DNA of 64,000 nt, taken from an uncultured Micavibrio sp. GTDB taxonomy: Bacteria; Pseudomonadota; Alphaproteobacteria; Micavibrionales; UBA2020. The notes under the pieces are model-generated. The model was not told where the DNA came from. It did not search any database and worked only from the letters and a program-made list of their open reading frames with translations. The stretch lies in assembly GCA_964534445.1 (NCBI GenBank), contig CAZHOE010000001.1, positions 550,493-614,492 on the forward strand, read 5' to 3'. Every line of letters begins with the position of its first letter. Within the stretch, counting starts at the first letter, position 1. Positions 1 through 64,000 of this stretch are shown in pieces. A program made the translations under genes and the position numbers.

Positions 1-1626
1 ATAATCGCCATCCTTTACGTTCATCTTAACGGCATCTTCAGGACTCATGTGGATATGACGGGCAGCAACGATCAGGCCATTTGTTTCAACCTCCCCCGCT
101 GTGCCGCGCAGGCGAATGACCGGCGTGTTCTCCAACTTTCCGGAGGGTCGTACAGGCACATCGACCCCCAATACAAAAGTGTCTGTTCTCGATACTTCAA
201 TTTGCGTCACTGCGCGCGTAGGCCCCATGACGCGTATGGCTTTGAAGGAACCTTTCGGCCCGATAAGCTCTACCGTTTCTTCCGCAGCCCAGCCTTCAGT
301 TTGCCGTGTGTCGCGCATTTTCTTGAGCTGATGTCCCTTGCCAAACAAAATTTCCACATGCTCTTGCGACAAATGCACATGCCGCGCAGAGACGGCCACC
401 GGAATTCGCCATGAATTATTTTTATGGGCATCCCGCTCTGACAGCAGATGTTTGACCTCTTCCGCAATCATCAGCTGTTCGCTGGTCTGCGTCACAATGA
501 TTTTAATGCGTGAATCAAAAGACTGTATCTGCGGCGCTTCAAAACCTTTGAGGTTTACGGCTTTGTTCTTTTCCTCGTCAAGGTACAACCCCAGAAATTC
601 AAACTTGTCACAGATGCGGCGGCGCATGGAAACAGAGTTTTCGCCAATACCGCCTGTAAAAACCAGCGCATCCAGACCGCCCATCGCGGCAACGTAGGCG
701 CCGATATATTTACGGATGCGGTAAGCGTATACATTCAGGGCCAGATGCGCATCCGGGTCGCCTTCGGCGGCTTTTTTCTCTACCTCACGCAAATCAGCGC
801 TGCCCGCAAGCCCTTTAAGGCCGCTGTTTTCGTACAATTGTTTTTCTATCTCCGTGACCGTCAAATCAAGTTCGCGTGCAAGATACGTAAACAAACCCGG
901 ATCCACATCGCCCGAACGTGTGCCCATGACCAGCCCTTCCAAAGGCGTCATTCCCATAGAAGTGTCAATCGAAAAGCCGTGATTGATGGCGCAAAGACTG
1001 GCGCCGTTGCCCAGATGACAACTGATAATCTGCAAATCCGTCACCGGAACTTTCAATGCCTGCGCGGCGCGCAAGCCCACATATTTATGTGACGTGCCGT
1101 GAAAGCCATAGCGCCGCAAACCTTTATCACGCCATTCTTTAGGCACGGCATACGTATAAGCCCAATCCGGCACGGTGCGGTGAAAAGCGGTATCAAATAC
1201 GGCGATCTGCGGTATGTCCGGCCATAAAGAACGGCTGACTGAAATTGCTTTCAGGTTCGCCGGGTTATGCAGCGGCGCCAAAGCCGTGCAGTTTTGTATA
1301 TGCGCCAAAACGGTGTCATCTATCAGCGTCGCATTCTGAAACAGATCACCACCGTGCGCAACGCGATGGCCTATCGCATCAAATGTGTCAAAGCCGAATT
1401 CTTTTAAAAGAGCCGGTACGCGCTCGACAGCCTCTGCAACGGAAGCCACGGCTTCAACGCGTTTTTTTTCTTCGCCGGCTTCCCCGCCCGTACGGTATCG
1501 CAGATGGCATTCACCTTTTTCAAAGTGTTCAAATTCGCCTTTGAATACCCTGCTGTCCTCGATGCGCATATCGAAAACGCCAAACTTAAGGCTGGAACTG
1601 CCAGCGTTGAATACCAGAATTTTCAT
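1..1626 (-). CDS. ackA: Acetate/propionate kinase (AckA family) fused in frame to a PduL-type phosphotransacylase domain; 3' end runs off the left window edge
   Basis: Absent from the ORF track because no stop lies inside the window. My reverse-strand translation starts at ATG 1626-1624. It reads MKILVFNAGSSSLKFGVFD...AVFDTAFH...RYGFHGTSH...VFTGGIGENS, which are acetate kinase signatures. It continues with no stop through ...TSEQLMIAEEVKHLLSERDAHKNNSW (about 409-478) into RIPVAVSARHVHLSQEHVEILFGKGHQL...IGPKG...RVMGPTR...QIEVSRTD...VAARHIHMSPEDA. Those are PduL/PTAC signatures, from about 408 to 1. The frame is still open at base 1. Confidence 0.85.
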   Translation of the reverse strand, partial: MKILVFNAGSSSLKFGVFDMRIEDSRVFKGEFEHFEKGECHLRYRTGGEAGEEKKRVEAVASVAEAVERVPALLKEFGFDTFDAIGHRVAHGGDLFQNATLIDDTVLAHIQNCTALAPLHNPANLKAISVSRSLWPDIPQIAVFDTAFHRTVPDWAYTYAVPKEWRDKGLRRYGFHGTSHKYVGLRAAQALKVPVTDLQIISCHLGNGASLCAINHGFSIDTSMGMTPLEGLVMGTRSGDVDPGLFTYLARELDLTVTEIEKQLYENSGLKGLAGSADLREVEKKAAEGDPDAHLALNVYAYRIRKYIGAYVAAMGGLDALVFTGGIGENSVSMRRRICDKFEFLGLYLDEEKNKAVNLKGFEAPQIQSFDSRIKIIVTQTSEQLMIAEEVKHLLSERDAHKNNSWRIPVAVSARHVHLSQEHVEILFGKGHQLKKMRDTRQTEGWAAEETVELIGPKGSFKAIRVMGPTRAVTQIEVSRTDTFVLGVDVPVRPSGKLENTPVIRLRGTAGEVETNGLIVAARHIHMSPEDAVKMNVKDGDY

Positions 1627-1679
1627 GATAGTCCCTCGCGTATTTGTTTCAAAAAGTCATAGTGTTTTTAATCACGGAT

Positions 1680-4397
1680 TCAGTGTGAAACGACAGGGTA
1701 CAGACGGAGCCGAATTTGTTTTTCGGTTTCGATGATGGCGAATAACGCGATACCGATCCCGACAATCAATACGCCATCCCAGAAAGGTATCGCAACAGTT
1801 GAAAAGACAGACTGAAGCGGCGGGATATACGTTATGGCAAGTTGTGCCAGCGTGATAACAATAATAGTTGCCCATAAGACCTTTGTCCCCCTTACAGCCT
1901 TCCATGTCAGGGATGTGCCGTAAATGTTCCTGATAAAGAACAGGTGAAATATCTCCATCACGACCAAAGTATTTAAGGCGATGGTACGCGCAAGTTCAAT
2001 GGAATAGCCTTTGCCGATCGCATACTGAAATACACCGAAAACGCCGCAGAGGAACAGTATGGATACAAGGATGATATGCCATATCAACGCGCCGCCCAGC
2101 AAAGATTCATGCCGCGCACGCGGCGGTCGGCGCATCGTATTTTCCTCTGTCGGTTCAAATGCCAACGCTATACCCAGCGTAACAGTGGTAATCAGGTTAA
2201 GCCAGAGGATCTGTATGGGCGTAAGGGGTAATGTCACACCCAACAGCAAAGCGACAATAATCGTCATGGCCTCTCCCGCATTCGTCGGCAAGGTCCAGCT
2301 GATCACTTTTTTAATATTATCGTATACGGTGCGTCCTTCGCGGACGGCCGCAACGATTGAAGAAAAGTTATCATCCGCCAGCACCAGTTCCGCAGCCTCT
2401 CTTGCTGCGGCGCTGCCTTTTTTGCCCATCGCGATTCCCGCATCCGCGCGTTTGAGCGCCGGCGCATCATTCACGCCGTCGCCCGTCATCGCAACGGTCA
2501 TACCATGCGATTGCAAGGCCATCACCAACCGTAATTTATGCTCGGGACTTGTGCGTGCAAAGATATCGCAATCGAGAACCACCTGCCGCAAGGCGGCATC
2601 ATCCATGGCATCAAGATCTTTTCCGGTCAGAACATCCTCGGCATTTTGCAGGCCGATTTGTTTTCCAATCGCCGCAGCAGTCTTGGCATGGTCGCCTGTA
2701 ATCATTTTTACGCGTATGCCGGCGTCATGACATTCGGCAACAGCCGCAATCGCTTCCGCGCGCGGCGGGTCAATCATCCCCACCATGCCCACAAAAGTCA
2801 TTGCCCCTTCGATGTCGGCATGCGCCAGCGTGTCGTCTTCGGATGTGGCAATTTTCACGGCAAACGCCAGCAGGCGCTGACCGTGTGCTGCGACAGATTC
2901 TGCCTTTTCATTCCAGTAGTGAACATCCAAAGGTTCTGTCTGCGCACCCGCGCCCTGCTGGTCGCGGCACATGGCCAGTATCCTTTCGGGCGCGCCCTTG
3001 ACAAAAATAACGTCTCCCTGTCCGGCATGACGGTTCAAGGTCGCCATAAAACGATGTTTGGCATCAAACGGGATCGTATCAACACGTACCCACGCCGCAT
3101 TTTCATGTCGGATATCCCGGCCCATTTTACCGGCAAAGGCCAGCAAGGCGCCTTCCATCGGGTCACCCTGCGTTGTCCAGACATCTTCATCAAGCCTTAA
3201 CGCTGCGTCATTGCACAGCAGCGCAGCGCGCGCCAGATCTTCCAGAACTGCGTGTTCCGCAGGGTATACGACGCTATCTTGTAACTTTAAATCCCCTTTT
3301 GGCTCATAACCCGTTCCCTGCAGTGTAAAGAGATGCTTGTGGGTAAGCACCGTGGCCACCATCATTTCATTACGTGTCAATGTGCCGGTCTTATCCGTAC
3401 AGATGACGGAAACCGACCCCAGCGTTTCAATGGCCGGCAAACGCCGTACAATCGCATTGCGGCGCGCCATGGATTGCACGCCGATTGCCAAGGTAATTGT
3501 CAAAACCGCAGGCAGTCCTTCCGGAATAGCCGCAACGGACAACCCGATCACCGCCATAAACATCATGGTGAAGTCATAGTGTTTAACGAAGTAACCAAAG
3601 ACCAGTAAAATGGCGGCGATTATCAATATCAGGATCGTCAGCCATTTGGAGAAGACACCCATTTGCGTCACCAGCGGCGTGGTGAGCATCTCGACCCTGG
3701 AAAGCAGGCCGCTAATACGTCCGATTTCAGTGCTCATGCCCGTTGCGACGACAACGCCCTTGCCCTGACCGGATGACACAAGCGTACCGGAAAAGGCCAT
3801 GCAGGTGCGATCTCCCAGCGGCGCGTCCGGCGGCGCTTCTTTTGTATTTTTTTCAACGGGAACGGATTCTCCGGTCAAAATGGCTTCTTGAATGGACAGA
3901 CCGTGTGCTTTCAGCAGTCTTAAATCTGCAGGTACTTTATCACCCGCTTCCAACAGGACGATATCGCCGGGTACAAGGTTTTCGCCTTCAATCAGTACGC
4001 GTGTCCCGCCGCGCATCACATTTGCCTGCGGCGCCAGCATATGACGAATGGAATCCATGGCTTTTTCGGCTTTGCCTTCCTGAATAAAGCCGATTATTGC
4101 ATTGGCAATAACAACGGCGAGGATGACGCCGCTATCAACCAAATGGCCGAGGAGCGCCGTAATAACGGCCGCGCCCAACAGCACGTAAATTAAAATATTA
4201 TGAAATTGTAATAGAATGCGTACAATAATACTACGTCGTGCGGTCTCCGGCAGTCGGTTGGCACCATGTTTTGCAAATCTGGCTTCGGCTTCGGCCTCGC
4301 TCAGGCCTGCCGGCGAGGTGCTAAATTGCGCAAGCACAAAATCTGCCGACTTGTCATGCCAGCGGCGTGAATCCTCTTCGGGTTTAATTTTCGGCAT
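1680..4397 (-). CDS. Cation-transporting P-type ATPase (P2-type, Ca2+/Mg2+-transporter-like)
   Basis: 905-aa ORF. It has the actuator motif ILTGESVPVEK, the phosphorylation motif ICTDKTGTLT and the hinge motif MTGDGVNDAPALK. Multiple hydrophobic helices lie at both ends. Confidence 0.9.
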   Translation of the reverse strand: MPKIKPEEDSRRWHDKSADFVLAQFSTSPAGLSEAEAEARFAKHGANRLPETARRSIIVRILLQFHNILIYVLLGAAVITALLGHLVDSGVILAVVIANAIIGFIQEGKAEKAMDSIRHMLAPQANVMRGGTRVLIEGENLVPGDIVLLEAGDKVPADLRLLKAHGLSIQEAILTGESVPVEKNTKEAPPDAPLGDRTCMAFSGTLVSSGQGKGVVVATGMSTEIGRISGLLSRVEMLTTPLVTQMGVFSKWLTILILIIAAILLVFGYFVKHYDFTMMFMAVIGLSVAAIPEGLPAVLTITLAIGVQSMARRNAIVRRLPAIETLGSVSVICTDKTGTLTRNEMMVATVLTHKHLFTLQGTGYEPKGDLKLQDSVVYPAEHAVLEDLARAALLCNDAALRLDEDVWTTQGDPMEGALLAFAGKMGRDIRHENAAWVRVDTIPFDAKHRFMATLNRHAGQGDVIFVKGAPERILAMCRDQQGAGAQTEPLDVHYWNEKAESVAAHGQRLLAFAVKIATSEDDTLAHADIEGAMTFVGMVGMIDPPRAEAIAAVAECHDAGIRVKMITGDHAKTAAAIGKQIGLQNAEDVLTGKDLDAMDDAALRQVVLDCDIFARTSPEHKLRLVMALQSHGMTVAMTGDGVNDAPALKRADAGIAMGKKGSAAAREAAELVLADDNFSSIVAAVREGRTVYDNIKKVISWTLPTNAGEAMTIIVALLLGVTLPLTPIQILWLNLITTVTLGIALAFEPTEENTMRRPPRARHESLLGGALIWHIILVSILFLCGVFGVFQYAIGKGYSIELARTIALNTLVVMEIFHLFFIRNIYGTSLTWKAVRGTKVLWATIIVITLAQLAITYIPPLQSVFSTVAIPFWDGVLIVGIGIALFAIIETEKQIRLRLYPVVSH

Positions 4398-4702
4398 TTT
4401 TATTTTCCACGATAAATAAACCTCAAAAATATATCGGGCTCATCAATCTTTCACGATGGATTGCCGCATATAATTCAAGCCAGATTTTATAGGCATTTGC
4501 CATTTTACGCCACATATTCCAAAACGGACATATACGGGTATGAAGACCATTTTGGTCGTGTTTTCTAAAGAGCTGCATAACGCAGCAAGAAGGCCAGATT
4601 CCTGAAGGAGCCGGCCTCGACAAAACGCATTTTGCGGTTTCAGATTTTGAGTGGGTTAATATCACATAGGGAGATGGATCCCTGCAGACAGGGCGGGATT
4701 TT

Positions 4703-5599
4703 TTAGGAAACGAGTGATCTATTACATAGGGCTTTAATTGTCTGTCTGTCCAGAAAATCAGCAGTCGATTTTTCTGCTTTTCGTTTGGATATACCCGCCC
4801 GTTTGATCTGCACATTCTTTAAATCGCGTGCCGTAGCCGTCTGTTCCATTTCCAGGCTTAGGGCGGATTGAGCCTGTGCTTCCTTCAGCCGCTGTGCCGA
4901 CTGTTTTTGTACCGTAGCGATGGTTTTATAAATATGCATCGATCCGTTATCCGATGATCGGGTTTCTGTACAGTATCCTGAAGTCATCAACGACAGCATA
5001 CGCTCCACTGTATGCAGATCTTTTTCCTTGCTGAGAACAGATTCATAAAAAAATTCAAGCGTTATCGCATTATCGGAGTCAAGCTTTACGGCTGTTGCTT
5101 CATTTTCTTTTAAGAGCATTGCCGCTTTTTGCTGCTGCTGAACGCTCAGGATATGAGCCGCGCTGCGTTCTACTTTCGTGCGCACCAGTGCCGCAATATG
5201 CTGATCTTGACGCAAAGAGAAAGCCAGATTTTCCTGTTGACGTTGACGGGTCAAAAAAAGCTTTTTTTCCAAACCTTCCGGCTGCACCCGTACCGTCTGT
5301 TGTTTTTTTACGGGCTCAAGACCAAACAGGTATTCCGTTTCGGAAAGCTGGTGTATGGATAAGGTCTTAATTGCCGCGATCATGGCCAGTTTGAAAAAAC
5401 CGGCATCTATCGCGCGGTCTGCAAAATTAAGCTCGATTGTCTCCCACAGCGCTAACTGCTGCCCCTCTTTTGCAAGAGAAGAACGGAGCGTATAAATGAT
5501 ATGGCGCGCTTCTTCAATTTCCATGGGGGTGTAACCATACTGCTTACTGGAAAGAATGCGTAATATGCGCAGATTGATCGTTTTTACTTTTTCTAACAT
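4703..5599 (-). CDS. Hypothetical protein (298 aa), Gln/Lys/Glu-rich and probably mostly helical; no family recognised
   Basis: Long ORF with no competing frame. No motif that I can assign, no signal peptide and no TM segment visible. Confidence 0.5.
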   Translation of the reverse strand: MLEKVKTINLRILRILSSKQYGYTPMEIEEARHIIYTLRSSLAKEGQQLALWETIELNFADRAIDAGFFKLAMIAAIKTLSIHQLSETEYLFGLEPVKKQQTVRVQPEGLEKKLFLTRQRQQENLAFSLRQDQHIAALVRTKVERSAAHILSVQQQQKAAMLLKENEATAVKLDSDNAITLEFFYESVLSKEKDLHTVERMLSLMTSGYCTETRSSDNGSMHIYKTIATVQKQSAQRLKEAQAQSALSLEMEQTATARDLKNVQIKRAGISKRKAEKSTADFLDRQTIKALCNRSLVS

Positions 5600-5652
5600 T
5601 GGACTACCTCCCGACTTCTTGTTGTTCTCACGCGCCGACTATGGTGCACAGG

Positions 5653-6072
5653 CTATGCGGCGGCACGGCAAATTTCTCCCAAAGCCTGACCGCATAGTTC
5701 ATGATTGGTGTGCGATGCCAAATCACCGAGAGAAACAATCCCAACCAACCGCTTTTCCGCGTTCAAAACAGGTAGACGGCGCACCTTGTTAAGCGCCATG
5801 TTGCGCACAACAGCATCGGTATCGTCCGTATCGCGGCAGTAAAGAATATCGCGGGTCATAATTTTTTCCGCCACCATCTCGTGGGGGTGATGATTCTCCG
5901 CAATACAGCGCAGGGCGATATCGCGATCTGTCACCATACCGACAAGCCTGTCGTCCTTGACAACGACAACGCAACCGCAATCGCTCTTTTTCATTTTTTT
6001 CGCAATGTCATAGAGTGATGCCTCTGTACCGACAATCTCTACAGCATTGCTCATGACTTCACTGATTTTCAT
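5653..6072 (-). CDS. CBS-domain pair protein
   Basis: 139 aa with two CBS-like repeats (VVVVKDDRLVGMVTDRDI... and RLPVLNAEKRLVGIVSLGDL). Confidence 0.8.
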   Translation of the reverse strand: MKISEVMSNAVEIVGTEASLYDIAKKMKKSDCGCVVVVKDDRLVGMVTDRDIALRCIAENHHPHEMVAEKIMTRDILYCRDTDDTDAVVRNMALNKVRRLPVLNAEKRLVGIVSLGDLASHTNHELCGQALGEICRAAA

Positions 6073-6301
6073 TTGCGCGTTCCTTGTATAATGCGTTTAG
6101 TCTATATGTATATCCTTTAGCATCAGGCGTCAGGATACGATACCGAAGCGAAGCTGACGTATAAGGATTGTGCAAAATCCATTTTTTTATGAAGAAATTA
6201 TATACTGTGCGTTTTTCAATACGGCTTTATTCCTTGTGGCGCCCTATCTTCTATCACGCGGCCTTCGCCGAAGGCTTTTAATCCCCCACAAGGAGACTGT
6301 C

Positions 6302-6379
6302 ATGACATACATGCAAAAAAACAAGCCGGCCGACCAACCTAATACGCCGACACAGCCCAAGCCGCCGCGCAAAAAATAA
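6302..6379 (+). CDS. Possible 25-aa Pro/Lys-rich small protein (MTYMQKNKPADQPNTPTQPKPPRKK)
   Basis: AAGGAG at 6290-6295 lies 6 nt before ATG 6302. The ORF is flanked by a hairpin at 6261-6275 plus a T run, and by a perfect 11-bp-stem hairpin at 6378-6403. No homology is recognisable. Confidence 0.2.
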   Translation: MTYMQKNKPADQPNTPTQPKPPRKK

Positions 6380-6494
6380 GAAATATCCGACAGGATATTT
6401 CTTATAGCGCAGGCTCTATGACAGACACTTTTTTGTCAGGGCTTGCACCGCAAACATCACCCCCTCATGGGGTTAACATAAAGGATACTCTATC

Positions 6495-6830
6495 ATGACC
6501 AACAAAGATCAAAATCACACCGCTGCTACAAAAACCAGTCCGCAGGAAATTCAGCGCAACACGGCAGAAAATGCAAACTCTGCGCGTGATACGCAGGAAA
6601 AAGCAAAATCCGGACAGGAAAAATCTGCGACGCTGAACGCTGAAATCAAGAAGGTCTGGAACAAGCTGACCGACGAAGATATCAACCTGTATGAAAAACA
6701 GCCGGAACAGTTTTTTGGCCGTGTGAAAGACAAACAGGGCCTTAGCCTTGAACAGGCCAAAGAGCGCATGACAAGCATCAAGAAAGCCTGTGATAGCGCT
6801 TGCAGCAGCAACGACAAAAAAACTGCTTAA
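6495..6830 (+). CDS. CsbD-like general stress protein
   Basis: The C-terminal half, KKVWNKLTDEDINLYEKQPEQFFGRVKDKQGLSLEQAKERM, follows the CsbD/YjbJ pattern (KxxWGKLTDDDL...GK...G.S.EEA). The N-terminus is hydrophilic and low-complexity. Confidence 0.55.
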   Translation: MTNKDQNHTAATKTSPQEIQRNTAENANSARDTQEKAKSGQEKSATLNAEIKKVWNKLTDEDINLYEKQPEQFFGRVKDKQGLSLEQAKERMTSIKKACDSACSSNDKKTA

Positions 6831-6835
6831 CTAAA

Positions 6836-6886
6836 AACAAAAAATCCCCCCGCCCGGTTTCACCGCCGGCGGGGGGATTTTTTTAT
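6836..6886. terminator. Bidirectional rho-independent terminator between convergent genes
   Basis: A run, then a GC-rich hairpin ATCCCCCCGCCCGG / CCGGCGGGGGGAT (6844-6878, one bulge), then a T run at 6878-6885. It sits between the stops at 6830 (+) and 6899 (-). Confidence 0.8.
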
Positions 6887-6898
6887 ACCTGTTTGGCT

Positions 6899-7591
6899 CT
6901 ATGCGGCTTCCATGCGGTAGCCGACACCGGGTTCTGTAATAATCAGCGAAGGCTTTACGGGGTCTTTTTCTATTTTTGCACGGATCTGTCCGATAAAGAC
7001 TCTCAGGTACTGGGAGTCGTTTACATGCGCCGGTCCCCAGACTTCGTTCAGAATTTGCTTTTGCGTCAGCATTTTTCCGCGATGGATCATCAGGTACCGC
7101 AGCAGATTATATTCTTTTGGCGTCAGGGAAACCATTTGCTCCCCTAGGTAAACCTGATGCCGAACCAGATCCATACGCAAAAGCCCGTTGATAAGGTCGG
7201 GCTCGCCCGTTTCCTGTATGGCGCCTTTGCGCAACGAGGCATTGATACGCGCTTCCAGAACATCGGCATTAAAAGGTTTGGTGACATAATCATCCGCGCC
7301 AAGATTGAGTGCCTTCACGATATCGCTGTTCTCCAAACGAGATGTAACGATGATGACTGGGACCTGCGACCACTGGCGCAGCCCCGTAATGACTTCATGT
7401 CCGCTCATATCCGGAAGCTCTAACTCCAGTAGCACAATATCCGGCTTCAGGCTGATGCAGAGATTTACAGACTGCTTGCCGGTCTCGCATCCTTCTATGC
7501 GAAATACATCTTCTGGTAGCATGATTCCCAGCATTCTTTTCGTCTGTGGTTCGCTGTCTACAACCAGAATGGTTGTTTTCTTTTTGCCCAT
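6899..7591 (-). CDS. KdpE/OmpR-family winged-helix response regulator with Glu at the phospho-acceptor position (atypical, orphan)
   Basis: 230 aa, collinear with E. coli KdpE as I recall it. KPDIVLLELELPDMSG aligns with KPDLIILDLGLPDGDG, RQWSQVPVIIVTSR with RQWSAVPVIVLSAR, and LTPKEYNLLRYL...LTQKQILNEVWGP...YLRVFIGQIRAKIE...TEPGVGYRM with the DNA-binding domain. The acceptor Asp is replaced by Glu56 (GAG, 7424-7426). No kdpD or kdpABC lies nearby. Confidence 0.85.
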   Translation of the reverse strand: MGKKKTTILVVDSEPQTKRMLGIMLPEDVFRIEGCETGKQSVNLCISLKPDIVLLELELPDMSGHEVITGLRQWSQVPVIIVTSRLENSDIVKALNLGADDYVTKPFNADVLEARINASLRKGAIQETGEPDLINGLLRMDLVRHQVYLGEQMVSLTPKEYNLLRYLMIHRGKMLTQKQILNEVWGPAHVNDSQYLRVFIGQIRAKIEKDPVKPSLIITEPGVGYRMEAA

Positions 7592-7754
7592 GGCAAATCC
7601 GCTTTCTGTACAGGTTATAAAAAAAATATATAAGATTTATAGAAAATTGACTTGTGTACTTATAACACACTTACTTAATTTATAGTTCCTTCATTTGAAG
7701 TTAATTAACATCACATGCTTAAAAACGCAAGTACAAAATACAACCTATGGATGT

Positions 7755-7805
7755 AAAAAGAGAATGCCCCGGAGGCATATTATCCTCAGGGGCATTCTCT
7801 TTTAT
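7755..7805 (-). terminator. Rho-independent terminator of the PRC-barrel/OmpA/DUF1328 transcription unit
   Basis: Perfect 12-bp arms AGAGAATGCCCC (7759-7770) and GGGGCATTCTCT (7789-7800), with an inner GAGG/CCTC pairing. On the minus strand the hairpin is followed by TTTTT. Confidence 0.7.
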
Positions 7806-7914
7806 GGCATATGAAACGGTTGCTATCCGTTTGATAGTAAGCAGTAAACAATAACCGCCTGCTTTTCTGTCGGCAGGATAATTGATATCGAAGTCTCTTG
7901 GCGCGACGTGGCCT

Positions 7915-8094
7915 TTAAATCTGGGGCCCGCCCTTACCTTTCAGGATGTGCATCAACGCGGCAATCACGAACAAGACGATAAACACGACAAACAACAGAC
8001 GCGCGGCGTCCATCGAAAATGCCGCAATACCGCCGAAGCCGAAAACCGCGGCAACAAGTGCGATGACGAGAAAAATGATTGCCCATCTTAGCAT
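7915..8094 (-). CDS. Small two-TM membrane protein, DUF1328/YtjA (UPF0391) family
   Basis: 59-aa ORF, below the track cutoff: [59 protein letters not shown]. The FGFGGIA core is typical of the family. The track ORF 7882..8091 (+) is its antisense. Confidence 0.7.
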
Positions 8095-8108
8095 GATATC
8101 ACCTTCCT

Positions 8109-8738
8109 TTAGTCTTTATATTTAATGATGACACGACGGTTTTCCTGCGACTTCACGCCATCTCCAAGCTCGGCAACCGGGCTTGTTTCCCCAAATGCCT
8201 GCTCTTCAATGACGGATGCCCGGATACCGTAGTGTTCAAGCGCACGGGCGACCGCGTGTCCACGTCTCTCGGACAGCCGCTGGTTATAATCAGCATCTCC
8301 GGCTCTGTCCGTATGCGCCATCAGGATCACTTCGTCGATATTCATCCGGCGTAGTTCACCGGCGATGTCGGCCACGTGCTGGCGTTCGCTTGCACGGATA
8401 TCCGCACGGTCGAAATCGAAGTAAATCGTACGGAACTGCTGTGATAGCGGCGTTTGCATCGGCATTTTGACAGCCTGCTGGGTATCCACACGGTAAACAT
8501 CACATCCCTTCACGTAATATCCCTCCGGCGGTGCGACGTATCCCTGACACGGCTCACGAAAAACGTGATAATCGATGAATTTACGCCATGCATGGTAATG
8601 ATCTCGATAATCAGCTTCTGTGAGATCGTAGTAATACATGGTGCCGACTTCCTGTGCATGCGCAGGTTTGCCCGGCAGGCCCATCAAGCCCATGCCGATA
8701 CCCGCACAAGCAGCAAGAAGAAAAATGTTCTTTTTCAT
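8109..8738 (-). CDS. OmpA-family protein (OmpA/MotB C-terminal peptidoglycan-binding domain) with signal peptide
   Basis: N-terminal signal [28 protein letters not shown]. The C-terminus reads [11 protein letters not shown]...[26 protein letters not shown]...NRRVII. Confidence 0.85.
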
Positions 8739-8759
8739 GACGCTCTCCTAATAATATTC

Positions 8760-9554
8760 TCAGTTTAAAGCAGATGATTTGAAGTTTTTGAACTCGGCAG
8801 ACTGATTTGCTGTCAGTCTAAAGTCCAAACTTCCATCCTTGTTGCGCACCATGCGCATATCATCATAATCCAGTGCGGCCTTGTGTCCGCCCATGCCCAA
8901 TGTCTTGTTGAAACCGACAATGATCTGGGTGACATCCCCATAACGGAAGTAGATGTTTTCAATGCTGGCTGTATTGTCGCCCTTGCTGTCGATAACATCG
9001 CCTTCGAGCAGGACATTCGCGCTCACGCTGCCCGCAGGAATGATTTTGGCACTTGCCCAGTCTTTCGGGTCATAGGAAAAATCAGCCGCGCGGTCGATCA
9101 TATCCGATGACAAAGCCATGACCACAGTACCGTCATATCTTTGGTTCACGACTTTGTTGTAATCAAAGGCGGCAACTTTATCGCCGATACCCAATACACC
9201 ATCATCCGACACAACGACCAGCGCCGCCTTGCCGTTCTTGCCGATGATAATATCCTTGATCGTCGCAACTTTGTCGCCATCATTGTTGACAATCTTTTTA
9301 CCGATGAGATAGCGCGCCGTCATATCGCCGCGAATCCATACGGGAGACATTTTGGCGTTTTCTTCGGGGCCGACGAAGAAAGCTTTGATATTCTCGGCTG
9401 TTTCATACATGGCTTTATCGGTCGCGCGCAATCCGCGTTTTACATCCTGACCGATTGTCGTGTTGTCATCTTTGGCATTGACGTTACCGGCATAAGCGGG
9501 CAATGCGATCATCAGCGCCATAGCCGAGGCTGCCGTTATGGATTTATATTTCAT
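8760..9554 (-). CDS. Secreted protein with two PRC-barrel-like domains
   Basis: I chose the start at ATG 9554. AGGAG lies upstream, and it gives the signal peptide MKYKSITAASAMALMIALPAYA. There are two repeats of the PRC-barrel pattern (GDKVATIKDIIIGKNGKAALVVV...GIGDKVAAFDY and GDNTASIENIYFRYGDVTQIIVGF...GMGGHKAALDY). Confidence 0.6.
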   Translation of the reverse strand: MKYKSITAASAMALMIALPAYAGNVNAKDDNTTIGQDVKRGLRATDKAMYETAENIKAFFVGPEENAKMSPVWIRGDMTARYLIGKKIVNNDGDKVATIKDIIIGKNGKAALVVVSDDGVLGIGDKVAAFDYNKVVNQRYDGTVVMALSSDMIDRAADFSYDPKDWASAKIIPAGSVSANVLLEGDVIDSKGDNTASIENIYFRYGDVTQIIVGFNKTLGMGGHKAALDYDDMRMVRNKDGSLDFRLTANQSAEFKNFKSSALN

Positions 9555-9819
9555 TGAGGTCTCTCCTTGGTTAAAAACAGCCCGCAGGCTTACTTCAGAG
9601 AGCATGATGGGTATACCGTAAGAATGCGATACCGAACAAAAGGTGCATTGTAAGCAAACCGTAAGGATGATGCGGCCTTTTTTGCTTTACTTACATTGAT
9701 TTTACACCTGAAGACGTATCACGCATCGCATCCTTACTCGGATATTTATATTCTTCCATAACCCCCTTGCGTGTTCTTGACAAACCGCACTTAACCCCTC
9801 TTGCAAAGAAAGAAATACC

Positions 9820-10143
9820 ATGTCCATACAAGATGAAATCCGAACTGCCGACCACAAAGCCGGAAAAGACCATGCTACTTTTGACAATGGTTTGGCTGCG
9901 GAAGTCAATCGCCTGAAAAGCGATGCAAAAGACTTCTCACGCAACAGCAAAGCCGTTATCAATGATGGCGCGCATGTCACCGCTGATTACCTGCAAGATC
10001 TCGGTAACAGCCTGAAAAAGACAGGCCGCCTGGCTCTGGAAAAAACCGAAGCACATATTCAGGATAAACCCGGGCAAAGCATTGCTATTGCCTTTGCTGC
10101 CGGTATGCTTGCCAGCCTTCTTTTCGGGCGCAGAGGCGCTTGA
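9820..10143 (+). CDS. DUF883 / ElaB-YqjD family tail-anchored stress protein
   Basis: 107 aa with a hydrophilic helical body. The C-terminal anchor KPGQSIAIAFAAGMLASLLFGRR is typical of ElaB/YqjD. Confidence 0.7.
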   Translation: MSIQDEIRTADHKAGKDHATFDNGLAAEVNRLKSDAKDFSRNSKAVINDGAHVTADYLQDLGNSLKKTGRLALEKTEAHIQDKPGQSIAIAFAAGMLASLLFGRRGA

Positions 10144-10583
10144 ATATGGCCGGCATCCCCAGCACAGTTGAAAGCCTTCTTGCCGTTGCGTTGATTGGTA
10201 AAGGCCTGTTGCTATCGCGACGCAAAAGCAGGATGGACGAGGCGCTGGCCTTGCTTGCCATCCTGCTTTGCGGTGCCGGTGTTTTTCTATCTATTTTGGG
10301 GCTCACACGATTTCTTGAAACCCTTTACAGACCGGATATGGCCGCCGTGCTGGCCGCCGTATGTGTTTTTGCCTTTGCCGCGCTTGCGACATTGATAAAG
10401 CGCATAAAGGATACCCACGGACAACACACACTCAAACATGCGGGCAGCGATATTGAAAAAAGCCTTCGCGGGGTCGTTGAAACGATTCAGGAAGAAGTAA
10501 ACGAACCGATCCGCGATAATCCCAAAATGGCGATACTGATCGCCGCTATTGCAGGTTTTGCCGCCACGTATGGAAGACGCTGA
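10140..10583 (+). CDS. Membrane protein, possibly the YqjE-like partner of the DUF883 gene; ends in a second DUF883-like anchor
   Basis: Its start overlaps the upstream stop (10140-10143). It has two central TM helices and the C-terminus NPKMAILIAAIAGFAATYGRR. The family assignment is tentative. Confidence 0.4.
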   Translation: MNMAGIPSTVESLLAVALIGKGLLLSRRKSRMDEALALLAILLCGAGVFLSILGLTRFLETLYRPDMAAVLAAVCVFAFAALATLIKRIKDTHGQHTLKHAGSDIEKSLRGVVETIQEEVNEPIRDNPKMAILIAAIAGFAATYGRR

Positions 10584-10627
10584 TCAAAGAACGATGAACC
10601 GATAACAACCAACGAAAGAAGAAACAG

Positions 10628-10873
10628 ATGAAAAACACATTTTTAACTTCCGGAAACCTATTACCTGTCGCCGCCTGTCTGCTGATGTTGTCCGGCTGCT
10701 CCGGCATGAGCCAGACGCAGCAGCGCACCCTGTCTGGAGCAGGCATTGGCGCAGGTGTTGGCGTGGTCGGCACAGCTGTCACCGGCGGCTGCATCAGCTG
10801 CGGCGCGGCAATCGGCGCGGGTGTAGGTGCCGGTGCAGGTTACCTTTACGATAAATCACAAAAAGATAATTGA
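10628..10873 (+). CDS. Glycine-zipper lipoprotein (OsmB / YMGG-like)
   Basis: Lipobox LLMLSGC, followed by GAGIGAGVGVVGTAVTGG...GAAIGAGVGAGAGYLY. Confidence 0.7.
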   Translation: MKNTFLTSGNLLPVAACLLMLSGCSGMSQTQQRTLSGAGIGAGVGVVGTAVTGGCISCGAAIGAGVGAGAGYLYDKSQKDN

Positions 10874-10917
10874 CATAGGGTCGGCTGAATAAAGCCCGCT
10901 CAATTATTTTGTCTTTC

Positions 10918-10948
10918 ATAAAGGCGCCGTATCTCACGGCGCCTTTAT
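10918..10948 (+). terminator. Terminator-like hairpin after the lipoprotein gene
   Basis: Perfect 12-bp arms ATAAAGGCGCCG / CGGCGCCTTTAT with a 7-nt loop. The only T tract is the one inside the stem end. Confidence 0.5.
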
Positions 10949-11069
10949 ACTTATGACCACCAAGGACTCTTGTATTGGCCTGCATAAAAAATTATGATCA
11001 ACGCTGAAAAGATAATCTTACCAACGGCCACTTTCCCGCCAGACACCGCCACACAACGAGGATATTGGG

Positions 11070-13277
11070 ATGATACCGTTTATCGACGACCTTCTCGGAC
11101 GCATGACCTTGGCCGAAAAAATCGGTCAGCTGAATCTGGTCACGCCCGGCGGCTTTACCAATACAGGGCCGGTAGTCACGGAAGATGTGGAACAAAAAAT
11201 CTGTGACGGGCGTGTGGGCGGCATGTTTGGTATATATGGCGCCGCGTCTTTGCGCCCGTTGCAACAGATGGCTATCGAAAAAACGCGTCTGGGCATTCCG
11301 CTGCTGTTCGGGCTGGATGTCATTCACGGTCATAAAACCATTTTTCCCCTACCTCTTGCGCTGGCCTGCACATGGGATATGGCGCTTATCGAGAAAACGG
11401 CGCGCATCGCGGCCATAGAAGCGGCGGCCGACGGCCTCAACTGGGTTTTCTCGCCGATGGTGGATATCGCGCGCGATCCACGGTGGGGACGCATTGCCGA
11501 AGGCAGCGGCGAAGATCCGTTTCTGGGCGCTGCCATCGCCCGCGCCATGGTAGAGGGATATCAGGGAAAAGATCTTTCCCTGCCAGATACCGTCATGGCC
11601 TGCGTCAAACATTTCGCGCTCTATGGCGGCGCCGAAAGCGGCCGCGATTACAATACCGTCGATATGAGCCGGATCAGAATGTATGAAACCTACTTCCCGC
11701 CTTATAAAGCCGCCGTAGAGGCCGGTGTCGGCAGCGTGATGTGCGCCTTCAATGAAGTGGATGGCATCCCCGCAACCGGCAATAAATGGCTAATGACGGA
11801 GGTACTGCGCGATCAATGGGGTTTTGACGGCTTGGTCGTATCGGACTATACCGGCGTCAACGAAATGTCGGCGCACGGTCTTGGCGATTTATCGTCGGTC
11901 GCGGCGCTGGCCTTGCGTGCCGGCACCGATATGGACATGGTCGGCGAAGGTTATCTGACGACGCTGCAAAACTCGCTCGAAGACGGACGCATCACCGTGG
12001 CGGAGATTGACCGTGCCTGCCGCCGCGTGCTGGAAGCAAAACATAAGCTCGGCCTGTTTGACGATCCGTTCCGGTATATTGATGAAAAACGGACAGCGCA
12101 TATTCTGACCGCAGAGAGCCGCGCCTTTGCCCGCGATACTGCGGCGCAGTCTTGTGTTTTGCTGCAAAATAAGGGAGACATTCTGCCCCTGAAAACGGCG
12201 GGAACGATTGCCGTCGTCGGTCCCCTTGCGGCAGACCAGCGGAACATGCAAGGCACATGGAGCATCGCCGGTGACTGGCAACTCTGCACTTCCGTATTGG
12301 ACGGCATAAAGACTCTTGCCGGACAGGATGCCGAAATCCTGCATGCGCGCGGTGCCAATATAACGAACGATCCGGTTCTGGCACAGCGCCTGAACTTCGC
12401 GGGAGACAAGGTGGATATCGATCCCCGTCCGCAAGCCGATATGATTGCCGAAGCGCTAGTCTGTGCTGCCAAGGCCGATGTGATTGTCGCCGTGGTCGGG
12501 GAAGCGCAGGAAATGTCCGGTGAAGCCTCCTGCCGCGCGGATATCGGCATACCGCCGGATCAGCGCCCACTGCTGGAAGCACTGACGGCCACCGGCAAAC
12601 CGCTGGTGCTTGTTGTCGTCACCGGACGCCCACTGACGCTGACATGGGAGCAAGCGCATGCCGATGCCATCCTGCTGATGTGGTTCGGCGGCACCGAGGC
12701 CGGTCATGGCGTTGCGGATGTTCTTTTCGGGCGGCACAATCCCTCCGGCAGACTGGCGGTCACCTTCCCCCGTCATGTCGGTCAGGTTCCCCTCTACTAT
12801 GCGCACAAGAATACAGGGCGTCCTTATGGCGGCGACATGCTGGATAAATTCAAATCGCGCTATCTCGATATCCCGAACGATCCGCTGTGGCCTTTCGGCT
12901 TCGGCCTGAGTTATACCACCTTTGATTACGGCGCACTGCGACTTGACAAGACGGCTTTGCACGGCGCGGACGACAAACTGACGGCAACGGTAGCGGTCAC
13001 CAATACCGGAAAAATTTCCGGCACCGAAACCGTTCAGCTTTATATCACGGATCCTGTCGCCAGCGTTACGCACGCCGTGATTGATCTGCGCGGTTTTCAA
13101 AAAATACATCTGGCGCCCGGCGAGACCGCCGATGTCAGTTTTTCGATCACCACGGAAGCACTGCGTTTTTTCAATACCGATCTGCAATATGTCTGGGAGC
13201 CGGGAGAATTCATTATCCATGCAGGCCCCCATGTGGCGGCGCTGAAATCTGCTGCAGTGCAATGGACGTGCGACTAG
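11070..13277 (+). CDS. bglX: Glycoside hydrolase family 3 beta-glucosidase (BglX-like), no signal peptide
   Basis: 735 aa: MTLAEKIGQLNLV..., GLDVIHGH, DPRWGRIAEGSGEDP, GLVVSDY (the nucleophile region). A C-terminal FnIII-like domain reads KISGTETVQLYI. Confidence 0.85.
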   Translation: MIPFIDDLLGRMTLAEKIGQLNLVTPGGFTNTGPVVTEDVEQKICDGRVGGMFGIYGAASLRPLQQMAIEKTRLGIPLLFGLDVIHGHKTIFPLPLALACTWDMALIEKTARIAAIEAAADGLNWVFSPMVDIARDPRWGRIAEGSGEDPFLGAAIARAMVEGYQGKDLSLPDTVMACVKHFALYGGAESGRDYNTVDMSRIRMYETYFPPYKAAVEAGVGSVMCAFNEVDGIPATGNKWLMTEVLRDQWGFDGLVVSDYTGVNEMSAHGLGDLSSVAALALRAGTDMDMVGEGYLTTLQNSLEDGRITVAEIDRACRRVLEAKHKLGLFDDPFRYIDEKRTAHILTAESRAFARDTAAQSCVLLQNKGDILPLKTAGTIAVVGPLAADQRNMQGTWSIAGDWQLCTSVLDGIKTLAGQDAEILHARGANITNDPVLAQRLNFAGDKVDIDPRPQADMIAEALVCAAKADVIVAVVGEAQEMSGEASCRADIGIPPDQRPLLEALTATGKPLVLVVVTGRPLTLTWEQAHADAILLMWFGGTEAGHGVADVLFGRHNPSGRLAVTFPRHVGQVPLYYAHKNTGRPYGGDMLDKFKSRYLDIPNDPLWPFGFGLSYTTFDYGALRLDKTALHGADDKLTATVAVTNTGKISGTETVQLYITDPVASVTHAVIDLRGFQKIHLAPGETADVSFSITTEALRFFNTDLQYVWEPGEFIIHAGPHVAALKSAAVQWTCD

Positions 13278-13343
13278 CCTCCTGATTTATATTCAAAAAA
13301 TACCGGCCTTTGGCGCGCGGGTAAAATATGTTATACTGCGTGC

Positions 13344-14672
13344 ATGTCAAAAAAAGATTTTAACAAGGATGCGCCGAAAAATAGCGGCCTCCAAAAAGGG
13401 CTTTCCGACAACGCGCTACTGGATATCGTGCAGCAGCGGACGCTGACCTATTTCACTGACTTTGCCCATCCCGCCTGCGGCATGGCGCGTGAACGCAGCA
13501 ACGTCGTCGCTGGCTATGGTTATGATCTGGATTGTGTCACCACAGGCGGCACAGGGTTTGGCATCATGGCGATGATCGCTGGCACCGAGCGCGGATGGAT
13601 CGCCAAAGAAGACACACTGGCGCAAATCTCCAAGATTGTGGATTTTCTTGAAACCGCTGAAAAGCATCACGGGGCATTTTCGCATTTCCTCGACGGCAAT
13701 ACCGGAAAAACAATTCCCTTTTCCCCCAAGGACGACGGCGGTGATCTGGTCGAAACCTCTTTCCTGATGATGGGGCTTTTGTGCGCACGGCAATATTTTT
13801 CCGGCCAACCGGAAGCGGCCGGTCTTTGCACCAAAATCAACGCGCTGTGGGAAGGCGTCGAGTGGGACTGGTACACGCAGAATGATTCCGGCAAGCTCTA
13901 CTGGCACTGGAGCCCGCAGCACGGCTTTGATATGAACCTGCCGATCGAAGGCTGGAACGAATGTCTGGTCACCCATGTACTGGCACAGGCATCCCCCACC
14001 CATCCCGTCGCCGAGGACGTTTATAAAAAGTCATGGACTCAGGGCAAAGATTTCAAGAACGGCCAATCCTATGATGGTATCACCCTGCCCCTCGGCCCTG
14101 CGCAGGGCGGCCCGCTGTTTTTATCCCATTATTCCTTTATGGGGCTTGATCCCCAAAAAATGGCCGACGACCATACGGATTATTTTACACAGAACCGCAA
14201 CCATGCCCTGATCAACCGTGCCCATTGCATCAAAAATCCGCATGGGTACAAAGGCTATGGCGAAAAATGCTGGGGACTGACGGCCAGCGATGACCACAAC
14301 GGCTATGCCGCCCATGCACCTGATCATGATACCGGCGTCATTTCGCCAACGGCGGCTTTATCCTCCATGCCCTATACGCCTAAAGAGTCGATGCAGGCGC
14401 TGCGTCATTTCTATGAAGACAAAGGTGATAAAATTTTTGGAAAATACGGTTTTATTGATGCTTTCAATGAAACCCAAAACTGGTATGCCGACAGCCATCT
14501 GGCCATTGATCAGGCGCCGATTGTGGTGATGATTGAAAACCACCGCTCCGGCTTGCTGTGGGATTTGTTTATGAGCTGCCCCGAAATTGCCCCTGCGCTC
14601 GACAAACTTGGTTTCAAAAAAGCGCCGCCCGCCACGACGGTTAAACCGCCCGCCCCGCCTCGCAGGCCCTAG
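13344..14672 (+). CDS. Glucoamylase-like family protein, probably a GH144-type endo-beta-1,2-glucanase; no signal peptide
   Basis: The motifs are TYFTDFAHPACGMARER...VTTGGTGFGIMAMIAGTERGWI...HHGAFSHFLDGNTGKTIPFSPKDDGGDLVETSFLMMGLLCARQYF. They match my recollection of the DUF3131 / GH144 family. It sits next to a GH3 gene, as in the described beta-1,2-glucan loci. Confidence 0.55.
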   Translation: MSKKDFNKDAPKNSGLQKGLSDNALLDIVQQRTLTYFTDFAHPACGMARERSNVVAGYGYDLDCVTTGGTGFGIMAMIAGTERGWIAKEDTLAQISKIVDFLETAEKHHGAFSHFLDGNTGKTIPFSPKDDGGDLVETSFLMMGLLCARQYFSGQPEAAGLCTKINALWEGVEWDWYTQNDSGKLYWHWSPQHGFDMNLPIEGWNECLVTHVLAQASPTHPVAEDVYKKSWTQGKDFKNGQSYDGITLPLGPAQGGPLFLSHYSFMGLDPQKMADDHTDYFTQNRNHALINRAHCIKNPHGYKGYGEKCWGLTASDDHNGYAAHAPDHDTGVISPTAALSSMPYTPKESMQALRHFYEDKGDKIFGKYGFIDAFNETQNWYADSHLAIDQAPIVVMIENHRSGLLWDLFMSCPEIAPALDKLGFKKAPPATTVKPPAPPRRP

Positions 14673-14903
14673 AAATCCTCTGGAAATACCCTATATAAAT
14701 TTTCCGCGTTTTTCCTATTCAGCCGAGAACCCGTAAAAGCCGGTTCCCGTTGGAGAAAGGCATTCAGTTTTCTGCAAAAAGATAATAGTATCTGCCTTGC
14801 AAACAGAGGGTATGGCGACACCTTTCCTGTTCGGCCTTATAAGTGGAAGAGCCAGAAAGACAACCAAAGAAGCTGTTTAAACGTGCGGTAGAACGAGGGA
14901 AAA

Positions 14904-16601
14904 GTGTTTAACTTAGACTTTTTGCATGCATCGCCTTTTTATGAATTAACCGCACTTCTCGCGCTGGCGGCAGCTATCGGCTTTATTGGTCTGCTGTTAA
15001 AGCAGCCGATGATCGTCAGTTTTATCGCCGTCGGTGTGCTGGCGAGCCCTTCGGCACTCGGGATTGTTAAATCTCATGAGAATATCGAGATTCTGGCGGA
15101 ACTGGGTATCGCGGTTCTGCTTTTCCTGGTCGGATTAAAACTGGATCTGAAACTGGTCAGGACGCTGGGACCCGTATCCCTTGCCACAGGCTTGGGACAG
15201 GTGTTTTTTACCGCGTTTTTCGGTTTCTTTATCGGATGGGGGCTGGGGCTAGATGTTGTAACATCGCTCTATGTTGCCGTTGCGCTCACCTTTTCAAGTA
15301 CCATTATCATCGTCAAACTTCTTTCAGATAAGAAGGAAGTGGATTCCCTGCATGGGCGGATCGCCATCGGCTTCTTAATCGTTCAAGATCTGTTCGTTGT
15401 TTTTGCGATGATGGTGCTCTCTGCCTTTGGTATTGGCGCGCAAGGCGGAGAAGATGCACATGCGCTCATCCAGGTTGCAAGTGTTGTTCTGTACGCGTTT
15501 ATCATGCTTGGCTTTGTCATGGTCTTTATCCGTTATCTGGCCACGCCGCTGGTGAGCAAAATAGCCCATTCGTCGGAACTGTTGATCGTCTTTGCGATCG
15601 GCTGGGCTGCCTTGCTTGCCGCGATAGGAGATTATTTCGGGCTGAGCAAAGAGCTTGGCGGCCTGCTGGCCGGTATCTCTTTGGCGTCAACACCGTTCAG
15701 AGAGGCTATTATTGCCCGGCTATCCTCTCTGCGAGATTTTCTACTTTTATTTTTCTTTATCGCGCTGGGCGCACAGCTGGATCTGAGCCTCCTCGGCGAT
15801 CAGGTCTATCCCGCGCTGGTGTTCTCGATTTTCGTGTTAATCGGGAACCCCATCATCGTTCTGGCCATCATGGGATATATGGGATATCGCAAACGCACCG
15901 GTTTTTTGGCGGGGCTGACCGTTGCCCAAATTAGCGAATTTTCCCTGATTTTCATGACCATGGGCGTTACGTTGAAGCATGTAAATGCGGAAGCCCTCGG
16001 CCTTGTTACCCTCGTCGGGCTGATCACGATTGCGCTTTCCGTCTACATGATTACCTATTCCCATACACTATACAAATGGCTTGAGCCTGTTTTAGGTATT
16101 TTTGAACGCAAGGTGGCAGCACGTGAAGAGGCAGAAGATAATCAGAGCGTCGAGAAGAAAAGCTACGATGTTATCTTATTCGGGCTGGGTCGTTATGGTT
16201 CCGCGATTGCGGAGCATTTAAAAGAAGATAACGTCAAACTGCTTGCGATAGACTTCAACCCCGACGAAGTGCGCAACTGGAAAGCAATGGGATATGACGC
16301 CGTTTATGGCGATGCCTGCGACCACGAATTTATCGGCACCCTGCCGTTAAAAAATACCAAGTGGGTTATTTCCGCTATGCCGCAACATGAAATGGGCGTC
16401 ACGCATCAAGACCCGCGCTTGATTTTAATGGATGGCCTGAAAAGAGAAAAATTCCAGGGCAAGATTGCCGTTTCCACCCAGCGTGCCGGCGAGAGAGAGG
16501 CCTTAAAGGAATACGGCGCAAATCTTGTATTCCTGCCCTTCCATGACGCCGCCGACCGCGCCGTCGCCCGCATGCGCGAAGCCAATTTATCAGAGGGCTG
16601 A
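14904..16601 (+). CDS. CPA2-family cation:proton antiporter (Kef-type) with C-terminal RCK/TrkA-N domain
   Basis: GTG start. About 12 TM helices, then a Rossmann-like segment DVILFGLGRYGSAIAEHL. Confidence 0.8.
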   Translation: MFNLDFLHASPFYELTALLALAAAIGFIGLLLKQPMIVSFIAVGVLASPSALGIVKSHENIEILAELGIAVLLFLVGLKLDLKLVRTLGPVSLATGLGQVFFTAFFGFFIGWGLGLDVVTSLYVAVALTFSSTIIIVKLLSDKKEVDSLHGRIAIGFLIVQDLFVVFAMMVLSAFGIGAQGGEDAHALIQVASVVLYAFIMLGFVMVFIRYLATPLVSKIAHSSELLIVFAIGWAALLAAIGDYFGLSKELGGLLAGISLASTPFREAIIARLSSLRDFLLLFFFIALGAQLDLSLLGDQVYPALVFSIFVLIGNPIIVLAIMGYMGYRKRTGFLAGLTVAQISEFSLIFMTMGVTLKHVNAEALGLVTLVGLITIALSVYMITYSHTLYKWLEPVLGIFERKVAAREEAEDNQSVEKKSYDVILFGLGRYGSAIAEHLKEDNVKLLAIDFNPDEVRNWKAMGYDAVYGDACDHEFIGTLPLKNTKWVISAMPQHEMGVTHQDPRLILMDGLKREKFQGKIAVSTQRAGEREALKEYGANLVFLPFHDAADRAVARMREANLSEG

Positions 16602-16683
16602 AAACGGGCTATCCCCTGCTTTCAAAATCGGCGATAGCGCGGTTGCCAGCGTATACCATTTAAATTAAACAGTTTTTTCCATA

Positions 16684-16712
16684 TTGACATATTATTGAGC
16701 TTGACATAAAGT
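16684..16712 (+). promoter_or_regulatory. Sigma70-like promoter for the 16772 gene
   Basis: TTGACA (16684-16689), a 17-nt spacer, then TAAAGT (16707-16712). A second TTGACATA copy lies at 16701. The spacer region is AT-rich. Confidence 0.4.
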
Positions 16713-16771
16713 TGCCGGATTGTGCTCTTAAAATGAGCAGTTTCATTCATTTATAAGTAAAGGCATGCGCC

Positions 16772-18010
16772 ATGGCTCTTCCGAACAAAGCCCTTGTTGA
16801 CCTGTTCTCCAACCTCACAACCGAGGAGGAAGTCTCCGCCGCGCTGAAAACGCCGGACGGTCAGGCATGGCTCACGAAGCCGCTCTCGAAAGACACGCCC
16901 GATAATGGACTGACTTACATGATCGACGGCTATTTCAAAGATAGCTGGAAGAACCGTCACAAGGGATTTACTGCGGTTGCGCTCAAGGTTCTTGAAGAGA
17001 CCGTTCCCGATGCAGATACGCGCGTCGCCATACTCACCGCCGCCAACGAGCGCGGGCAGACGCCGATCCACAGGGCGCTCGCCTATGGCGGGTCGCGCGA
17101 AGCTTACGATCCGGTACTCGACGCTCTCTACAAATGGGCAGGAGAGGAAAAGGCGGACGCGATCATGAAAGACATACTTTCCCAGCCGCTCGGAAAAATA
17201 GACAGCGATATTTCCTACGCCTTCCAGAACATCCGGGAGATGCGCCAGCGCGGCACACCGGAATACGAGCAGATCGACGCGCTCACGACCGATTCATACC
17301 ATCCCGTGACTGCGGCAGGCCTGCGCGCTGCGCTAAAGGATGTCCGTCCTGCAATCGCGGAATGGCTGGCACAAGAGAAACCGGACAGCGATTACACCAA
17401 GCAACGGAAGGCGAAAATGCAGGCCTTCTACGACAATCCCGATCCCGTCTCCGAAAAAGGCTCTCTGCTGACCGAGCATTTCCCCGGCAAAGCATTTTTC
17501 CGCCTGCTCGAAATATATCTAAAGGGCGAGGCCGCAACACCGCAGCAGAAAGCAGACGGCATTTTCGCCCTGCTGTCGAAAGAAAACGCCGAGGGCAACA
17601 CCCCCATGCATATCGAATGGACAGTGTCCGACCTGCTCGGCACGCCTCAAAGCGCCGCCCCTTTCACCGACAAACTGTCGCCGATGCTGGCTGCCTTTGA
17701 CCGCATACTCGGCACCCAGATCGCCATCGACCTTTCTGTCAAACTACTGTTGCAGGAAAATGCCAAGGGCCAGTTGCCGCTCGACATCATGCAGTACCCG
17801 AAACTCCCCGTGCGTGACTTTGCTCTTGATAAAATGATGCAGACACTGCGCGCAGAAATGGGCAGCAAGGAGAAATTCACGACATACGTGAAAGAAGTGA
17901 TTGCACCTGTCCTGCCGGCAGACTACAAAATCAACCTCGCCGCCTTTGAACCGGAGCAAGCTAAAGCCGCAGGATCCAAGCCCCAGCGGGGCGCGAAGGT
18001 GGAATTCTGA
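16772..18010 (+). CDS. Hypothetical protein (412 aa) with degenerate ankyrin-like repeats
   Basis: Three spaced motifs resemble the ankyrin core (xxxGxTPLH): ANERGQTPIHRALAYG, ENAEGNTPMHI and ENAKGQLPLDI. No signal peptide or TM segment. Confidence 0.5.
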   Translation: MALPNKALVDLFSNLTTEEEVSAALKTPDGQAWLTKPLSKDTPDNGLTYMIDGYFKDSWKNRHKGFTAVALKVLEETVPDADTRVAILTAANERGQTPIHRALAYGGSREAYDPVLDALYKWAGEEKADAIMKDILSQPLGKIDSDISYAFQNIREMRQRGTPEYEQIDALTTDSYHPVTAAGLRAALKDVRPAIAEWLAQEKPDSDYTKQRKAKMQAFYDNPDPVSEKGSLLTEHFPGKAFFRLLEIYLKGEAATPQQKADGIFALLSKENAEGNTPMHIEWTVSDLLGTPQSAAPFTDKLSPMLAAFDRILGTQIAIDLSVKLLLQENAKGQLPLDIMQYPKLPVRDFALDKMMQTLRAEMGSKEKFTTYVKEVIAPVLPADYKINLAAFEPEQAKAAGSKPQRGAKVEF

Positions 18011-18043
18011 CTGCCCTGCTCTGCAGGTAAGACAGGTTGCTCA

Positions 18044-18245
18044 TCACCTGAACAAGATCAGTGGCACGTGGCAAGCTTTAATCAAGCTTGTGGTGGTACT
18101 GCCCAACAGCATGCCGCGCATGACAGAGTGCCTATATGATCCCGTTAAAAGAAGGTCGTTGGTTCACATCAAAACCTGCAGCTTTCAATTCGGACACAGT
18201 CTCGTTTGCGTCAAGGGGCTGCTTTGCGGGCATTCTCTTTACCAT
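18044..18245 (-). pseudogene. Remnant of a universal stress protein (UspA family) gene, N-terminally truncated and frameshifted
   Basis: One minus-strand frame reads ...DLLLTGSYRHSVMRGMLLGSTTTSLIKACHVPLILFR*. This matches the Usp C-terminal pattern (aDLiVvGs.g.....lLGSv...v...a.cPVLvv). The upstream part (...SELKAAGFDVNQRPSFNGII*) is in another frame, with a stop at 18132-18134. Confidence 0.4.
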
Positions 18246-18350
18246 CGTAAGCGATTAAAAAGCGCTTGATCGGTCGCATAAATATATCATTTGGTAGATT
18301 TCTGATAGAACCACTATTTATTCCGGCTATGGCAATCCTTGTATTTAAGG

Positions 18351-18932
18351 CTAAGCTGTTACCCGCTCTTTTGCCGCGCGCTGTAGCAGCGTCGCGATAT
18401 CTTCAAGCGCCGCAACGTAATCGGGCTGGCTCGCGTTGAGCGCGGCCTGCGGCATATAAGGGGATTCAGCGGTTGCCGGATCTTGCACGATTGTAAGGCC
18501 GCCTTCGGCTTTTATGGCTTTCAGCCCCGCGCTGCCGTCAGCACTGGCACCCGTGAGGATAACGCCGATGATCTGCCCGCCAAGACTGTCCACAGCGCTT
18601 TCAAACAAGACGTCGATGGAAGGGCAGGAAAAATTGACGCGCGGATCTACAGACAGGCTGAAGGTTTTGTCCGGTTCCACCAGCAAATGATAATTAGGCG
18701 GTGCAAGGTAGATGCAGCCCGGTCGCATGGCTTCCTTGTCCTCAACTTCCTTCAAGGCAAGCGTGCAGTCTTGCCCCAAGTATTCGGCCATGTATGAATC
18801 CGAATGGCTGGCCATGTGCTGGACAATAGCGACGGGCAGGGGAAAATCAGCCGGCAGTGCACCCAGAATTGTCTTGAGCGCCCTCATGCCGCCGGCGGAA
18901 GCGCCGATGACAACGACTTCATACATGCGCAT
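18351..18932 (-). CDS. cheB: CheB-type protein-glutamate methylesterase, catalytic domain only (no receiver domain)
   Basis: 193 aa: VVVIGASAGGMRAL (Ser nucleophile region), IVQHM, GVILTGASADG. It starts directly with the esterase domain. Confidence 0.85.
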   Translation of the reverse strand: MRMYEVVVIGASAGGMRALKTILGALPADFPLPVAIVQHMASHSDSYMAEYLGQDCTLALKEVEDKEAMRPGCIYLAPPNYHLLVEPDKTFSLSVDPRVNFSCPSIDVLFESAVDSLGGQIIGVILTGASADGSAGLKAIKAEGGLTIVQDPATAESPYMPQAALNASQPDYVAALEDIATLLQRAAKERVTA

Positions 18933-19761
18933 TCTCGCTATGTTTCTTGAAAATGCGTTGCTTGGTATCCACCGTCTCGAACATCGGATGGACGGATGAA
19001 AAATTCAGGCTTTCCTTGCTGCCGAGACACAGAAAACCCCCGTGCCGCAAGCTGTCCGTAAAAAGACGCAGGGCGCGGTCTTGCAACGTCTTGTCAAAGT
19101 AGATCATCACGTTCCGGCAACAGATCAGGTTCATTTCGCCGAAAACCCCGTCTGTTACGAGATTGTGGTAGGAAAACGTGACCTTTTCCTTGAGGAAGTC
19201 CTTGATTTTAGCGCGGTCATAACCGGCGCTGTAATACTCGGCAAAATCGCGCTTGCCGCCGGAGGCCTTGTAGTTTTCCGCATAGGTCTGGATATTCTCC
19301 AAAGGATAAACAGCGTTTTGTGCAGCATCCAGCGCGTGCTTATTGAAATCGGTCGCGTAGATGCGGACTCGATCGAGGAAGTTTTCTTCGTGCAGTAGGA
19401 TCGCCATGGAGTAAACCTCCTCCCCCGTCGCACAGCCCGCGTGCCAAATCTTGACGAAAGGAAAGGTTTTGAGCATCGGTACAACTTGCTCCCGAACAGC
19501 CTTGTAGAACATCGGATCGCGGAACATCTCCGTCACCGTGATCGACATGTGTTTGAGCACCTGATCAAAAAACGCCTCATCGTGGAATAGCCGGTCAAGC
19601 ATCTCGGTATACCGGACGATTTTTGCCTGATCACACACACTGGCAAGGCGGCGCTTAAGAGACGAATGGGAATAATTGGCAAAATCGTAGCCATAACGGC
19701 GACGAATACCGTCGAGAAGTATTTCCATCTCCAGTTTGTCTAGATCCCTACCCGTGTTCAC
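18919..19761 (-). CDS. cheR: CheR-type protein-glutamate O-methyltransferase
   Basis: 280 aa: ITVTEMFRDP, VKIWHAGCATGEEVYS, IFCRNVMIYFD-like LICCRNVMIYFD. Its start overlaps the kinase stop (19758-19761) and its stop overlaps the cheB start (18919-18932). Confidence 0.85.
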   Translation of the reverse strand: MNTGRDLDKLEMEILLDGIRRRYGYDFANYSHSSLKRRLASVCDQAKIVRYTEMLDRLFHDEAFFDQVLKHMSITVTEMFRDPMFYKAVREQVVPMLKTFPFVKIWHAGCATGEEVYSMAILLHEENFLDRVRIYATDFNKHALDAAQNAVYPLENIQTYAENYKASGGKRDFAEYYSAGYDRAKIKDFLKEKVTFSYHNLVTDGVFGEMNLICCRNVMIYFDKTLQDRALRLFTDSLRHGGFLCLGSKESLNFSSVHPMFETVDTKQRIFKKHSENAHV

Positions 19762-22700
19762 AAAGTCTCATCCTGTTTGAACAACCAGACGCGCATCAGT
19801 GTCAACATACGTTCCATATCGACAGGCTTTGTCAGATAATCATTCGCGCCTGCTTCCATGCATTTTTCCTGCTCTTCGGGCATGGCGCGGGCCGTAAGCG
19901 CAATCATCGGCAATTTGCGCCATTTCTTGTCGGCACGGATGGCACGCATTGCCTCGTAGCCATCCATAACGGGCATCATGATATCCATGATAACAAGTTC
20001 AACCCCTTCGTTTTGGTCGAGCTTTTCAAGCGCCATCTTGCCGTTATCCGCAATCACGACATTCATTCCATGCTTTTTCAACATTTTTGACAGGGCAAAG
20101 GTATTGCGCAGGTCGTCATCCACCAACAAAACAGTGCGATCCAGCAGTACTTTATCGGGGTTATGCTGCATGCGGATAATCGCCTGCTGATCCTTGGATA
20201 GCGTTGATTCTACACTGTGCAGAAACAGCGTCACTTCGTCCAGCAGGCGGTCGGAGGAATGCGCGCCCTTGATAACAATACTGCCTGTGTACTGGCTGAG
20301 CTTGCGGTTCTCTTCCTCCGTCAATTCCTTGGCGGTATAGATGATCACAGGTGGCAAGTTGCCACTATCTACTTTTTCAGCCACGGCATTCAGCCATTCA
20401 AAGCCGGTCATGTCGGGCAGCAGCAGGTCGAGGATGATACAATCGAAAAGCTCTTCGGATACACGCGCAAGCGCTGTCGCGCCCGTACCGATACATGTGA
20501 TTTCGAGATCCTTTTTTCGCAAAAGCTTCTGGATTGCCGCCTGACTTTTTCTGTCGTCCTCAATAACCAGGATCTTTTTGGCGGAAGCGTCGAGAATGTC
20601 TTCGATCTTACCAAGCGCGCTATCAATGACCTCCACTTCGACGGGCTTGCTCATAATGCCGATAGCACCCTTGCGCAGCGGCTGGATTTCATCGATGTCG
20701 GTAAAACCTGTGATGATATGGACGGGAATATGGCGTGTTCTGAGGTCATGTTTAAGCTGGTCCAGAACATTCAGCCCGTCAATGTCGGGTAACCGCAGGT
20801 CAAGGATCACAGCACTGACCGGTTGTTCTGTCGCAAGCAGAATACCCGTCTTGCCGTCCCCTGCCACGAGGCACTTGAAACCGCGCTTTTGTGCCGTCTT
20901 CATCAGCACATAGGCAAAGTCCCGGTCATCCTCGATGATCAGGAGTGTCTTGTCCTTTTTGTCGATGTCGTCACGGTCATCGGCAATAAACGGTTTGACG
21001 GGCGTTTTCGGCATCGGTTTTATTTCAGTCCGCGCCGGTTCCGCCTTGCGCAGCGGCGCTATAAGCGCAGAGCTATCCTCTACGCCGGACGCTTTTTCCG
21101 CTTCTTCCTGTTTCCAATGCTCTGGCAGGATTAGCGAGAAGGTACTCCCCTGACCTTTCTTGCTGCTTACATGGATTTCACCGCCCATAATGTGGGCAAA
21201 CTTGCGCGCAATCGTCAGGCCAAGTCCCGTACCACCGTAATGACGGTCGGTCGAGCCATCTTCTTGCTGGAATGCCTCGAAGATGCTGTTCAGCTTGGCT
21301 TCATCAATGCCGATGCCCGTATCGGTCACGGAGAATGCGATGGCATTAGCAGGCGCGAGCAAGGTACGCTTAAGATTTACCGTTGTATCGGGGCGGGCGA
21401 TGCGTAGCGTCACAGAGCCGCGCTCTGTAAATTTGAAGGCGTTGGACAAAAGGTTCTTGATAATCTGCTCCACGCGCTGCGAATCCGTATGGATAAGCGC
21501 AGGAGCACCCTCTTCAATTTTGACACTTAAGGCCACGTTATTTTCTGCAGCGACGGGGCTGAACTGCTGCTCCATCCGGCGGGCAATATCCTTGGGGGCG
21601 ACGTCATCCGTGATAATGCTTATCTTTCCGGCCTCTACTTTCGAGAGATCAAGAATATCGTTGATGAGATCCAGCAGCTCGATACCGCCGTTGTATATGA
21701 TGTTAGATTCCTCAACCTGCTCCTCTGTCAAATTGCCCTCTTCGTTAGAAGCGAGATTCTTGGCCAAGATCAGCAGGCTGTTCAAAGGTGTGCGTAACTC
21801 ATGCGACATATTGGCGAGAAATTCTGATTTGTATTTACCGGACAACTCCAATTCCCGTGCTTTTTCCTCAAGCGCCTTCCGGCTCTCTTCCAGATGAGCT
21901 GTTTGCTCGCGAATACGCGTGTTTTGCTCCTCCAGCTCCTCGTTGGAAACTTCCAGCTCTTCTTGCTGCTGTTCAAGGCGCGCCTGTGATTCTTTCAATG
22001 CATTACTTTGTTCTTCCAGCTCCTCGTTGGAAACGCGCAATTCCTCGCTTTGCGTCTGGAGCTCTTCGGCCTGCGCCTGCGTTTCCTCCAAAAGCTTTTG
22101 AAGGTGGCTTCTGTAATTCGCAGACTGGACCGCGACACCGATGGCTTTGGATGCATGGTCCAGAAAACTGACGGCTCTGTCGTTAAGCTTTTGAATGAAT
22201 CCCAGTTCGAAAACCGCATGGATAGAGCCATCCGCAAAGGCCGGCGAAATGACCAGCTGGCGCGGCTTTGCTTGCCCAAGACCGGAGCCGACGCGGATGT
22301 ATCCGTCGGGCACGTCTTCGACGATGAAGGCACGCGCATCCTTGATCGCCTGCCCCAGCAGGTTGTCGTGATTGTGAACAACACTCTCTTGTGCTTCATC
22401 TACAGGAAATCCGTAGGTTGCCACGCGCCTGTATTCGCTTTCGCCCCTTGCAAAGAAAATACCCACATGCGCGTTGAGGTATTCGGCCAGAAACTTCAGG
22501 ACAGCTTCACCGAGTTCCGGCAACGTCAGGTCGCCAAGCATCGCCGAGGCCAGGCCGACCTGCCCGGATTGAAACCATTCCTCCTGCCGCCGCTGCGCTG
22601 CCGCCCTGCGCAACAAGGTGGTAATGGCCATCGCCAAAAGGATACCGAAGGCACAGCTGATAACGACCGTCATGATCGCATTTTGAAATGAACGCACAGC

Positions 22701-23255
22701 TTCTTCCGACAAGCGCTGACGGAGCTCGCGCTCGGTTTGTAGCATATCCGCTGTAACAGCGCGCAGGCGGTCCATGATTTCCTTGCCCTCGCCGGCCGTA
22801 ATCCGCGCCTTTGCTTCCTCGAAGCCTTTTTCACGTCTCAGGTCAATAACGTTTCCCAGAATTTCGATTCGTGCCTTGGTCAGATTTCGCAAGGTGGAGA
22901 TACGTTCTTGCTGCAAGGGATTGTCGCGCGTGAGCTTCTGAAGCCTGTCTATCTGCGTTTCCACTTGCGGTAACGCCAGCGTATACGGCTCGAGAAAAGT
23001 TGCATCCCCGCTCAGAACGTATCCTCGTTGTCCCGTTTCGGCATCTTTCATCAAAGACAGGATCGTATTGCACATCGTCAATACGTCATGGGTATGGCTA
23101 ACTGAATCGCCATTATTCCGAAGCGCAAGAAGGCTATTATACGTAATGTATCCGCTGGCAAAGAAGAAGATAACGACTGCCGTAAGCCCAGCCAGAAAGG
23201 GGAATTCGCGCACTTTATTCGTATTCTTTTGCGCAGGCCTTGCGTTGGTTGTCAT
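19758..23255 (-). CDS. Hybrid sensor histidine kinase: TM-CHASE3-TM-GAF-(Glu-rich coiled coil)-HisKA-HATPase-REC-REC-REC
   Basis: 1165 aa. The CHASE3 pattern is SVSHTHDVL...KDAETGQRGYVLSGDATFLEPY. There is a second TM helix and a GAF-like segment. The coiled coil reads QAEELQTQSEELRVSNEELEEQ...EELEVSNEELEEQ. The H-box is [10 protein letters not shown], followed by the N/G boxes. The three receivers carry ILDLRLPDIDG, ILDLLLPDMTG and IMDIMMPVMDG. Confidence 0.9.
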   Translation of the reverse strand: MTTNARPAQKNTNKVREFPFLAGLTAVVIFFFASGYITYNSLLALRNNGDSVSHTHDVLTMCNTILSLMKDAETGQRGYVLSGDATFLEPYTLALPQVETQIDRLQKLTRDNPLQQERISTLRNLTKARIEILGNVIDLRREKGFEEAKARITAGEGKEIMDRLRAVTADMLQTERELRQRLSEEAVRSFQNAIMTVVISCAFGILLAMAITTLLRRAAAQRRQEEWFQSGQVGLASAMLGDLTLPELGEAVLKFLAEYLNAHVGIFFARGESEYRRVATYGFPVDEAQESVVHNHDNLLGQAIKDARAFIVEDVPDGYIRVGSGLGQAKPRQLVISPAFADGSIHAVFELGFIQKLNDRAVSFLDHASKAIGVAVQSANYRSHLQKLLEETQAQAEELQTQSEELRVSNEELEEQSNALKESQARLEQQQEELEVSNEELEEQNTRIREQTAHLEESRKALEEKARELELSGKYKSEFLANMSHELRTPLNSLLILAKNLASNEEGNLTEEQVEESNIIYNGGIELLDLINDILDLSKVEAGKISIITDDVAPKDIARRMEQQFSPVAAENNVALSVKIEEGAPALIHTDSQRVEQIIKNLLSNAFKFTERGSVTLRIARPDTTVNLKRTLLAPANAIAFSVTDTGIGIDEAKLNSIFEAFQQEDGSTDRHYGGTGLGLTIARKFAHIMGGEIHVSSKKGQGSTFSLILPEHWKQEEAEKASGVEDSSALIAPLRKAEPARTEIKPMPKTPVKPFIADDRDDIDKKDKTLLIIEDDRDFAYVLMKTAQKRGFKCLVAGDGKTGILLATEQPVSAVILDLRLPDIDGLNVLDQLKHDLRTRHIPVHIITGFTDIDEIQPLRKGAIGIMSKPVEVEVIDSALGKIEDILDASAKKILVIEDDRKSQAAIQKLLRKKDLEITCIGTGATALARVSEELFDCIILDLLLPDMTGFEWLNAVAEKVDSGNLPPVIIYTAKELTEEENRKLSQYTGSIVIKGAHSSDRLLDEVTLFLHSVESTLSKDQQAIIRMQHNPDKVLLDRTVLLVDDDLRNTFALSKMLKKHGMNVVIADNGKMALEKLDQNEGVELVIMDIMMPVMDGYEAMRAIRADKKWRKLPMIALTARAMPEEQEKCMEAGANDYLTKPVDMERMLTLMRVWLFKQDETL
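21931..22034 (-). repeat. In-frame 84-nt tandem-type duplication inside the kinase coiled coil
   Basis: The exact 20-mer TCCAGCTCCTCGTTGGAAAC occurs at 21931-21950 and at 22015-22034. The spacing of 84 nt equals 28 codons, or four heptads. Each copy encodes VSNEELE(E). Confidence 0.8.
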
Positions 23256-23284
23256 GTCTTTTATCTCCCGTGCGATAAGCAGCG

Positions 23285-24439
23285 CTATTTAGGCCATGTA
23301 AAGATGAATGCCGCGCCCTTGCCTGGCTCGGATTCAACCCTTATCTTGCCGCCATATGTCATCAGGACCTTCTTTACGATCGCCAATCCCATACCGCTGC
23401 CCTCGACTTGGTCGCGGGGCCGCAATGTCTGGTACATCTCAAATATCCTGTCGTGGAATTCCGGTGCGATACCGGGGCCATCGTCCCGGATCGTGAAAGT
23501 GTAGTGGTCGCTCATTTCCTCAACGTCCATGTCTATCCGCCCCGTCGCGCCGCCGTGGTGCTTCAGCGCGTTATCCAGCAGATTGTGGATAATCTGTTGC
23601 AGCGGCAAGCGGGCGACTTTGATGGTATCAAACCTCTTGCCAATTTCCACCGTGAACTTTGGAACAGGTGCAAGAAGACCGACGATATCTTCCGCCAGTT
23701 CCTTGCCGCTGATGATTTCACCGCGGTTAAAGTTCTCTTTGTCGTTGATACGGGCGTATGCGAGCGTATCGTCCAGAAGCTTTTCCATGCGCATGACATT
23801 CTTGCGGATTCCACCCATATATTTCTGGCCGCCCTCGTCCAGCGCACCGCTCAAATCATCTTCCAGCCATTGCGACATCTTGTAGATGGCCCGCAGGGGC
23901 GTCTTGAGGTCGTGTGCGCAGATATATGCAAATCGTTCGAGCTCCTCATTGGATTGCATCAGCGTGGCGTTGAGCTTCATGATATACTCGCGCTGCATGT
24001 ATAGGTCGAGATACACACTGACCTTGCTGCGCAGAATATCCGTATTAATCGGTTTGAAAATATAATCGACGGCGCCGATTTCCGCCGCGCGCGTGGCGTA
24101 TTTTTCTTCTTTGCTGATCGCCGTGACAAAGATGATCGGGGTACCGCGCATGGAATCGTCTTCCTGCATCAAGGAGGCTGTTTCAAACCCATCCATTTCG
24201 GGCATCTGAACATCGAGAATGACCACGGCGAATTTATGCCGCAGCATAAGCGAAAGAGCCTCGTTGCCGGAATTAGCCATATAGATGTTCGCAGGGAGAT
24301 ACCGGAGAATTTTTTCGGTCACGAAGAGGTTTTCTTTCCTGTCATCAACGATCAGGATGTTCGGCAATTCTTCCGGTGGCGCGACCTTGAAAGAGCCGTT
24401 AGCCTCTTTTGTCCGTTTTTCAGAGGAGCCGGGAGACAT
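23285..24439 (-). CDS. Receiver-histidine kinase fusion (REC-HisKA-HATPase)
   Basis: 384 aa: ILIVDDRKEN...VILDVQMPEMDG...KP receiver, a linker helix, the H-box CAHDLKTPLRAI (phytochrome-type), and the HATPase boxes NALKH, DDGPGI and GSGMGL. Confidence 0.85.
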   Translation of the reverse strand: MSPGSSEKRTKEANGSFKVAPPEELPNILIVDDRKENLFVTEKILRYLPANIYMANSGNEALSLMLRHKFAVVILDVQMPEMDGFETASLMQEDDSMRGTPIIFVTAISKEEKYATRAAEIGAVDYIFKPINTDILRSKVSVYLDLYMQREYIMKLNATLMQSNEELERFAYICAHDLKTPLRAIYKMSQWLEDDLSGALDEGGQKYMGGIRKNVMRMEKLLDDTLAYARINDKENFNRGEIISGKELAEDIVGLLAPVPKFTVEIGKRFDTIKVARLPLQQIIHNLLDNALKHHGGATGRIDMDVEEMSDHYTFTIRDDGPGIAPEFHDRIFEMYQTLRPRDQVEGSGMGLAIVKKVLMTYGGKIRVESEPGKGAAFIFTWPK

Positions 24440-24739
24440 CTGCGTTTCCTTGATTTATTTATGCCCTTCCGTTTCCCGGCGAACGAAAGTTGCCGAGGAT
24501 GTATGTATGATGTTCTGAAACAACTTTTGACGCAATTGATATTTTAGTGTTTTGCGCCGTAGTAATATCGAAAGGCCAAAGCCTAAATTCTGTATACCTT
24601 TTTTTGTAACGGGTGTTCTACTTCGAATTTTTGCAAGAAGCGTGAATAATTAACTATATTTCAAAGATGGAAGTAGTAGAATTTCAGATATGTTCGTATT
24701 GCTGCACTGCCATACAGATATCCAGAGGCGCGACACATT

Positions 24740-26437
24740 ATGATGTGTAAAGAAGATGAAATGACGGATCCTGAACAGACGCTCAAACATAAAACGTCCA
24801 GCCCGATCCTGATTGTCGAAGATAATGAGAACGACATTGAAGCGGCGCGGCGTGCTTTTAGCAAAACAAAAATCCCTCACGGTATCAGTCACGCATGGAC
24901 AGCCGAAGAGGCCATAGATTATCTGCTTGATCCCGGTAACGCCGTTCCCAGCCTCATTCTTCTCGACCTTAATCTACCGGGCATGGGCGGACGTAAAGCG
25001 CTCGAACTGATCAGAAAAGACAAGAGTCTGACGCAAATCCCGATCATCGTCCTGACAACATCCGATCACGACAAGGATGTCGAGATGTGTTACGCCCTTG
25101 GGGCGAGCTCTTATATTAAAAAGCCGGTCGACTTCGATGCCCTCTGTCAAGCCGTGCGCAACTTAGTCGAATACTGGCTAGGTACCAGCCTTCTGCCTCC
25201 CCTACGCGAACAGCAAGAGCGTATCAAAGCACTTGAAGAGGCCAAACGCGCGGCGGAACTGGCTAACCAGGCGAAAAGCGACTTCATCGCGGTCATGTCG
25301 CACGAATTACGTACGCCGTTGAATTCCATACTCGGCATGTTGCGCCTCGTTCTAGAAGAAACGTCGACGATGTCGTCGCAGCGCGAAATGCTCGATGTTG
25401 CCTACGAGTCTGCAGAGGGGCTGCTCGCCACGGTGAATGACATTCTGGACATATCCAAAATCGAGGCCGGCTGTCTCGAGCTAGAACGGATTCCGCTCAG
25501 CTTCGAAAACACCCTACAAAGCGTTGCGGACAGCATGAGGCCGCTTTACCTTGGAAAAGGCCTGTTGTTCGAGTGTAATTTTCCCAGCACGGGCATTCCG
25601 CATTTGCTGGGGGACCCTATGCGTCTCAGACGCATAATGGTCAACCTTATCGGCAACGCCGTAAAATACACGGAAAAGGGTTCGATCACACTGGACATCG
25701 AGACTACGCAGCATACAGGTGATGCGCTGACGCTCACAATGAGTGTCACAGACACCGGGATCGGCATCCCGGCAGAAAAGATGGAGTACATCTTTGAGAA
25801 ATACACACAAAGCGACAGCTCCATCACGCGGCGCTTTGGCGGCACGGGGCTTGGCCTCAATATCACCAAGGAAATTGTCCAAATGATGGGCGGTACGGTG
25901 GGCGTCGAAAGTACGCTGGGCGAGGGATCACGTTTCTGGTTCAGCATTCCCTTCTACACGACAGAGGATGATCTGCCCGCCGAAAATCATGCCCTGCACA
26001 GCCGGTCGGCAGAAGGCCCCCTTGCCGCCACGCGCAAGCACGCGGCCGATATGAAGCTTCTGCTCACAGAGGATGATGCCCTGAATATCGCCTTTATGAA
26101 GAAGCTGCTCCCGCGCATGGGTTTCACGGACTTCGATATCGCCAAGACGGGGCAAGAAGCGCTCGATGCCGTCGTTAAAGGAGATTACGACATTATTCTC
26201 ATGGACTGCCACATGCCGATCATGAGCGGATATGACGCCACACAGAAAATTCGCCTGCGCGAAAAAGAAAACGATAGCCCGATCGTCCCTATCATTGCCA
26301 TGACGGCCGATGCCATGGAAGAAACGCGTGTGAAGTGTCTGCAAGCCGGAATGAACGAGTACGTCAGCAAACCCATAGATATGGATTCTCTGCGCGACGT
26401 TTTAAGCCAGTGGATCGTTTTCCCCGAGGATCATTAG
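24740..26437 (+). CDS. Hybrid histidine kinase REC-HisKA-HATPase-REC
   Basis: 565 aa. The N-terminal receiver ([12 protein letters not shown]) ends in [11 protein letters not shown]. The H-box is [10 protein letters not shown], with the HATPase boxes following. The C-terminal receiver carries [12 protein letters not shown]. Confidence 0.85.
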
Positions 26438-26449
26438 CCTGTTCAAACT

Positions 26450-28435
26450 CTAGAATTTCGCTTTAAGCGAAAGAAAGACCTGACGTTCCCTTTTGGGGCC
26501 GGAGGTTTCTGTCGCCTCGCTATGGTTTAGTTCCTGACCCGAGAGGGCAACGGTGATATTATCCGTTACCCTGTAGCCAACACGGCCGCTCATGCTGACA
26601 TGTCCGCCAGCCTTGACTTCGTTATAGCTACCGGCGCCGTTATCGATCAACACCTTATAGTGAGAGACGTATTGCGCGAAAAGATCGGTTTCCCAGCGGT
26701 CTTTCGTGTAGCCCACATGCGCCTTGATCATATGCGTAGGCGTTGCATCCGCACCGTTATACGGAACAGTGATGACGCCACCATTGACAGTAAGATCGTC
26801 ACGCGCGCTCTGGAGCGTATAACTGGTATCCCAGTTCCAGTTAGACCCCACGCGCCCTTCTAGCCCCGCTTCAAGACCGACAGTACGTGTCGTGCCAATA
26901 TTATCCGCCTGCGCCACGACGCCCGTAACAAGGGCACCGAGGCCCTGTATGTCCTTTGTTTCCTGATAGAACAGACTGCTGCGGAACAAACCGTTCAACG
27001 GGGCAATTTTACGGTCATACATAACTTCATAGTTATTGACGATGCTGGCTTCAAGTTCAGGGTTACCCAAAGATATATCCGGTCCGAGAGCGAGATCGAT
27101 ACCGAAGTTCAACAAGGATGGTGCCTGAATACCGCGTGATGCCGTCAGGCGTAGCGTATCCGCATCGCTGACGTTCCAGACCAGACCGCTATTATAACTG
27201 AACTCCGTCAAATTCTGATCAAAAGCAGCGTTTGATGTAATAACAGGGTTGACAATTAAAGCGCCAGTGCGCCCTAACCGTAAATGATCCAGCCGCAATG
27301 CGTTTGACCATGCAAGATTATCGCGCATTTTCCAGTGCCACATGCCGCTAGCGGCATAGACATCGTATGCAATTTCCGAACCGGGAGACTGAAGCGTCCC
27401 CCAAAGGGCATTGTGACGGTATTCTGCCTGCAGGCGGAAATTATGATCGGTGCCGATCTGGAAGAGATCCTCTATCTGCGCGACCGTGACTTCATTCTTA
27501 GCGACCACATTAAAGAGACCCGCTGCAAAAAGTTTTTGCCAATTGCGGTAAACGTTCGCCTGTATCATGCCTAACGAGGTGTTCATTGTATAAAGGGCGC
27601 GAGCGGAATATGTATCATACAGTGTATCGAAAGGTGTATAGACAGGGCTATACTCAATCGCTTCAGCCTTGGTCTCGCTCACTTCAATACGCAACTGGGA
27701 GTCCGGCGTAAACTGGATGACGCTGTCGATAGACAAAGCTCGGCCACGCGCATCGTCAAAAGGCCCGACGCCTGCGGGAGCTGTGAATTCATCGCTCGCG
27801 CTACTGCCAGCGGAGATTCTGAGTCCCGCCTTCTCTCCGATTTTTTCTGTATGCACCAGATGACCGTCTCGATACTTTCCGGAACCGACTGTAACGCCTA
27901 CACTGGAGATATCATCGTAAATCGGGTTGTAAGTTATGATATTAACAACACCGCCTACCGCGTTAAAACCGAAAAGCGCCGAATTGGGGCCCTTCACAAT
28001 TTCAATCTGGCGTATTTCCTCCAGCTGGATCGGAATATTTTCCCAAAGCGTATTGCCGTACATATCAGAGTACACTTGTCGTCCATTCACCAGGACAAGA
28101 AGGCGCGGCGAAAAGGACTGGTTATAACCGCGGACACTGACATCTTTTGCCTTGCGCGACCATTGCCAGACAGACAGGCCCGAACTGTTTCTGAGAACAC
28201 CGGGGATGTCTACGGCACCCGAGCGGCGGATTTCTTCTGCCGTAATAATATCCATCGCCACAGGCACGTCAGATGCGCGCTGCGGCTGACCTGTTGCGCT
28301 TGTGGTAACGGGCTCTTCGAAAAGTGCCTCAAGCGAGGCATAATCGATCATTTGTGCTTGCGCAGGTGCACTATAAATTAAAAATGCAAGCAAACCGTAA
28401 GCTGTTGCACGACAAGCCTGTGAACTGAAATTCAT
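26450..28435 (-). CDS. TonB-dependent outer-membrane receptor
   Basis: 661 aa with a signal peptide ending AQA. The plug motifs are VPVAMDIITAEEIRRSGAVDIPGVLRN and VSVRGY. It has a long beta-barrel with alternating pattern and a terminal aromatic residue (LKAKF). Confidence 0.85.
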   Translation of the reverse strand: MNFSSQACRATAYGLLAFLIYSAPAQAQMIDYASLEALFEEPVTTSATGQPQRASDVPVAMDIITAEEIRRSGAVDIPGVLRNSSGLSVWQWSRKAKDVSVRGYNQSFSPRLLVLVNGRQVYSDMYGNTLWENIPIQLEEIRQIEIVKGPNSALFGFNAVGGVVNIITYNPIYDDISSVGVTVGSGKYRDGHLVHTEKIGEKAGLRISAGSSASDEFTAPAGVGPFDDARGRALSIDSVIQFTPDSQLRIEVSETKAEAIEYSPVYTPFDTLYDTYSARALYTMNTSLGMIQANVYRNWQKLFAAGLFNVVAKNEVTVAQIEDLFQIGTDHNFRLQAEYRHNALWGTLQSPGSEIAYDVYAASGMWHWKMRDNLAWSNALRLDHLRLGRTGALIVNPVITSNAAFDQNLTEFSYNSGLVWNVSDADTLRLTASRGIQAPSLLNFGIDLALGPDISLGNPELEASIVNNYEVMYDRKIAPLNGLFRSSLFYQETKDIQGLGALVTGVVAQADNIGTTRTVGLEAGLEGRVGSNWNWDTSYTLQSARDDLTVNGGVITVPYNGADATPTHMIKAHVGYTKDRWETDLFAQYVSHYKVLIDNGAGSYNEVKAGGHVSMSGRVGYRVTDNITVALSGQELNHSEATETSGPKRERQVFLSLKAKF

Positions 28436-28703
28436 TTTTTATGTTTCCAACTTCATCATATGAGCAAAGGGTTTCCTTAGATAAACACCCTCTGATCGCG
28501 GAACAATAACACTCAGCAGGCTAGCAGAACGATCCTCTATTTCCAATCAACGATACAGGGTGTCGCACTCTTTTATTCTTTATCTATCGTTCTCGAAAAA
28601 AAAATCACAGTTTTAACTACTATATAGACTAATGTTTTTTTGCTAGCATTCATGAAAGCTGCAGGAGCCCCCATTAAGCGCGCAAAGAAAGCTGGCCGTC
28701 ATA

Positions 28704-29246
28704 GTGAAGTATGTTTCGAAAATATGTTCAAACACTGCCTTTTTGCTGTGTTGCATACTTGCATTGCAAATGTCTGTATCACGGGCCGTATACGCGGATG
28801 TGGCCCTTAAAGACGTTCAGACGCTGATAAGAACAATCGGCTTTTTAGAAAACCGCGCTACCGGTCAGGTCGTCATGGCGATCGTTTATGATCCTGATAG
28901 CAGCGCCTCGCTTCAGGAAGCCGAGCAGATGCAACAGCAGCTTATCAAGAGCAAAAGCGATCTATCTCCACGCATGGTGCCCGTTACCGATCTGGGGCAA
29001 CTAAAAAATGCGCAATACGCTTTTGTGACCGACGGGTTAGAAAAACATTACAGACGTATTGATACGTTTTTTCGCGCAAATAAAATCCTGAGCTTCACCC
29101 TGCAGCGCGGTTGCATCGAGAATAATTGTTGCGCTGTCTATATCAATGCAAAAAACAGAGTTGAAATTATTGTTAATAAAAGCGTGACCGATGCGGTGCA
29201 GGCAAGCTTTAAACCCGTTTTCCTAATGATGATTACAGTGATATGA
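28704..29246 (+). CDS. Periplasmic YfiR-like (DUF4154) protein
   Basis: 180 aa with a GTG start and the signal peptide ...ALQMSVSRAVYA. The size and pattern (IRTIGFLE...VVMAIVYDP..., ILSFT..., C-terminal ...VEIIVN...) fit my recollection of DUF4154. Its stop overlaps the kinase start (ATGA, 29243-29246). Confidence 0.5.
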   Translation: MKYVSKICSNTAFLLCCILALQMSVSRAVYADVALKDVQTLIRTIGFLENRATGQVVMAIVYDPDSSASLQEAEQMQQQLIKSKSDLSPRMVPVTDLGQLKNAQYAFVTDGLEKHYRRIDTFFRANKILSFTLQRGCIENNCCAVYINAKNRVEIIVNKSVTDAVQASFKPVFLMMITVI

Positions 29247-31537
29247 GAAAACCAATTTTTAAACTCGGCATAAAAACCAAAATATTTTTACCCCTTTTTC
29301 TGCTTATGGCTGGTGTCGGGCTATATTTTTATCTAGTCTGGGTGCCAAAATCCGTTTCTTTTTCCGTGGGGGAATCCCTGAAACTACTGCATCATACGCT
29401 GGAGATTGTCGAAATCCAGATTACGCAGGATATCGCAAAAGGAGACTTGGATACGGTACGCCAAAACCTAGATTTGTTATTGTTAAAAAACCCGTCGTGG
29501 CAGCGGCTTGTTTTGAAAGATGCAAACGGCGTCATCCTCTATCCTGAAGGAGAGGAGATCCTGCCATCCACCCGGCAAGATCTCAAAGCCGTTTCCCTGC
29601 AGATGGCAACCTACGGAAAAAATATTGGCAGCCTCACTCTGGAATACGACTTTTCCGAGACCTCAAAAGAAATTCGTCGTGATGCTTTGCGTTTATTTGC
29701 CTTTCTGATCGGCGCTTTGTTTCTCTTTATTGCCACGGCCACAATTATTATTCAGCTCTTTGTCATCAAACCCGCACGGTTGCTGGCCAAAGCTGCGGAG
29801 CATTTCACAAGTGGTGACACCGCAGGAGAAAATGATATCCATCATCTACCTCCCGTCACAAGCGACGAGATCGGCACACTGACCCAAAGCTTTACTGCCA
29901 TGCGGAAAGCAATTGCACTGCAACGGCTCAACCTGGTAAGCCAGAACAAGGAGCTGGAAGCGGCCAGGGATCTGGCCGAAAGATCCAACCGCGCCAAAAG
30001 CGAATTTCTGGCCAATATGTCGCACGAACTGCGTACCCCGCTGAACAGTATCATGGGCCTATCCCGCATGATATCCGAAGAACCGTCAACAGACCAAGAC
30101 ACCGCCCACATGGCCACCACAGTCAATAAAGCGGCTATCACGTTGCTGGACATTGTGAATGACATTTTGGATATCTCCAAAATCGAAGCGGGCGGCATGG
30201 TGCTGGAAAAAATCGGATTTGATATAAAGGAAATCATATCCAGCATTGTTGAAACAATGGCACCGATCGCGAGCGGCAAAGGCGTTTCACTTAAATACCA
30301 TTATGAGACGGAGGATATTCCATTCGTACTCGGCGACCCCCTCCGTTTCAGCCGGATTGTAACCAATCTTGTCAGCAACGCGATTAAATACACCGAAACA
30401 GGCGAGGTCAACATATCGGTTGCCGCAGACCCGATCGAGGGAACGGACAACAGCCAAATCGAATTCTATTGCACGGTAGAAGATACCGGTATCGGCATTC
30501 CGCAAGATAAACTGCATTCCATTTTCGACAAGTTCACACAGGTGGACGAGACGATCACGCGCAGATTCGGCGGTACCGGCCTTGGTCTGGCGATTACGCA
30601 GGACCTCGTCAAAATGATGCACGGCACTATCGGCATCGACAGCGTGGTCGGGCAAGGATCCCTCGCCTGGTTCAAAATTCCCTTTATCGTTACAGATGAG
30701 ATCGACAAAGATATGCGCCGTGGACGCCGCGCCCAAAGACAGAAAGTCGTGTCGGCTGACCATCTGATACCCGCGGAACAGGCTCGCTTGCTTGTGGCTG
30801 AAGATCATCAGCTCAATCAAGATTTTATTAAACGACTGTTAAAGCGCATGGATCTGCAAAACTACCTGATTGTCGAAACGGGCGCCGATGCCGTAGACAA
30901 ATGGCGAGATGGCAATTTTAGCCTGATCCTGATGGACTGCCATATGCCGGAAAAGAATGGCTATGAAGCGACCCGTGATATCCGTGCCGCAGAAAGCGGG
31001 ACAGGCAAGCGTATTCCGATCATTGCGCTAACGGCAGATGCCATGAAAGGAACACAAGAAAAGTGTATCGATGCAGGCATGGACGAATATATCACAAAGC
31101 CTATTGACGCCGATGACCTGCGCGATGCCCTTTCGCAATGGATACTGTTTCCGGACACGACGGTATCTGCGCCGGCACAGCCGCAGGGTATCGTTGAGCC
31201 CGTCGACACCCCCGCAGATCTATCCTTGCTGTCAGATTACGCAGAGACACCTGAGGAAATGGAACAATTCTTACAAACTTTTACCACTGTCAGCACCGAA
31301 TGCCTGGAACTCCTGACCGCGCACTGTATCGATGGCATTTGCACACCTTGGGTAGAAGCTGCGCATAAATTCAAAGGGGGCGCCGGTATTGTCGGCGCGA
31401 AAAAACTACAGGCACTCTGCGCACAGGCGCAAGATATGGAAGAAGCCTCTATCAAGGACAGAGAGAATATCCTGAAAAAAATAAAAAATGAATACGACAT
31501 TGTAAAAAAATATTGCGAGCAAGAAATCGCAAACTAA
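29243..31537 (+). CDS. Hybrid sensor histidine kinase: TM-periplasmic loop-TM-HAMP-HisKA-HATPase-REC-HPt
   Basis: 764 aa with two TM helices flanking a loop of about 130 aa. The HAMP segment reads SDEIGTLTQSFTAM and the H-box is [10 protein letters not shown]. The receiver carries [12 protein letters not shown]. The C-terminal HPt domain contains AAHKFKGGAGIVGAKKL. Confidence 0.85.
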   Translation: MRKPIFKLGIKTKIFLPLFLLMAGVGLYFYLVWVPKSVSFSVGESLKLLHHTLEIVEIQITQDIAKGDLDTVRQNLDLLLLKNPSWQRLVLKDANGVILYPEGEEILPSTRQDLKAVSLQMATYGKNIGSLTLEYDFSETSKEIRRDALRLFAFLIGALFLFIATATIIIQLFVIKPARLLAKAAEHFTSGDTAGENDIHHLPPVTSDEIGTLTQSFTAMRKAIALQRLNLVSQNKELEAARDLAERSNRAKSEFLANMSHELRTPLNSIMGLSRMISEEPSTDQDTAHMATTVNKAAITLLDIVNDILDISKIEAGGMVLEKIGFDIKEIISSIVETMAPIASGKGVSLKYHYETEDIPFVLGDPLRFSRIVTNLVSNAIKYTETGEVNISVAADPIEGTDNSQIEFYCTVEDTGIGIPQDKLHSIFDKFTQVDETITRRFGGTGLGLAITQDLVKMMHGTIGIDSVVGQGSLAWFKIPFIVTDEIDKDMRRGRRAQRQKVVSADHLIPAEQARLLVAEDHQLNQDFIKRLLKRMDLQNYLIVETGADAVDKWRDGNFSLILMDCHMPEKNGYEATRDIRAAESGTGKRIPIIALTADAMKGTQEKCIDAGMDEYITKPIDADDLRDALSQWILFPDTTVSAPAQPQGIVEPVDTPADLSLLSDYAETPEEMEQFLQTFTTVSTECLELLTAHCIDGICTPWVEAAHKFKGGAGIVGAKKLQALCAQAQDMEEASIKDRENILKKIKNEYDIVKKYCEQEIAN

Positions 31538-31965
31538 TAATCATATGCTCTCCTTCAATAACCTTAAGATGAGCATTCAATCGCCCTTTCTACTGTTAAT
31601 TGAATACACTTATGCGGTATCAGAACGTTTTACACTAGCTGAGTAGACCATAGGAAAGCGGTTACAACGAGAGATTTTCGCGGGCTGGTTTTGCGTGATA
31701 AACCCTTAAAGGGATAAACTTTCTGCACGCTTAGAGAAGCTAAGGCCTATTCTGAAAGAATAGCGGCATAACTTACACAACCGCTTCCCATCCGCACATC
31801 ATCAGCCTTGGGTATATATATCCTCTTAATTACTTATAATCCTCGTAATGCGGCCTTATAATGTTCTCAAAAGCAAAAGGCTTCTCAAGAGTGCTTTGGG
31901 CACCCAACTCTCTGGCAGAGTCAAGAAAGCTGCCGTTCTTTCCTATCTATGATGCAACACATCTC

Positions 31966-32394
31966 TTAAATCGGCAGAAGTGCCGTTTCAAGCCAATAAT
32001 CACCAATACATCTGATCGTTTGGGTCAAGCCTTCGTAATCTAGCGGTTTTTGGATATAAGAATTGGCGCCTGCCTGATAGCAGGCTTTAACATCGCGCTC
32101 GCTGGCAGAGGTCGTGAGGATGATAACGGGGATGTGTTGCAAACCGGCATCTTGCTTGATGTGTTGCAGAATTTTGCGGCCATCAAGACCCGGCATATTA
32201 AGATCGAGAAAGATCAATACCGGTAACGCGCCTGATTTTCCTTCTTCCAAATAGGCCAGTGCCTGCTGGCCTGTACGACACCAGATAATAGGATATTTCA
32301 AGCCTACTTTCTGGCTGGCGCGTAGGATGGCTTCGTAATCATCTTCACTGTCTTCTACCAGAAGGATAGATTTTATATAGAGGGGCTCAGTCAT
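31966..32394 (-). CDS. Single-domain response regulator (Rcp1/CheY-like)
   Basis: 142 aa: LLVEDSEDD, IFLDLNMPGLDG, ILTTS, QKP, with the C-terminal tail DYWLETALLPI. Its start overlaps the upstream kinase stop. Confidence 0.85.
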   Translation of the reverse strand: MTEPLYIKSILLVEDSEDDYEAILRASQKVGLKYPIIWCRTGQQALAYLEEGKSGALPVLIFLDLNMPGLDGRKILQHIKQDAGLQHIPVIILTTSASERDVKACYQAGANSYIQKPLDYEGLTQTIRCIGDYWLETALLPI

Positions 32395-34706
32395 AGAATG
32401 TTTTTCTCCAGCGTAAAGTAAAAAGTCGCTCCCTGATCAAGTGCGGATTCCACCCAGATCTCGCCTCCATGTCGCTCGACGATTTTCTTGACGAATGTCA
32501 GGCCGGCGCCTGTCCCTTCTTCTTGTTCTCCCGTGGTGCTTTGCAGACGCCGGAAGATGCGGAATATTTCTTCGTGGAATTGAGGATCGATGCCTCGACC
32601 ATTATCCTTCACGTAGAAAACATTCCGCCGCTGTTTCCCGTTCACCTTGACATGGTTATCAAGAAATCCGATCTCGACCGTTTTTTCCTTCGTCTCCGTG
32701 TATTTTACCGCGTTGGTGATCAGATTGCGAAAGACTTCGGCAACACGCGGCTTGTCACAGCGGATCGTCGGCAGAGGGCCTGCAACGATAATCCTGGCAT
32801 TGTTCTCTTTCAGGAAAACGTCAATGGTGCTTTCAATGTCGCGGACCACGTCATTTATATCGGTAAGCTGTACAGCAAGCGCCTGGCGCCCCAGCCTTGA
32901 AAAATACAATAAATCATTGACGAGTTTTTCCATGCGTTGACTGAGATAAATAAGACGGTGCAGACGGTTCGTACTTTCCTGATCAAGTTTGCCTTCGTTG
33001 TCTTCCATCAGGAAACGCGCATGATTGTGGATACCGCGTAGCGGTTCCTTTAGATCGTGGGAGGCTATATGAGCAAAATCGTCTAGTTCTCTATTGCTGC
33101 GCTCGAGATCCTGTGTGTAGCGCATAATGGATTCTTCTGCCTTTTTTCGATCCGTGATGTCGCGAATGATACCGGAGAAATATTGTTTCCCCTCTACCTG
33201 AAAAGCACTGATCGACAAATCCATCGGGAAGATGCTGCCATCCTTTCTCTTTGCCAGGAGCTCCCGTCCGGCTGTACCGATAATTTTACCTTCCTTGGTT
33301 TCCGTATAGCGTGCGATGTAGCCATCATGCTGACTGTGGTATGGTTCAGGCATTAATATTTTTATGTTCTTTCCACGCACTTCTTCCGCCTTATATCCAA
33401 AAATGCGTTCGCAGGCAGGATTGAAGGTATGGATAAACCCGTGGGCGTTGATGGTGATAATACCATCCACCGTATGCTCGACCACCGCTCTTAGCTTTGC
33501 TTCGCTCGCCTGTAATCTGGACTCCGCCTGCTTGCGCTCCGTGATGTCCCGGACAAAAGCCGTAAATTGGTAATCGCGGTTCAGCTTCTGGGCGGAAATG
33601 CTCAGTTCGATAGGAATGGTTTCCTGACGGTTGTTGAGTCCTTCCACTTCGATGCGTCTATTCAGTAGCGGCCCCGTGCCACTGGTCAGGAAACGCTGCA
33701 TGCCTTGCCTGTGCGCTTCCCGGTAAGCTGGAGGAATAATGAGGTCCGCCAGCTCGTTTCCCATCGCGTCCTGTCGCGACCAACCGAAGATCTGTTCTGC
33801 CTGTTTGTTCCATTCAGTCACATTGCCTTGCGAATCCATTGAGATGATTGCATCCAGTGCGCCCTCGATAATTGTGCGCAGTTTGTTCTCGCTCATAAAC
33901 AGCGCCTTCTCCGCTTGGGCTCTTCTATAAGCGCCCAGCGACAAGGCGAGGCCAAGAATGATTGCCGTGAAGGCTGCCACGGCGATTGCCAGCATGTTGA
34001 AATCCTGCTGCTGGTCATAGCGGCAGTCTGCATACGGCATAAACACGGCAGCGAACATACCTGTATAATGCATGCCGCAAATCGCCGCCCCCATGATAAG
34101 AGCGGCGGCGATCTGATACAGGCTCCGGTATTTTCTATCGCTGCGGGCAAACTTGAACGCCATCCATATCGCAGCGGCAGAGGCGATAATCGCGATCCCT
34201 ACGGAAAGCAGGAAAATATCTGGTAAGTAGCGTAGATCGGCATCCATTTGCATCGCCGCCATACCTGTGTAATGCATGCCGCAAATGCCAAACCCCATCA
34301 CCACGGCCGCAACTAGCAAGGGGCGAAGGGACAGGTTCTTGCGGGCGGCGATCGACAGCGCAATGTAGGCTACGGAAATGGCAATCAGTAAGGAAAGGAC
34401 CGTCAACGACGGATCATAGGTAATCACCATACGCATTTTATAGGACAGCATACCGATAAAATGCATGGACCAGATACCGGCCCCCATCGCGAAAGCGCCG
34501 CCCCAGTGCAAAAGACGGCGTTCCTGCGCCGAAGTGGCAACGGACAGTTGCTGTGTCAAAGACAATGCCGTATAGGCAGCAAAACTGGCTACAATGTAGG
34601 AAAGCACCACGAGCGAGGGCTGATATGTCCCTGTTTCGATGTTGGTAGGCAAGGCACTGGCGATAAAAAAGGATTCAAACAAGGAAAGACCTATTCCCTT
34701 CCGCAT
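32391..34706 (-). CDS. MHYT-domain sensor histidine kinase (MHYT x3 - PAS - PAS - HisKA - HATPase)
   Basis: 771 aa. The N-terminal membrane region carries WSMHFIGM, CGMHYTGM and CGMHYTGM in alternate helices. Two PAS-like segments follow. The H-box is ASHDLKEPLRGI, then the HATPase boxes. Confidence 0.85.
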   Translation of the reverse strand: MRKGIGLSLFESFFIASALPTNIETGTYQPSLVVLSYIVASFAAYTALSLTQQLSVATSAQERRLLHWGGAFAMGAGIWSMHFIGMLSYKMRMVITYDPSLTVLSLLIAISVAYIALSIAARKNLSLRPLLVAAVVMGFGICGMHYTGMAAMQMDADLRYLPDIFLLSVGIAIIASAAAIWMAFKFARSDRKYRSLYQIAAALIMGAAICGMHYTGMFAAVFMPYADCRYDQQQDFNMLAIAVAAFTAIILGLALSLGAYRRAQAEKALFMSENKLRTIIEGALDAIISMDSQGNVTEWNKQAEQIFGWSRQDAMGNELADLIIPPAYREAHRQGMQRFLTSGTGPLLNRRIEVEGLNNRQETIPIELSISAQKLNRDYQFTAFVRDITERKQAESRLQASEAKLRAVVEHTVDGIITINAHGFIHTFNPACERIFGYKAEEVRGKNIKILMPEPYHSQHDGYIARYTETKEGKIIGTAGRELLAKRKDGSIFPMDLSISAFQVEGKQYFSGIIRDITDRKKAEESIMRYTQDLERSNRELDDFAHIASHDLKEPLRGIHNHARFLMEDNEGKLDQESTNRLHRLIYLSQRMEKLVNDLLYFSRLGRQALAVQLTDINDVVRDIESTIDVFLKENNARIIVAGPLPTIRCDKPRVAEVFRNLITNAVKYTETKEKTVEIGFLDNHVKVNGKQRRNVFYVKDNGRGIDPQFHEEIFRIFRRLQSTTGEQEEGTGAGLTFVKKIVERHGGEIWVESALDQGATFYFTLEKNIL

Positions 34707-34887
34707 GGTTGCTGAAGACCATTGTATGGTAAGCTATCAGTATGGATCAAGAAACTAAAAATAGTGGGTTTATGCAATATTATCTTATTCGGGTTATAAT
34801 AAGAAAATATTGATGCCTTGATAAGTACAGACTGCTGATGCAGCATTTTTATGAAAGTCTTTGTTTGGGAAATTTTGGTAAAAGCCT

Positions 34888-36018
34888 ATGGCAGCATTGC
34901 AGCATATTTCATCTGAACGACCGTTAAAAATTTTAATTGTCGAAGACAACCCCGAAGATCGGGAGGCCTATCAGCGCATCTTAAAAAGAAGCTTTGCCGA
35001 CATTGAAATTCTGGAAGCGGAGAGCGTACGGCAGGGTCTTGCCCTATCGGCAACAAACGATCCTGATTGCATCTTGCTCGATTACCAGCTGCCGGATGGA
35101 AATGGCATTGATTTCATCAGAATATACCTTGATACCACGTCCCCACGCGCCGCTATCATTATGGTGACGGGACAGGGCAGCGAAATGACAGCTGCCGAAG
35201 TCATGAAACTGGGCGCGTTGGACTACATCACTAAAAGCAGCATCATGGAAGGCTATTTTGTACAAAACGTCATGAACGCGATTGAAAGGGCTCACCTGAA
35301 GGAAATGGTGGAGAAGTACCAGCAAGAACTCGCGCTTTCGAATAAATCACTTTCTGAATTCACACATACAGTATCACATGATCTAAAAGCGCCGCTCCGC
35401 CATATTTCTTCCTATTGCGAGCTGTTGAATCAGGAATGTGCGGACAAACTTGGCCCTGATGGCAGGAAGTACGTTAGTAGGCTGATCGTCAATACTGCCC
35501 GGCTCCAGCGGCTCATCGACGACCTTCTGGCTTACTCCCTGACGTTGCATGCCGAGGCGAAAATGGCCCACGTCGACTGCGCAAAAATCCTGAGTGAAAT
35601 CACGGAAGATCTGGAAGAAGTGATCCGGGAAAATCAGGCAGTGATTACGGTTCAAAAGCTACCTACAATATGGGCTTGCCCTTTGCGTATTAAACAGGTT
35701 TTCCAAAACCTTATCGATAACTCCATCAAGTATCGCAGCGACCATCCTCCTCTCATTACAATTACATGCGAGGATCGCGGCTCAGATTATCTTTTTTCTG
35801 TTCGCGACAACGGTTGCGGCATAGAAGAAGAATATAGGCAAACGATTTTCGAAGCCTTTAAACGTCAGCACATGCAAGACGAAGTTGAGGGATCGGGCCT
35901 TGGCTTATCGATATGCCGGAAAGTAGTTGACATGCATAGCGGCAGAATATGGGTCGAACAAAATCCGGATGGCGGCTCTCTTTTCCGTTTCACGATTCCA
36001 AAACAGGCGCAGACGTAA
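34888..36018 (+). CDS. Receiver-histidine kinase fusion (REC-HisKA-HATPase)
   Basis: 376 aa: ILIVEDNPEDRE, ILLDYQLPDGNG, H-box VSHDLKAPLRHI, and the HATPase boxes NSIKY, DNGCGI and GSGLGL. Confidence 0.85.
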   Translation: MAALQHISSERPLKILIVEDNPEDREAYQRILKRSFADIEILEAESVRQGLALSATNDPDCILLDYQLPDGNGIDFIRIYLDTTSPRAAIIMVTGQGSEMTAAEVMKLGALDYITKSSIMEGYFVQNVMNAIERAHLKEMVEKYQQELALSNKSLSEFTHTVSHDLKAPLRHISSYCELLNQECADKLGPDGRKYVSRLIVNTARLQRLIDDLLAYSLTLHAEAKMAHVDCAKILSEITEDLEEVIRENQAVITVQKLPTIWACPLRIKQVFQNLIDNSIKYRSDHPPLITITCEDRGSDYLFSVRDNGCGIEEEYRQTIFEAFKRQHMQDEVEGSGLGLSICRKVVDMHSGRIWVEQNPDGGSLFRFTIPKQAQT

Positions 36019-36042
36019 ATAGGAACCGGAACGGCAACAGGC

Positions 36043-36531
36043 TCAGTTTTTAAAATCCGGCTTCACGCTGCCCTGCTCCTTTTCCTCTTCTTGCTGAAGC
36101 TGCAGAAAAAAAGATTCCAGCTTTTCCGATGTCATGGGCTTACGAAAGACACCATCTGCATCCAGTTCCATCGCCTGCTTGAAAGTATCAAAGGATAGCG
36201 CCCCCGTCAGCACAATCGTATGCGCGTCCTTCACCAAAAAAGAGTTCGACTTTATTTTTCCCAGCAACGTAAGCCCGTCCATTCTGGGCATATTCAAATC
36301 GATGATGATAAGAGCGGGAGAGCCTGTCTGCGAATACTGCGGGTGCTCTTCCATATAGGCAACAAAATCCATTGCATTAGAAAAACCGTATACGCCATGC
36401 ACCCATGGCGAGGTTTCCAGCACGCGTTGTGTGAAAAAGCGATCATCCTCATTGTCTTCCACAAGGAAAACATCATATGGGGGTTTTTCTGGCGCCTTAT
36501 CTTCCAGTAATTTTTCTTTCTGCCGTATCAT
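36043..36531 (-). CDS. Single-domain response regulator with acidic C-terminal tail
   Basis: 162 aa: FLVEDNEDD, IIIDLNMPRMDG, IVLTG, FRKP. Confidence 0.8.
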   Translation of the reverse strand: MIRQKEKLLEDKAPEKPPYDVFLVEDNEDDRFFTQRVLETSPWVHGVYGFSNAMDFVAYMEEHPQYSQTGSPALIIIDLNMPRMDGLTLLGKIKSNSFLVKDAHTIVLTGALSFDTFKQAMELDADGVFRKPMTSEKLESFFLQLQQEEEKEQGSVKPDFKN

Positions 36532-36537
36532 AAGCGC

Positions 36538-36993
36538 CTACTGTTCAACGTTATGATGCATCAGATCCATAAGTTTTTTTCTGGTGCATGGTTTGGGTAA
36601 AAAAGCCGTTGCCCCATGTTGGGAACAAGCGTGAATTTCCTCATCATCCAGTACGCCGGAGATAATCACGATGGCTATGTCCGCCAGAGCAGGCTCCTTT
36701 TTTAAAGCTTTCAGTGTGTTGATCCCGTTCATTTCCGGCATATTCAGGTCGAGCAAAATCAGCCATGGTTTTTTCTCGTCTCCCTCGCTTCTATATCTAT
36801 ACAAATAGCGTAACAGACCTGTTCCGTTTCTGAAAACAATGACGGGTGCATCACCGAACAAAAACTCTATTTCACGTCGCAGGAGAAATTGATCGTCTAC
36901 ATTATCCTCGACGATGACGATAGGCCTCGGTGTCCCGATAAGTGGATCGACAAAACCTAGTTTATTTTTAAAATAGGGCTCGCCCCAATACAT
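36538..36993 (-). CDS. Single-domain response regulator with an N-terminal extension of about 30 aa
   Basis: 151 aa: VIVEDNVDD, ILLDLNMPEMNG, IVIISG, LPKP. Confidence 0.8.
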   Translation of the reverse strand: MYWGEPYFKNKLGFVDPLIGTPRPIVIVEDNVDDQFLLRREIEFLFGDAPVIVFRNGTGLLRYLYRYRSEGDEKKPWLILLDLNMPEMNGINTLKALKKEPALADIAIVIISGVLDDEEIHACSQHGATAFLPKPCTRKKLMDLMHHNVEQ

Positions 36994-37277
36994 GTATTCC
37001 CCTCAAAACAAGCATCTTCAAAAATTATAAAAATATATTAATCCATTAAAATTCAGCACAAACAGTTTTAAAAGAACTACTATCAATTTAATTATAATTT
37101 TATCATTTTGGGGTTAACAACGTCTAAATATCTACGCTTTAGGTTCCAAGACAATTTGTTATTAACGCCGTGTAAAACAAACTGGGATATTATTGATTTT
37201 ATAAGAATTTTTTTCTATCTCGCGAATTCTGCTATCTCCTTGCTTTTAATACAGAATGAATTCTGAAAGGAACCGCG

Positions 37278-37733
37278 ATGCATAATTCTTCTCTCCGCAC
37301 ACAGCAATTCATTCTTCTCGTCGAAGACAGCGAGGATGACTTTGAAGCGACAAAACGCGCGTTTGCGAAAACAAATCTAATCAATCCTATCCGCAGATTC
37401 ATATCCGGTGAGGAGGTATTGGCGTACCTAGATATAGCTGAGAATGCGATGCCGGGCCTGATATTGCTAGACCTCAACTTACCCGGTATGGATGGACGTA
37501 AGACTTTGGAGATTATCAAACAGAATGCAGATCTTCGAAGAATCCCCGTCATTATTCTAACAACATCTAATGACGAACGGGATGTGACGGCTTGTTATGA
37601 GCTTGGCGCGAATACGTATATACAAAAGCCCGTAGATTTTGATGGCCTCATTGAAGCAATCAAGCAATTAAAGGAATACTGGTTTGAAATAGCCCTGCTA
37701 CCCAAAGACAACGAGACAGAAAAGAAGCCATGA
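37278..37733 (+). CDS. Single-domain response regulator (Rcp1/CheY-like)
   Basis: 151 aa: [29 protein letters not shown], with the tail EYWFEIALLPK. Confidence 0.85.
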   Translation: MHNSSLRTQQFILLVEDSEDDFEATKRAFAKTNLINPIRRFISGEEVLAYLDIAENAMPGLILLDLNLPGMDGRKTLEIIKQNADLRRIPVIILTTSNDERDVTACYELGANTYIQKPVDFDGLIEAIKQLKEYWFEIALLPKDNETEKKP

Positions 37734-37778
37734 CGCGAGTCATGCTTTTGGGTAACGCCTGTTCTTTTTCTTAGAAAT

Positions 37779-37863
37779 TGGTGCCCCAGGTCGGACTCGA
37801 ACCAACACACCTTGCGGTACCTGATTTTGAGTCAGGCGCGTCTACCAATTCCACCACTGGGGC
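37779..37863 (-). tRNA. tRNA-Leu (anticodon CAA), CCA encoded
   Basis: The reverse complement is GCCCCAGTGGTGGAATTGGTAGACGCGCCTGACTCAAAATCAGGTACCGCAAGGTGTGTTGGTTCGAGTCCGACCTGGGGCACCA. The acceptor stem is GCCCCAG/CTGGGGC and the anticodon stem is CCTGA/TCAGG. The loop is CTCAAAA. It has a long variable arm and the T-loop TTCGAGT. Confidence 0.9.
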
Positions 37864-37945
37864 ACACGGTTATTGTTTATATCGGGATTGGCAAATTTTC
37901 AAGCGGTTAATGTCGGGACATCAATTTATTATGAATAACAAAGGG

Positions 37946-38734
37946 TTATTGATCGTCGCCCGGGCCCTCTTCGGGCGTGTAAAGGTTTTTAAAAATACGG
38001 TCATCCTTGAATTCGGGGTAATGCGCCATCATGTCGACCAATTTTTGCCGGGCTTCGGTTAATATCTTTTGTCCACGACCCTTGACCCCCTTGTTAAAAC
38101 GGTTACGGCTTTGCTTTTGCTGTACCTTGTCCAAAGCTTCATCGATGCCGTCCTGCGTGTATTCAAATCCGGCTTTGTCAAAAATTTTAACCATAGCCGT
38201 CGCCGGATCTGCCGTGACGTCTTCGTAATTCAAAAACATCGCCTTCGGATCTTTACGCCAGCCCACATAAAAAGATATATACCACGGCATCGCAAACTGC
38301 ACGATCAGGCTGTCCAGTTCATCGTAGCTGATATTCCGATGCCGGTCGGTCAGCGTGATGAGCGAGCCGAATGTAAAATCCTTGCGGATATGGTCGCGCA
38401 CGCTGACGACGACATCCAAAAGATCCCGCACCAATACCACAGGCGTTATGCCATATCGCTGGATAAGCTTTTGCGTCCATTCGCTATTGCGGACATGCAG
38501 TTGCGCAACATACGGGCGACTGTTGAATTTTTCCAGACGCAGTTCGCACATTTCCTGTTCGCGTACACCATAGTCCGGCACCAGAATGCCGTGCCGGAAT
38601 CCGTGGTAGGATGCAATACAGTTCGATAAAAAAGAAGAGCCGGATTTAGGCATACAGGCAACCAGAATATGTGGCGGCAAGGCAACCTGTGGCGCGGTTG
38701 CCGCTATCTGGTTTTCTGGTGTGGACGGATTCAT
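37946..38734 (-). CDS. Sulfotransferase-family protein
   Basis: 262 aa. CMPKSGSSFL resembles the 5'-PSB loop (PKxGTT) of PAPS-dependent sulfotransferases. The VVLVRDLLDVVVS region resembles the 3'-PB motif. Confidence 0.65.
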   Translation of the reverse strand: MNPSTPENQIAATAPQVALPPHILVACMPKSGSSFLSNCIASYHGFRHGILVPDYGVREQEMCELRLEKFNSRPYVAQLHVRNSEWTQKLIQRYGITPVVLVRDLLDVVVSVRDHIRKDFTFGSLITLTDRHRNISYDELDSLIVQFAMPWYISFYVGWRKDPKAMFLNYEDVTADPATAMVKIFDKAGFEYTQDGIDEALDKVQQKQSRNRFNKGVKGRGQKILTEARQKLVDMMAHYPEFKDDRIFKNLYTPEEGPGDDQ

Positions 38735-38866
38735 AGCATTGCTTCTCCTATGTGGTATATATCAAGTCCATCATAGCGGATTGAAAGCGCCGCGCAATCA
38801 GCCTGCCCACGTCTTATTGAAAAGCGATTGCCAGTATCCGGCGGGCATGCTACAGGTCATTCTGTT

Positions 38867-39457
38867 ATGATGAAAATAATCCGCAGACTATATGACTGGA
38901 CCTTGCGTATCGCGGCACACCGCCATGCGCGCGTGGGGCTGTTCGGGCTGGCCTTTGCCGAAAGCTCGGTTTTTCCGCTGCCGCCGGATCTGGTGCTTAT
39001 TCCCATGTGCATTGCGGAGCGGCAAAAAGCCTTTCTATATGCCGCGATCTGCACGCTGGGCTCCGTGCTGGGCGGCATCTGCGCCTATTTCATCGGCTTT
39101 TTGCTCTACGATACGATCGGCGTCAGGATTCTGGAATTTTACGGCTATCAAGAGCAATTCAACAATTTTCAGGGACTGTATAACGAATGGGGTGCCTGGA
39201 TCGTGCTGGCCGGCGGCTTTACGCCGATCCCCTATAAGCTGATCACGATCGCCAGCGGCGTTACCCAAATGAACCTTGGCGCCTTTATCCTGTTTTCGGT
39301 TATTGGGCGTGCGGGCCGTTTCTTTCTTGTCGCCGCGCTGCTGTGGAAATTCGGCGCTCCCATAAAGGATTTTATTGAAAAATATATGGGCTGGCTGACA
39401 ATTATTTTCTTTGTGCTGTTGATTGGCGGCTTTGTCGTTATAAAATATATAGTATGA
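38867..39457 (+). CDS. YqaA-like membrane protein (DedA/SNARE-associated superfamily)
   Basis: I placed the start at ATG 38867 (MMKIIRRLYDW...). The motifs are FAESSVFPLPPDLVLIPM and GGFTPIPYKLITIASG. Confidence 0.7.
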   Translation: MMKIIRRLYDWTLRIAAHRHARVGLFGLAFAESSVFPLPPDLVLIPMCIAERQKAFLYAAICTLGSVLGGICAYFIGFLLYDTIGVRILEFYGYQEQFNNFQGLYNEWGAWIVLAGGFTPIPYKLITIASGVTQMNLGAFILFSVIGRAGRFFLVAALLWKFGAPIKDFIEKYMGWLTIIFFVLLIGGFVVIKYIV

Positions 39458-39972
39458 AGTCGATTTTCGCCTTTTTTGAAAAGCCCCGCAATCTTGCCCT
39501 TTTTTTGACATTGGCAAGCGCGGGTATTCTCGCCTTTGTGCTGGTCACGCAATATGTTTTCGGGCACGAGCCTTGTATTCTGTGCCGCTATCAGCGCATC
39601 CCCTATTACGCCGTTCTGGTGATCGGCTTCTTTGCCGCTGCGCTTGCAGGCCTTAAACCAAAATGGACATTCGGGCTGCTGGTTTTATCCGGCTTTGCTT
39701 TCATGTCGGGTCTGGGCATTTCCGGCTATCATATTGGCGTTGAACAAAACTGGTGGTTGGGCCCCAAAACCTGTGGCAGCCCCTTGCCGGACAATGCGAC
39801 GCTGGAAGAGTTCACAGCCTATATCATGAATAAAAATATCGTGGATTGCAGCGTCGCCAGCTGGACATTCCTCGGCCTGTCGATGACGATGTATAATTTC
39901 CTGACATCACTGGTGCTGACGATTTTTACCTTCACCATGACGTGGCGTGGCCGTAGCAAAACGGCGGCTTAA
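39454..39972 (+). CDS. dsbB: Disulfide bond formation protein B family (DsbB-like)
   Basis: 172 aa with four TM helices. The CxxC motif lies in HEPCILCRYQRIPYY, and a second Cys pair (KTCGS...VDCS) lies in the second loop. Its start overlaps the yqaA stop. Confidence 0.75.
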   Translation: MKSIFAFFEKPRNLALFLTLASAGILAFVLVTQYVFGHEPCILCRYQRIPYYAVLVIGFFAAALAGLKPKWTFGLLVLSGFAFMSGLGISGYHIGVEQNWWLGPKTCGSPLPDNATLEEFTAYIMNKNIVDCSVASWTFLGLSMTMYNFLTSLVLTIFTFTMTWRGRSKTAA

Positions 39973-40138
39973 AAGGCCTGACTTTCCTCTCTCAGATAGC
40001 GACAAACTCCAAAATATCAGATTTGAATATCGGCTTGTTTCTATTGTCCAATTGCGCTCTCGCGGTATGCATTATTGACATAATAAATATACTATGTCAC
40101 ACTGAATAAAATCAAATCACAACTGTTCAATACGCCCC

Positions 40139-41164
40139 ATGTCCGCTGAACTGAAACAGTCACCCTCTTCAAAGTCCGGCCCGATGGTGCTGGTGTATAT
40201 CGGCGACGACGATCCCACTCGCGGGGACAGTCACGGATTCAAAGGTATTGGCCGCCGTATGGCGCAGAAGCTGAACGGCAGCTTTCATTACCTTGAAGAC
40301 AAAGATCTTACAAAGATGTATCCCGACATCCGCCGTCCGAATGACGGGCTTGAACTGTATATGAAGCAGCACGGCACGCCGGATATTGTGCTGAGCCGTG
40401 CCTACCACTATGGCGGTATGATGTCGCGTATTACGCCGCTGATGATGGTTCACGATATTAACGAGGGACTGTCCTCAAGCCTTCTGGGCGATAGCAGTCT
40501 TGTATCGCATCACCTGACGCCGGAAATATTTGATGAACATGGCGTAAAATTCCGTGCGCAATACAAGGAAATTACCTCCCCGATTATCGCTGTTATGTTG
40601 GTCAATATTTATGATATTGAAGACTTCGCGCAAAAAATGGTTTCAAAATGTGCGCATCATGAAGAAATGACTGTCTTTATTTGCTCTAGCCGCCGCACCG
40701 CCCCGGGAAATTACGATAAACTAAAAAGCCGTATAGAGGCGCTGGCGCAAGAAAAAGGCCTCAACGGGCGCTTGAAGATTGACGGCTATAATTTTGAAGA
40801 AAGCCGCGGCAAAGAAAACGTATTTAACCCTTATATCGGGCTGATCAAAGAGGCTGACCATATCGTGGTCGCCGGAGAGTCGTTGTCAATGGTGTCCGAA
40901 CCGCTCGCCGCCGGTAAGACGGTAATGGTGTTCGAGCCGAGCCATAGCTATTCAAAACTCAAAAAAAGAGGGCTTGTTGTTGATTTTAGCAAATGCGCTG
41001 ACGACACACGCTTTGAAACGCCACGGATTGATCCCGTGAATGTGACAGAAGATATTTCAAATAGATTGGTCGAGAAGTTCAACAAGGTTGCCAAAAAGCA
41101 CACCGGCCCGACAGGCTGGCTGATCCGCAAACTGGACGGCCTCAGAAAAGCATTAAGCATGTAG
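40139..41164 (+). CDS. ELM1/DUF1022-like (mitochondrial fission ELM1 family) protein
   Basis: The pattern matches bacterial ELM1-family proteins as I recall them. The matching segments are VLVYIGDDDPTRGDSHGFKGIGRRMAQKL, PIIAVMLV, MTVFICSSRRTAPGNY and NPYIGLIKEADHIVVAGESLSMVSEPLAAGKTVMVFEP. Confidence 0.5.
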   Translation: MSAELKQSPSSKSGPMVLVYIGDDDPTRGDSHGFKGIGRRMAQKLNGSFHYLEDKDLTKMYPDIRRPNDGLELYMKQHGTPDIVLSRAYHYGGMMSRITPLMMVHDINEGLSSSLLGDSSLVSHHLTPEIFDEHGVKFRAQYKEITSPIIAVMLVNIYDIEDFAQKMVSKCAHHEEMTVFICSSRRTAPGNYDKLKSRIEALAQEKGLNGRLKIDGYNFEESRGKENVFNPYIGLIKEADHIVVAGESLSMVSEPLAAGKTVMVFEPSHSYSKLKKRGLVVDFSKCADDTRFETPRIDPVNVTEDISNRLVEKFNKVAKKHTGPTGWLIRKLDGLRKALSM

Positions 41165-41175
41165 GAAACGGCGGC

Positions 41176-41739
41176 TTAATAACTATCCAGCTCCGAATCC
41201 CAATACAAATAGTCACCCCAGCTGCGATGCAGGAAGTTCGGCGGGAAAGCCCGTCCGTTTGCCTGTAACTGTGTTGTTGTCGGTGCGGCAGGCTTGATCA
41301 GCGGATGCATACCGCATTCGCTGGGCAGCAAGTTACCCTTCAGCAGGTTGCAGTCCTGACATGCCGCGCAGATATTTTCCCAGGTTGTTGTCCCGCCGCG
41401 CGATTTGGGAATGACATGGTCGAATGTCAGCTCGTGTGTTCTGAATTTGTCTCCGCAATACTGGCAAATCCAGCGGTCTCTGAGGAAAACGTTAAAGCGC
41501 GTAAATGCCGGTCTAGTCTTCGGCTGCACGTACTCTTTGAGGGCAATCACGCTCGGCACTTTCATCTGAAAGCTCGGAGAGCGAATAACCTCGTCATATT
41601 CCGAGACAATATCCACTCTATCGAGGAACACAGCTTTTACTGCTTCCTGCCACGACCAAAGCGATAACGGAAAATAACTGAGCGGACGATAATCAGCGTT
41701 TAAAACCAGTGTCGGACAACTGTCCAGATGGTTATACAC
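41176..41739 (-). CDS. HNH endonuclease family protein
   Basis: 187 aa with a GTG start: CQYCGDKFRTHELTFDHVIPKSRGGTTTWENICAACQDCNLLKGN. Confidence 0.8.
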   Translation of the reverse strand: MYNHLDSCPTLVLNADYRPLSYFPLSLWSWQEAVKAVFLDRVDIVSEYDEVIRSPSFQMKVPSVIALKEYVQPKTRPAFTRFNVFLRDRWICQYCGDKFRTHELTFDHVIPKSRGGTTTWENICAACQDCNLLKGNLLPSECGMHPLIKPAAPTTTQLQANGRAFPPNFLHRSWGDYLYWDSELDSY

Positions 41740-41894
41740 TTGGGGTATCCCTTAAATGACTTCGGCTCGCCGCCACTCTGCCCCGACCCATTTCGGTCAA
41801 AGGACGAGTCCGAATCCAACCCATAGCCCATTATAGCATGAAAAAGCCTTTTGGCCGTTTTTGCTGGGGATAACTTATTGATTTGCCAGAAATA

Positions 41895-42629
41895 TTAAAG
41901 CTTTACGTGAGCTTTTTCGGCGCCATTATTTGCTGATAGATCAAAGCACTCTTTCAAAAACTCAAGGCCGCGCGTGAGGCCAAAACCATCAATGCCATGC
42001 CCCAAACCGGGTCGCATGATAGTTTCCACATTAAAGCCGGCCGCCTCGAAACCTGTCCCGATGGTGTTCAGCATGGACGGCGGGACAACTTCGTCGGCGC
42101 TGCCGTGAATGGCCAGAATGGGCATTTTAACGATCTCCGGCGCTTTCAGCGCGGCAGCCTCGATGAGCATGCCGGAATAGCCGATCACCCCCGCGCAGGG
42201 CTTTTGGCGGCGCGGCATGGTGTACATCGCCATCATCGCGCCTTGGGAAAAACCGACAACCGCGACATTTTCCTCGGCAACACCCCATTTTTCGATCTGG
42301 GCATCCAGATAGGCATTCAACGCCGGCATGGCTTTGGCGGCCTGTTTTTCACGCTCGAAAGCCTCTGGGTCAATCGCGCGGATGGAGAACCACTGATATC
42401 CCGCAGAAAACGCCTCGCAAACCTCGGGGGCATTGGGAGAGGTAAAGGCGGCATCCGGCAAATACGGCGCCCATTCCCGCCCGATATCGATCAGATCCGC
42501 CCCGCTGGCACCATAGCCATGCAGGAAAATAACCAGTTGCCGCGCCGCGCCGCCCGATTGAGGAGCGATAAAAGGGCCGTCAAGCAAAGGGGTTGGCATC
42601 GGAATCTGGGACATGGTAAGCCTTTCCAT
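41895..42629 (-). CDS. Phospholipase/carboxylesterase-family alpha/beta hydrolase
   Basis: LVIFLHGYGASGADL, nucleophile elbow VVGFSQGAMMA, IHGSADEVVP, GLGHGI. The true start may be the internal MSQIPMP. Confidence 0.75.
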   Translation of the reverse strand: MERLTMSQIPMPTPLLDGPFIAPQSGGAARQLVIFLHGYGASGADLIDIGREWAPYLPDAAFTSPNAPEVCEAFSAGYQWFSIRAIDPEAFEREKQAAKAMPALNAYLDAQIEKWGVAEENVAVVGFSQGAMMAMYTMPRRQKPCAGVIGYSGMLIEAAALKAPEIVKMPILAIHGSADEVVPPSMLNTIGTGFEAAGFNVETIMRPGLGHGIDGFGLTRGLEFLKECFDLSANNGAEKAHVKL

Positions 42630-42695
42630 TCGGCGTTTGGACGCCTATATTATGTTCGATCAAGAATAATCCTCAAGAGCGAAGGAAACCAGACC

Positions 42696-42896
42696 ATGTC
42701 GCCACTTGCAACCCTCTTTGTTATTTTGGCGGGAATTTCCCTTCTGGGGGTATTGCTCTCTCTGGTTCTGGGGGTGGGCGTCATGACACGCGGCAAAGAA
42801 GGCGACCACAAAAAAAGCAACAAGATGATGCAGATGCGTATTATCTGCCAAGGTCTTTGCCTCCTCTTCCTCTTACTGGCATTCGCGGCTTCGTAA
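42696..42896 (+). CDS. HIG1-domain twin-TM small protein
   Basis: 66-aa ORF nested at the 3' end of the spurious 299-aa track ORF 41997..42896: MSPLATLFVILAGISLLGVLLSLVLGVGVMTRG...SNKMMQMRIICQGLCLLFLLLAFAA. It has two helices and the HIG1 signature MxxRvxxQg. Confidence 0.6.
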   Translation: MSPLATLFVILAGISLLGVLLSLVLGVGVMTRGKEGDHKKSNKMMQMRIICQGLCLLFLLLAFAAS

Positions 42897-42899
42897 AAT

Positions 42900-43856
42900 A
42901 TGAAAATACTTTTTATCACAGCGACCAATCTGGGCGACGGCGTTTTAACGACGGGCGCGCTTGACCACTTTATCCGCAAATATCCGAAGGCCGAGGTCAC
43001 CATCGCCTGCGGCCCTTTGCTCACCAGCATATTTGAACCTGTCCCCGGCGCCGTGCGCATTATTCCCATGAAAAAAGAGCCCTATGCCGGACATTGGCGC
43101 AAGCTGTTTGCCGAAACATTTTTCAAGAAATGGGACATTGTCATCGATATGCGCAACAGCGCCCTGTCCCGCATCCTTTGGGCAGGAGAACGTCATATCT
43201 GGTCGGCGCATAGCGAAACAGAACATAAAGTCGAACAAATCGGCAAAGCGATCGGCGTTATGCCGCCGCCATCCCCGACCCTCTGGCTCAGCGCTGTGGC
43301 AAAAGAAAAAGCCAGAGCATTGATACCCGACGGCGCGCCCGTTCTTGCGCTGGGCGCTGCGGCGCGCTGGCCGGGCAAAACATGGCCGGCAGAAAATTTT
43401 AGCGCCCTTGCGCTGCAACTAACGGCAGCAGGCGCGCCGATGGCCGGCGCCCGCATTGCCGTTTTCGCCGCACCCGGAGAGGAACATATCGCGCGCCCTG
43501 TCATCGACGCCCTGCCCGCCGATCGGCGGCTGGATGCGATTGCCAAGACAACACCGCTGGAAGCCGCTGCCGCGCTCAGCCGCTGTGCCCTTTACATCGG
43601 CAACGATTCCGGCCTGACGCATACGGCCGCCGCCACGGGCATTAAAACGCTCGGCCTTTTCGGGCCCGGATACCCCGCCCTTTATCGCCCCTGGGGCAAG
43701 AATGCGGCCTATGTTTCCACACCGGAAACGGTCGAGGAACTGACAGGTTATGACGGTTATCATCCGCACGCCATCAAGGACTCCCTGATGCGCTCCCTAA
43801 CAGTAACGGCCGCATATGATGCGGCCGTTGAACTGCTTCAAAAGCAAACCGCGTAA
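42900..43856 (+). CDS. Glycosyltransferase family 9 (heptosyltransferase-like)
   Basis: MKILFITATNLGDGVLTTGALDHF...P.AEVTIA and the C-terminal YIGNDSGLTHTAAATG are typical GT9 motifs. Confidence 0.7.
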   Translation: MKILFITATNLGDGVLTTGALDHFIRKYPKAEVTIACGPLLTSIFEPVPGAVRIIPMKKEPYAGHWRKLFAETFFKKWDIVIDMRNSALSRILWAGERHIWSAHSETEHKVEQIGKAIGVMPPPSPTLWLSAVAKEKARALIPDGAPVLALGAAARWPGKTWPAENFSALALQLTAAGAPMAGARIAVFAAPGEEHIARPVIDALPADRRLDAIAKTTPLEAAAALSRCALYIGNDSGLTHTAAATGIKTLGLFGPGYPALYRPWGKNAAYVSTPETVEELTGYDGYHPHAIKDSLMRSLTVTAAYDAAVELLQKQTA

Positions 43857-43882
43857 ACACGCGGCGCTTTATCTGATATGGA

Positions 43883-44419
43883 TTAGTTGTTGAGATCTGT
43901 GAAGTCGTCCGTCAAAGCATTCGCTTTTTCTTCCTGCTTTTTCAAAGCCGCATCACCGGAAACGCCCCAGACGCGCAGCTCTTGCGTGTTCTTGTAGATT
44001 TTTTGGGACTGATTGGCTGTTTGATAGCGCACGTATTGGACACGTTCCCAACCTTTGGCGCGCATGCAGCTTTCGAAATCGCTGTAATCGGTATGGGATA
44101 CTTTGTGATCGCCGTAGCGCATCGGCGTATCATAGTAATCCAGCTGACCGGAAGATTTCAGAGCACGATGATATTCGCTATGCGTATCGGGCGGCGTGGT
44201 TTCACGCAAGGCACCCAAGACAACCAGCTCGTCCACTTCACGGACGCAACCGGCAATATTCTGATCCAGCTCCTGCTGGGCTTTCGGACCCGTCATCCAC
44301 AGGGCGGAATTATCTTCGACGCGCTGCCAATAGGCCTGACCGACTGGCGGGTTGTAATAACAACCGGATAGAACCAGAAGACCGCCAGCGGCGACAAGCA
44401 TTTTAAAACCAGATTTCAT
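43883..44419 (-). CDS. Hypothetical lipoprotein
   Basis: I chose the start at ATG 44419, which gives MKSGFKMLVAAGGLLVLSGC (lipobox). No family recognised. Confidence 0.5.
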   Translation of the reverse strand: MKSGFKMLVAAGGLLVLSGCYYNPPVGQAYWQRVEDNSALWMTGPKAQQELDQNIAGCVREVDELVVLGALRETTPPDTHSEYHRALKSSGQLDYYDTPMRYGDHKVSHTDYSDFESCMRAKGWERVQYVRYQTANQSQKIYKNTQELRVWGVSGDAALKKQEEKANALTDDFTDLNN

Positions 44420-44499
44420 GAGAACACTATTCCCCTCGATCAAATGTTCATTCTTCCAATACGTTAACCATTTCCTGTCCGCAAAACAATAGGGATGTG

Positions 44500-46305
44500 T
44501 CACGGTTTTTGATAAGTCGGCGTTTCTTTCCAAAATGTTTCCAGAACTACCCCGTAAACAGGTGCTTTTTCCGGCCGCGCAATGCCTTGGTAGACCGCCA
44601 CCAAGTCCCGCCCGAGATAAAACAGGGGAATCATATAATGCCCCTCCATCAAAACGCGGTCGAGGGCGCGGGTGCGCGCCACCAGCCCCTCCCTTGTCGC
44701 GGCGCGAGCAATACTGTCAGCAATCGTATCGACGGCAGGGCTGCTGACACCCGCATAGTTACGGCTGCCGTTCATGGCGGCGGCGGCACTGCCCCAATAA
44801 TTCATCTGTTCGTTCCCCGGCGATAGCGAATTGATCCAGCGATAGGAGACAATATCGTAATCAAAACTTTCCAGCCGTCCCGCAAATTGGGCGCTATCAA
44901 CCGTGCGCACGCTCGCCTTCATACCGATACGCCGCAACGTGCGGGCAAATTCGATAGCGATTTTTTCTTCGGACGGCGTACCCAGCAAAATTTCAAACTG
45001 CAGTTGTTGTCCCTTTTCATCGACCAGTTTTTGATCCTGATAGATGTATCCCGCTTCTTTGAACAGGCGCAGAGCGTTGCGTTGGCGGTCGCGCATACTG
45101 CCGGTCGGTGCTTTATAGGCCGCGCCAAAAACAGTGGCCGGTAGATGATCGCGGAAAGGTGCCAGCGCCGCCAGTTCTTCGCCGTCTGCTTTGCCACGCG
45201 CCGCCAGTTCGGAGTTTGGAAAGGCACTTTCGATTTTATTCAGCGCCTCGAAATAAAACGTGCGGTTGATCCATTCGTAATTAAACAGATACGATAAGGC
45301 TTCGCGCACACGCGGATCATCCAAAGGCTTGCGGCGCGTGTTAAACACAAAAGCTTTCAGCCATTCGGGGCGGCCATGCGGGATTTCCGCCATGTCAAAA
45401 AGACCTTGGTTTTTGGCATGGCCGTCATAGGCCACTTTCCATTTGGTAATATCGTATTCGCGGCGCAGATCGTATTCCCCCGCCTTGAATGACTGCAAGG
45501 CCACGCTGTCATCGCGGAAATAGCTATAGGTCATCTGGTCAAAATTATACTGCCCGCGGTTGACAGGCAGATCCTTTGCCCAATAATCGGCAACACGCTC
45601 ATAGGTAATCGCACGGCCGGGATCAACGCTGGCGATTTTATAGGGCCCGCTGCCCAGCGGCGGGGTCAGGGTTGTTTTGGTGATATCATTTTGTTCCCAA
45701 TAATGTTTGGGCAAGACGTGCATCAGCGACAGGATCATGACGGTTTCGGGATCATATCCGTCGCCGAAGGTGAACTTTATCGTCTGTTGATCAAGGATCG
45801 TGACGTCCTTGACCAATCCATACACACGGCGGCGCACAGGATGGCCGTGTTTCAAGAACATCTCGTAACTGAATTTGACGTCTTGCGCCGTCATGGGCGT
45901 GCCGTCATGAAACTTGGCTTCGGGACGCAAACGGTAAATCACCCAGGAGCGGTCATCCGGTACTTCTGCCGAAGCCGCCACAAGCCCGTAAAGCGTAAAG
46001 GGCTCATCCCAGACCCGCTGCATCAACTGGTCGGCGATCAAGCTCAGCCCTTCTGCCGCCGTACCCATGATGATATTGGCATTCAGCGTATCGAAACTAC
46101 CTGTTTTTGCAAGCTTGAGCGTGCCGCCCTTCGGCGCATCTGGATTGACGTAGTCGAGATGTTTAAAACCCGCCGCATACTTCGGTGTGCCGTGCATGGC
46201 AAGAGCGTGATAAACCGTGCCGCCCTCTTCCGCCCATGCTTTGTACGGCGTGCCCGTCAGCAACAACAACGCGCAAAAGCTCAAGACAGCATAAAGGCGT
46301 GCCAT
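44500..46305 (-). CDS. ABC-transporter substrate-binding protein, family 5 (YejA-like peptide/microcin-type)
   Basis: 601 aa with a signal peptide ...YKAWA. The pattern is YVNPDAPKGGTL...FDTLN..., with length and layout typical of YejA-type binding proteins. Confidence 0.8.
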   Translation of the reverse strand: MARLYAVLSFCALLLLTGTPYKAWAEEGGTVYHALAMHGTPKYAAGFKHLDYVNPDAPKGGTLKLAKTGSFDTLNANIIMGTAAEGLSLIADQLMQRVWDEPFTLYGLVAASAEVPDDRSWVIYRLRPEAKFHDGTPMTAQDVKFSYEMFLKHGHPVRRRVYGLVKDVTILDQQTIKFTFGDGYDPETVMILSLMHVLPKHYWEQNDITKTTLTPPLGSGPYKIASVDPGRAITYERVADYWAKDLPVNRGQYNFDQMTYSYFRDDSVALQSFKAGEYDLRREYDITKWKVAYDGHAKNQGLFDMAEIPHGRPEWLKAFVFNTRRKPLDDPRVREALSYLFNYEWINRTFYFEALNKIESAFPNSELAARGKADGEELAALAPFRDHLPATVFGAAYKAPTGSMRDRQRNALRLFKEAGYIYQDQKLVDEKGQQLQFEILLGTPSEEKIAIEFARTLRRIGMKASVRTVDSAQFAGRLESFDYDIVSYRWINSLSPGNEQMNYWGSAAAAMNGSRNYAGVSSPAVDTIADSIARAATREGLVARTRALDRVLMEGHYMIPLFYLGRDLVAVYQGIARPEKAPVYGVVLETFWKETPTYQKP

Positions 46306-46312
46306 ATGCAGG

Positions 46313-47308
46313 TCAGACCGCTTTTTTCAGTTGCAGCAATGCGGCAAGATCCATTTGCGGACGCGCGCCGACGTGGGCAATCACTTCGGCTGCCGCGAGC
46401 GAGGCCAAGCGGCCGCATTCCGCCAACGGCATATCGCGCGTGAGGCCGTATAGGAAACCTGCCGCATACATATCTCCGGCGCCGGTGGTATCCAACACTT
46501 TGATAACAGGTGCGGCGGCGACCACGACCGTTTCTTCGCCCGATATAATGACCGAGCCTTTTTCCGAACGGGTCAGCGCCGCAATGTGGCAATGGCCGCG
46601 TACGTGATAAACGGCCTCTTCAAAGCTTTTAACCTGATAGAGAGATTTGATTTCTGCTTCATTGGCAAAAAGAATATCGACATGTTTTTGCACAAGATCC
46701 AGAAACTGGTCGCGGTGACGCTCCACACAGAAAGAGTCGGAAAGCGACAGGGCTACTTTCTTCCCGGCCGCATGCGCGATTTCACAGGCGCGCATGAAGG
46801 CCTGCTTGGCGTGCGGTCGGTCAAACAAATACCCTTCCAGATAGGTAATGCCGGCATTGGCGATCATGTCTTCATCCAGATCGCTCGGCGCCAGCCAGAC
46901 GCAGGCCCCCAGAAAGGTGCACATCGTGCGTTGCGCATCCGGCGTAATCAAAATAAGACAGCGCGCGGTTGACGGGCCGTCTTCCATCGCTGCGGTATCA
47001 AACTGCACACCCGTGGCGCAGATATCGTGACGGAACACTTTACCAAGCTGATCATTGGATACTTTACCAATGAAGCCGGCTTTCCCGCCCATCGTGGCAA
47101 ATGCTGCAATGGTATTGGCCACAGAGCCGCCGGAAACGGCCGTACCCGGGCCCATTTTCTGATACAGAGATTCCGCCTGATCTTCTTCAATCAAGGTCAT
47201 GGAGCCTTTGTTCAACTGATGGGTGGTCAGGAAGTCTTCTTCCGTTCTGGAAAGCACATCGACGATTGCATTGCCGATGCCGACAATTTCTACAGGCTCT
47301 TTACTCAT
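46313..47308 (-). CDS. Adenosine kinase / PfkB-family ribokinase-like kinase
   Basis: IVGIGNAIVDVL, GGSVANT, and the C-terminal DTTGAGDMYAAGFLYG. Confidence 0.75.
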   Translation of the reverse strand: MSKEPVEIVGIGNAIVDVLSRTEEDFLTTHQLNKGSMTLIEEDQAESLYQKMGPGTAVSGGSVANTIAAFATMGGKAGFIGKVSNDQLGKVFRHDICATGVQFDTAAMEDGPSTARCLILITPDAQRTMCTFLGACVWLAPSDLDEDMIANAGITYLEGYLFDRPHAKQAFMRACEIAHAAGKKVALSLSDSFCVERHRDQFLDLVQKHVDILFANEAEIKSLYQVKSFEEAVYHVRGHCHIAALTRSEKGSVIISGEETVVVAAAPVIKVLDTTGAGDMYAAGFLYGLTRDMPLAECGRLASLAAAEVIAHVGARPQMDLAALLQLKKAV

Positions 47309-47357
47309 GCCGTTTACCTCTGTATTTTTAATATTACGTCTCCAAAATCAGGAACAA

Positions 47358-47996
47358 ATGATGGCACAAAAGAAACAGCAAAACCAGACGAAAGTCAAAA
47401 AGACCCGTAAATCCGAGGATATACGCCCCAAAGCCGCAAAGGCAGCACTTGACCTTGCCGCCGTGCGCGGATGGGATCATGTCACGTTGCAGGATATCGC
47501 CACCGAAAGCGGCTTGTCCGAGAAAGCGGTCAAGGCGGTCTTCGACGATATCTGGGATATTCTGGCCTATGTGCTGCAAGACATCGCCGATAAAACCACG
47601 GCAGAGGTCAAAGACTATCTCACTGATGACTGGCCGGAAAATACGATGGAAATTCTCATGACCCGCTTTGATCTTGCACAGGATCACCGTGCGGCTTTCA
47701 AACGTCTGCCGCGCGATCTTGCCAAACACCCGCGCACCATGCGCCGCCTTGCGCGCCGTTTTTACAACGCGATGCGCGAGATTTTGCTGCTGGCCAGCTT
47801 CCCGGCAGAGGATATCAATCCCGCCACCGTCAGCGGCTTTGGCCTGCTGTATGCCTCAATCGTTGAGACGTGGTCAAAGGATGAAACACCCGACATGGCG
47901 CGCACCATGGCGGCGATTGATAAACGGCTGGGTTATTTTGTGCGCGCGGCATCTTGCCTGTCGCGCTTGCCGGCCTGCCCGACAACGCGTGACTAA
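47358..47996 (+). CDS. TetR-family transcriptional regulator
   Basis: I chose the start at ATG 47358. The HTH region is ALDLAAVRGWDHVTLQDIATESGLSEKAVKAVF. Confidence 0.7.
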   Translation: MMAQKKQQNQTKVKKTRKSEDIRPKAAKAALDLAAVRGWDHVTLQDIATESGLSEKAVKAVFDDIWDILAYVLQDIADKTTAEVKDYLTDDWPENTMEILMTRFDLAQDHRAAFKRLPRDLAKHPRTMRRLARRFYNAMREILLLASFPAEDINPATVSGFGLLYASIVETWSKDETPDMARTMAAIDKRLGYFVRAASCLSRLPACPTTRD

Positions 47997-49342
47997 GACG
48001 GCAAGCGGATGACGACCCGCAAGCCGCCCTGGTTGCTGCTTTCCATGAAGATCTCCCCGCCATGGGCATGCACCACATCCCGTGCAATGGCAAGGCCGAG
48101 GCCGAGGCCGCCGGTCGCCTTGTTGCGTGATTTTTCGATGCGATAAAAGGGCCGGAATACCTCTTCGCGCAGCTCTTCCGCAATACCGGGGCCGTTATCA
48201 TCGACCGTAATCACGATCATATCCAATTGCTCATAGGCATTCACCCAGACTTTGGGCGCGTATTTACAGGCATTGGAAATCACATTCGAAATGGCGCGTT
48301 CAATCGCCAGAGGACGCAGGCGGATCATCATACGGTCGGCCAGATTATCTTCTATATCGCCGCTCTGGCGGCGCGCCTTCGCGATAATACGGTCGAGCAT
48401 TTCACGCATATCCGTCATTTCGATGGCTTCCGTGCCCTCGCCTTTGGCAAACGTCAGATAGCCCTCCAGCATGCGCTCCATTTCCTCGATATCCTGCCGC
48501 AGGTTATCGGTTTCAGGATCCTGCGGCGCCATGGCCAATTGCAGCTTCATCCGAGTTAGTGGGGTGCGCAAGTCATGCGAGACCCCCGCGAGCATGGCGG
48601 TGCGCTGTTCAATCTGGCGTTTTAAACGATCTTTCATTTCCAAAAACGCGCGCGAGGCCTGCCGCACTTCGGAGGCGCCGACAGGCTTGAAATCAGGCAC
48701 ATCCTGCCCCTTACCGAATTTTTCTGCTACAACGGCCAAGCGGCGAATGGGGCGGATCTGGTTGCGCATAAACAAAATCGCAATACCAAACAAAACGACG
48801 GCGCTACCGATCAGCCAGAGGATAAAGATATAGGTCGTCGCACTGGTCAAACGGCGCATGGGACACATAAAGGTTGCCATTTCCCCGTCATTCAGGCGCA
48901 CGAGGATATTGAATTCCTTTTCCACATCCGATGACGACAGGACAAAATGCGCCGTCAGGCGGCGCTGCAAGGATTCTTGCAATTTCTTGTCCATACTGAA
49001 CCAGTAGAGCATTTCGAAAGCAGCCGACTCCTGTGACAGGAGGTCTTCGTCCGCATCCGTGATGTGAATATCAATATCCAGACTGCGCGCGGCAGCGGCG
49101 ATTACATCCGCCCTTTCCGCCTCGTTTTCCGCCTGCTGCAATTGCGTTGTCAGCATGCTGATTTCGCCGGCCAGCCCATAGACAAGGCGCGATGACATGG
49201 AATCCCAGTGACGGTCAAAGAAAATAAACGACACGATCAATTGCAGCAGCAGAATCGGCGTTGCAATAATCATCAGCGACCGCCCGAACAAGGTGCTGGG
49301 CAGTAAACGGCGTTTCAGTGTGGAGAGGAATGTTGTCGCCAT
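47993..49342 (-). CDS. EnvZ-like sensor histidine kinase (TM-periplasmic-TM-HAMP-HisKA-HATPase)
   Basis: 449 aa. The H-box is VSHDLRTPLTRM and the HATPase boxes are NACKYA, DDNGPGI and GLGLGLAI. Confidence 0.85.
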   Translation of the reverse strand: MATTFLSTLKRRLLPSTLFGRSLMIIATPILLLQLIVSFIFFDRHWDSMSSRLVYGLAGEISMLTTQLQQAENEAERADVIAAAARSLDIDIHITDADEDLLSQESAAFEMLYWFSMDKKLQESLQRRLTAHFVLSSSDVEKEFNILVRLNDGEMATFMCPMRRLTSATTYIFILWLIGSAVVLFGIAILFMRNQIRPIRRLAVVAEKFGKGQDVPDFKPVGASEVRQASRAFLEMKDRLKRQIEQRTAMLAGVSHDLRTPLTRMKLQLAMAPQDPETDNLRQDIEEMERMLEGYLTFAKGEGTEAIEMTDMREMLDRIIAKARRQSGDIEDNLADRMMIRLRPLAIERAISNVISNACKYAPKVWVNAYEQLDMIVITVDDNGPGIAEELREEVFRPFYRIEKSRNKATGGLGLGLAIARDVVHAHGGEIFMESSNQGGLRVVIRLPS

Positions 49343-49347
49343 GATTA

Positions 49348-50082
49348 TTACTCATCCGCCCATAAAACATAGCCTTTGCCGCGCACTGTCTGGATATATT
49401 TAGGCACGCGCGGGTCGTCTTCAACTTTTTTGCGCAGGCGCGTGATTTGCACATCGATGGATCGCTCGCTCGCGCTCATTTCGCACATCTCGGCCAGATC
49501 TTCACGGCTGACGACTTCGCCCTTGCGGCTGGCGAGCGCACGGACAAGCGTGTGCTCGACGGAGGTCAGCAAAACACGCTCCCCGCCTGCATCCTGCAAT
49601 TCGCCTTTTTCAACGTCGAGCTGCCAGCGGCCGAGCGGCAGGACGGATTTTTTCTCCGCCGGCTTTGCCGCCTGCGTACGGCGCAAAATGGCATGGAGGC
49701 GCAAAAGCAATTCACGCGGCTCGAACGGTTTGGGCAGATAATCATCGGCGCCGGCTTCCAGACCGTTGATGCGTTGTTCCGTCTCCCCCAGTGCGGTCAA
49801 CAGCAGGACAGGCGTGCTGAACCCCTCGTCTTTCAGACCCTTGGTCAGTGCCATGCCGTCCTCGCCCGGCATCATCACGTCCAAAATCAGGATGTCATAG
49901 GCAAGATATTCTAAAATTTCCCGCGCGTTTGCGGCATCAACCGCCGTGGTGACCAGAAAACCGTTCTCCGTCAAAAAGCGCGACAAGAGCTGGCGCAAAC
50001 GCTCGTCATCATCTACGACCAGAATATGCGGTTTCTGGTCGGGAGAAATATCATCGGTCCTGGATTTTATTTCAGTATTCAT
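49348..50082 (-). CDS. OmpR-family response regulator (REC plus winged helix)
   Basis: ILVVDDDERLR, ILDVMMPGEDG, LLLTA, PKPF. The DNA-binding part reads LTSVEHTLVRALA...IDVQITRLRKKVE...IQTVRGKGY. Confidence 0.9.
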   Translation of the reverse strand: MNTEIKSRTDDISPDQKPHILVVDDDERLRQLLSRFLTENGFLVTTAVDAANAREILEYLAYDILILDVMMPGEDGMALTKGLKDEGFSTPVLLLTALGETEQRINGLEAGADDYLPKPFEPRELLLRLHAILRRTQAAKPAEKKSVLPLGRWQLDVEKGELQDAGGERVLLTSVEHTLVRALASRKGEVVSREDLAEMCEMSASERSIDVQITRLRKKVEDDPRVPKYIQTVRGKGYVLWADE

Positions 50083-50184
50083 AACACCTAGCGGGGTTGT
50101 CGTATCGAAGTATTCAGGATACTATGGCCGTATTCAACTGCTCAAGTTTACAGGCTGCTACACGGACAGGATACAGGAAATATC

Positions 50185-51075
50185 ATGGCTTTGGTTCCCT
50201 ACGACGATCGCGACGGCTTTATCTGGCTCGATGGCAAACTGGTGCCGTGGCGGGATGCCAAGTTCCATTTCCTGACCCATTCGCTGCACTACGCCAGCGC
50301 CATTTTTGAAGGTCTGCGTTGTTATAACGGCCATATTTTCAAGCTGGCCGATCATAGCCAGCGCCTGATCGACGGCTGCAAGATTATGGATATGAACTTT
50401 CCCTATACGCTGGAGCAAGTCAACGAAGCCTGCAGGGAAGCCGTCAAAGCCAATAACATTACCAATGGCTATGTCCGCCCCCTCGTCTGGCGCGGGGCGC
50501 AGCAAATGGGTGTAGCGGCGCCGCAGGCCAATATCCATTTCGGTGTCGCCGCGTGGGACTGGCCGCAGTATTACAAAGGCGACCTCCTCGAAAAAGGCAT
50601 CCGCGTGACGACATCACAATGGCGCCGCCCGGCGCCGGATACGGCACCCGTGCATGTAAAAGCCAGCGGCCTTTACATGATCTGCACGATTTCCAAACAG
50701 GCGGCGGAAGCCAAGGGGTATAACGACGCCCTGATGCTGGATTACCGCGGCTATGTGGCGGAACTGACCAGTGCTAATTTCTTTATGATCAAGGATGGCA
50801 TCCTTCATACGCCCATCGCCGATTGCTTCCTGAACGGCATCACCCGCCGCACCGTCATCGACCTTGCCAAAGGTTTGGGGATTGAAGTGCAAGAACGTGT
50901 GATCCTGCCCGATGAGCTGGCGCTAGCCGATGAATGTTTCGCGACCGGTACGGCAGCAGAGATCACGCCGATCGGCTGCATCGATAATACAAACTATACC
51001 GTCGGCCCCGTCACCCGCCAGATCCGCGAAGCTTATAGCAAGCTGGTGCGTGCATCGAAGGCGGAAGCAGCTTAA
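50185..51075 (+). CDS. ilvE: Branched-chain amino acid aminotransferase
   Basis: 296 aa: GFIWLDGKLVPWRDAKFHFLTHSLHYASAIFEGLRCY..., class IV aminotransferase layout. Confidence 0.9.
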   Translation: MALVPYDDRDGFIWLDGKLVPWRDAKFHFLTHSLHYASAIFEGLRCYNGHIFKLADHSQRLIDGCKIMDMNFPYTLEQVNEACREAVKANNITNGYVRPLVWRGAQQMGVAAPQANIHFGVAAWDWPQYYKGDLLEKGIRVTTSQWRRPAPDTAPVHVKASGLYMICTISKQAAEAKGYNDALMLDYRGYVAELTSANFFMIKDGILHTPIADCFLNGITRRTVIDLAKGLGIEVQERVILPDELALADECFATGTAAEITPIGCIDNTNYTVGPVTRQIREAYSKLVRASKAEAA

Positions 51076-51078
51076 GCC

Positions 51079-51585
51079 TTATTGAGTAAGGCTTTTTTTC
51101 CAAGCCTTCAATTTATCCACATAGCGCATGCCCGCATGCGCCGGGCTGGTGGACGGCAGTTGTATAATCGTCAACCGCGCGGCAATATCCTCGGCCAAAG
51201 ACGACATGACGTGCTTTTGAAACACCCGCGCCGCCGTCCCGCCGTTCAGGCAGACCTGCATGATGGTTTTGTGTTTTTTAAAGAACGCGGCAAAGTCATT
51301 CACGATCATGCTGTCTTGTTGAATCGCGGCATCGAGGCTGCCTTTCCGCTCGCAATATTTCAGCACATCCCAGAGCGCGAGGTTATACCGACGGATCAGA
51401 TCACAGCGCGCCGCATAATCCGGCACAGCGACGCCGAAAATATCGCCCATGATCTTCCAGAAAGCATTTTGCGGATGTGCGTAGTATTGCTGCGCCGCCA
51501 GCGATTTGATGCCGGGCATAGAGCCCAGTATCAAAATGCGCGGCTGTGCAGCCACAATCGGCGGAAAGCTGTGCGCGTGATGCAC
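51079..51585 (-). CDS. DNA-deoxyinosine glycosylase (uracil-DNA glycosylase superfamily, family 6-like)
   Basis: PRILILGSMPGIKSLAAQQYYAHPQNAFWKIMG and LPSTSPAH fit the family-6 pattern as I recall it. Confidence 0.6.
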   Translation of the reverse strand: MHHAHSFPPIVAAQPRILILGSMPGIKSLAAQQYYAHPQNAFWKIMGDIFGVAVPDYAARCDLIRRYNLALWDVLKYCERKGSLDAAIQQDSMIVNDFAAFFKKHKTIMQVCLNGGTAARVFQKHVMSSLAEDIAARLTIIQLPSTSPAHAGMRYVDKLKAWKKSLTQ

Positions 51586-51594
51586 GGGTTGGCT

Positions 51595-52743
51595 TTACGC
51601 GACTTTGCGTTTATCCAGCGGCTGCACAGGGCGCTGCGGGACACCGTTATAGACGGCCAGCGGGCGCACCAGTTTGTTATCTGTCAGCTGCTCCATGATA
51701 TGCGCCGTCCAGCCGGTGATGCGGCTCATCACAAAAATCGGCGTAAAGATCGGGATTTCAAAACCCATCAGGTAATAGGCAGGGCCTACCGGATAATCGA
51801 GGTTCGGGTGGATGTTCTTTTTTTCCAGCATGGTTTTTTGCAGGATGTTTTCGATCTCGATCCACTTTTGGCCACCTTTGAGCGCAGCCATATCATGGAA
51901 ATATTTGGTCATATAGGGCACGCGGCTGTCACCGTTTCGATACACGCGGTGACCAAAACCCATAACGAGTTTTTTCTTTTCAGACAGTGCTTCGTCAATC
52001 CATGCCTGTGCCTTGTCGGGACTGCCGATGTCGAGCAGCATATGCATGACCGCTTCGTTCGCGCCGCCGTGCAGTGGCCCTTTGAGCGAGCCGATGGCGC
52101 CCGTCACAGCCGAATAAATATCGGACAGAGACGACGTAATCGTACGGGCGGTAAAGGTAGAAGCATTAAAGCTATGCTCCGCATAGAAAGTCAGCGAGGC
52201 ATCAAAGCAGCGCACGATACGCGCATCCGGCACGTTGCCGAAATACATGTGGAAGAAATTTTCTGCCATGGTGAGGTCTTCGCGCGGCGCAATCGGCTCC
52301 TGCCCTTTGCGGATGCGGAAATCGGCGGCGATAATCGTCGGGATTTTCGCCAGCATACGAATGGATTTTTGCAGGTTGCCGGCGGGCGTCATATCGTCCC
52401 ATGACGCATCTTCAACACCCAAAAAGCTGACGGCGGTGCGCAACGTATCCATGGGGTGCGCATCTGTGCGGAACTGGCGCAAAACGTTCATCAATTCGTT
52501 GCTGATGCCGCGCTGGCTGCGTTCTTCTTTTTCAAAAGCCGCCAGTTGATCCGCCGTCGGCAGATCGCCGTGCCAGAGCAGATAGGCCACTTCTTCGAAC
52601 CGGCAATGTTCTGCCAGTTCTTGCACCGGATAGCCGTAGTAAGTCAGCGTATTGGTTTCGTCAAAAACCTTGGAGATACGCGACGTGTCGGAATAAATCC
52701 CGGCAAGGCCTTTGGCGATTTGCGGTGTGGTTGTGTCCGTCAT
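51595..52743 (-). CDS. prpC: 2-methylcitrate synthase / citrate synthase family
   Basis: I chose the start at ATG 52743 (MTDTTTPQIAKGLAGI...). The motifs are GYPVQELA, GPLHGGANE and GFGHRVY. It lies next to prpB and prpD. Confidence 0.8.
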   Translation of the reverse strand: MTDTTTPQIAKGLAGIYSDTSRISKVFDETNTLTYYGYPVQELAEHCRFEEVAYLLWHGDLPTADQLAAFEKEERSQRGISNELMNVLRQFRTDAHPMDTLRTAVSFLGVEDASWDDMTPAGNLQKSIRMLAKIPTIIAADFRIRKGQEPIAPREDLTMAENFFHMYFGNVPDARIVRCFDASLTFYAEHSFNASTFTARTITSSLSDIYSAVTGAIGSLKGPLHGGANEAVMHMLLDIGSPDKAQAWIDEALSEKKKLVMGFGHRVYRNGDSRVPYMTKYFHDMAALKGGQKWIEIENILQKTMLEKKNIHPNLDYPVGPAYYLMGFEIPIFTPIFVMSRITGWTAHIMEQLTDNKLVRPLAVYNGVPQRPVQPLDKRKVA

Positions 52744-52936
52744 CTTCTTGTTCCTTTTATCTATCTTTGAATTTCTGCCTTTATGAGTAACGCGCCAGCG
52801 GTTGAATTTCAAGGCTTGTTTTACACAAAGGCTTATAAATTACCCTTTAAAAACAATACATTAAAGCGTAACACTTTCTTCATAAAAAGCGTGTTATAAT
52901 AAAATTACTTTGGTACGTAGTGAAGGAGTAGCCACC

Positions 52937-53098
52937 GTGGAACTCGCCGCCATCGCCGCACAGCAAGCCATGTTTCAACAGCAGATGATGCTGTCCATGG
53001 TCAAAAGCAGTGTAGAATCGCAACAAGCGGTTGCGCAGATGGTTGCAGAAACGGTCAATGCTACAGGTACGGGCCAGATAGTGAATATGCAGGTATAG
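52937..53098 (+). CDS. Small YjfB-like ('putative motility protein' family) protein
   Basis: The likely start is GTG 52937, 8 nt after GAAGGAG. The track gives 52910. The sequence ELAAIAAQQAMFQQQMMLSMVKSSVESQQAVAQMVAE follows the YjfB pattern. An extended -10 (TGTTATAAT) lies upstream and a terminator downstream. Confidence 0.4.
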   Translation: MELAAIAAQQAMFQQQMMLSMVKSSVESQQAVAQMVAETVNATGTGQIVNMQV

Positions 53099-53124
53099 AG
53101 GCCTCCCCTGGTATTCACGTAGGG

Positions 53125-53157
53125 ATCCGCCGCTTAAAAAAGCGAGCGGATTTTTTA
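53125..53157 (+). terminator. Rho-independent terminator after the small + strand gene
   Basis: ATCCGCCGCT / AGCGAGCGGAT hairpin followed by TTTTTT (53151-56). It abuts the prpB stop codon on the other strand. Confidence 0.6.
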
Positions 53158-54063
53158 TGCCTGCTTTTTCTTATCCACCACCATTGCACGTGCCGCCACC
53201 TGACCCTCGTAATCAATCAGCGCCTGATAGTATTCGCGGTTTTGCAGCTTGTCCTGCTTCACGAGATCGCGCTGCGATCCCGTATCATGGATTTCCTTGT
53301 ACATATGGGCCGCCGTCTGGCGCTGGCCGCGATACACGGATAGCGGGTTCAGCACGATGTCGATATTGCCGCCGCTGGCTGCTGCCAGCTCTTTCGGCGT
53401 TTGCAGTGCCACCTTGCCAAATTCCGTCATATTGGCGAGGACGGGCTTGCCGCCCGCCGCCTGTTTGACAGCCGCATAAGCTGCCGCATCGGGGAAAGCT
53501 TCGGCAAAAATCACATCCGCGCCGGCTGCGGCATAAGCGGTAATACGCTCCAACGTTTTATCAAGCCCTTCGACCGCTAGCGCATCGGTACGCGCCATCA
53601 TGACGAAATCAGGGTCTTTCTTGGCTGCCACCGCGCGCGCAACGCGGTCGGCGGCGGCTTCCAAACTGACTACATGTTTGCCGGGCAAATGGCCGCAGGC
53701 CTTCAGGTCTTCCTGATCTTCCAAATGCACGGCGGCAACGCCGAGCGCCTCGATCGTGCGGATGGTTTCGGCCACATCGTCAAACCCCGTGTCAATATCC
53801 ACGAGCACGGGCAGCTGCGTACCGCTGTCCATCACGCGTTTGACGTTTTCGACCACATGGTGCAGCTCCAGTCGGCCGATGTCCGCCCAGCCGCGGGATG
53901 CGGCCATCTGGCTGCCGGACATATAGATCGCCTTGAAGCCTGCCTTTTCCGCTTCAAGCGCATCACTGCCGTCACCAACGCCGATGATATGCAGCGGCGC
54001 GCCGGCGGCAAGAGCTGCGGCCATGGCATCGCGGAAACGTTTACCGGGGGATGGATTTGTCAT
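53155..54063 (-). CDS. prpB: Methylisocitrate lyase (PEP mutase/isocitrate lyase superfamily)
   Basis: AGFKAIYMSGS, LPVLVDIDTGF, AAVHLEDQ...KACGH, FVMMARTDALAVEG, GADVIFAEA, LANMTEFG. The ATG at 54063 shares one base with the prpD stop (TAATG). Confidence 0.85.
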   Translation of the reverse strand: MTNPSPGKRFRDAMAAALAAGAPLHIIGVGDGSDALEAEKAGFKAIYMSGSQMAASRGWADIGRLELHHVVENVKRVMDSGTQLPVLVDIDTGFDDVAETIRTIEALGVAAVHLEDQEDLKACGHLPGKHVVSLEAAADRVARAVAAKKDPDFVMMARTDALAVEGLDKTLERITAYAAAGADVIFAEAFPDAAAYAAVKQAAGGKPVLANMTEFGKVALQTPKELAAASGGNIDIVLNPLSVYRGQRQTAAHMYKEIHDTGSQRDLVKQDKLQNREYYQALIDYEGQVAARAMVVDKKKQA

Positions 54064-55670
54064 TATGCACACTTTCCGACGTTTGCTTCGCAGGCCATCG
54101 GCTCGCCGCAGCAGGCGTTATAAATACCCTTGGATTTCAAAACCGCCAGTTCCGTGAGATCAATCGACGGCGTGAGTTCGCCCAGTTTGCTGCTCGGCTG
54201 TTTTTCCAGCGTATCGACAACCTGCAGGAAGGTTTCGCGCAGCTTGTCGCTCATGAAATGTTTTGTCAGATTTTCCAGTTTTTTGATGTATTGCGGACGC
54301 TTCCACGGCGTGCTGCCCAGCGGGTGCGCATTGGCACAGGCTTTTTCATCTTCGACCTTGCTGCCGTCTTTCAGCGTCACGATCATTTTGCCGCCGAAGG
54401 ATTGCTCTTTCGGGTCGGTGGAATGATACCGGCGCTCCCATTCCGCGACCTGCACGGTCTGGATTTTCAGCATGGCGGCGCGCAGCTCTTCTTTTTCTTC
54501 CGCTTTGATGTCATAGACATCTTCATCCCAGCGGGCGAGCTGGATGGAGCGCGCAATCGCGAACATGATGGAATGGTCCAGCGTACCGCGCGGGCTGTCG
54601 GGGTCGACTTTTTGCGGGTCATGCGCGCCGGTGCCGATCACGTGGTCGGTATGGTGGCTGGTTTCCAACAGGATGCATTCGATCTGATCCCAATCAACGG
54701 TTTTGCCGCCGGCTTTTTTCGGCAGCTTGGCCACCATTTCAAGCGCCATATCGATAATCGCCTGACCTTGGTATTCGAAAGCATGTTCCTTCGGATAGGT
54801 CATCATGATGTTGCGCAGCTTGTCGCCTTTTTCGGCAAGCTCGATTTTGTATTCGGCGGCGGGATTGTCGCGGCCGTCGAGGAAGCGGCGGATGATGCTG
54901 TCCTCCCCTTCATAAACCGGGTTCGGGCCTTTCAGGCCATGCATCGCGGAGTTCACGGCATCGATGGAGATTTCGGCGGAGAAACCCGGCACGAATTCTT
55001 TTTGCGCGCCGATGTCGCCCTTGCGCGACTGGCGGGACGAAATGGCGTTATGCACGGCAAAGTTGACCGCGTGATAAATCTGCTCCAGCGGCATTTTCAG
55101 CATCGCGCCGATACCCGCCGCACTGGCCGCCGCGATATGCGTCATATGATCGACTTTGTGTTTGTGCAGGCAGATGCCCGTACCGTTGCCGGTGCCGACC
55201 AGTGCCACGTGCACTTCATACGCCACCGCAATACCGCGGATCACATCCTTGCCGCCGATGCCGAGTTGCTGCGCCACCGCGAGGATGGGCGAAATGTTAT
55301 CATCGGGGTGGGAATATTCTGCGGCCAGATAGGTATCGTCCTGATCGCGGAAGCGTACGGCGACGGCATTGGCAAAGGCGGCTTCGCGCGGGCCGAAAGT
55401 CTGGTCTGGCGTCAGGCCGTAAATAGTGCAGCGCCCCGTGCCCGCCGTTGCCAGCGCCTTGTTGCGCGCAACCGTGACTGCCGTTTCGTTCAGCGCAGCA
55501 ATGGAAATGGCGGCGTTGTCGATGATACGGTTTTTGACCATATCCACGGTTTCTTCGGGCAGATCGGCATCTTCGGTTTCAAAAGCCAGTTTGGCAATTT
55601 TCCACGCCAGCTGGTCTTCTTTTTTCAGCAGGCTTTTTTCGGGGTGGAATTTGACGGTATGGATTTTCAT
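54063..55670 (-). CDS. prpD: 2-methylcitrate dehydratase (MmgE/PrpD family)
   Basis: 535 aa. The length, the N-terminal pattern (VDMVKNRIIDNAAISIAAL) and the context with prpB and prpC fit PrpD. The 580-aa + strand ORF 54051..55793 is its antisense shadow. Confidence 0.8.
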   Translation of the reverse strand: MKIHTVKFHPEKSLLKKEDQLAWKIAKLAFETEDADLPEETVDMVKNRIIDNAAISIAALNETAVTVARNKALATAGTGRCTIYGLTPDQTFGPREAAFANAVAVRFRDQDDTYLAAEYSHPDDNISPILAVAQQLGIGGKDVIRGIAVAYEVHVALVGTGNGTGICLHKHKVDHMTHIAAASAAGIGAMLKMPLEQIYHAVNFAVHNAISSRQSRKGDIGAQKEFVPGFSAEISIDAVNSAMHGLKGPNPVYEGEDSIIRRFLDGRDNPAAEYKIELAEKGDKLRNIMMTYPKEHAFEYQGQAIIDMALEMVAKLPKKAGGKTVDWDQIECILLETSHHTDHVIGTGAHDPQKVDPDSPRGTLDHSIMFAIARSIQLARWDEDVYDIKAEEKEELRAAMLKIQTVQVAEWERRYHSTDPKEQSFGGKMIVTLKDGSKVEDEKACANAHPLGSTPWKRPQYIKKLENLTKHFMSDKLRETFLQVVDTLEKQPSSKLGELTPSIDLTELAVLKSKGIYNACCGEPMACEANVGKCA

Positions 55671-55718
55671 GTCTGGCTTTCCTCCTTCGGGATGCCGCGC
55701 GGCGTGGCTGCGCGTGAC

Positions 55719-55745
55719 GCTATAAAAGATGTGCCTTTTTATAGC
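55719..55745. promoter_or_regulatory. Perfect 9-bp inverted repeat upstream of prpD (candidate operator)
   Basis: GCTATAAAA (55719-55727), a 9-nt spacer, then TTTTATAGC (55737-55745). It lies about 50-75 nt upstream of the prpD start. Confidence 0.35.
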
Positions 55746-55781
55746 ATTGCCAAGCCCGCCGGTGAAGGAGAACCGAATAAT

Positions 55782-55797
55782 TTCATTACATAATGAA
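55782..55797. promoter_or_regulatory. 16-bp palindrome TTCATTA-CA-TAATGAA upstream of prpD
   Basis: Perfect 7-bp arms with a 2-nt spacer. It is AT-rich, so the chance expectation is not negligible. Confidence 0.2.
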
Positions 55798-55805
55798 CAA
55801 GATTT

Positions 55806-56747
55806 CTATTTCCCGAGCGCGCGTTTGGGCAGTTTTTTCTGCTGCGATGCAGCAGGCTCCGGCGCGGAGGTATTGGCCGGCGCATTGTCCTGCTCCCGCA
55901 CCTGCATCAGGGCGGCGATCACCACGGCCTTGTTCTGGTACACAGTGATTTCATCGGGGCGCAATACGCGCTGTTGTTGTTTGCGCACAACCTCGCCCGC
56001 ATTTGTTTCCGGCATCTTGCCCATGGCATAGAGCACGTTTTGCAAACGGTCGATAATCACCATGCGGTCGACGAGCTTTTCATTCTCCAGCGTTTCCACG
56101 GTTTCGACCATCGCGGCGGGCGCGTTGTCCTGCTCCTCGCGGTTGACCCAGCGGGGGATAACATCCTGCCCCTGTTTGGCTGCCGCATAATTTTCTTCGA
56201 AGCGCATATGCACGGATTGCCGCGCGACAACGGACGGCGTGGAAATCACAACCGCGCTGATATCGTATCCGTTTTCGCGGAACGGAAACAGGATCATGCG
56301 CGTCATTTCCTGCCCCATCGCGGCATCGTCCATCAGCACGTTTAGCTGGCGTTTGGCGGCTTCTTCGGTCAGCCAGCCGATAAGACCTTCGACGGCTTTA
56401 TCAATCCGCGCGGCGGCATTGATCGGGTCGTTTTTAACATGATCTTCATAGCGCGGATGATACACGCGCAGATCGTCGAAATTTATATGAACATAATTTT
56501 TCAGTTGTGGCTGTTCGTCTTGCGCGGTTTTGACAAAGGTGCTTTTGCCCGATCCCGGCAAACCTGTCACATACAACAAGGCCGGACGCGTTTGCGCTTC
56601 CCTGCCGTCCAGCAAATCCGCCGCCATTTTTTTGTAGGCAGCGGCATACTCGGCATCCGTCATCAGATCAGGCTTCGCGCTCGCCGCTTCATCACTGAAA
56701 GCAGATGTGAGAGAAAGATCGGACATGTGATGGTCTTTCGCCGACAT
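55806..56747 (-). CDS. Zeta-toxin-family P-loop kinase, solitary
   Basis: I chose the start at ATG 56747, which follows GGGGAGGG. The Walker A is GLPGSGKST. The segment HINFDDLRVYHPRY aligns with the zeta/PezT IDxDxF..HP segment. Overall it is collinear with zeta toxin as I recall it, plus an extra C-terminal region of about 90 aa. Confidence 0.7.
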   Translation of the reverse strand: MSAKDHHMSDLSLTSAFSDEAASAKPDLMTDAEYAAAYKKMAADLLDGREAQTRPALLYVTGLPGSGKSTFVKTAQDEQPQLKNYVHINFDDLRVYHPRYEDHVKNDPINAAARIDKAVEGLIGWLTEEAAKRQLNVLMDDAAMGQEMTRMILFPFRENGYDISAVVISTPSVVARQSVHMRFEENYAAAKQGQDVIPRWVNREEQDNAPAAMVETVETLENEKLVDRMVIIDRLQNVLYAMGKMPETNAGEVVRKQQQRVLRPDEITVYQNKAVVIAALMQVREQDNAPANTSAPEPAASQQKKLPKRALGK

Positions 56748-56827
56748 CGTCACCCTCCCCTTGTTCAATCTTCGGGCTTGCCCCAAAAACTGTGCAGCGC
56801 AACATAACCCCTGCAGGCTGCAGCTTT

Positions 56828-56857
56828 ATTATAGCCGTTCCCCTAGGTTGCCGTCAA
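56828..56857 (-). promoter_or_regulatory. Near-consensus sigma70 promoter for the zeta-like gene
   Basis: On the minus strand: TTGACG (56857-56852), an 18-nt spacer, then TATAAT (56833-56828). Confidence 0.45.
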
Positions 56858-56880
56858 ACTTATGGCAAAAGTGCGCGGTT

Positions 56881-57984
56881 TTAAACGTTAAAACGGAACA
56901 GCATGATGTCGCCGTCTTTGACAATGTATTCCTTGCCTTCGGAGCGCATTTTGCCGGCTTCTTTGGCGGCTTGTTCGCCGCCGAGGGAGAGGAAGTCTTT
57001 CATGTCGATGGTTTCGGCACGAATGAAGCCGCGTTCGAAATCGGTGTGGATCACGCCGGCGGCCTGCGGTGCCTTTGAATTTTTTTGCACCGTCCACGCG
57101 CGCGCTTCTTTCGGCCCCACGGTGAAGAAGGTGATGAGGTTGAGCAGCGCATAGCCCGCGCGGATCACGCGGTTCAGCCCCGGTTCGGTCAGCCCCATGG
57201 TTTCGAGGAATTCTTTTTTCTCTTCCTCCGTCGGCAGCTGGGCGATCTCGGCCTCGATCGCGGCGCAGATAACGACGTATTCCGCGCCTTCCGCCTTGGC
57301 CATCTCGGCCACGCGCGCGGTCTGGGCATTGCCCTTTTCCGCATCGCTTTCCAGCACGTTGCAAACATACAGAACGGGCTTGGAGGTCAAAAGCTGCAGC
57401 ATCTGGAAAGCGCGTTCTTCATCTTCGTTCTTGCGCTCCACCACGCGTGCAGGGTGCCCTGCGCGCAGTTCCACCAGACAGCGGTCGATGACCTCAACCT
57501 GTATTGTTGCTTCCTTGTCGCCGCCTTTGGATTTTTTACGCAGCGGTTCGACGCGTTTTTCAAGGCTCTCCATATCCGCGATCATCAGTTCGGTTTCGAT
57601 GATTTCCTTGTCGCGGATGGGATCCACGCCGCCTTCGACGTGGGTGATGTTTTCATCTTCAAAACAGCGCAGCACGTGGATGACGGCATCGGTTTCGCGG
57701 ATGTTGGCCAAAAACTGGTTGCCCAGCCCCTCGCCTTTGGAGGCACCGCGGACAAGACCCGCGATATCAACGAATTCCAGTTGCGTCGGCACGATGCTTT
57801 GCGATTTGCCGATTTTGGCAATATCATTCAAACGGTCATCCGGCACGGCGACACGGCCGACGTTCGGCTCGATCGTGCAAAAAGGATAATTGGCCGCCTG
57901 CGCCGCCGCCGTTTTGGTCAGGGCGTTGAACAAGGTGGATTTCCCAACGTTCGGCAGACCGACGATACCGCAATTAAAGCCCAT
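56881..57984 (-). CDS. ychF: Ribosome-binding ATPase YchF
   Basis: [23 protein letters not shown]...[11 protein letters not shown]..., 367 aa. Confidence 0.95.
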
Positions 57985-58603
57985 TTTGTTTTTCCTTTTG
58001 TTCTGTCGTGTTTTTGTCTTGTTTGTCTTCTTTGGGCGGCTGCAGTTCTTGCGCCACCTTGCTCATGAAACCGTCCATGTCACCGGCGACAATGCGCGGT
58101 GCATGTTTGGCCATCGCCTCCAGCAGGTTTTCCAGCCATGTTGCATCCGCCTTGGCAAAATCGCTGAGCACGTAATTGCTGACCAGATGTTTTTCGCCCG
58201 GATGGCCGATCCCCATGCGCACGCGCCAATAATCCTGCCCCAGATGCGCATCAATCGATTTGATGCCGTTATGTCCGCCGGAGCCGCCCGCTTTTTTCAC
58301 GCGGATTTTACCCGGCAGCAGATCCAGTTCATCATAAAAAACGATGATGTTCCCGGGTGGGATTTTATAAAACGCCGCCGCCGCCTGCACCGACTGGCCC
58401 GACAGGTTCATGAAGGTCTGGGGTTTCAGCATGATCACCTTTTCGCCATCCAGCGTGCCGGTGCTGATCTCCCCCTGAAACTTTTTGCTCCAGCCGGAAA
58501 AGTTATGGCGATGGACGAAACTGTCCACCGCCATAAAACCGATATTATGCCGGTTGAGCGCGTATTTCGTTCCGGGATTTCCCAATCCAACGAAAAGAAA
58601 CAT
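57974..58603 (-). CDS. pth: Peptidyl-tRNA hydrolase
   Basis: [12 protein letters not shown]...RHNIGFM, and GGHNG. The C-terminus is a Lys/Glu-rich tail. Confidence 0.9.
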
Positions 58604-58630
58604 GTCTGCCTGCCCGGTATATTGTTTTGA

Positions 58631-59293
58631 TTAGCCTTCTTTTTTGGCTTCTGCTGCCTTGTCGCCTTCAGCTTTTTCAGCAGCGCTGGTAGCTGTCGCA
58701 GCATCTTCTGCTTCTTCAGCTGCCGTTTGTACGGTCGGCGCAACAATGCTGAGAATGGTGAAGTTGCCTTCCTGCGCAGGTTCGGTGCCTTTGGGCAGTT
58801 TCAGATCTTCGATGTGAACGCTGTCACCGATCTCGAGCTTTTCAAGGTCAACAACGAATTCTTCCGGAATGTCGGTTGCCTTGCAGTAAACTTCGATCGT
58901 GTGTTGAAGCAACGCCAGAACGCCGCCGGCCAAGAGGCCTTTGCATTCTTCTTCGTTGATCACGCGGACAGGAACTTCCACGTTGATGACCGTTTTGGCA
59001 GAGACGCGCAGGAAGTCAGCATGTTCCGGACGATCTGTCACGGGGTGCAGCTGTACGTCGCGCGGGATCACCAGATGCGTTTGACCGTCAAGGGTCAGGT
59101 CGCACAGGTGGGTATAGAATTGCTTGTTGGACAACTCTTTCGTCAGATCCTTGGTCAGGACAGAGATCAGAACGGGTTCTTTGTTGTCACCGTAGATAAC
59201 GGCAGGAATATTGCCGTTGCGACGTTCTGCACGGGCGGCCCCCTTACCGGCCTTCGCGCGTGCTGTAGCCGCGAGTTGAGTTTTTTGTGCCAT
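58631..59293 (-). CDS. rplY: 50S ribosomal protein L25 / general stress protein Ctc
   Basis: AERRNGNIPAVIYG...; two-domain Ctc form with an Ala/Glu-rich tail. Confidence 0.9.
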   Translation of the reverse strand: MAQKTQLAATARAKAGKGAARAERRNGNIPAVIYGDNKEPVLISVLTKDLTKELSNKQFYTHLCDLTLDGQTHLVIPRDVQLHPVTDRPEHADFLRVSAKTVINVEVPVRVINEEECKGLLAGGVLALLQHTIEVYCKATDIPEEFVVDLEKLEIGDSVHIEDLKLPKGTEPAQEGNFTILSIVAPTVQTAAEEAEDAATATSAAEKAEGDKAAEAKKEG

Positions 59294-59416
59294 GATTGGT
59301 CATCCTCTTTGTTTTCATTAAAAAAGTCTGTTCCGCCCAGCCTCCAGGGGTGCTGGCACGCAACCGCGCTATTCATAGCCAAAATGACCTGAAAATCAAG
59401 CGTTTTCTGTATTATG

Positions 59417-60373
59417 TCAGGCCAATGCCGGTGCGGTGTCGAAAAGCGAGGAAACGGAACGCTCCTCGCTGATCCGCAAAATAGCTTCGCCGAACAAGGG
59501 CGCGATAGGCAAGTATTTGATTTTACTACAAGAAGATGTCTTTTCCGTCGCCTTGATACTATCCGTGACCAGCATCTCCAGCATCGGGGATTTTTCAATG
59601 CGCTCGACCGCGCTGCCCGAAAAGACTCCGTGGGAAGCGACCGCGCGCACGGAGGTCGCCCCGTATTCCATCAAGGCATGGGCGGCATTGCAGATCGTGC
59701 CGGCGGAATCCACCATATCGTCGATCAGGATGCAATCGCGCCCTTCGACCTCCCCGATCACGTGCATGACTTCGGAGATGCCGGCTTTCTCCCGCCGCTT
59801 GTCAATGATCGCCAGCCCCGCATCGCCCAGACGCTTGGCAAAGGCGCGCGCACGCACCACCCCGCCCACATCGGGCGATACGATTGTCAGGTTATCGATA
59901 TTGCAGTGCTTTTTCACATAGGGCACAAAAACAGGCGTACCGGCAAAAAGGTTATCGACGGGAATATCAAAGAAACCCTGAATCTGCCCTGCGTGTAAAT
60001 CCATCGTCAGCACGCGGTCCGCCCCTGCCGTGGTGATCAGATTGGCGACCAGCTTGGCGGAAATGGGCGAGCGTGCCGTTGTTTTACGATCCTGACGCGC
60101 ATAACCGAAATAAGGGATCACCGCCGTGATGCGGCGGGCAGAGCCGCGCTTCAGCGCATCAATCATGATCAGCAGTTCCATCATGTGATCGTTCGCGGGA
60201 TAGGAGGTGGACTGGATGACAAAAACATCTTCGCCGCGCACGTTATCCAGAATTTCAAGAAAGATTTCCTGATCCGCGAAACGCTGCACATTGGCCTCTG
60301 TCAGCGGAATGCCGAGGTAAGCGGAAATCGCTTCGGCGAGCGGCTGGTTGCTGGTGCAGGAAATCAGTTTCAT
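59417..60373 (-). CDS. prs: Ribose-phosphate pyrophosphokinase
   Basis: [41 protein letters not shown]. Confidence 0.95.
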
Positions 60374-60652
60374 GGCGCGTATCCCCGTCTATTCGCGTTG
60401 ATTCTTCTGAACGGAAACGATCATAGCGGCTGGCGATGGAGAATAATAGGGTGTGCAAATAATTGATTACAAGTGTTCAAAATAATATTTTCCCGAGCAT
60501 TCCTCACAAAACTTTATGTTATTTCAAACAGATGAAAGATTAAGTTTTCTGCAAGGCCCTATTTTTCAGAAATCATTTGATTTAATTCCATAGCATTGTA
60601 AGGTCGGTCTTCATTTTCAAAACAACCAATATTCTTCAATGAGGGCTCATCC

Positions 60653-61399
60653 ATGGAAAAATTCACCGCAGGCAACGCAGAAAATGCACTGACACTGGCA
60701 TTTGAAAAAGCAGCTACTCAGGAAACAAAAATTTTCCATCCTTGGCGCTATTTCGTTGCGGGCGGCGAAACACTCGCGAAAATTCAGGAATTTATCGCCG
60801 ATGTGGCCAATGTCGCGCAGGAAAAAGAAGACTTCAAAAACAAGCTCGGCGCCAAAAAGTATAATGGCAGCTATGGCATCGAATTTGATTTCGACCAGAA
60901 AGATATTTTGCCGCTGAATGGAACGGAGCGTGTGGATTACCACCTGAACGGCGGTGGCGGCAGCGAGGCATGGCAGGCAAAACGCGTCGCCTCTATTCCG
61001 GATTTTGTCGTCTCCGATGGCCGCACCTATGGGCAATTCCATCCCGATGTTTCCACACCGCGCGGTCAGGCTATCCGCGATGAAATGAAAACGCTTGAAG
61101 AAAAAGCACAACCTGCAAAGCGCTTCGCACGTTGGCTGGGCGCGGAAAGCGTGGATGTGCCGCGTAACCCTGCTTATAGCGGTGACCGCGTAAAACTGTC
61201 TGCAACAGCCACAAAGATTGGCGATGAATGGATTGTCGCGGTGCCGGTGGAGATTACGCCGGATCCCTACCCGCAAAAATCCTATACCGAAAACTGGATT
61301 GTGCCGCCGGGCTCGGAACCGCTTTCCGTTGGTGAATACTTCACGCGGGTCGAAAAAAACAATCTGCTGAAAAATACGGCAAAAGCACCGAAAGCCTGA
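60653..61399 (+). CDS. Hypothetical protein (248 aa), no family recognised
   Basis: Clean ORF preceded by a 279-bp AT-rich spacer. No signal peptide or TM segment. The antisense track ORF 60647..61276 looks like shadow. Confidence 0.5.
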   Translation: MEKFTAGNAENALTLAFEKAATQETKIFHPWRYFVAGGETLAKIQEFIADVANVAQEKEDFKNKLGAKKYNGSYGIEFDFDQKDILPLNGTERVDYHLNGGGGSEAWQAKRVASIPDFVVSDGRTYGQFHPDVSTPRGQAIRDEMKTLEEKAQPAKRFARWLGAESVDVPRNPAYSGDRVKLSATATKIGDEWIVAVPVEITPDPYPQKSYTENWIVPPGSEPLSVGEYFTRVEKNNLLKNTAKAPKA

Positions 61400-61420
61400 C
61401 GACGCCCCTCCTTGAAGAGG

Positions 61421-62185
61421 CTATTTCAGTACAATCGCCGACATCTGGCGGCCGTAGTCGGATTCATTGCGCTGGCAGCTGCGGCGGTAGCTGTAATAAA
61501 CGTCTTCGTTCGGCAGCGTATCCTGCTGCGTATCATAGACCGTTTCGATGCCTGCCTTTTTCAAACGGTGTACGGCATAGCCCGGCAGGTTGAAAATAAA
61601 ATGGCCTTCCTTGGCCGCCTGTTTGAAGAAGCGCTCGTTTCCGGTGTCCTGTTCCAAAAACGTTTTTTTGAAATCCGCACTGACTTCATAAGACAAAGGC
61701 CCGATGCAGGGGCCGATGGCGGCCTGAATGTTTTCGCGCTTGGCGCCGAGTGCGATCATCGCCTCTATCGTGGCCTCCATGATCCCACCGACAGCCCCCT
61801 TCCAGCCCGCATGGGCAGCGCCGATAATGCGCGCCTTTTTATCGGCAAACAAAACAGGCGCGCAATCCGCCGTCAAAACGCCGATCGCAAGGCCGCGTGT
61901 CGCGGTTACAATCCCGTCTGCTTCGGGCGGATTATTTTTAAACGGTTCGGTCATTGTAATAACCTTTGCACCATGCACCTGCTTGACGGTGACAAGATGA
62001 TCGACTTCAACGCCCAGCGTTTCAGCGACTTTAGCGCGGTTGGCGGTGATGCTGCCTTGATCATCGCCCGATGAATAGGCGCAGTTGAGTCCTTGATACA
62101 CCCCCGCACTCATCCCGCCGATACGGGTAAAAAAGCCGTGCTTCAGAAATTTCAGCTTTTCAAGATCGGTCGTCAGATATTTCAT
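61421..62185 (-). CDS. pgeF: YfiH/PgeF family (peptidoglycan editing factor / laccase-domain protein)
   Basis: HGFFTR.GG.S, VKQVHG, LTADCAPVLF, AHAGWKG, IGPCI. Confidence 0.85.
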   Translation of the reverse strand: MKYLTTDLEKLKFLKHGFFTRIGGMSAGVYQGLNCAYSSGDDQGSITANRAKVAETLGVEVDHLVTVKQVHGAKVITMTEPFKNNPPEADGIVTATRGLAIGVLTADCAPVLFADKKARIIGAAHAGWKGAVGGIMEATIEAMIALGAKRENIQAAIGPCIGPLSYEVSADFKKTFLEQDTGNERFFKQAAKEGHFIFNLPGYAVHRLKKAGIETVYDTQQDTLPNEDVYYSYRRSCQRNESDYGRQMSAIVLK

Positions 62186-63351
62186 ACGCCATCCCCTGTC
62201 TGCAGGCCTGCGGGCTGCAAGCCGCTATTTTTTGCCGTGATGCACATAACTTTAAACAAATCCCCCATGGCGGAGGGCGCCGTCAGGCGGTGTAAATCGG
62301 TCATAATCTGCTGGCGCTGTTTCGGCGTTGCTTTGGCGGCAAGTTTTTCGGCGCGCATAACAATGCCCAGCGCGTTCAGGAATTGCTCCTGCGCGACCGG
62401 CCCGTGAATATCGGCCTGGGCGCGGCAGGCTTGCGCCAACGTTGCAAAATCCACATGCGCCGTCATATCGCGCATGCCGGGCGCTTCCAAAACATCCGCA
62501 TAGGTGTGCCGGGAAATGCTTTGCAGCGTATCGCCCAGCCCTGCCCGTGCATGGCCGTAATCGATGATCAGGCACGCGCCGTGATGGACGGCTATTTTTT
62601 GCGCCAACTTCCCGGCTATGTCGAGGCTCATAGGGCTGATCTCGAAAAACGAGCCATCGGGAGCATTCATAAAATCTGCCGGCATCACAGCGGCAAGATC
62701 CATTTGCAGGGGGAGCGTTGCAAAACAAAAGGCGTTTTCTTCGGCGTCAAAATCAACGGCGCGCTCCAGCCAGACACCGCGTTTTTTGACGAATTGATGT
62801 ATCGGCAGCGCATCAAAAAATTCGTTGGCCACCATCAGACTGAATCCGTCCGGCAAACTGTCGATACTGTCATGCCAAGTGGGCGTTGCCGCATGTAGGT
62901 TATCCGCCTGCACCAAACGCAGCTGCGGGCTGGTTTCGACCAGATGCACGGAAACGGCGGCGGCAAAATCCGGCCAGTTTTTCGCAATGCGCAGCATATC
63001 CGCCATCAGCGTGCCGCGCCCAGGCCCCAGTTCGACCAGATTGACTTTGGGCGGTTTGCCCGCCTGATGCCACAAATCCACGCACCATGCGGCAATCATT
63101 TCACCGAACATCTGGCTGATTTCAGGCGCCGTCGTAAAATCGCCTTCCACGCCAAACGGCACGGCATGGGCATAGTAATGCTGCGCCACACGCCCCATGT
63201 AATCGGCAACGGTCATGGGGCCATTGCGCTGCATATCTTGCCGCAAGGCATCGGCAAAGGCGGCGGCTTCCGCCTCAGACTTGGTTTTTTTGTTCGGATT
63301 TTGCTGTGGCATTTTTTCGCGCATAACGGATGATGAAAAGCCCTGCCGCAA
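62182..63351 (-). CDS. Class I SAM-dependent methyltransferase, DUF185 / NDUFAF7 (MidA) homologue
   Basis: GPMTVADYM...HYY, DFTTAPEISQMFGE, LVELGPGRGTLMAD, DYG. The start is uncertain: 63351, 63324 or 63312. All three overlap the lgt 3' end. Confidence 0.7.
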   Translation of the reverse strand: MRQGFSSSVMREKMPQQNPNKKTKSEAEAAAFADALRQDMQRNGPMTVADYMGRVAQHYYAHAVPFGVEGDFTTAPEISQMFGEMIAAWCVDLWHQAGKPPKVNLVELGPGRGTLMADMLRIAKNWPDFAAAVSVHLVETSPQLRLVQADNLHAATPTWHDSIDSLPDGFSLMVANEFFDALPIHQFVKKRGVWLERAVDFDAEENAFCFATLPLQMDLAAVMPADFMNAPDGSFFEISPMSLDIAGKLAQKIAVHHGACLIIDYGHARAGLGDTLQSISRHTYADVLEAPGMRDMTAHVDFATLAQACRAQADIHGPVAQEQFLNALGIVMRAEKLAAKATPKQRQQIMTDLHRLTAPSAMGDLFKVMCITAKNSGLQPAGLQTGDGV

Positions 63352-64000
63352 TCATCGGCAGACACAGGAATTGCCCCATGGAGAAATATTGCAAGTACAG
63401 CCCAAGCTGCGGATCCGGCTCGCGGAAAAACTCCACCAAGAACCGCGCCGTCCCGTAACCGGTCAGCAAAACACCAAACAGCATCCCCTGCATACGGCGG
63501 ATATTCGCATTCCGCGCCATAAAGAACAGGATGAGAAAAAGAACAATCCCTTCCAAAAAGGCTTCGTAAAGCTGGCTCGGATGGCGCGGCAAACCGCCGC
63601 CATAAGGAAAGTTCACCGCCCAAGGCACGGTCGTAATCCGCCCGAACAATTCACCGTTAATAAAATTGGCAATACGACCGAAAAACAGGCCGATCGGCAC
63701 AACGGTTGAAACAATATCCCCCATCGCCAGCGGGTGGATCTTGTGATAGCGGCAAAACGCCAGAATAACGAAAACAACGCCGGCAAGCCCGCCGTGGAAA
63801 GACATGCCGCCTTCCCAGATGTAAAACATGCTAAACGGGTTCGCGAGATATTCCTGAAAATTATAAAACAGCACATAGCCCGTGCGGCCACCCAGAATGA
63901 CGCCCAGCACCATCCACGGCAGGATGTTGTCGATATCTTCGCGGTTCGGGCGGCGGTCTTGGTCGCGGTCGGCCAGCCAGCCACCATACAGCCAGCCACC
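63275..64000 (-). CDS. lgt: Prolipoprotein diacylglyceryl transferase, 5' end beyond the right window edge
   Basis: The reading frame is open to base 64000 (...GGWLADRDQDRRPNREDIDNILPWMVLGVILGGRTGYVLFYN...WEGGMSFHGGLAG...GRIANFINGELFGR...PRHPSQLYE). Confidence 0.85.
   Translation of the reverse strand, partial: GGWLYGGWLADRDQDRRPNREDIDNILPWMVLGVILGGRTGYVLFYNFQEYLANPFSMFYIWEGGMSFHGGLAGVVFVILAFCRYHKIHPLAMGDIVSTVVPIGLFFGRIANFINGELFGRITTVPWAVNFPYGGGLPRHPSQLYEAFLEGIVLFLILFFMARNANIRRMQGMLFGVLLTGYGTARFLVEFFREPDPQLGLYLQYFSMGQFLCLPMIAAGLFIIRYARKNATAKSEQKNQV

Follow-up and report, generated by a model that had tools for sequence, protein, structure and literature searches.

A CheR methyltransferase and a receiver-less CheB encoded with an RsbK/CfcA-type hybrid histidine kinase in an uncultured Micavibrio sp.: a probable methylation-regulated two-component module

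INTRODUCTION

The sigma-B stress pathway of Bacillus cereus contains a histidine kinase, RsbK, in which E439 and E446 are reportedly the methylated residues (Chen et al., 2012). The methyltransferase RsbM methylates RsbK and thereby inhibits RsbK's phosphotransfer to RsbY, as stated in PMC10950880, which cites for RsbK a 2015 paper entitled 'Methylatable signaling helix...'. This precedent represents the methyltransferase half of such a system. In Pseudomonas putida, the cfcABCDE cluster encodes a CheR/CheB-like pair, CfcB/CfcC, which was ruled out for chemotaxis (PMC4951495). A CheR can also modify a two-component protein directly, since the Salmonella enzyme methylates Glu and Asp residues of the response regulator PhoP, according to the abstract of PMC8546571. 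The two enzyme families further occur in CheB-CheR-PAS-kinase polypeptides, annotated as 'CheB/CheR fusion protein'. In the literature searched, we found no report on the role of CfcB/CfcC, on the methylation of CfcA or on the CheB-CheR fusion kinases, and no methylation data for the kinase described here or for any CfcA-type protein with a CheB.

Here we analyze a cluster of four genes in a 64-kb stretch of DNA from an uncultured Micavibrio sp., hereafter the window. The initial annotation of this DNA proposed that CheR and CheB methylate and demethylate a coiled coil within a histidine kinase, and knew of no characterized example of such a split arrangement. The system is real, but its kind is already known: it was shown in B. 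cereus, where RsbK/RsbM is a characterized example, and Pseudomonas has the same gene cluster, the gene set of P. putida cfcABCDE being identical.

RESULTS

Organization of the gene cluster

Four minus-strand ORFs encode, in the order of transcription, a REC-kinase, a large hybrid kinase, CheR and CheB (Table 1). A 29-bp gap (23256–23284) separates the genes for the two kinases. The start of cheR overlaps the stop codon of the hybrid kinase gene by 4 bp (19758–19761), and cheB and cheR overlap by 14 bp (18919–18932), which indicates translational coupling with the kinase gene. The ORF coordinates, the gap and the overlaps all agree with the four-gene unit and the gene order that the initial annotation had described, and Pfam searches with the four proteins returned the architectures that it had assigned, including a 1165-residue hybrid kinase and a CheB that consists of the esterase domain alone. 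A scan for promoters and terminators across 17900–24900 gave counts at the level of shuffled sequences and is thus uninformative on the operon boundaries.

The claimed absence of a chemotaxis core from the 64 kb also held. No MCP, CheA or CheW was found in the window, either by Pfam scans of its 45 ORFs, by phmmer with genuine MCP, CheW and CheA sequences against all six frames, or by tblastn with the E. coli CheW and Tsr sequences. The 45 ORFs likewise contain no PP2C/SpoIIE domain, sigma-B, RsbV or RsbW, and no GGDEF or EAL domain, so that the window holds no CfcR-type REC-GGDEF-EAL partner; such a partner could be encoded beyond it. No single-receiver gene adjoins the cluster, the nearest lying at 31966–32394 and 36043–37733.

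Table 1. Features of the kinase–CheR–CheB cluster (positions counted from the first nucleotide of the window)
Feature	Position	Strand	Basis
REC-HisKA-HATPase_c kinase, 384 aa	23285..24439	-	Pfam domains
CfcA/RsbK-type hybrid histidine kinase, 1165 aa: CHASE3, GAF, acidic coil, HisKA, HATPase_c, three receivers	19758..23255	-	Pfam, homology
CHASE3 periplasmic sensor domain, aa 50-184	22704..23108	-	Pfam PF05227, E 1.3e-41
GAF domain (GAF_2), aa 243-377	22125..22529	-	Pfam PF13185, E 4.6e-12
Acidic EEL-heptad coiled coil/signalling helix, aa ~385-475, proposed methyl-accepting segment	21831..22103	-	Heptads, conservation, RsbK alignment, AF2
Glu pairs E404/E405 and E411/E412, best candidate methylation sites	22020..22046	-	Alignment with RsbK E438/E439, E445/E446
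HisKA/DHp, HisKA aa 476-543, phospho-accepting His aa 485 in SHELRTP	21627..21830	-	Pfam PF00512; H-box located
HATPase_c catalytic domain, aa 591-712	21120..21485	-	Pfam PF02518
Receiver 1, about aa 770-882	20610..20948	-	Pfam Response_reg; bounds from RsbK alignment
Receiver 2, about aa 894-1010	20226..20576	-	Pfam Response_reg; bounds from RsbK alignment
Receiver 3, aa 1042-1153, Asp1091	19797..20132	-	Pfam Response_reg; RsbK alignment
CheR-type protein-glutamate methyltransferase, 280 aa, RsbM/CfcB clade	18919..19761	-	Pfam CheR_N and CheR
CheB methylesterase catalytic domain only, 193 aa, without receiver	18351..18932	-	Pfam CheB_methylest aa 7-182, nothing else

The two kinases and their relatives

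The large kinase aligns with an RsbK-type kinase of Bacillus with 34% identity over 664 aa (E 2e-118), and the alignment covers the GAF domain, the coil, the kinase core and the receiver. The Bacillus locus, L141, consists of rsbV-rsbW-sigB-rsbY, a kinase of the architecture CHASE3-HAMP-GAF-coil-HK-REC and an adjoining CheR gene. The RsbK residue numbers used here, which we take to be E439, E446 and D827, each fall on the expected residue in this protein. The B. cereus RsbK/RsbM system and the window share the CHASE3 and GAF domains, a helix of EEL heptads, a nearly identical H-box, a C-terminal receiver and an adjoining CheR gene of the RsbM clade. The window kinase lacks the HAMP domain of RsbK and carries three receivers where RsbK carries one. 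The third of these is 48% identical to the RsbK receiver over 127 aa, with D1091 aligned to D827, and on this alignment it corresponds to the one receiver at the C terminus of RsbK. The Bacillus locus has neither CheB nor a REC-kinase, both of which are present in the window; conversely, its outputs, RsbY (REC-PP2C) and sigma-B, have no counterpart in the window.

In P. putida cfcABCDE, with the kinase CfcA, and in the cluster of P. alkylphenolica BmsA, a hybrid kinase with CHASE3 and GAF domains and three receivers is likewise encoded directly ahead of cheR and cheB. A homologue from Pseudomonas viridiflava is 40.8% identical to the window kinase over 849 aa and also has the coil. The content of P. 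putida cfcD and cfcE, a REC-kinase and a single receiver, respectively, is taken here from related clusters. The P. putida partner protein CfcR is without a counterpart in the window, and the REC-kinase gene lies upstream of the large kinase gene instead of downstream of cheB, as in cfc-type clusters. The window REC-kinase is 46–52% identical to the REC-kinases encoded downstream of cheB in six other clusters, and 31% identical to its paralogue in the window (34888–36018). Judged by these identities, it is orthologous to the REC-kinase usually found downstream of cheB, in the CfcD position, here relocated upstream of the large kinase.

CheR and the receiver-less CheB

CheR belongs to a clade with 67–89% identity among the best 120 matches, and it is 43.8% identical to the CheR encoded beside the Bacillus rsbK-type gene. 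Its SAM-binding motifs are conserved in an alignment with the solved structures 5FTW and 1AF7. In CheB, for which an independent gene call places the start two codons later (191 aa), the Ser of GxSxGG, the His of QHM and the Asp of DG align with the solved structures 3SFT and 1CHD. By these motifs, both enzymes are predicted to be catalytically competent. CheB also lacks a receiver in seven related clusters that have a CheB; two clusters (L004 and L009) are without any CheB.

In agreement with canonical MCP adaptation, the window combines CheR and CheB enzymes with intact catalytic residues and a helical coiled coil with Glu pairs, in which the sites are seven residues apart. In contrast to it, there is no MCP signalling domain, CheA or CheW, the CheB lacks the receiver for phospho-feedback, and the output is a HisKA kinase in the same chain as the helix. 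The window likewise resembles the Salmonella PhoP case in that CheR would target a two-component protein and not an MCP. In that case (PMC8546571), a chemotaxis CheR acts in trans on residues of the receiver and the DNA-binding domain, unlike a dedicated pair encoded in an operon and acting on a kinase helix.

The acidic coil between GAF and the H-box

The Glu-rich coil that the initial annotation placed between the GAF domain and the H-box is real. It comprises 11 unbroken heptads (AEELQTQ SEELRVS NEELEEQ ... ARELELS), and an 82-aa stretch of it holds 24 acidic and 10 basic residues. A DNA pattern for EEL-x4-EEL-x3-NEE has a single match in the window, and 100 shuffles gave no match. Absence of the coil from orthologues would have spoken against a function in methylation; instead, it is kept in all 120 of the best kinase homologues, which span four sensor architectures. 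Across 36 aligned homologues with a mean column identity of 52%, no variation occurs at E397, E398, E404 and E405, which face the solvent.

The coil keeps a constant heptad register to the phospho-accepting His: in 135 of 135 kinases the two are 53 to 95 residues apart, a distance that is always 4 mod 7. The gap in the coil between the window kinase and RsbK amounts to exactly two heptads. Residues 397–413 of the window kinase align with residues 431–447 of RsbK, and the coil alignment extends over RsbK 431–460. In the homologues P0087 and P0098, the coil core is retained despite a PAS domain inserted between the coil and DHp. An AF2 model of aa 236–730 predicts a confident helix at aa 359–434 and a helix at aa 442–503 with a low-confidence break at aa 435–441, in a monomer in which a hairpin and a straight helix are not distinguishable; the mod-7 rule favours a predicted helix that continues through aa 435–441.

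The classical CheR site is E-E-x-x-[AST]-[AST], with the half-site E-E-x-x-A-S/T. In the coils of the fusion proteins, 63% of the EE heptads match the classical site. In kinase-type coils, the full consensus is found in 7–20% of the EE heptads, and exact EELEAS or EELKAS sites occur. The sites EELRVS and EELEVS of the window coil match it in part, which counts against the coil as a methyl acceptor. The stronger view that the coil misfits the MCP methylation consensus was dropped after the heptad profile, given the good half-site fit in the fusion coils and the partial fit in the window. We also searched the Glu-pair positions for E/Q interchange as a mark of deamidation; E-to-Q changes were no commoner than E-to-D, and there is thus no deamidation signature at these positions.

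Association of the coil with CheR and CheB

Look-ups starting from CheR gave the order coil-kinase, CheR, CheB, REC-kinase in four of four cases. Starting from the kinase, two of three loci had this order, and the third (L004) consists of kinase, CheR and REC-kinase. We then surveyed loci by the coil itself. Across 119 species of many phyla, CheR was encoded in the same ORF as the coil in 81, and CheR/CheB in a neighbouring ORF in 12. Because each locus of this survey is a block of fixed size (8 kb) in which the match may lie off centre, about 14 of the 26 loci scored as lacking CheR are simply cut off; these were set aside. Among the 11 kinase-type coils with sufficient flank, CheR lies directly downstream in eight; the other three (L086, L090 and L111) have a coil without CheR or CheB in the 8-kb block. 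About seven complete PAS-kinase ORFs also contain the coil, with CheR and CheB absent from the block. The neighbourhood survey that the initial annotation had called for thus finds the coil nearly always with CheR/CheB, but also some coil kinases without them nearby. Searches of about 135 related loci detected no MCP, CheW or CheA. The module is also present in Streptomyces, Flavobacteriia and Deinococcus.

The CheB-CheR-PAS-coil-PAS-kinase fusion proteins share with the window a receiver-less CheB, a CheR and a coil of N-E-E-L-x-S/T-x heptads. They differ in being single polypeptides, in placing the coil between two PAS domains and not directly on DHp, and in having a kinase core that is often HWE, not HisKA, or missing: CheR-PAS-coil-PAS proteins without any kinase bear the coil as well. 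The HWE core of the fusions indicates that it is CheB/CheR, not the type of kinase, that the coil follows. The repeat that the initial annotation described as following CheR in these proteins is indeed present, although a PAS domain separates it from CheR.

DISCUSSION

The conservation of the coil, its constant heptad register and its co-occurrence with CheR/CheB give good support to the inference that CheR and CheB act on the acidic coil of the large kinase as their substrate, and that methylation would tune the output of the kinase. This reading, put forward in the initial annotation, is strengthened by the homology to RsbK/RsbM, by the literature on RsbM methylation and by the occurrence of the coil with CheR/CheB in two unrelated kinase contexts. 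It is probable, in our judgement, that the window system is a member of the RsbK/RsbM-CfcA family and a self-contained, methylation-regulated two-component module.

A different target within the cluster seems unlikely. CheR and CheB might act on the acidic residues of the receivers or on the REC-kinase, with the coil as an ordinary helix inherited with the kinase core. The methylation of PhoP Glu/Asp residues by CheR in Salmonella (PMC8546571) gives this reading a precedent, and several receivers and a REC-kinase are always in the cluster. Within the CfcA family, where coil and kinase core are inherited together, either idea fits; beyond it, the coil accompanies CheB-CheR in fusions whose core is of the unrelated HWE type and whose polypeptide lacks a receiver, and is found even in the kinase-less CheR-PAS-coil-PAS proteins. 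Moreover, P0087 and P0098 keep the coil core ahead of an inserted PAS domain, the REC-kinase has a single NEEL, directly before its H-box, and RsbM methylation is placed on the RsbK signalling helix by the title of the paper cited in PMC10950880. We give still less credence to the idea that the coil itself stays unmodified and serves for docking or scaffolding, by recruiting CheR/CheB or aiding oligomerisation, which we regard as very improbable. Many MCPs do have a separate tether for CheR/CheB, according to the abstracts of PMC7390727 and PMC8609364, and kinase-type coils are a poor match to the methylation consensus, but it is in the fusions that the coil is longest and fits the consensus best, where the covalently attached enzymes would have no need of a docking site. 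Published work summarised in PMC10950880, in which the RsbK helix is reported to be methylated, also argues against an unmodified coil.

It is very unlikely that CheR and CheB are the general chemotaxis adaptation enzymes of the organism, serving MCPs encoded elsewhere and merely parked beside a kinase gene. Their intact catalytic motifs would suit that role, and the absence of MCP, CheA and CheW from the source organism extends over the 64-kb window only. The translational coupling to the kinase gene and the lack of a receiver in CheB speak against it, as does the distance of this CheR to the CheRs of che clusters (0.77–0.83), which exceeds that to fusion-type CheRs (0.67–0.71). In all contexts examined, the neighbour of this CheR clade is a kinase with the coil, and none of them includes MCP, CheA or CheW. 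Streptomyces, Flavobacteriia and Deinococcus, lineages not known for flagellar chemotaxis, also have the module. The P. putida orthologues, finally, were ruled out for chemotaxis (PMC4951495).

With the coil as the methyl acceptor, the membrane-bound hybrid kinase would sense through the periplasmic CHASE3 domain and the cytoplasmic GAF domain, and the signal would reach the DHp His through the long acidic coiled coil with one Glu-Glu pair per heptad. The adjoining CheR would methylate some of the coil Glu residues, with E405 and E412 as the best candidates, and the receiver-less CheB would remove the methyl groups. The neutralization of charge may alter helix packing, and thereby how the kinase autophosphorylates or transfers phosphate to its own receivers and to partner proteins. 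In the proposal of the initial annotation, the three receivers or the REC-kinase may take over the feedback role of the receiver that CheB lacks, and the pathway may gain adaptation or memory. The sequences themselves show how the kinase is built, that it is homologous to RsbK/RsbM and CfcA, that its coil keeps a constant heptad register with conserved Glu pairs, and that this coil is coupled to CheR/CheB across genomes. By analogy with RsbM, we infer that methylation would also take place here, that CheB would reverse it and that the pair would confer adaptation.

The window brings no new principle, but offers a clean, small split system suited to biochemistry. If CheR and CheB reversibly methylate the helix, it would provide compact sensory adaptation for a two-component kinase without the chemotaxis machinery, and, by including CheB, the split form seen in the window would make reversible a system studied only for its methyltransferase half. 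More broadly, the N-E-E-L coil may be a portable module that accepts methyl groups and differs from the MCP signalling domain; together with a dedicated receiver-less CheB and CheR it would give adaptation to ordinary two-component and PAS proteins in most bacterial phyla and some archaea, a proposal that we consider as likely as not. If true, the module would work in cis in the CheB-CheR-PAS-coil-PAS-kinase fusions, in split operons as in the window, and possibly also in trans on coil-containing PAS-kinases without a CheR nearby. In this survey the coil accompanies CheB/CheR in many phyla, and lineages that lack flagellar chemotaxis are among them; many 'chemotaxis' CheR/CheB genes may thus serve kinases, which would matter for genome annotation and for counts of chemosensory systems.

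Organization of the CheR/CheB cluster

The four minus-strand ORFs of the cluster have exactly the coordinates and spacing reported in the initial annotation, with a 29-bp gap followed by overlaps of 4 bp and 14 bp. The Pfam domain calls likewise gave its architectures for CheR, CheB, the large kinase and the REC-kinase, including a CheB that consists of the methylesterase domain alone. When aligned with solved structures, CheB retains the catalytic Ser, His and Asp, and CheR retains the SAM-binding motifs. The further claim that no CheA, CheW or MCP is encoded in the 64 kb holds as well: none was found by Pfam in 45 ORFs, by phmmer in all six frames with real MCP, CheW and CheA queries, or by tblastn with E. 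coli sequences as queries. An identical kinase is found on groundwater-metagenome contigs, and the closest named relatives are alphaproteobacterial MAGs.

Features of the cluster and of other genes in the window
Feature	Coordinates	Strand	Remarks
CheB	18351-18932	-	ORF; Pfam methylesterase domain only, no receiver
CheR	18919-19761	-	ORF; Pfam CheR_N, CheR
Large hybrid kinase, 1165 aa	19758-23255	-	ORF; Pfam CHASE3 50-184, GAF_2 243-377, HisKA 476-543, HATPase_c 591-712, three receivers
REC-kinase, 384 aa	23285-24439	-	ORF; Pfam REC-HisKA-HATPase_c; upstream of large kinase
Hybrid kinase, 565 aa	24740-26437	+	REC-HisKA-HATPase-REC
Hybrid kinase	29243-31537		HAMP-HisKA-HATPase-REC-Hpt
Single REC	31966-32394		Overlaps MHYT-PAS-PAS kinase
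MHYT-PAS-PAS kinase	32391-34706		
Second REC-kinase	34888-36018		31% identical to 23285-24439
Single REC	36043-36531		
Single REC	36538-36993		
Single REC	37278-37733		
412-aa ORF	16772-18010	+	No Pfam family; convergent with cheB
298-aa ORF	4703-5599	-	No Pfam match at E<=0.001
216-aa ORF	43883-44533	-	No Pfam match at E<=0.001
440-aa ORF	51082-52404	+	No Pfam match at E<=0.001
580-aa ORF	54051-55793	+	No Pfam match at E<=0.001
HNH endonuclease, small	41176-41739	-	Amid housekeeping genes
Zeta-toxin/AAA-like protein	55806-56786	-	Amid housekeeping genes

Two-component genes are plentiful in the window. The gene for the 565-aa hybrid kinase is divergent from that for the REC-kinase, with 300 bp of intergenic DNA between them, and its position beside the cluster is not conserved in any other genome examined. 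A dense two-component island (29243-37733), with four single receivers in all, adjoins the cluster, and any of its genes could be a phosphorelay partner of the large kinase. The 412-aa ORF is also called as a family-less gene on a metagenome contig (L001). A PEP-mutase-like gene on the opposite strand overlaps, at its start, the 580-aa ORF, which is possibly not a true gene. The zeta-toxin/AAA-like and HNH genes may have been left behind by mobile or toxin-antitoxin elements.

The coil and its register with the kinase core

Residues 385-475 of the large kinase, to which no Pfam family was assigned, form 11 unbroken x-E-E-L-x-x-x heptads with 24 acidic and 10 basic residues within 82 aa, bearing out the Glu-rich coil described ahead of the H-box. 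EEL-x4-EEL-x3-NEE, searched as a DNA pattern, has a single match in the window and none in 100 shuffles. E397, E398, E404 and E405, which are solvent-facing at heptad positions b and c, are invariant in 36 homologues despite a mean column identity of 52%. An AF2 monomer model (mean pLDDT 81) predicts a confident helix, continuing from the GAF domain, for aa 359-434; confidence is low in a break at aa 435-441, beyond which the chain is again helical through the His.

Among the best 120 kinase homologues, which comprise four sensor architectures (CHASE3-GAF, CHASE3 alone, dCache-HAMP-GAF, and the latter with an extra PAS), the coil immediately precedes the H-box in 118. P0087 and P0098 at first seem to differ, but in both the coil core AEELQRSEEELKTQQEELEASNEEMEE follows the GAF domain and a PAS has been inserted between coil and DHp. 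Counted from the first coil Glu, the phospho-His lies 53, 60, 67, 74, 81, 88 or 95 residues away, a value equal to 4 mod 7 in all 135 kinases whose coil adjoins the DHp, so that the coil length varies only by whole heptads. Such changes are as expected if the coil were one continuous coiled coil in register with the DHp helix.

The window REC-kinase bears a lone 'QSNEELERFAYICAHDLKTPL' (aa ~158-175) immediately ahead of its H-box. At locus L084 a chance pattern match arose from the same NEEL-x-F-x-Y-x-x-SHDL arrangement, so a single NEEL ahead of an HDL-type H-box is a trait of that kinase subfamily and distinct from the multi-heptad coil.

Association of the coil with CheR and CheB

When one genome per species was scanned for the coil DNA pattern, at least 120 fixed 8-kb blocks matched, and the 119 listed blocks with an in-frame coil formed the survey base. 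The matches listed came from Bacteroidota, Cyanobacteria, Actinomycetota, Nitrospirota, Planctomycetota, Acidobacteriota, Desulfobacterota, Campylobacterota, Chloroflexota, Bacillota, many Proteobacteria and one methanogen. A CheR domain lay in the coil's own ORF in 81 of the 119 (52 of them also with a visible CheB), and CheR and/or CheB in an adjacent ORF in 12. Neither occurred within the block in 26, of which about 14 are uninformative, being merely cut by the fixed block. For kinase-type coils with sufficient flank, CheR lies directly downstream in 8/11 and does not in three (L086, L090 and L111). These counts show that the association is very strong, but not absolute.

The complete kinases with a NEEL coil but no CheR/CheB in the block (L018, L020, L024, L035, L064, L085 and L125, besides the three just named) are PAS-, REC- or GAF-containing, and one is from a Methanobacteriaceae archaeon; about seven are complete multi-PAS kinases. 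They may be substrates in trans, or their coil may have a role independent of methylation.

The EEL/NEEL repeat described in the initial annotation for CheB-CheR-PAS-kinase fusions is indeed present in the Beijerinckia indica and Sinorhizobium meliloti proteins (ATNEELRAANEELQSINEEYRSTSEELETSKEELQSINEELQTVNNEL). The fusions comprise a receiver-less CheB, CheR_N, CheR, PAS, coil, PAS_10, PAS and an HWE or HisKA kinase, and Streptomyces, Pseudonocardia and Anabaena encode CheR-PAS-coil-PAS proteins with no kinase at all. The coil thus goes with CheB/CheR and not with a given kinase core, which argues that it is functionally tied to these enzymes. The kinase-less proteins (L031, L044, L045, L046, L062, L067, L087, L092 and L094; ~650-850 aa, also without CheB) occur in the above three genera and in Umezawaea, Modestobacter, Nostoc and Cylindrospermum, and their coils are highly regular (ELETTNEELQSTNEELETTNEELQSTNEEL). 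In B. indica (L006:4175-5158) and S. meliloti (L007:4066-5127), a second, stand-alone receiver-less CheB of 327-353 aa with a C-terminal extension is encoded in divergent orientation to the CheB-CheR-PAS-HWE kinase fusion gene, which has its own CheB domain.

The classical CheR site of chemoreceptors is E-E-x-x-[AST]-[AST]. The fusion coils have the heptad consensus N-E-E-L-Q-S-T, and 63% of their EE heptads fit this site (97% with at least one small residue there), whereas kinase-type coils fit less often (7-20%). The window coil has EELRVS and EELEVS, as compared to exact EELEAS or EELKAS sites in dCache and CHASE3-only types.

The order coil-kinase, CheR, receiver-less CheB, REC-kinase was found in 2/3 kinase-first and 4/4 CheR-first look-ups, usually followed by a single receiver gene. 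The window REC-kinase is 46-52% identical to those downstream of cheB in related clusters, indicating the same gene set with one gene shifted to an upstream position. Conservation within the CheR clade is unusually high (67-89% identity among 120 matches listed). The third kinase-first locus (L004, the context of homologue P0018) and Deinococcus deserti plasmid 2 (L009) retain coil-kinase, CheR and REC-kinase but lack CheB, which is also missing from Bacillus rsbK-rsbM, so some lineages can do without the esterase.

Characterized relatives

The initial annotation knew of no experimentally characterized example of the split arrangement, but there are two precedents. The cfcA gene of P. putida KT2440 codes for a CHASE3/GAF hybrid kinase that has three receivers and is required for activation of the diguanylate cyclase CfcR; the CheR/CheB-like pair of the cluster has been ruled out for chemotaxis (PMC4951495). 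BmsA of P. alkylphenolica and a cluster of the P. brassicacearum type are equivalent (PMC8175716). In Pseudomonas viridiflava, a homologue with 40.8% identity to the window kinase carries the coil. The cfc-cluster literature searched yielded nothing on the role of the CheR/CheB-like CfcB and CfcC.

In Bacillus cereus, RsbM methylates RsbK and inhibits phosphotransfer, according to PMC10950880, which cites Chen et al. 2012 and Chen et al. 2015 ('Methylatable signaling helix...'). A Bacillus record (L141) contains rsbV-rsbW-sigB-rsbY, an 896-aa kinase with the architecture CHASE3-HAMP-GAF-coil-HisKA-HATPase-REC and, beside it, a CheR. The window kinase is 34% identical to this kinase over 664 aa (E 2e-118), with a coil gap of exactly 14 residues, and the two CheRs are 43.8% identical. 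We take E439 and E446 to be the methylated residues of RsbK, and D827 its inhibitory receiver Asp. The L141 residues fit these assumed sites: 439 and 446 each hold the second Glu of an EEL heptad, the two heptads being consecutive, and 827 is the receiver phospho-Asp. They align with E405, E412 and D1091 (receiver 3) of the window kinase. The window cluster adds a member to the RsbK/RsbM-CfcA family, one in which the genes are rearranged, and the kind of system is already known.

Proposed mechanism and alternatives

The observation is real, and the mechanistic reading of the initial annotation, with the coil as the methyl-accepting substrate of CheR/CheB, is probably right. CHASE3 and GAF would be the sensing parts, and the acidic coiled coil would relay the signal to the DHp. 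In some EE pairs CheR would methylate the second Glu, and CheB, lacking a receiver, would take the methyl groups off again. The altered charge would change how the helix packs, and through this kinase output or phosphotransfer. The anatomy of the system, its homology to RsbK/RsbM and CfcA and the genomic coupling of the coil to CheR/CheB are direct observations. Methylation itself is documented in the literature for RsbK; for the window kinase we infer it, along with CheB reversal, adaptation and any receiver feedback. As a whole, we consider tuning of the kinase by a CheR/CheB-methylated coil likely.

The enzymes might instead act on another component of the cluster, a minor possibility beside the coil's own tie to CheR and CheB in the fusions. 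It is improbable that they are general chemotaxis enzymes: the ~135 loci examined encode no MCP, CheW or CheA, and the distance of the window CheR is 0.67-0.71 to fusion-type CheR domains versus 0.77-0.83 to che-cluster CheRs. We find it very improbable that the coil serves for docking only. In a wider picture, the NEEL coil may mark a phylum-spanning, MCP-independent class of CheB/CheR substrates.

Follow-up and report, generated by a model that had tools for sequence, protein, structure and literature searches.

Two described systems bear on the locus reported here. RsbM, a CheR-like enzyme, methylates the S-helix of the CHASE3-HAMP-GAF hybrid kinase RsbK, and 127 RsbK-like kinases have been reported from 10 phyla (PMC4574943, PMC12848376). 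The mechanism of YfiR, which includes an essential Cys145–Cys152 disulfide, has also been described (PMC4655355). Our analysis covered a 64-kb stretch (the window) of the 2.64-Mb genome of an uncultured Micavibrio sp. and centred on a lineage-specific block of ~19.7 kb (Table 1). We read the block as an insertion, as a patchwork of four two-component modules and, mechanistically, as partly analogous to the systems above; we hold this overall reading to be probable, with some reservation.

Results and discussion

Domain content of the block

Two-component genes make up 11 of the 14 genes of the block, which form at least five separate transcription units, meeting convergently in some places and divergently in others. 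An earlier note, made from the sequence alone, had listed six kinase cores, and Pfam placed HisKA and HATPase_c domains at exactly those coordinates. Its other counts held as well: twelve receivers, 3+1+2+1+0+1 within the kinases and four stand-alone (31966, 36043, 36538, 37278), all retaining the acceptor Asp and, in addition, the T/S and K residues (12/12); and one HPt domain at the C-terminus of the 29243 kinase, with His708 in an AAHKFKGG motif. The two proposed H-box groups of three were likewise recovered, SHELRTPLN in kinases 19758, 24740 and 29243 and HDLKxPLR in 23285, 32391 and 34888. The note had further linked a (D/E)YW(L/F)xxxLLP tail to Rcp1-like regulators; this tail is present in the 142-aa receiver, in the 151-aa receiver at 37278 and in the receiver at the N-terminus of the 24740 kinase. 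The 37278 receiver found its best solved-structure matches in RcpB 1K66, Rcp1 1I3C and RcpA 1K68 with alignments running through the tail, which is truly Rcp1-type.

As the note had stated, HTH, GGDEF, EAL, HD-GYP and sigma domains were absent from all 14 block proteins (Pfam, E ≤ 0.01); its claim that enzymatic domains were missing too had to be dropped, given the CheB and CheR enzymes at the start of the block, each of them within the coordinates that the note gave. It is reasonable to suppose that the outputs lie outside the block, with the single-domain receivers acting through protein contact or the outputs being encoded elsewhere. The TonB-dependent receptor and the 180-aa YfiR-like gene had been overlooked.

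Table 1 Features of the block and its flanks (positions in the window)
Feature	Position	Strand	Basis
Lineage-specific block, ~19.7 kb	18075–37770		Nearest relatives without block
Conserved left-flank gene, 412 aa	16772–18010	+	Pfam: no domain
CheB methylesterase without receiver domain, 193 aa	18351–18932	-	Pfam CheB_methylest 1.4e-60
CheR methyltransferase, 280 aa	18919–19761	-	Pfam CheR 3.9e-41, CheR_N 1.5e-9; PDB 5FTW 1.6e-34
Hybrid kinase, 1165 aa: CHASE3, membrane span, GAF, coiled coil, HisKA (H485), HATPase, three receivers (D819, D943, D1091)	19758–23255	-	Pfam
Glu/Gln-rich helix, aa 378–475 of hybrid kinase, between GAF and HisKA	21831–22124	-	Five EEL motifs
REC-HisKA-HATPase kinase, 384 aa (D76, H176, HDLKTPLR)	23285–24439	-	Pfam
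Kinase, 565 aa: Rcp1-type REC (D76), HisKA (H188), HATPase, REC (D489); divergently transcribed	24740–26437	+	Pfam
TonB-dependent outer-membrane receptor, 661 aa	26450–28435	-	Pfam Plug 4.5e-20, TonB_dep_Rec_b-barrel 4.6e-28
YfiR/HmsC-like secreted protein, 180 aa	28704–29246	+	DUF4154 family matches; AlphaFold2 + Foldseek
Membrane kinase, 764 aa: periplasmic domain, HAMP, HisKA (H261), HATPase, REC (D565), HPt	29243–31537	+	Pfam
HPt domain, aa 675–753 of 764-aa kinase, sole one in block	31265–31501	+	Pfam Hpt 3.2e-8
Rcp1-type single-domain receiver, 142 aa (D64, tail DYWLETALLPI)	31966–32394	-	Pfam + motif
MHYT-PAS kinase: three MHYT repeats, two PAS, HisKA (H550, HDLKEPLR), HATPase	32391–34706	-	Pfam MHYT 1.4e-46, PAS 2.4e-32
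REC-HisKA-HATPase kinase, 376 aa (D65, H164, HDLKAPLR)	34888–36018	+	Pfam
Single-domain receiver with acidic C-terminal tail, 162 aa (D78)	36043–36531	-	Pfam Response_reg 3.2e-16
Single-domain receiver, 151 aa (D82)	36538–36993	-	Pfam Response_reg 9.3e-17
Rcp1-type single-domain receiver, 151 aa (D65, tail EYWFEIALLPK)	37278–37733	+	Pfam 5.4e-22; PDB RcpB 1K66 7.6e-32
tRNA-Leu(CAA), intact	37779–37863	-	ARAGORN; Rfam RF00005, 54.3 bits
23-nt stretch within tRNA	37823–37845		Overlap of relatives' left and right fragments

Extent and probable insertion site

In other samples, three contigs (L093, L094, L095) are collinear with window positions 6806–18074 at 94.1–94.6% identity. Their blastn match ends at 18074 and restarts at the tRNA-Leu 3′ end (37771–37845), while inspection by eye placed the junctions at ~18088 and ~37762. 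Past 18074, these relatives continue for ~55 nt to a tRNA-Leu fragment identical to 37779–37845; this spacer between the 412-aa gene and the tRNA fragment is unrelated sequence containing a hairpin, and the three contigs are mutually identical over the 209 junction nucleotides compared. On the right flank, homology of L176–L179 picks up again at 38814. In this comparison of synteny, of the kind suggested in the earlier note, the whole block is missing from contigs with ~94% identity in both flanks. All seven island proteins looked up were singletons at 90% clustering, with no homologue of ≥90% identity in a collection of 15 billion proteins, whereas, of the four flank proteins present there, three have relatives at that level (a relative of the 412-aa gene carries the JGI name NodH-like); the fourth is the sulfotransferase beside the tRNA, which the relatives do not have either. 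Since relatives 94% identical in both flanks are without the block and those seven island proteins are singletons, the comparison supports a strain-specific insertion into the short spacer that separates the 412-aa gene from the 3′ end of tRNA-Leu(CAA), which points toward the block. Of the boundaries given in the earlier note, the tRNA stood; the decayed usp gene on the other side was not found, as neither 18011–18350 nor the ORF at 17901–18269 yielded a Usp-like translation or a Pfam match at E ≤ 1.

The tRNA-Leu locus is demonstrably an integration hotspot: it holds two different elements in the relatives, with integrase-borne elements taken up in sister strains, and in this genome an extra 875-bp sulfotransferase segment flanks the tRNA opposite the block. 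The left tRNA fragment of L093 and L094 covers 37779–37845 and the right fragment of L176–L179 covers 37823–37938. In the relatives, their 23-nt overlap borders other integrated elements on either end, and it is for that reason a likely att core.

Could the block instead be ancestral, having been deleted in the sister lineage as other elements entered the tRNA-Leu? Such a loss is formally an equally single event, the comparator lineage is a single one with three left-flank contigs identical over the 209 nt compared, and the block contains no integrase, transposase or att repeat, nor do its ends share a 10-mer. Composition points weakly to an island, with a mean GC of 0.494 for its genes vs 0.530 elsewhere in the window (p = 0.004), but GC3 does not differ significantly (p = 0.09), and module A is host-like, the whole block nearly so. 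The AT-rich spacers given in the earlier note were confirmed (GC 0.33 at 34707–34887, 0.29 at 36994–37277). Deletion, however, would need to have removed exactly 19.7 kb where relatives carry ~55 nt of unrelated sequence, at a locus that is an integration hotspot, and it leaves the contrast in ≥90% homologues between seven island and three flank proteins to be explained. We thus consider ancestry of the block unlikely and retain insertion.

Module A and its methylation enzymes

Module A (18351–26437) comprises the CHASE3-GAF hybrid kinase, CheR, CheB, a REC-kinase and a REC-kinase-REC protein. All five genes recur among different neighbours in L180 (82–89% amino acid identity) and L082 (65–79%), whose orthologues have an H-box identical to that of the 384-aa REC-kinase and conserve the tail on the first receiver of the 24740 kinase. 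Hybrid kinase, CheR and receiver-less CheB follow one another in this order, next to a REC-kinase, in 6/6 genomes examined under several taxonomic labels; the REC-kinase follows CheB in the three distant ones (MAGs of Nitrospira and Desulfurispora and one other contig) and precedes the hybrid kinase here, in L082 and in L180. The cheR frame overlaps both adjacent genes, and its product belongs to a subfamily in which CheR-CheB fusions are frequent. The two enzymes retain their catalytic and SAM-binding motifs, with GASAGG, QHM and TGASADG of CheB aligning with the catalytic Ser, His and Asp (PDB 3SFT/1CHD).

The EEL motifs of the hybrid-kinase helix are spaced by 7, 7, 21 and 7 residues, and the helix is a candidate methyl-accepting segment on this pattern. 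All six CheBR-linked kinases examined, from different taxonomic labels, have 5–6 EE[LIM] motifs at multiples of 7 and an E+Q fraction of 0.30–0.43 in the 100 aa preceding the H-box; the other five block kinases show no such pattern (E+Q 0.10–0.14). Because the heptad helix was found only in CheBR-linked kinases, the hybrid kinase and CheR are probably RsbK/RsbM-like. Like RsbM and RsbK, module A combines a CheR-type enzyme with a hybrid kinase, but the HAMP domain between CHASE3 and GAF in RsbK has no Pfam counterpart here. CheB and CheR are more likely adaptation enzymes for the CHASE3 kinase than outputs. In such a scheme, the hybrid kinase would detect a periplasmic or cytoplasmic cue, CheR would methylate the helix just N-terminal of the phospho-accepting His, and CheB would demethylate it, so that the methylation level may set kinase gain, as RsbM does on RsbK in Bacillus cereus. 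Phosphate would then pass to the REC-kinase with the Cph1-type H-box and on to the Rcp1-type receiver at the N-terminus of the REC-kinase-REC protein, which is encoded divergently.

Micavibrio is motile, and the two enzymes might simply serve ordinary chemotaxis with chemoreceptors encoded elsewhere, their adjacency to the kinase being incidental. Both match classical CheB/CheR structures with intact active-site motifs, and the kinase helix falls outside the strict consensus for chemoreceptor methylation, [ASTG][ASTG]xx[EQ][EQ]xx[ASTG][ASTG]. Yet the receiver domain by which CheA acts on classical CheB is missing from this one, CheA, CheW and chemoreceptors are absent from the window proteins scanned, the gene order is kept in six of six genomes with overlapping frames here, the heptad helix is specific to CheBR-linked kinases, and CheR-type methylation of a hybrid kinase is proven for RsbM/RsbK (PMC4574943). 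An ordinary chemotaxis role is improbable on this evidence.

Modules B, C and D

Module B (26450–31537) consists of the TonB-dependent receptor, the YfiR-like protein and the HAMP kinase with HPt. The three genes recur in a Micavibrio aeruginosavorus MAG (L089, 55–61%; receptor 61%, kinase 55%) and in L090, L091 and L092. The 180-aa protein has a GTG start, a signal peptide ending in VYA and invariant Cys137 and Cys143; its gene's stop is overlapped by the kinase start. Sequence scores are weak: DUF4154 matched 8/9 family members (best 3.6e-5), the protein itself reached only E 0.09, and a profile run against PDB sequences failed to find YfiR. An AlphaFold2 model of medium confidence (pLDDT 75) nevertheless led Foldseek to YfiR (4YN7, 4ZHU; TM 0.58/0.68), so that we call the protein YfiR-like with caution. 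It may bind and restrain the periplasmic domain of the kinase, while the TonB-dependent receptor would supply or sequester the cue and the HPt would pass phosphate to regulators encoded elsewhere.

Module C (31966–34706) is an MHYT-PAS kinase with an Rcp1-type regulator, a pair also present in L096 and L098; the receiver gene shares 4 nt with the end of the kinase gene at its stop, and the kinase would signal to this translationally coupled receiver. In both modules A and C, as in L096, L098 and the Nitrospira cassette (L084, RR145), Cph1-type H-box kinases adjoin receivers with (D/E)(Y/F)W...LP tails, an arrangement in favour of the proposed wiring. Module D (34888–37733) is a REC-kinase, 31% identical to the 384-aa one, with three single receivers, which together may extend or buffer the pathways above.

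Mosaic or one relay

Other genomes carry module A, B or C by itself, and on this distribution the block is supported as a mosaic of four two-component modules rather than a single phosphorelay; what connects the modules is their adjacency here and nothing else. The earlier note had proposed a horizontally assembled multi-input phosphorelay, of which the island and its mosaic assembly stand. A single relay of six kinases and twelve receivers converging on the one HPt, with the stand-alone receivers as output, would accord with the clustering of the two-component genes and the lone HPt, and also with three of the four modules having Rcp1-type receivers and Cph1-type kinases. Moreover, the 565-aa and 764-aa kinases are 47% identical and their C-terminal receivers 51%, so that they could share the HPt. 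But the modules are conserved without one another, the transcription units are separate, and related cassettes elsewhere have their own HPt or REC-GGDEF partners, which makes one relay unlikely.

Conclusions

The block represents a variation on known systems rather than a new type. Its module A brings its own chemotaxis-type methylation enzymes within a kinase module.

Composition of the block

Gene calling placed 14 genes in 18351-37733 (see the table). Pfam searches found HisKA and HATPase_c in all six proteins that the earlier note had named as kinases, with exactly the gene boundaries it had read. Its twelve receivers were likewise recovered: 3, 1, 2, 1, 0 and 1 lie within the kinases, in gene order, and the remaining four are stand-alone, single-domain proteins. 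The translations showed that the acceptor Asp is kept in 12/12 receivers, as are the T/S and Lys residues. The only HPt domain occupies aa 675-753 of the 764-aa kinase, with His708 in an HKFKGG motif. Furthermore, the proposed split of the H-boxes into three and three was correct, with SHELRTPLN in the 1165-, 565- and 764-aa kinases and HDLKxPLR in the 384-, 771- and 376-aa kinases. The tail (D/E)YW(L/F)xxxLLP is indeed common to the stand-alone receivers RR142 and RR151b and the N-terminal receiver of the 565-aa kinase (pairwise identity 46-57%). Its proposed likeness to Rcp1 was borne out by RR151b, whose best solved structures were RcpB (1K66, 7.6e-32), Rcp1 (1I3C) and RcpA (1K68) with the tail aligned. 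RR151b also matched several bacteriophytochrome-associated regulators in the PDB, the alignment running through the tail.

The earlier observation was thus largely right as to components, classes and the tRNA-Leu edge. Its statement that the block holds no output domain stands in so far as Pfam detected no HTH, GGDEF, EAL, HD-GYP, PP2C, sigma, anti-sigma or other sigma-related domain in any of the 14 proteins, and fails for enzymatic domains, since a CheB and a CheR are present. The note had overlooked two further genes, encoding a TonB-dependent receptor and a 180-aa secreted protein. Nothing Usp-like was seen in the six frames of 18011-18360 or in the ORF 17901-18269, where a decayed usp gene had been proposed. 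NCBIfam returned zero equivalogs above cut-off for any block kinase, the tRNA was the sole Rfam match across the whole window, and a scan for sigma-70 promoters and terminators gave nothing decisive for operon calls.

Features of the block and its flanks, in window coordinates
Feature	Coordinates	Strand	Description
OmpR-type regulator	6899-7591	minus	Conserved flank
KefC-like Na/H exchanger	14904-16601		With TrkA_N
412-aa flank protein	16772-18010		Left edge of the locus
CheB methylesterase	18351-18932	minus	Module A; Pfam 1.4e-60; receiver domain absent; catalytic Ser, His and Asp of 1CHD matched by aligned motifs
CheR methyltransferase	18919-19761	minus	Module A; Pfam 3.9e-41; 5FTW 1.6e-34
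1165-aa kinase	19758-23255	minus	Module A; CHASE3-GAF hybrid kinase
384-aa kinase	23285-24439	minus	Module A; REC-kinase
565-aa kinase	24740-26437		Module A; REC-kinase-REC
Module B	26450-31537		TonB receptor divergent from the 180-aa gene, whose end overlaps the beginning of the gene for the HAMP hybrid kinase (HPt)
TonB-dependent receptor	26450-28435		Module B
180-aa secreted protein	28704-29246		Module B; no significant Pfam match
764-aa kinase	29243-31537		Module B; HAMP hybrid kinase with HPt
Module C	31966-34706		MHYT-PAS-PAS kinase and Rcp1-type receiver, 4-nt overlap
RR142	31966-32394		Module C; stand-alone Rcp1-type receiver
771-aa kinase	32391-34706		Module C
Module D	34888-37733		Second REC-kinase and three single receivers, three transcription units
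376-aa kinase	34888-36018		Module D; REC-kinase
RR151b	37278-37733		Module D; stand-alone Rcp1-type receiver
tRNA-Leu(CAA)	37779-37863	minus	Right edge of the block
Sulfotransferase	37946-38734	minus	Within the segment 37939-38813
HNH endonuclease	41176-41739	minus	Stand-alone; conserved right flank
HAMP kinase/OmpR-type pair	47993-50082	minus	449 aa and 244 aa

A strain-specific block at a tRNA-Leu

The suspicion of the earlier note that the block is an island was backed by synteny with relatives that lack it at the same locus, which were reached via the 412-aa flank protein. On the left side, three contigs from other samples (L093, L094 and L095) are collinear with window positions 6806-18074 at 94.1-94.6% identity, and the match ends there. 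About 55 nt beyond the equivalent of 18074 comes the 3' part of a tRNA-Leu, identical in sequence to window positions 37779-37845. This fragment is 55 nt long in L095 and 67 nt in L093 and L094, and two differing, unrelated sequences come after it. On the right side, a 94% match to the window sets in at 38814 in four contigs (L176-L179), which also carry a 116-nt piece equal to 37823-37938, i.e., the 5' part of the tRNA together with the sequence upstream of it. Its neighbour in L176 and L179 is a gene for a 391-aa protein with a faint integrase-domain match. The tRNA fragments of the left and right relatives have 23 nt (37823-37845) in common, which is what an att core would look like. From the left and right relatives it therefore follows that, in the sister lineage, the 412-aa gene and the tRNA-Leu are neighbours, the tRNA is an integration target and the 19.7-kb block is missing.

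Integrated elements interrupt tRNA-Leu(CAA) in these sister strains, and the 23-nt core is duplicated; the two fragment lengths mark at least two different elements at the site. The L176 positions concerned are 629-713 and 2264-3581. No tRNA was detected at the junction beside the 391-aa integrase-like gene. L176 and L177 contain a second tRNA-Leu(caa), 78-81% identical, within 3 kb, possibly a replacement copy carried by the element.

All seven island proteins looked up in a collection of 15 billion proteins were singletons at 90% clustering, and the 412-aa flank protein, DsbB and an Elm1-like protein have relatives there at ≥90% identity. The sulfotransferase beside the tRNA is a singleton at 90% as well and is missing from the relatives. 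Base composition differs only mildly between island genes and the genes elsewhere (GC 0.494 vs 0.530, p = 0.004; GC3 0.559 vs 0.596, p = 0.09, not significant); module A, the left third of the island, is host-like. The spacers that had been described as AT-rich have a GC of 0.33 (34707-34887) and 0.29 (36994-37277). No integrase was found among the 14 block genes. A blastn-short comparison of the tRNA with the window revealed no att repeat, the far end being free of a tRNA fragment, and k-mer comparison of the two block ends yielded no shared 10-mer.

As in tRNA-linked genomic islands, the block adjoins the 3' end of a tRNA and is missing from the nearest relatives, in which integrase-bearing elements use the same tRNA. 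It differs from such islands in lacking an integrase and a tRNA-derived direct repeat, in its minimal compositional signal and in a cargo that consists purely of signalling genes. Judged against the single comparator lineage that exists, acquisition at a hotspot is more probable than an exact deletion.

Several further features of the flanks were recorded. The sulfotransferase lies on the other side of the tRNA-Leu in an 875-bp segment that is missing from 94%-identical relatives, in which the upstream region of the tRNA abuts a VTT-domain gene; this segment is a second strain-specific indel at the locus. The locus is edged by the 412-aa gene on the left and, beyond the tRNA, by the strain-specific sulfotransferase on the right. 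The 412-aa protein has no Pfam or NCBIfam match, and a relative at ≥90% identity is named "LPS sulfotransferase NodH" by JGI. Synteny was also sought via the KefC-like gene, whose 90%-identity matches had no common neighbour and were uninformative. These matches (90% aa identity) lie in MAGs labelled Micavibrio sp. and Nitrospirales, a pattern caused either by recent horizontal transfer of the gene or by mis-binned contigs. The HNH endonuclease gene occurs in all relatives examined.

A mosaic of four modules

The components of the block are variants of known systems. That they form one multi-input phosphorelay, as the earlier note had proposed, was not supported: modules A, B and C recur on their own elsewhere, and the block is a mosaic of modules A-D. 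Parts of a phosphorelay are found in the 764-aa kinase (REC D565 and Hpt His708), and Pfam revealed no terminal regulator with an output domain among the 14 proteins. After related cassettes elsewhere come an HPt of their own, REC-GGDEF or single receivers; the outputs are therefore lineage-specific.

The output-bearing protein nearest to the block is the OmpR-type regulator at 10.5 kb distance, which has no adjacent kinase and is also present in relatives without the block; it is a possible downstream regulator. Outside the block, collinearity with the annotated contig L176 identified an ordinary pair of HAMP histidine kinase and OmpR-type regulator, conserved in relatives.

Module A: a hybrid kinase with CheR and receiver-less CheB

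The minus-strand operon of module A runs from the 384-aa REC-kinase through the 1165-aa CHASE3-GAF hybrid kinase and CheR to CheB, with junctions of 29, 4 and 14 nt; at the second of these, the CheR gene overlaps the kinase stop. The 565-aa REC-kinase-REC gene is divergent from this operon. Pfam assigned CHASE3 (1.3e-41), GAF_2 (4.6e-12), HisKA, HATPase and three Response_reg stretches to the 1165-aa kinase. HAMP was not found in it at E≤0.01, and the translation shows about 30 aa between the second membrane span and GAF. As in the classical chemotaxis adaptation pair, the CheR of module A has the expected fold and SAM-binding motifs (aligned to 5FTW and 1BC5), and its CheB has the Ser-His-Asp triad (aligned to 3SFT and 1CHD). 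In contrast to that pair, the CheB lacks the N-terminal receiver that CheA phosphorylates: its 193 aa cover only positions 154-338 of the 340-position CheB model. No gene for CheA, CheW or a chemoreceptor was found among the 33 window proteins scanned.

The five-gene module recurs with its order kept in contigs L180 (82-89% aa identity) and L082 (65-79%), in the latter adjoining ribosomal protein genes. Three contigs, from a Nitrospira MAG (L084), from a Desulfurispora MAG (L086) and a third one (L088), have a shorter core made up of genes for the sensor hybrid kinase, CheR, the receiver-less CheB and the REC-kinase. The receiver-less CheB family is very large, with 7838 among 8000 scored candidates at E≤1e-10. 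Many of the nearest CheR relatives are CheR-CheB fusions, in both orders, and one is a CheR-REC-GGDEF-EAL protein.

The 98 residues between GAF and HisKA of the 1165-aa kinase form a Glu/Gln-rich coiled coil in which QxEELxVSNEELEEQ occurs twice. In each of the six CheBR-linked kinases examined, the 100 residues before the H-box contain five or six EE[LIM] motifs, always spaced by multiples of seven, and have an E+Q fraction of 0.30-0.43, whereas the equivalent stretch of the other five block kinases holds zero such motifs (E+Q 0.10-0.14). This EEL helix is conserved at the sequence level across distant taxa, beside the phospho-accepting His, and does not fit the strict chemoreceptor methylation consensus. 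We infer that this helix is what the neighbouring CheR and CheB act on. When it was used by itself as the query of a word-indexed search, it retrieved short fragments only, which did not inform on helices in CheB-CheR-fused kinases. One fragment matching the helix (P0316, 148 aa) has a precomputed assignment to Pfam family PF28019 beside HisKA. This family, which was not reported for the 1165-aa kinase by the Pfam copy searched, may be a newer model of the EEL helix.

The closest described system is RsbK/RsbM of B. cereus. In RsbK, a hybrid kinase with CHASE3, HAMP and GAF, the signalling helix is methylated by the CheR-like RsbM encoded next to it, which represses signalling, and 127 RsbK-like kinases are reported from 10 phyla (PMC4574943; PMC12848376). 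PMC4574943 describes the RsbK-RsbM(-RsbY) module, citing Chen et al. 2012 and de Been et al. 2010/2011. RsbM in B. cereus is an orphan without esterase, and RsbK/RsbM-type modules are described in the literature as widespread. Module A shares with this system a membrane hybrid kinase with CHASE3, GAF, a pre-HisKA helix and a C-terminal receiver, as well as an adjacent CheR-type methyltransferase gene whose product presumably acts on the helix. However, the 1165-aa kinase lacks HAMP and has three receivers rather than one. The methyltransferase is paired here with a receiver-less CheB methylesterase, in contrast to the esterase-free RsbM of B. cereus, and a REC-kinase and a REC-kinase-REC take the place of the PP2C regulator RsbY and sigma-B. 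Because the helix misses the strict consensus and HAMP is absent, we classed module A as RsbK/RsbM-like rather than as a proven member. The literature searched on CheR/CheB with a hybrid kinase contained nothing on the module A cassette.

We tentatively suggest that module A could be a complete reversible methylation-adaptation system acting directly on a histidine kinase, without chemoreceptor, CheA or CheW. CheR would write, and the receiver-less CheB erase, methyl groups on the EEL helix, and a three-kinase cascade would gain a chemotaxis-like sensory memory. On this reading, the cassette is widespread, receiver-less CheB homologues numbering in the thousands, and its CheB-containing form is experimentally untouched.

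Wiring and the Rcp1-type receivers

Kinases with a Cph1-type H-box repeatedly stand beside receivers with an Rcp1-type tail. This is the case for the kinase and RR142 in module C and for the Nitrospira cassette, where a REC-kinase (SHDMQEPVR) precedes the receiver RR145 (tail DFWSDVGRLP). The tail of the 565-aa kinase, EYWLGTxLLPP, is conserved in L082 and L180. Because this pairing recurs, the downstream order of module A may be read as a putative cascade from the sensor kinase to the REC-kinase and on to the Rcp1-type receiver of the third kinase.

The block proteins resemble Cph1-Rcp1 and bacteriophytochrome pairs (1I3C, 1K66, 1K68, 8AVV) in combining HDLxxPLR kinases with single-domain receivers that bear a C-terminal (F/Y)W...LP extension. 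They differ in that the block has no phytochrome photosensory core (PAS-GAF-PHY; no PHY domain by Pfam), the inputs of the HDLKxPLR kinases being MHYT and PAS or a receiver domain, and in that another kinase bears one of the Rcp1-type receivers at its front end as a fusion. The REC-kinases of 376 and 384 aa have the REC-HisKA-HATPase domain order of Leptospira LvrB and the C-terminal half of LvrA. Their best or near-best NCBIfam models were NF047466 and NF047465 (E 1e-51 and 2e-46), with scores of 176 and 159 bits, far below the cut-off of 1200; these two kinases are not orthologues.

The module C pair recurs in contigs L096 and L098, and L098 also holds a run resembling module D (kinase, Rcp1-type receiver, REC-kinase, receiver). 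Positions 4967-13392 of L098, a metagenome contig from another organism, are comparably dense in MHYT kinases, Rcp1-type receivers, REC-kinases and hybrid kinases; multi-tier signalling clusters therefore recur.

Module B: a YfiR-like protein beside a histidine kinase

The module B trio is found in a Micavibrio aeruginosavorus MAG (L089) with 61% (receptor), 55% (kinase) and 54% (small protein) identity, beside a resolvase and a coupling-protein gene, and again in L090, L091 and L092. A signal peptide was read by eye from the GTG start of the 180-aa protein. Eight of the nine members of its family match DUF4154 (YfiR/HmsC-like; best 3.6e-5), the block protein itself at 0.09. A family profile did not find YfiR among PDB sequences, whereas fold comparison did: an AlphaFold2 model (pLDDT 75, core >87) submitted to Foldseek matched the YfiR structures 4YN7, 4YN9 and 4ZHU (TM 0.58/0.68, probability 1.0), and also a single-lobe binding protein of Rhodothermus (E 4e-6). 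Cys137 and Cys143, invariant in the family, form a conserved C-terminal pair that recalls Cys145-Cys152 of P. aeruginosa YfiR, a disulfide required for its stability (PMC4655355).

Further likeness to the YfiBNR system lies in the gene arrangement, with a small secreted YfiR-fold protein encoded directly upstream of a membrane sensor with periplasmic domain and HAMP, and an outer-membrane partner alongside. The effector, however, is a kinase with HAMP, HisKA, HATPase, REC and Hpt, whereas YfiN is a PAS-HAMP-GGDEF diguanylate cyclase; the partner is a TonB-dependent receptor (also in L089, L090, L091 and L092) instead of the OmpA-like lipoprotein YfiB; and the sequence similarity to DUF4154 is only marginal. 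By analogy, the 180-aa protein would restrain the periplasmic domain of the 764-aa kinase until sequestered or destabilised. Module B suggests that the control exerted by YfiR-type periplasmic repressors extends beyond c-di-GMP cyclases to histidine kinases.

Implications

Of everything in the block, the putatively CheR/CheB-tuned kinase cassette is the most interesting lead. It is a compact unit of a sensor hybrid kinase, CheR, a receiver-less CheB and a REC-kinase, in which a two-component kinase is probably tuned by methylation of the chemotaxis type. Work so far covers the methyltransferase half, as RsbK/RsbM in B. cereus, and not the version with an esterase, the conserved EEL helix as candidate substrate or the downstream kinase cascade. 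At the locus itself, a tRNA hotspot, some 20 kb devoted purely to signalling have been cleanly gained or lost in nature. This is relevant to the remodelling of sensory repertoires among strains that are almost identical, here in a host with a small genome (2.64 Mb) that is probably a Micavibrio-like predator.
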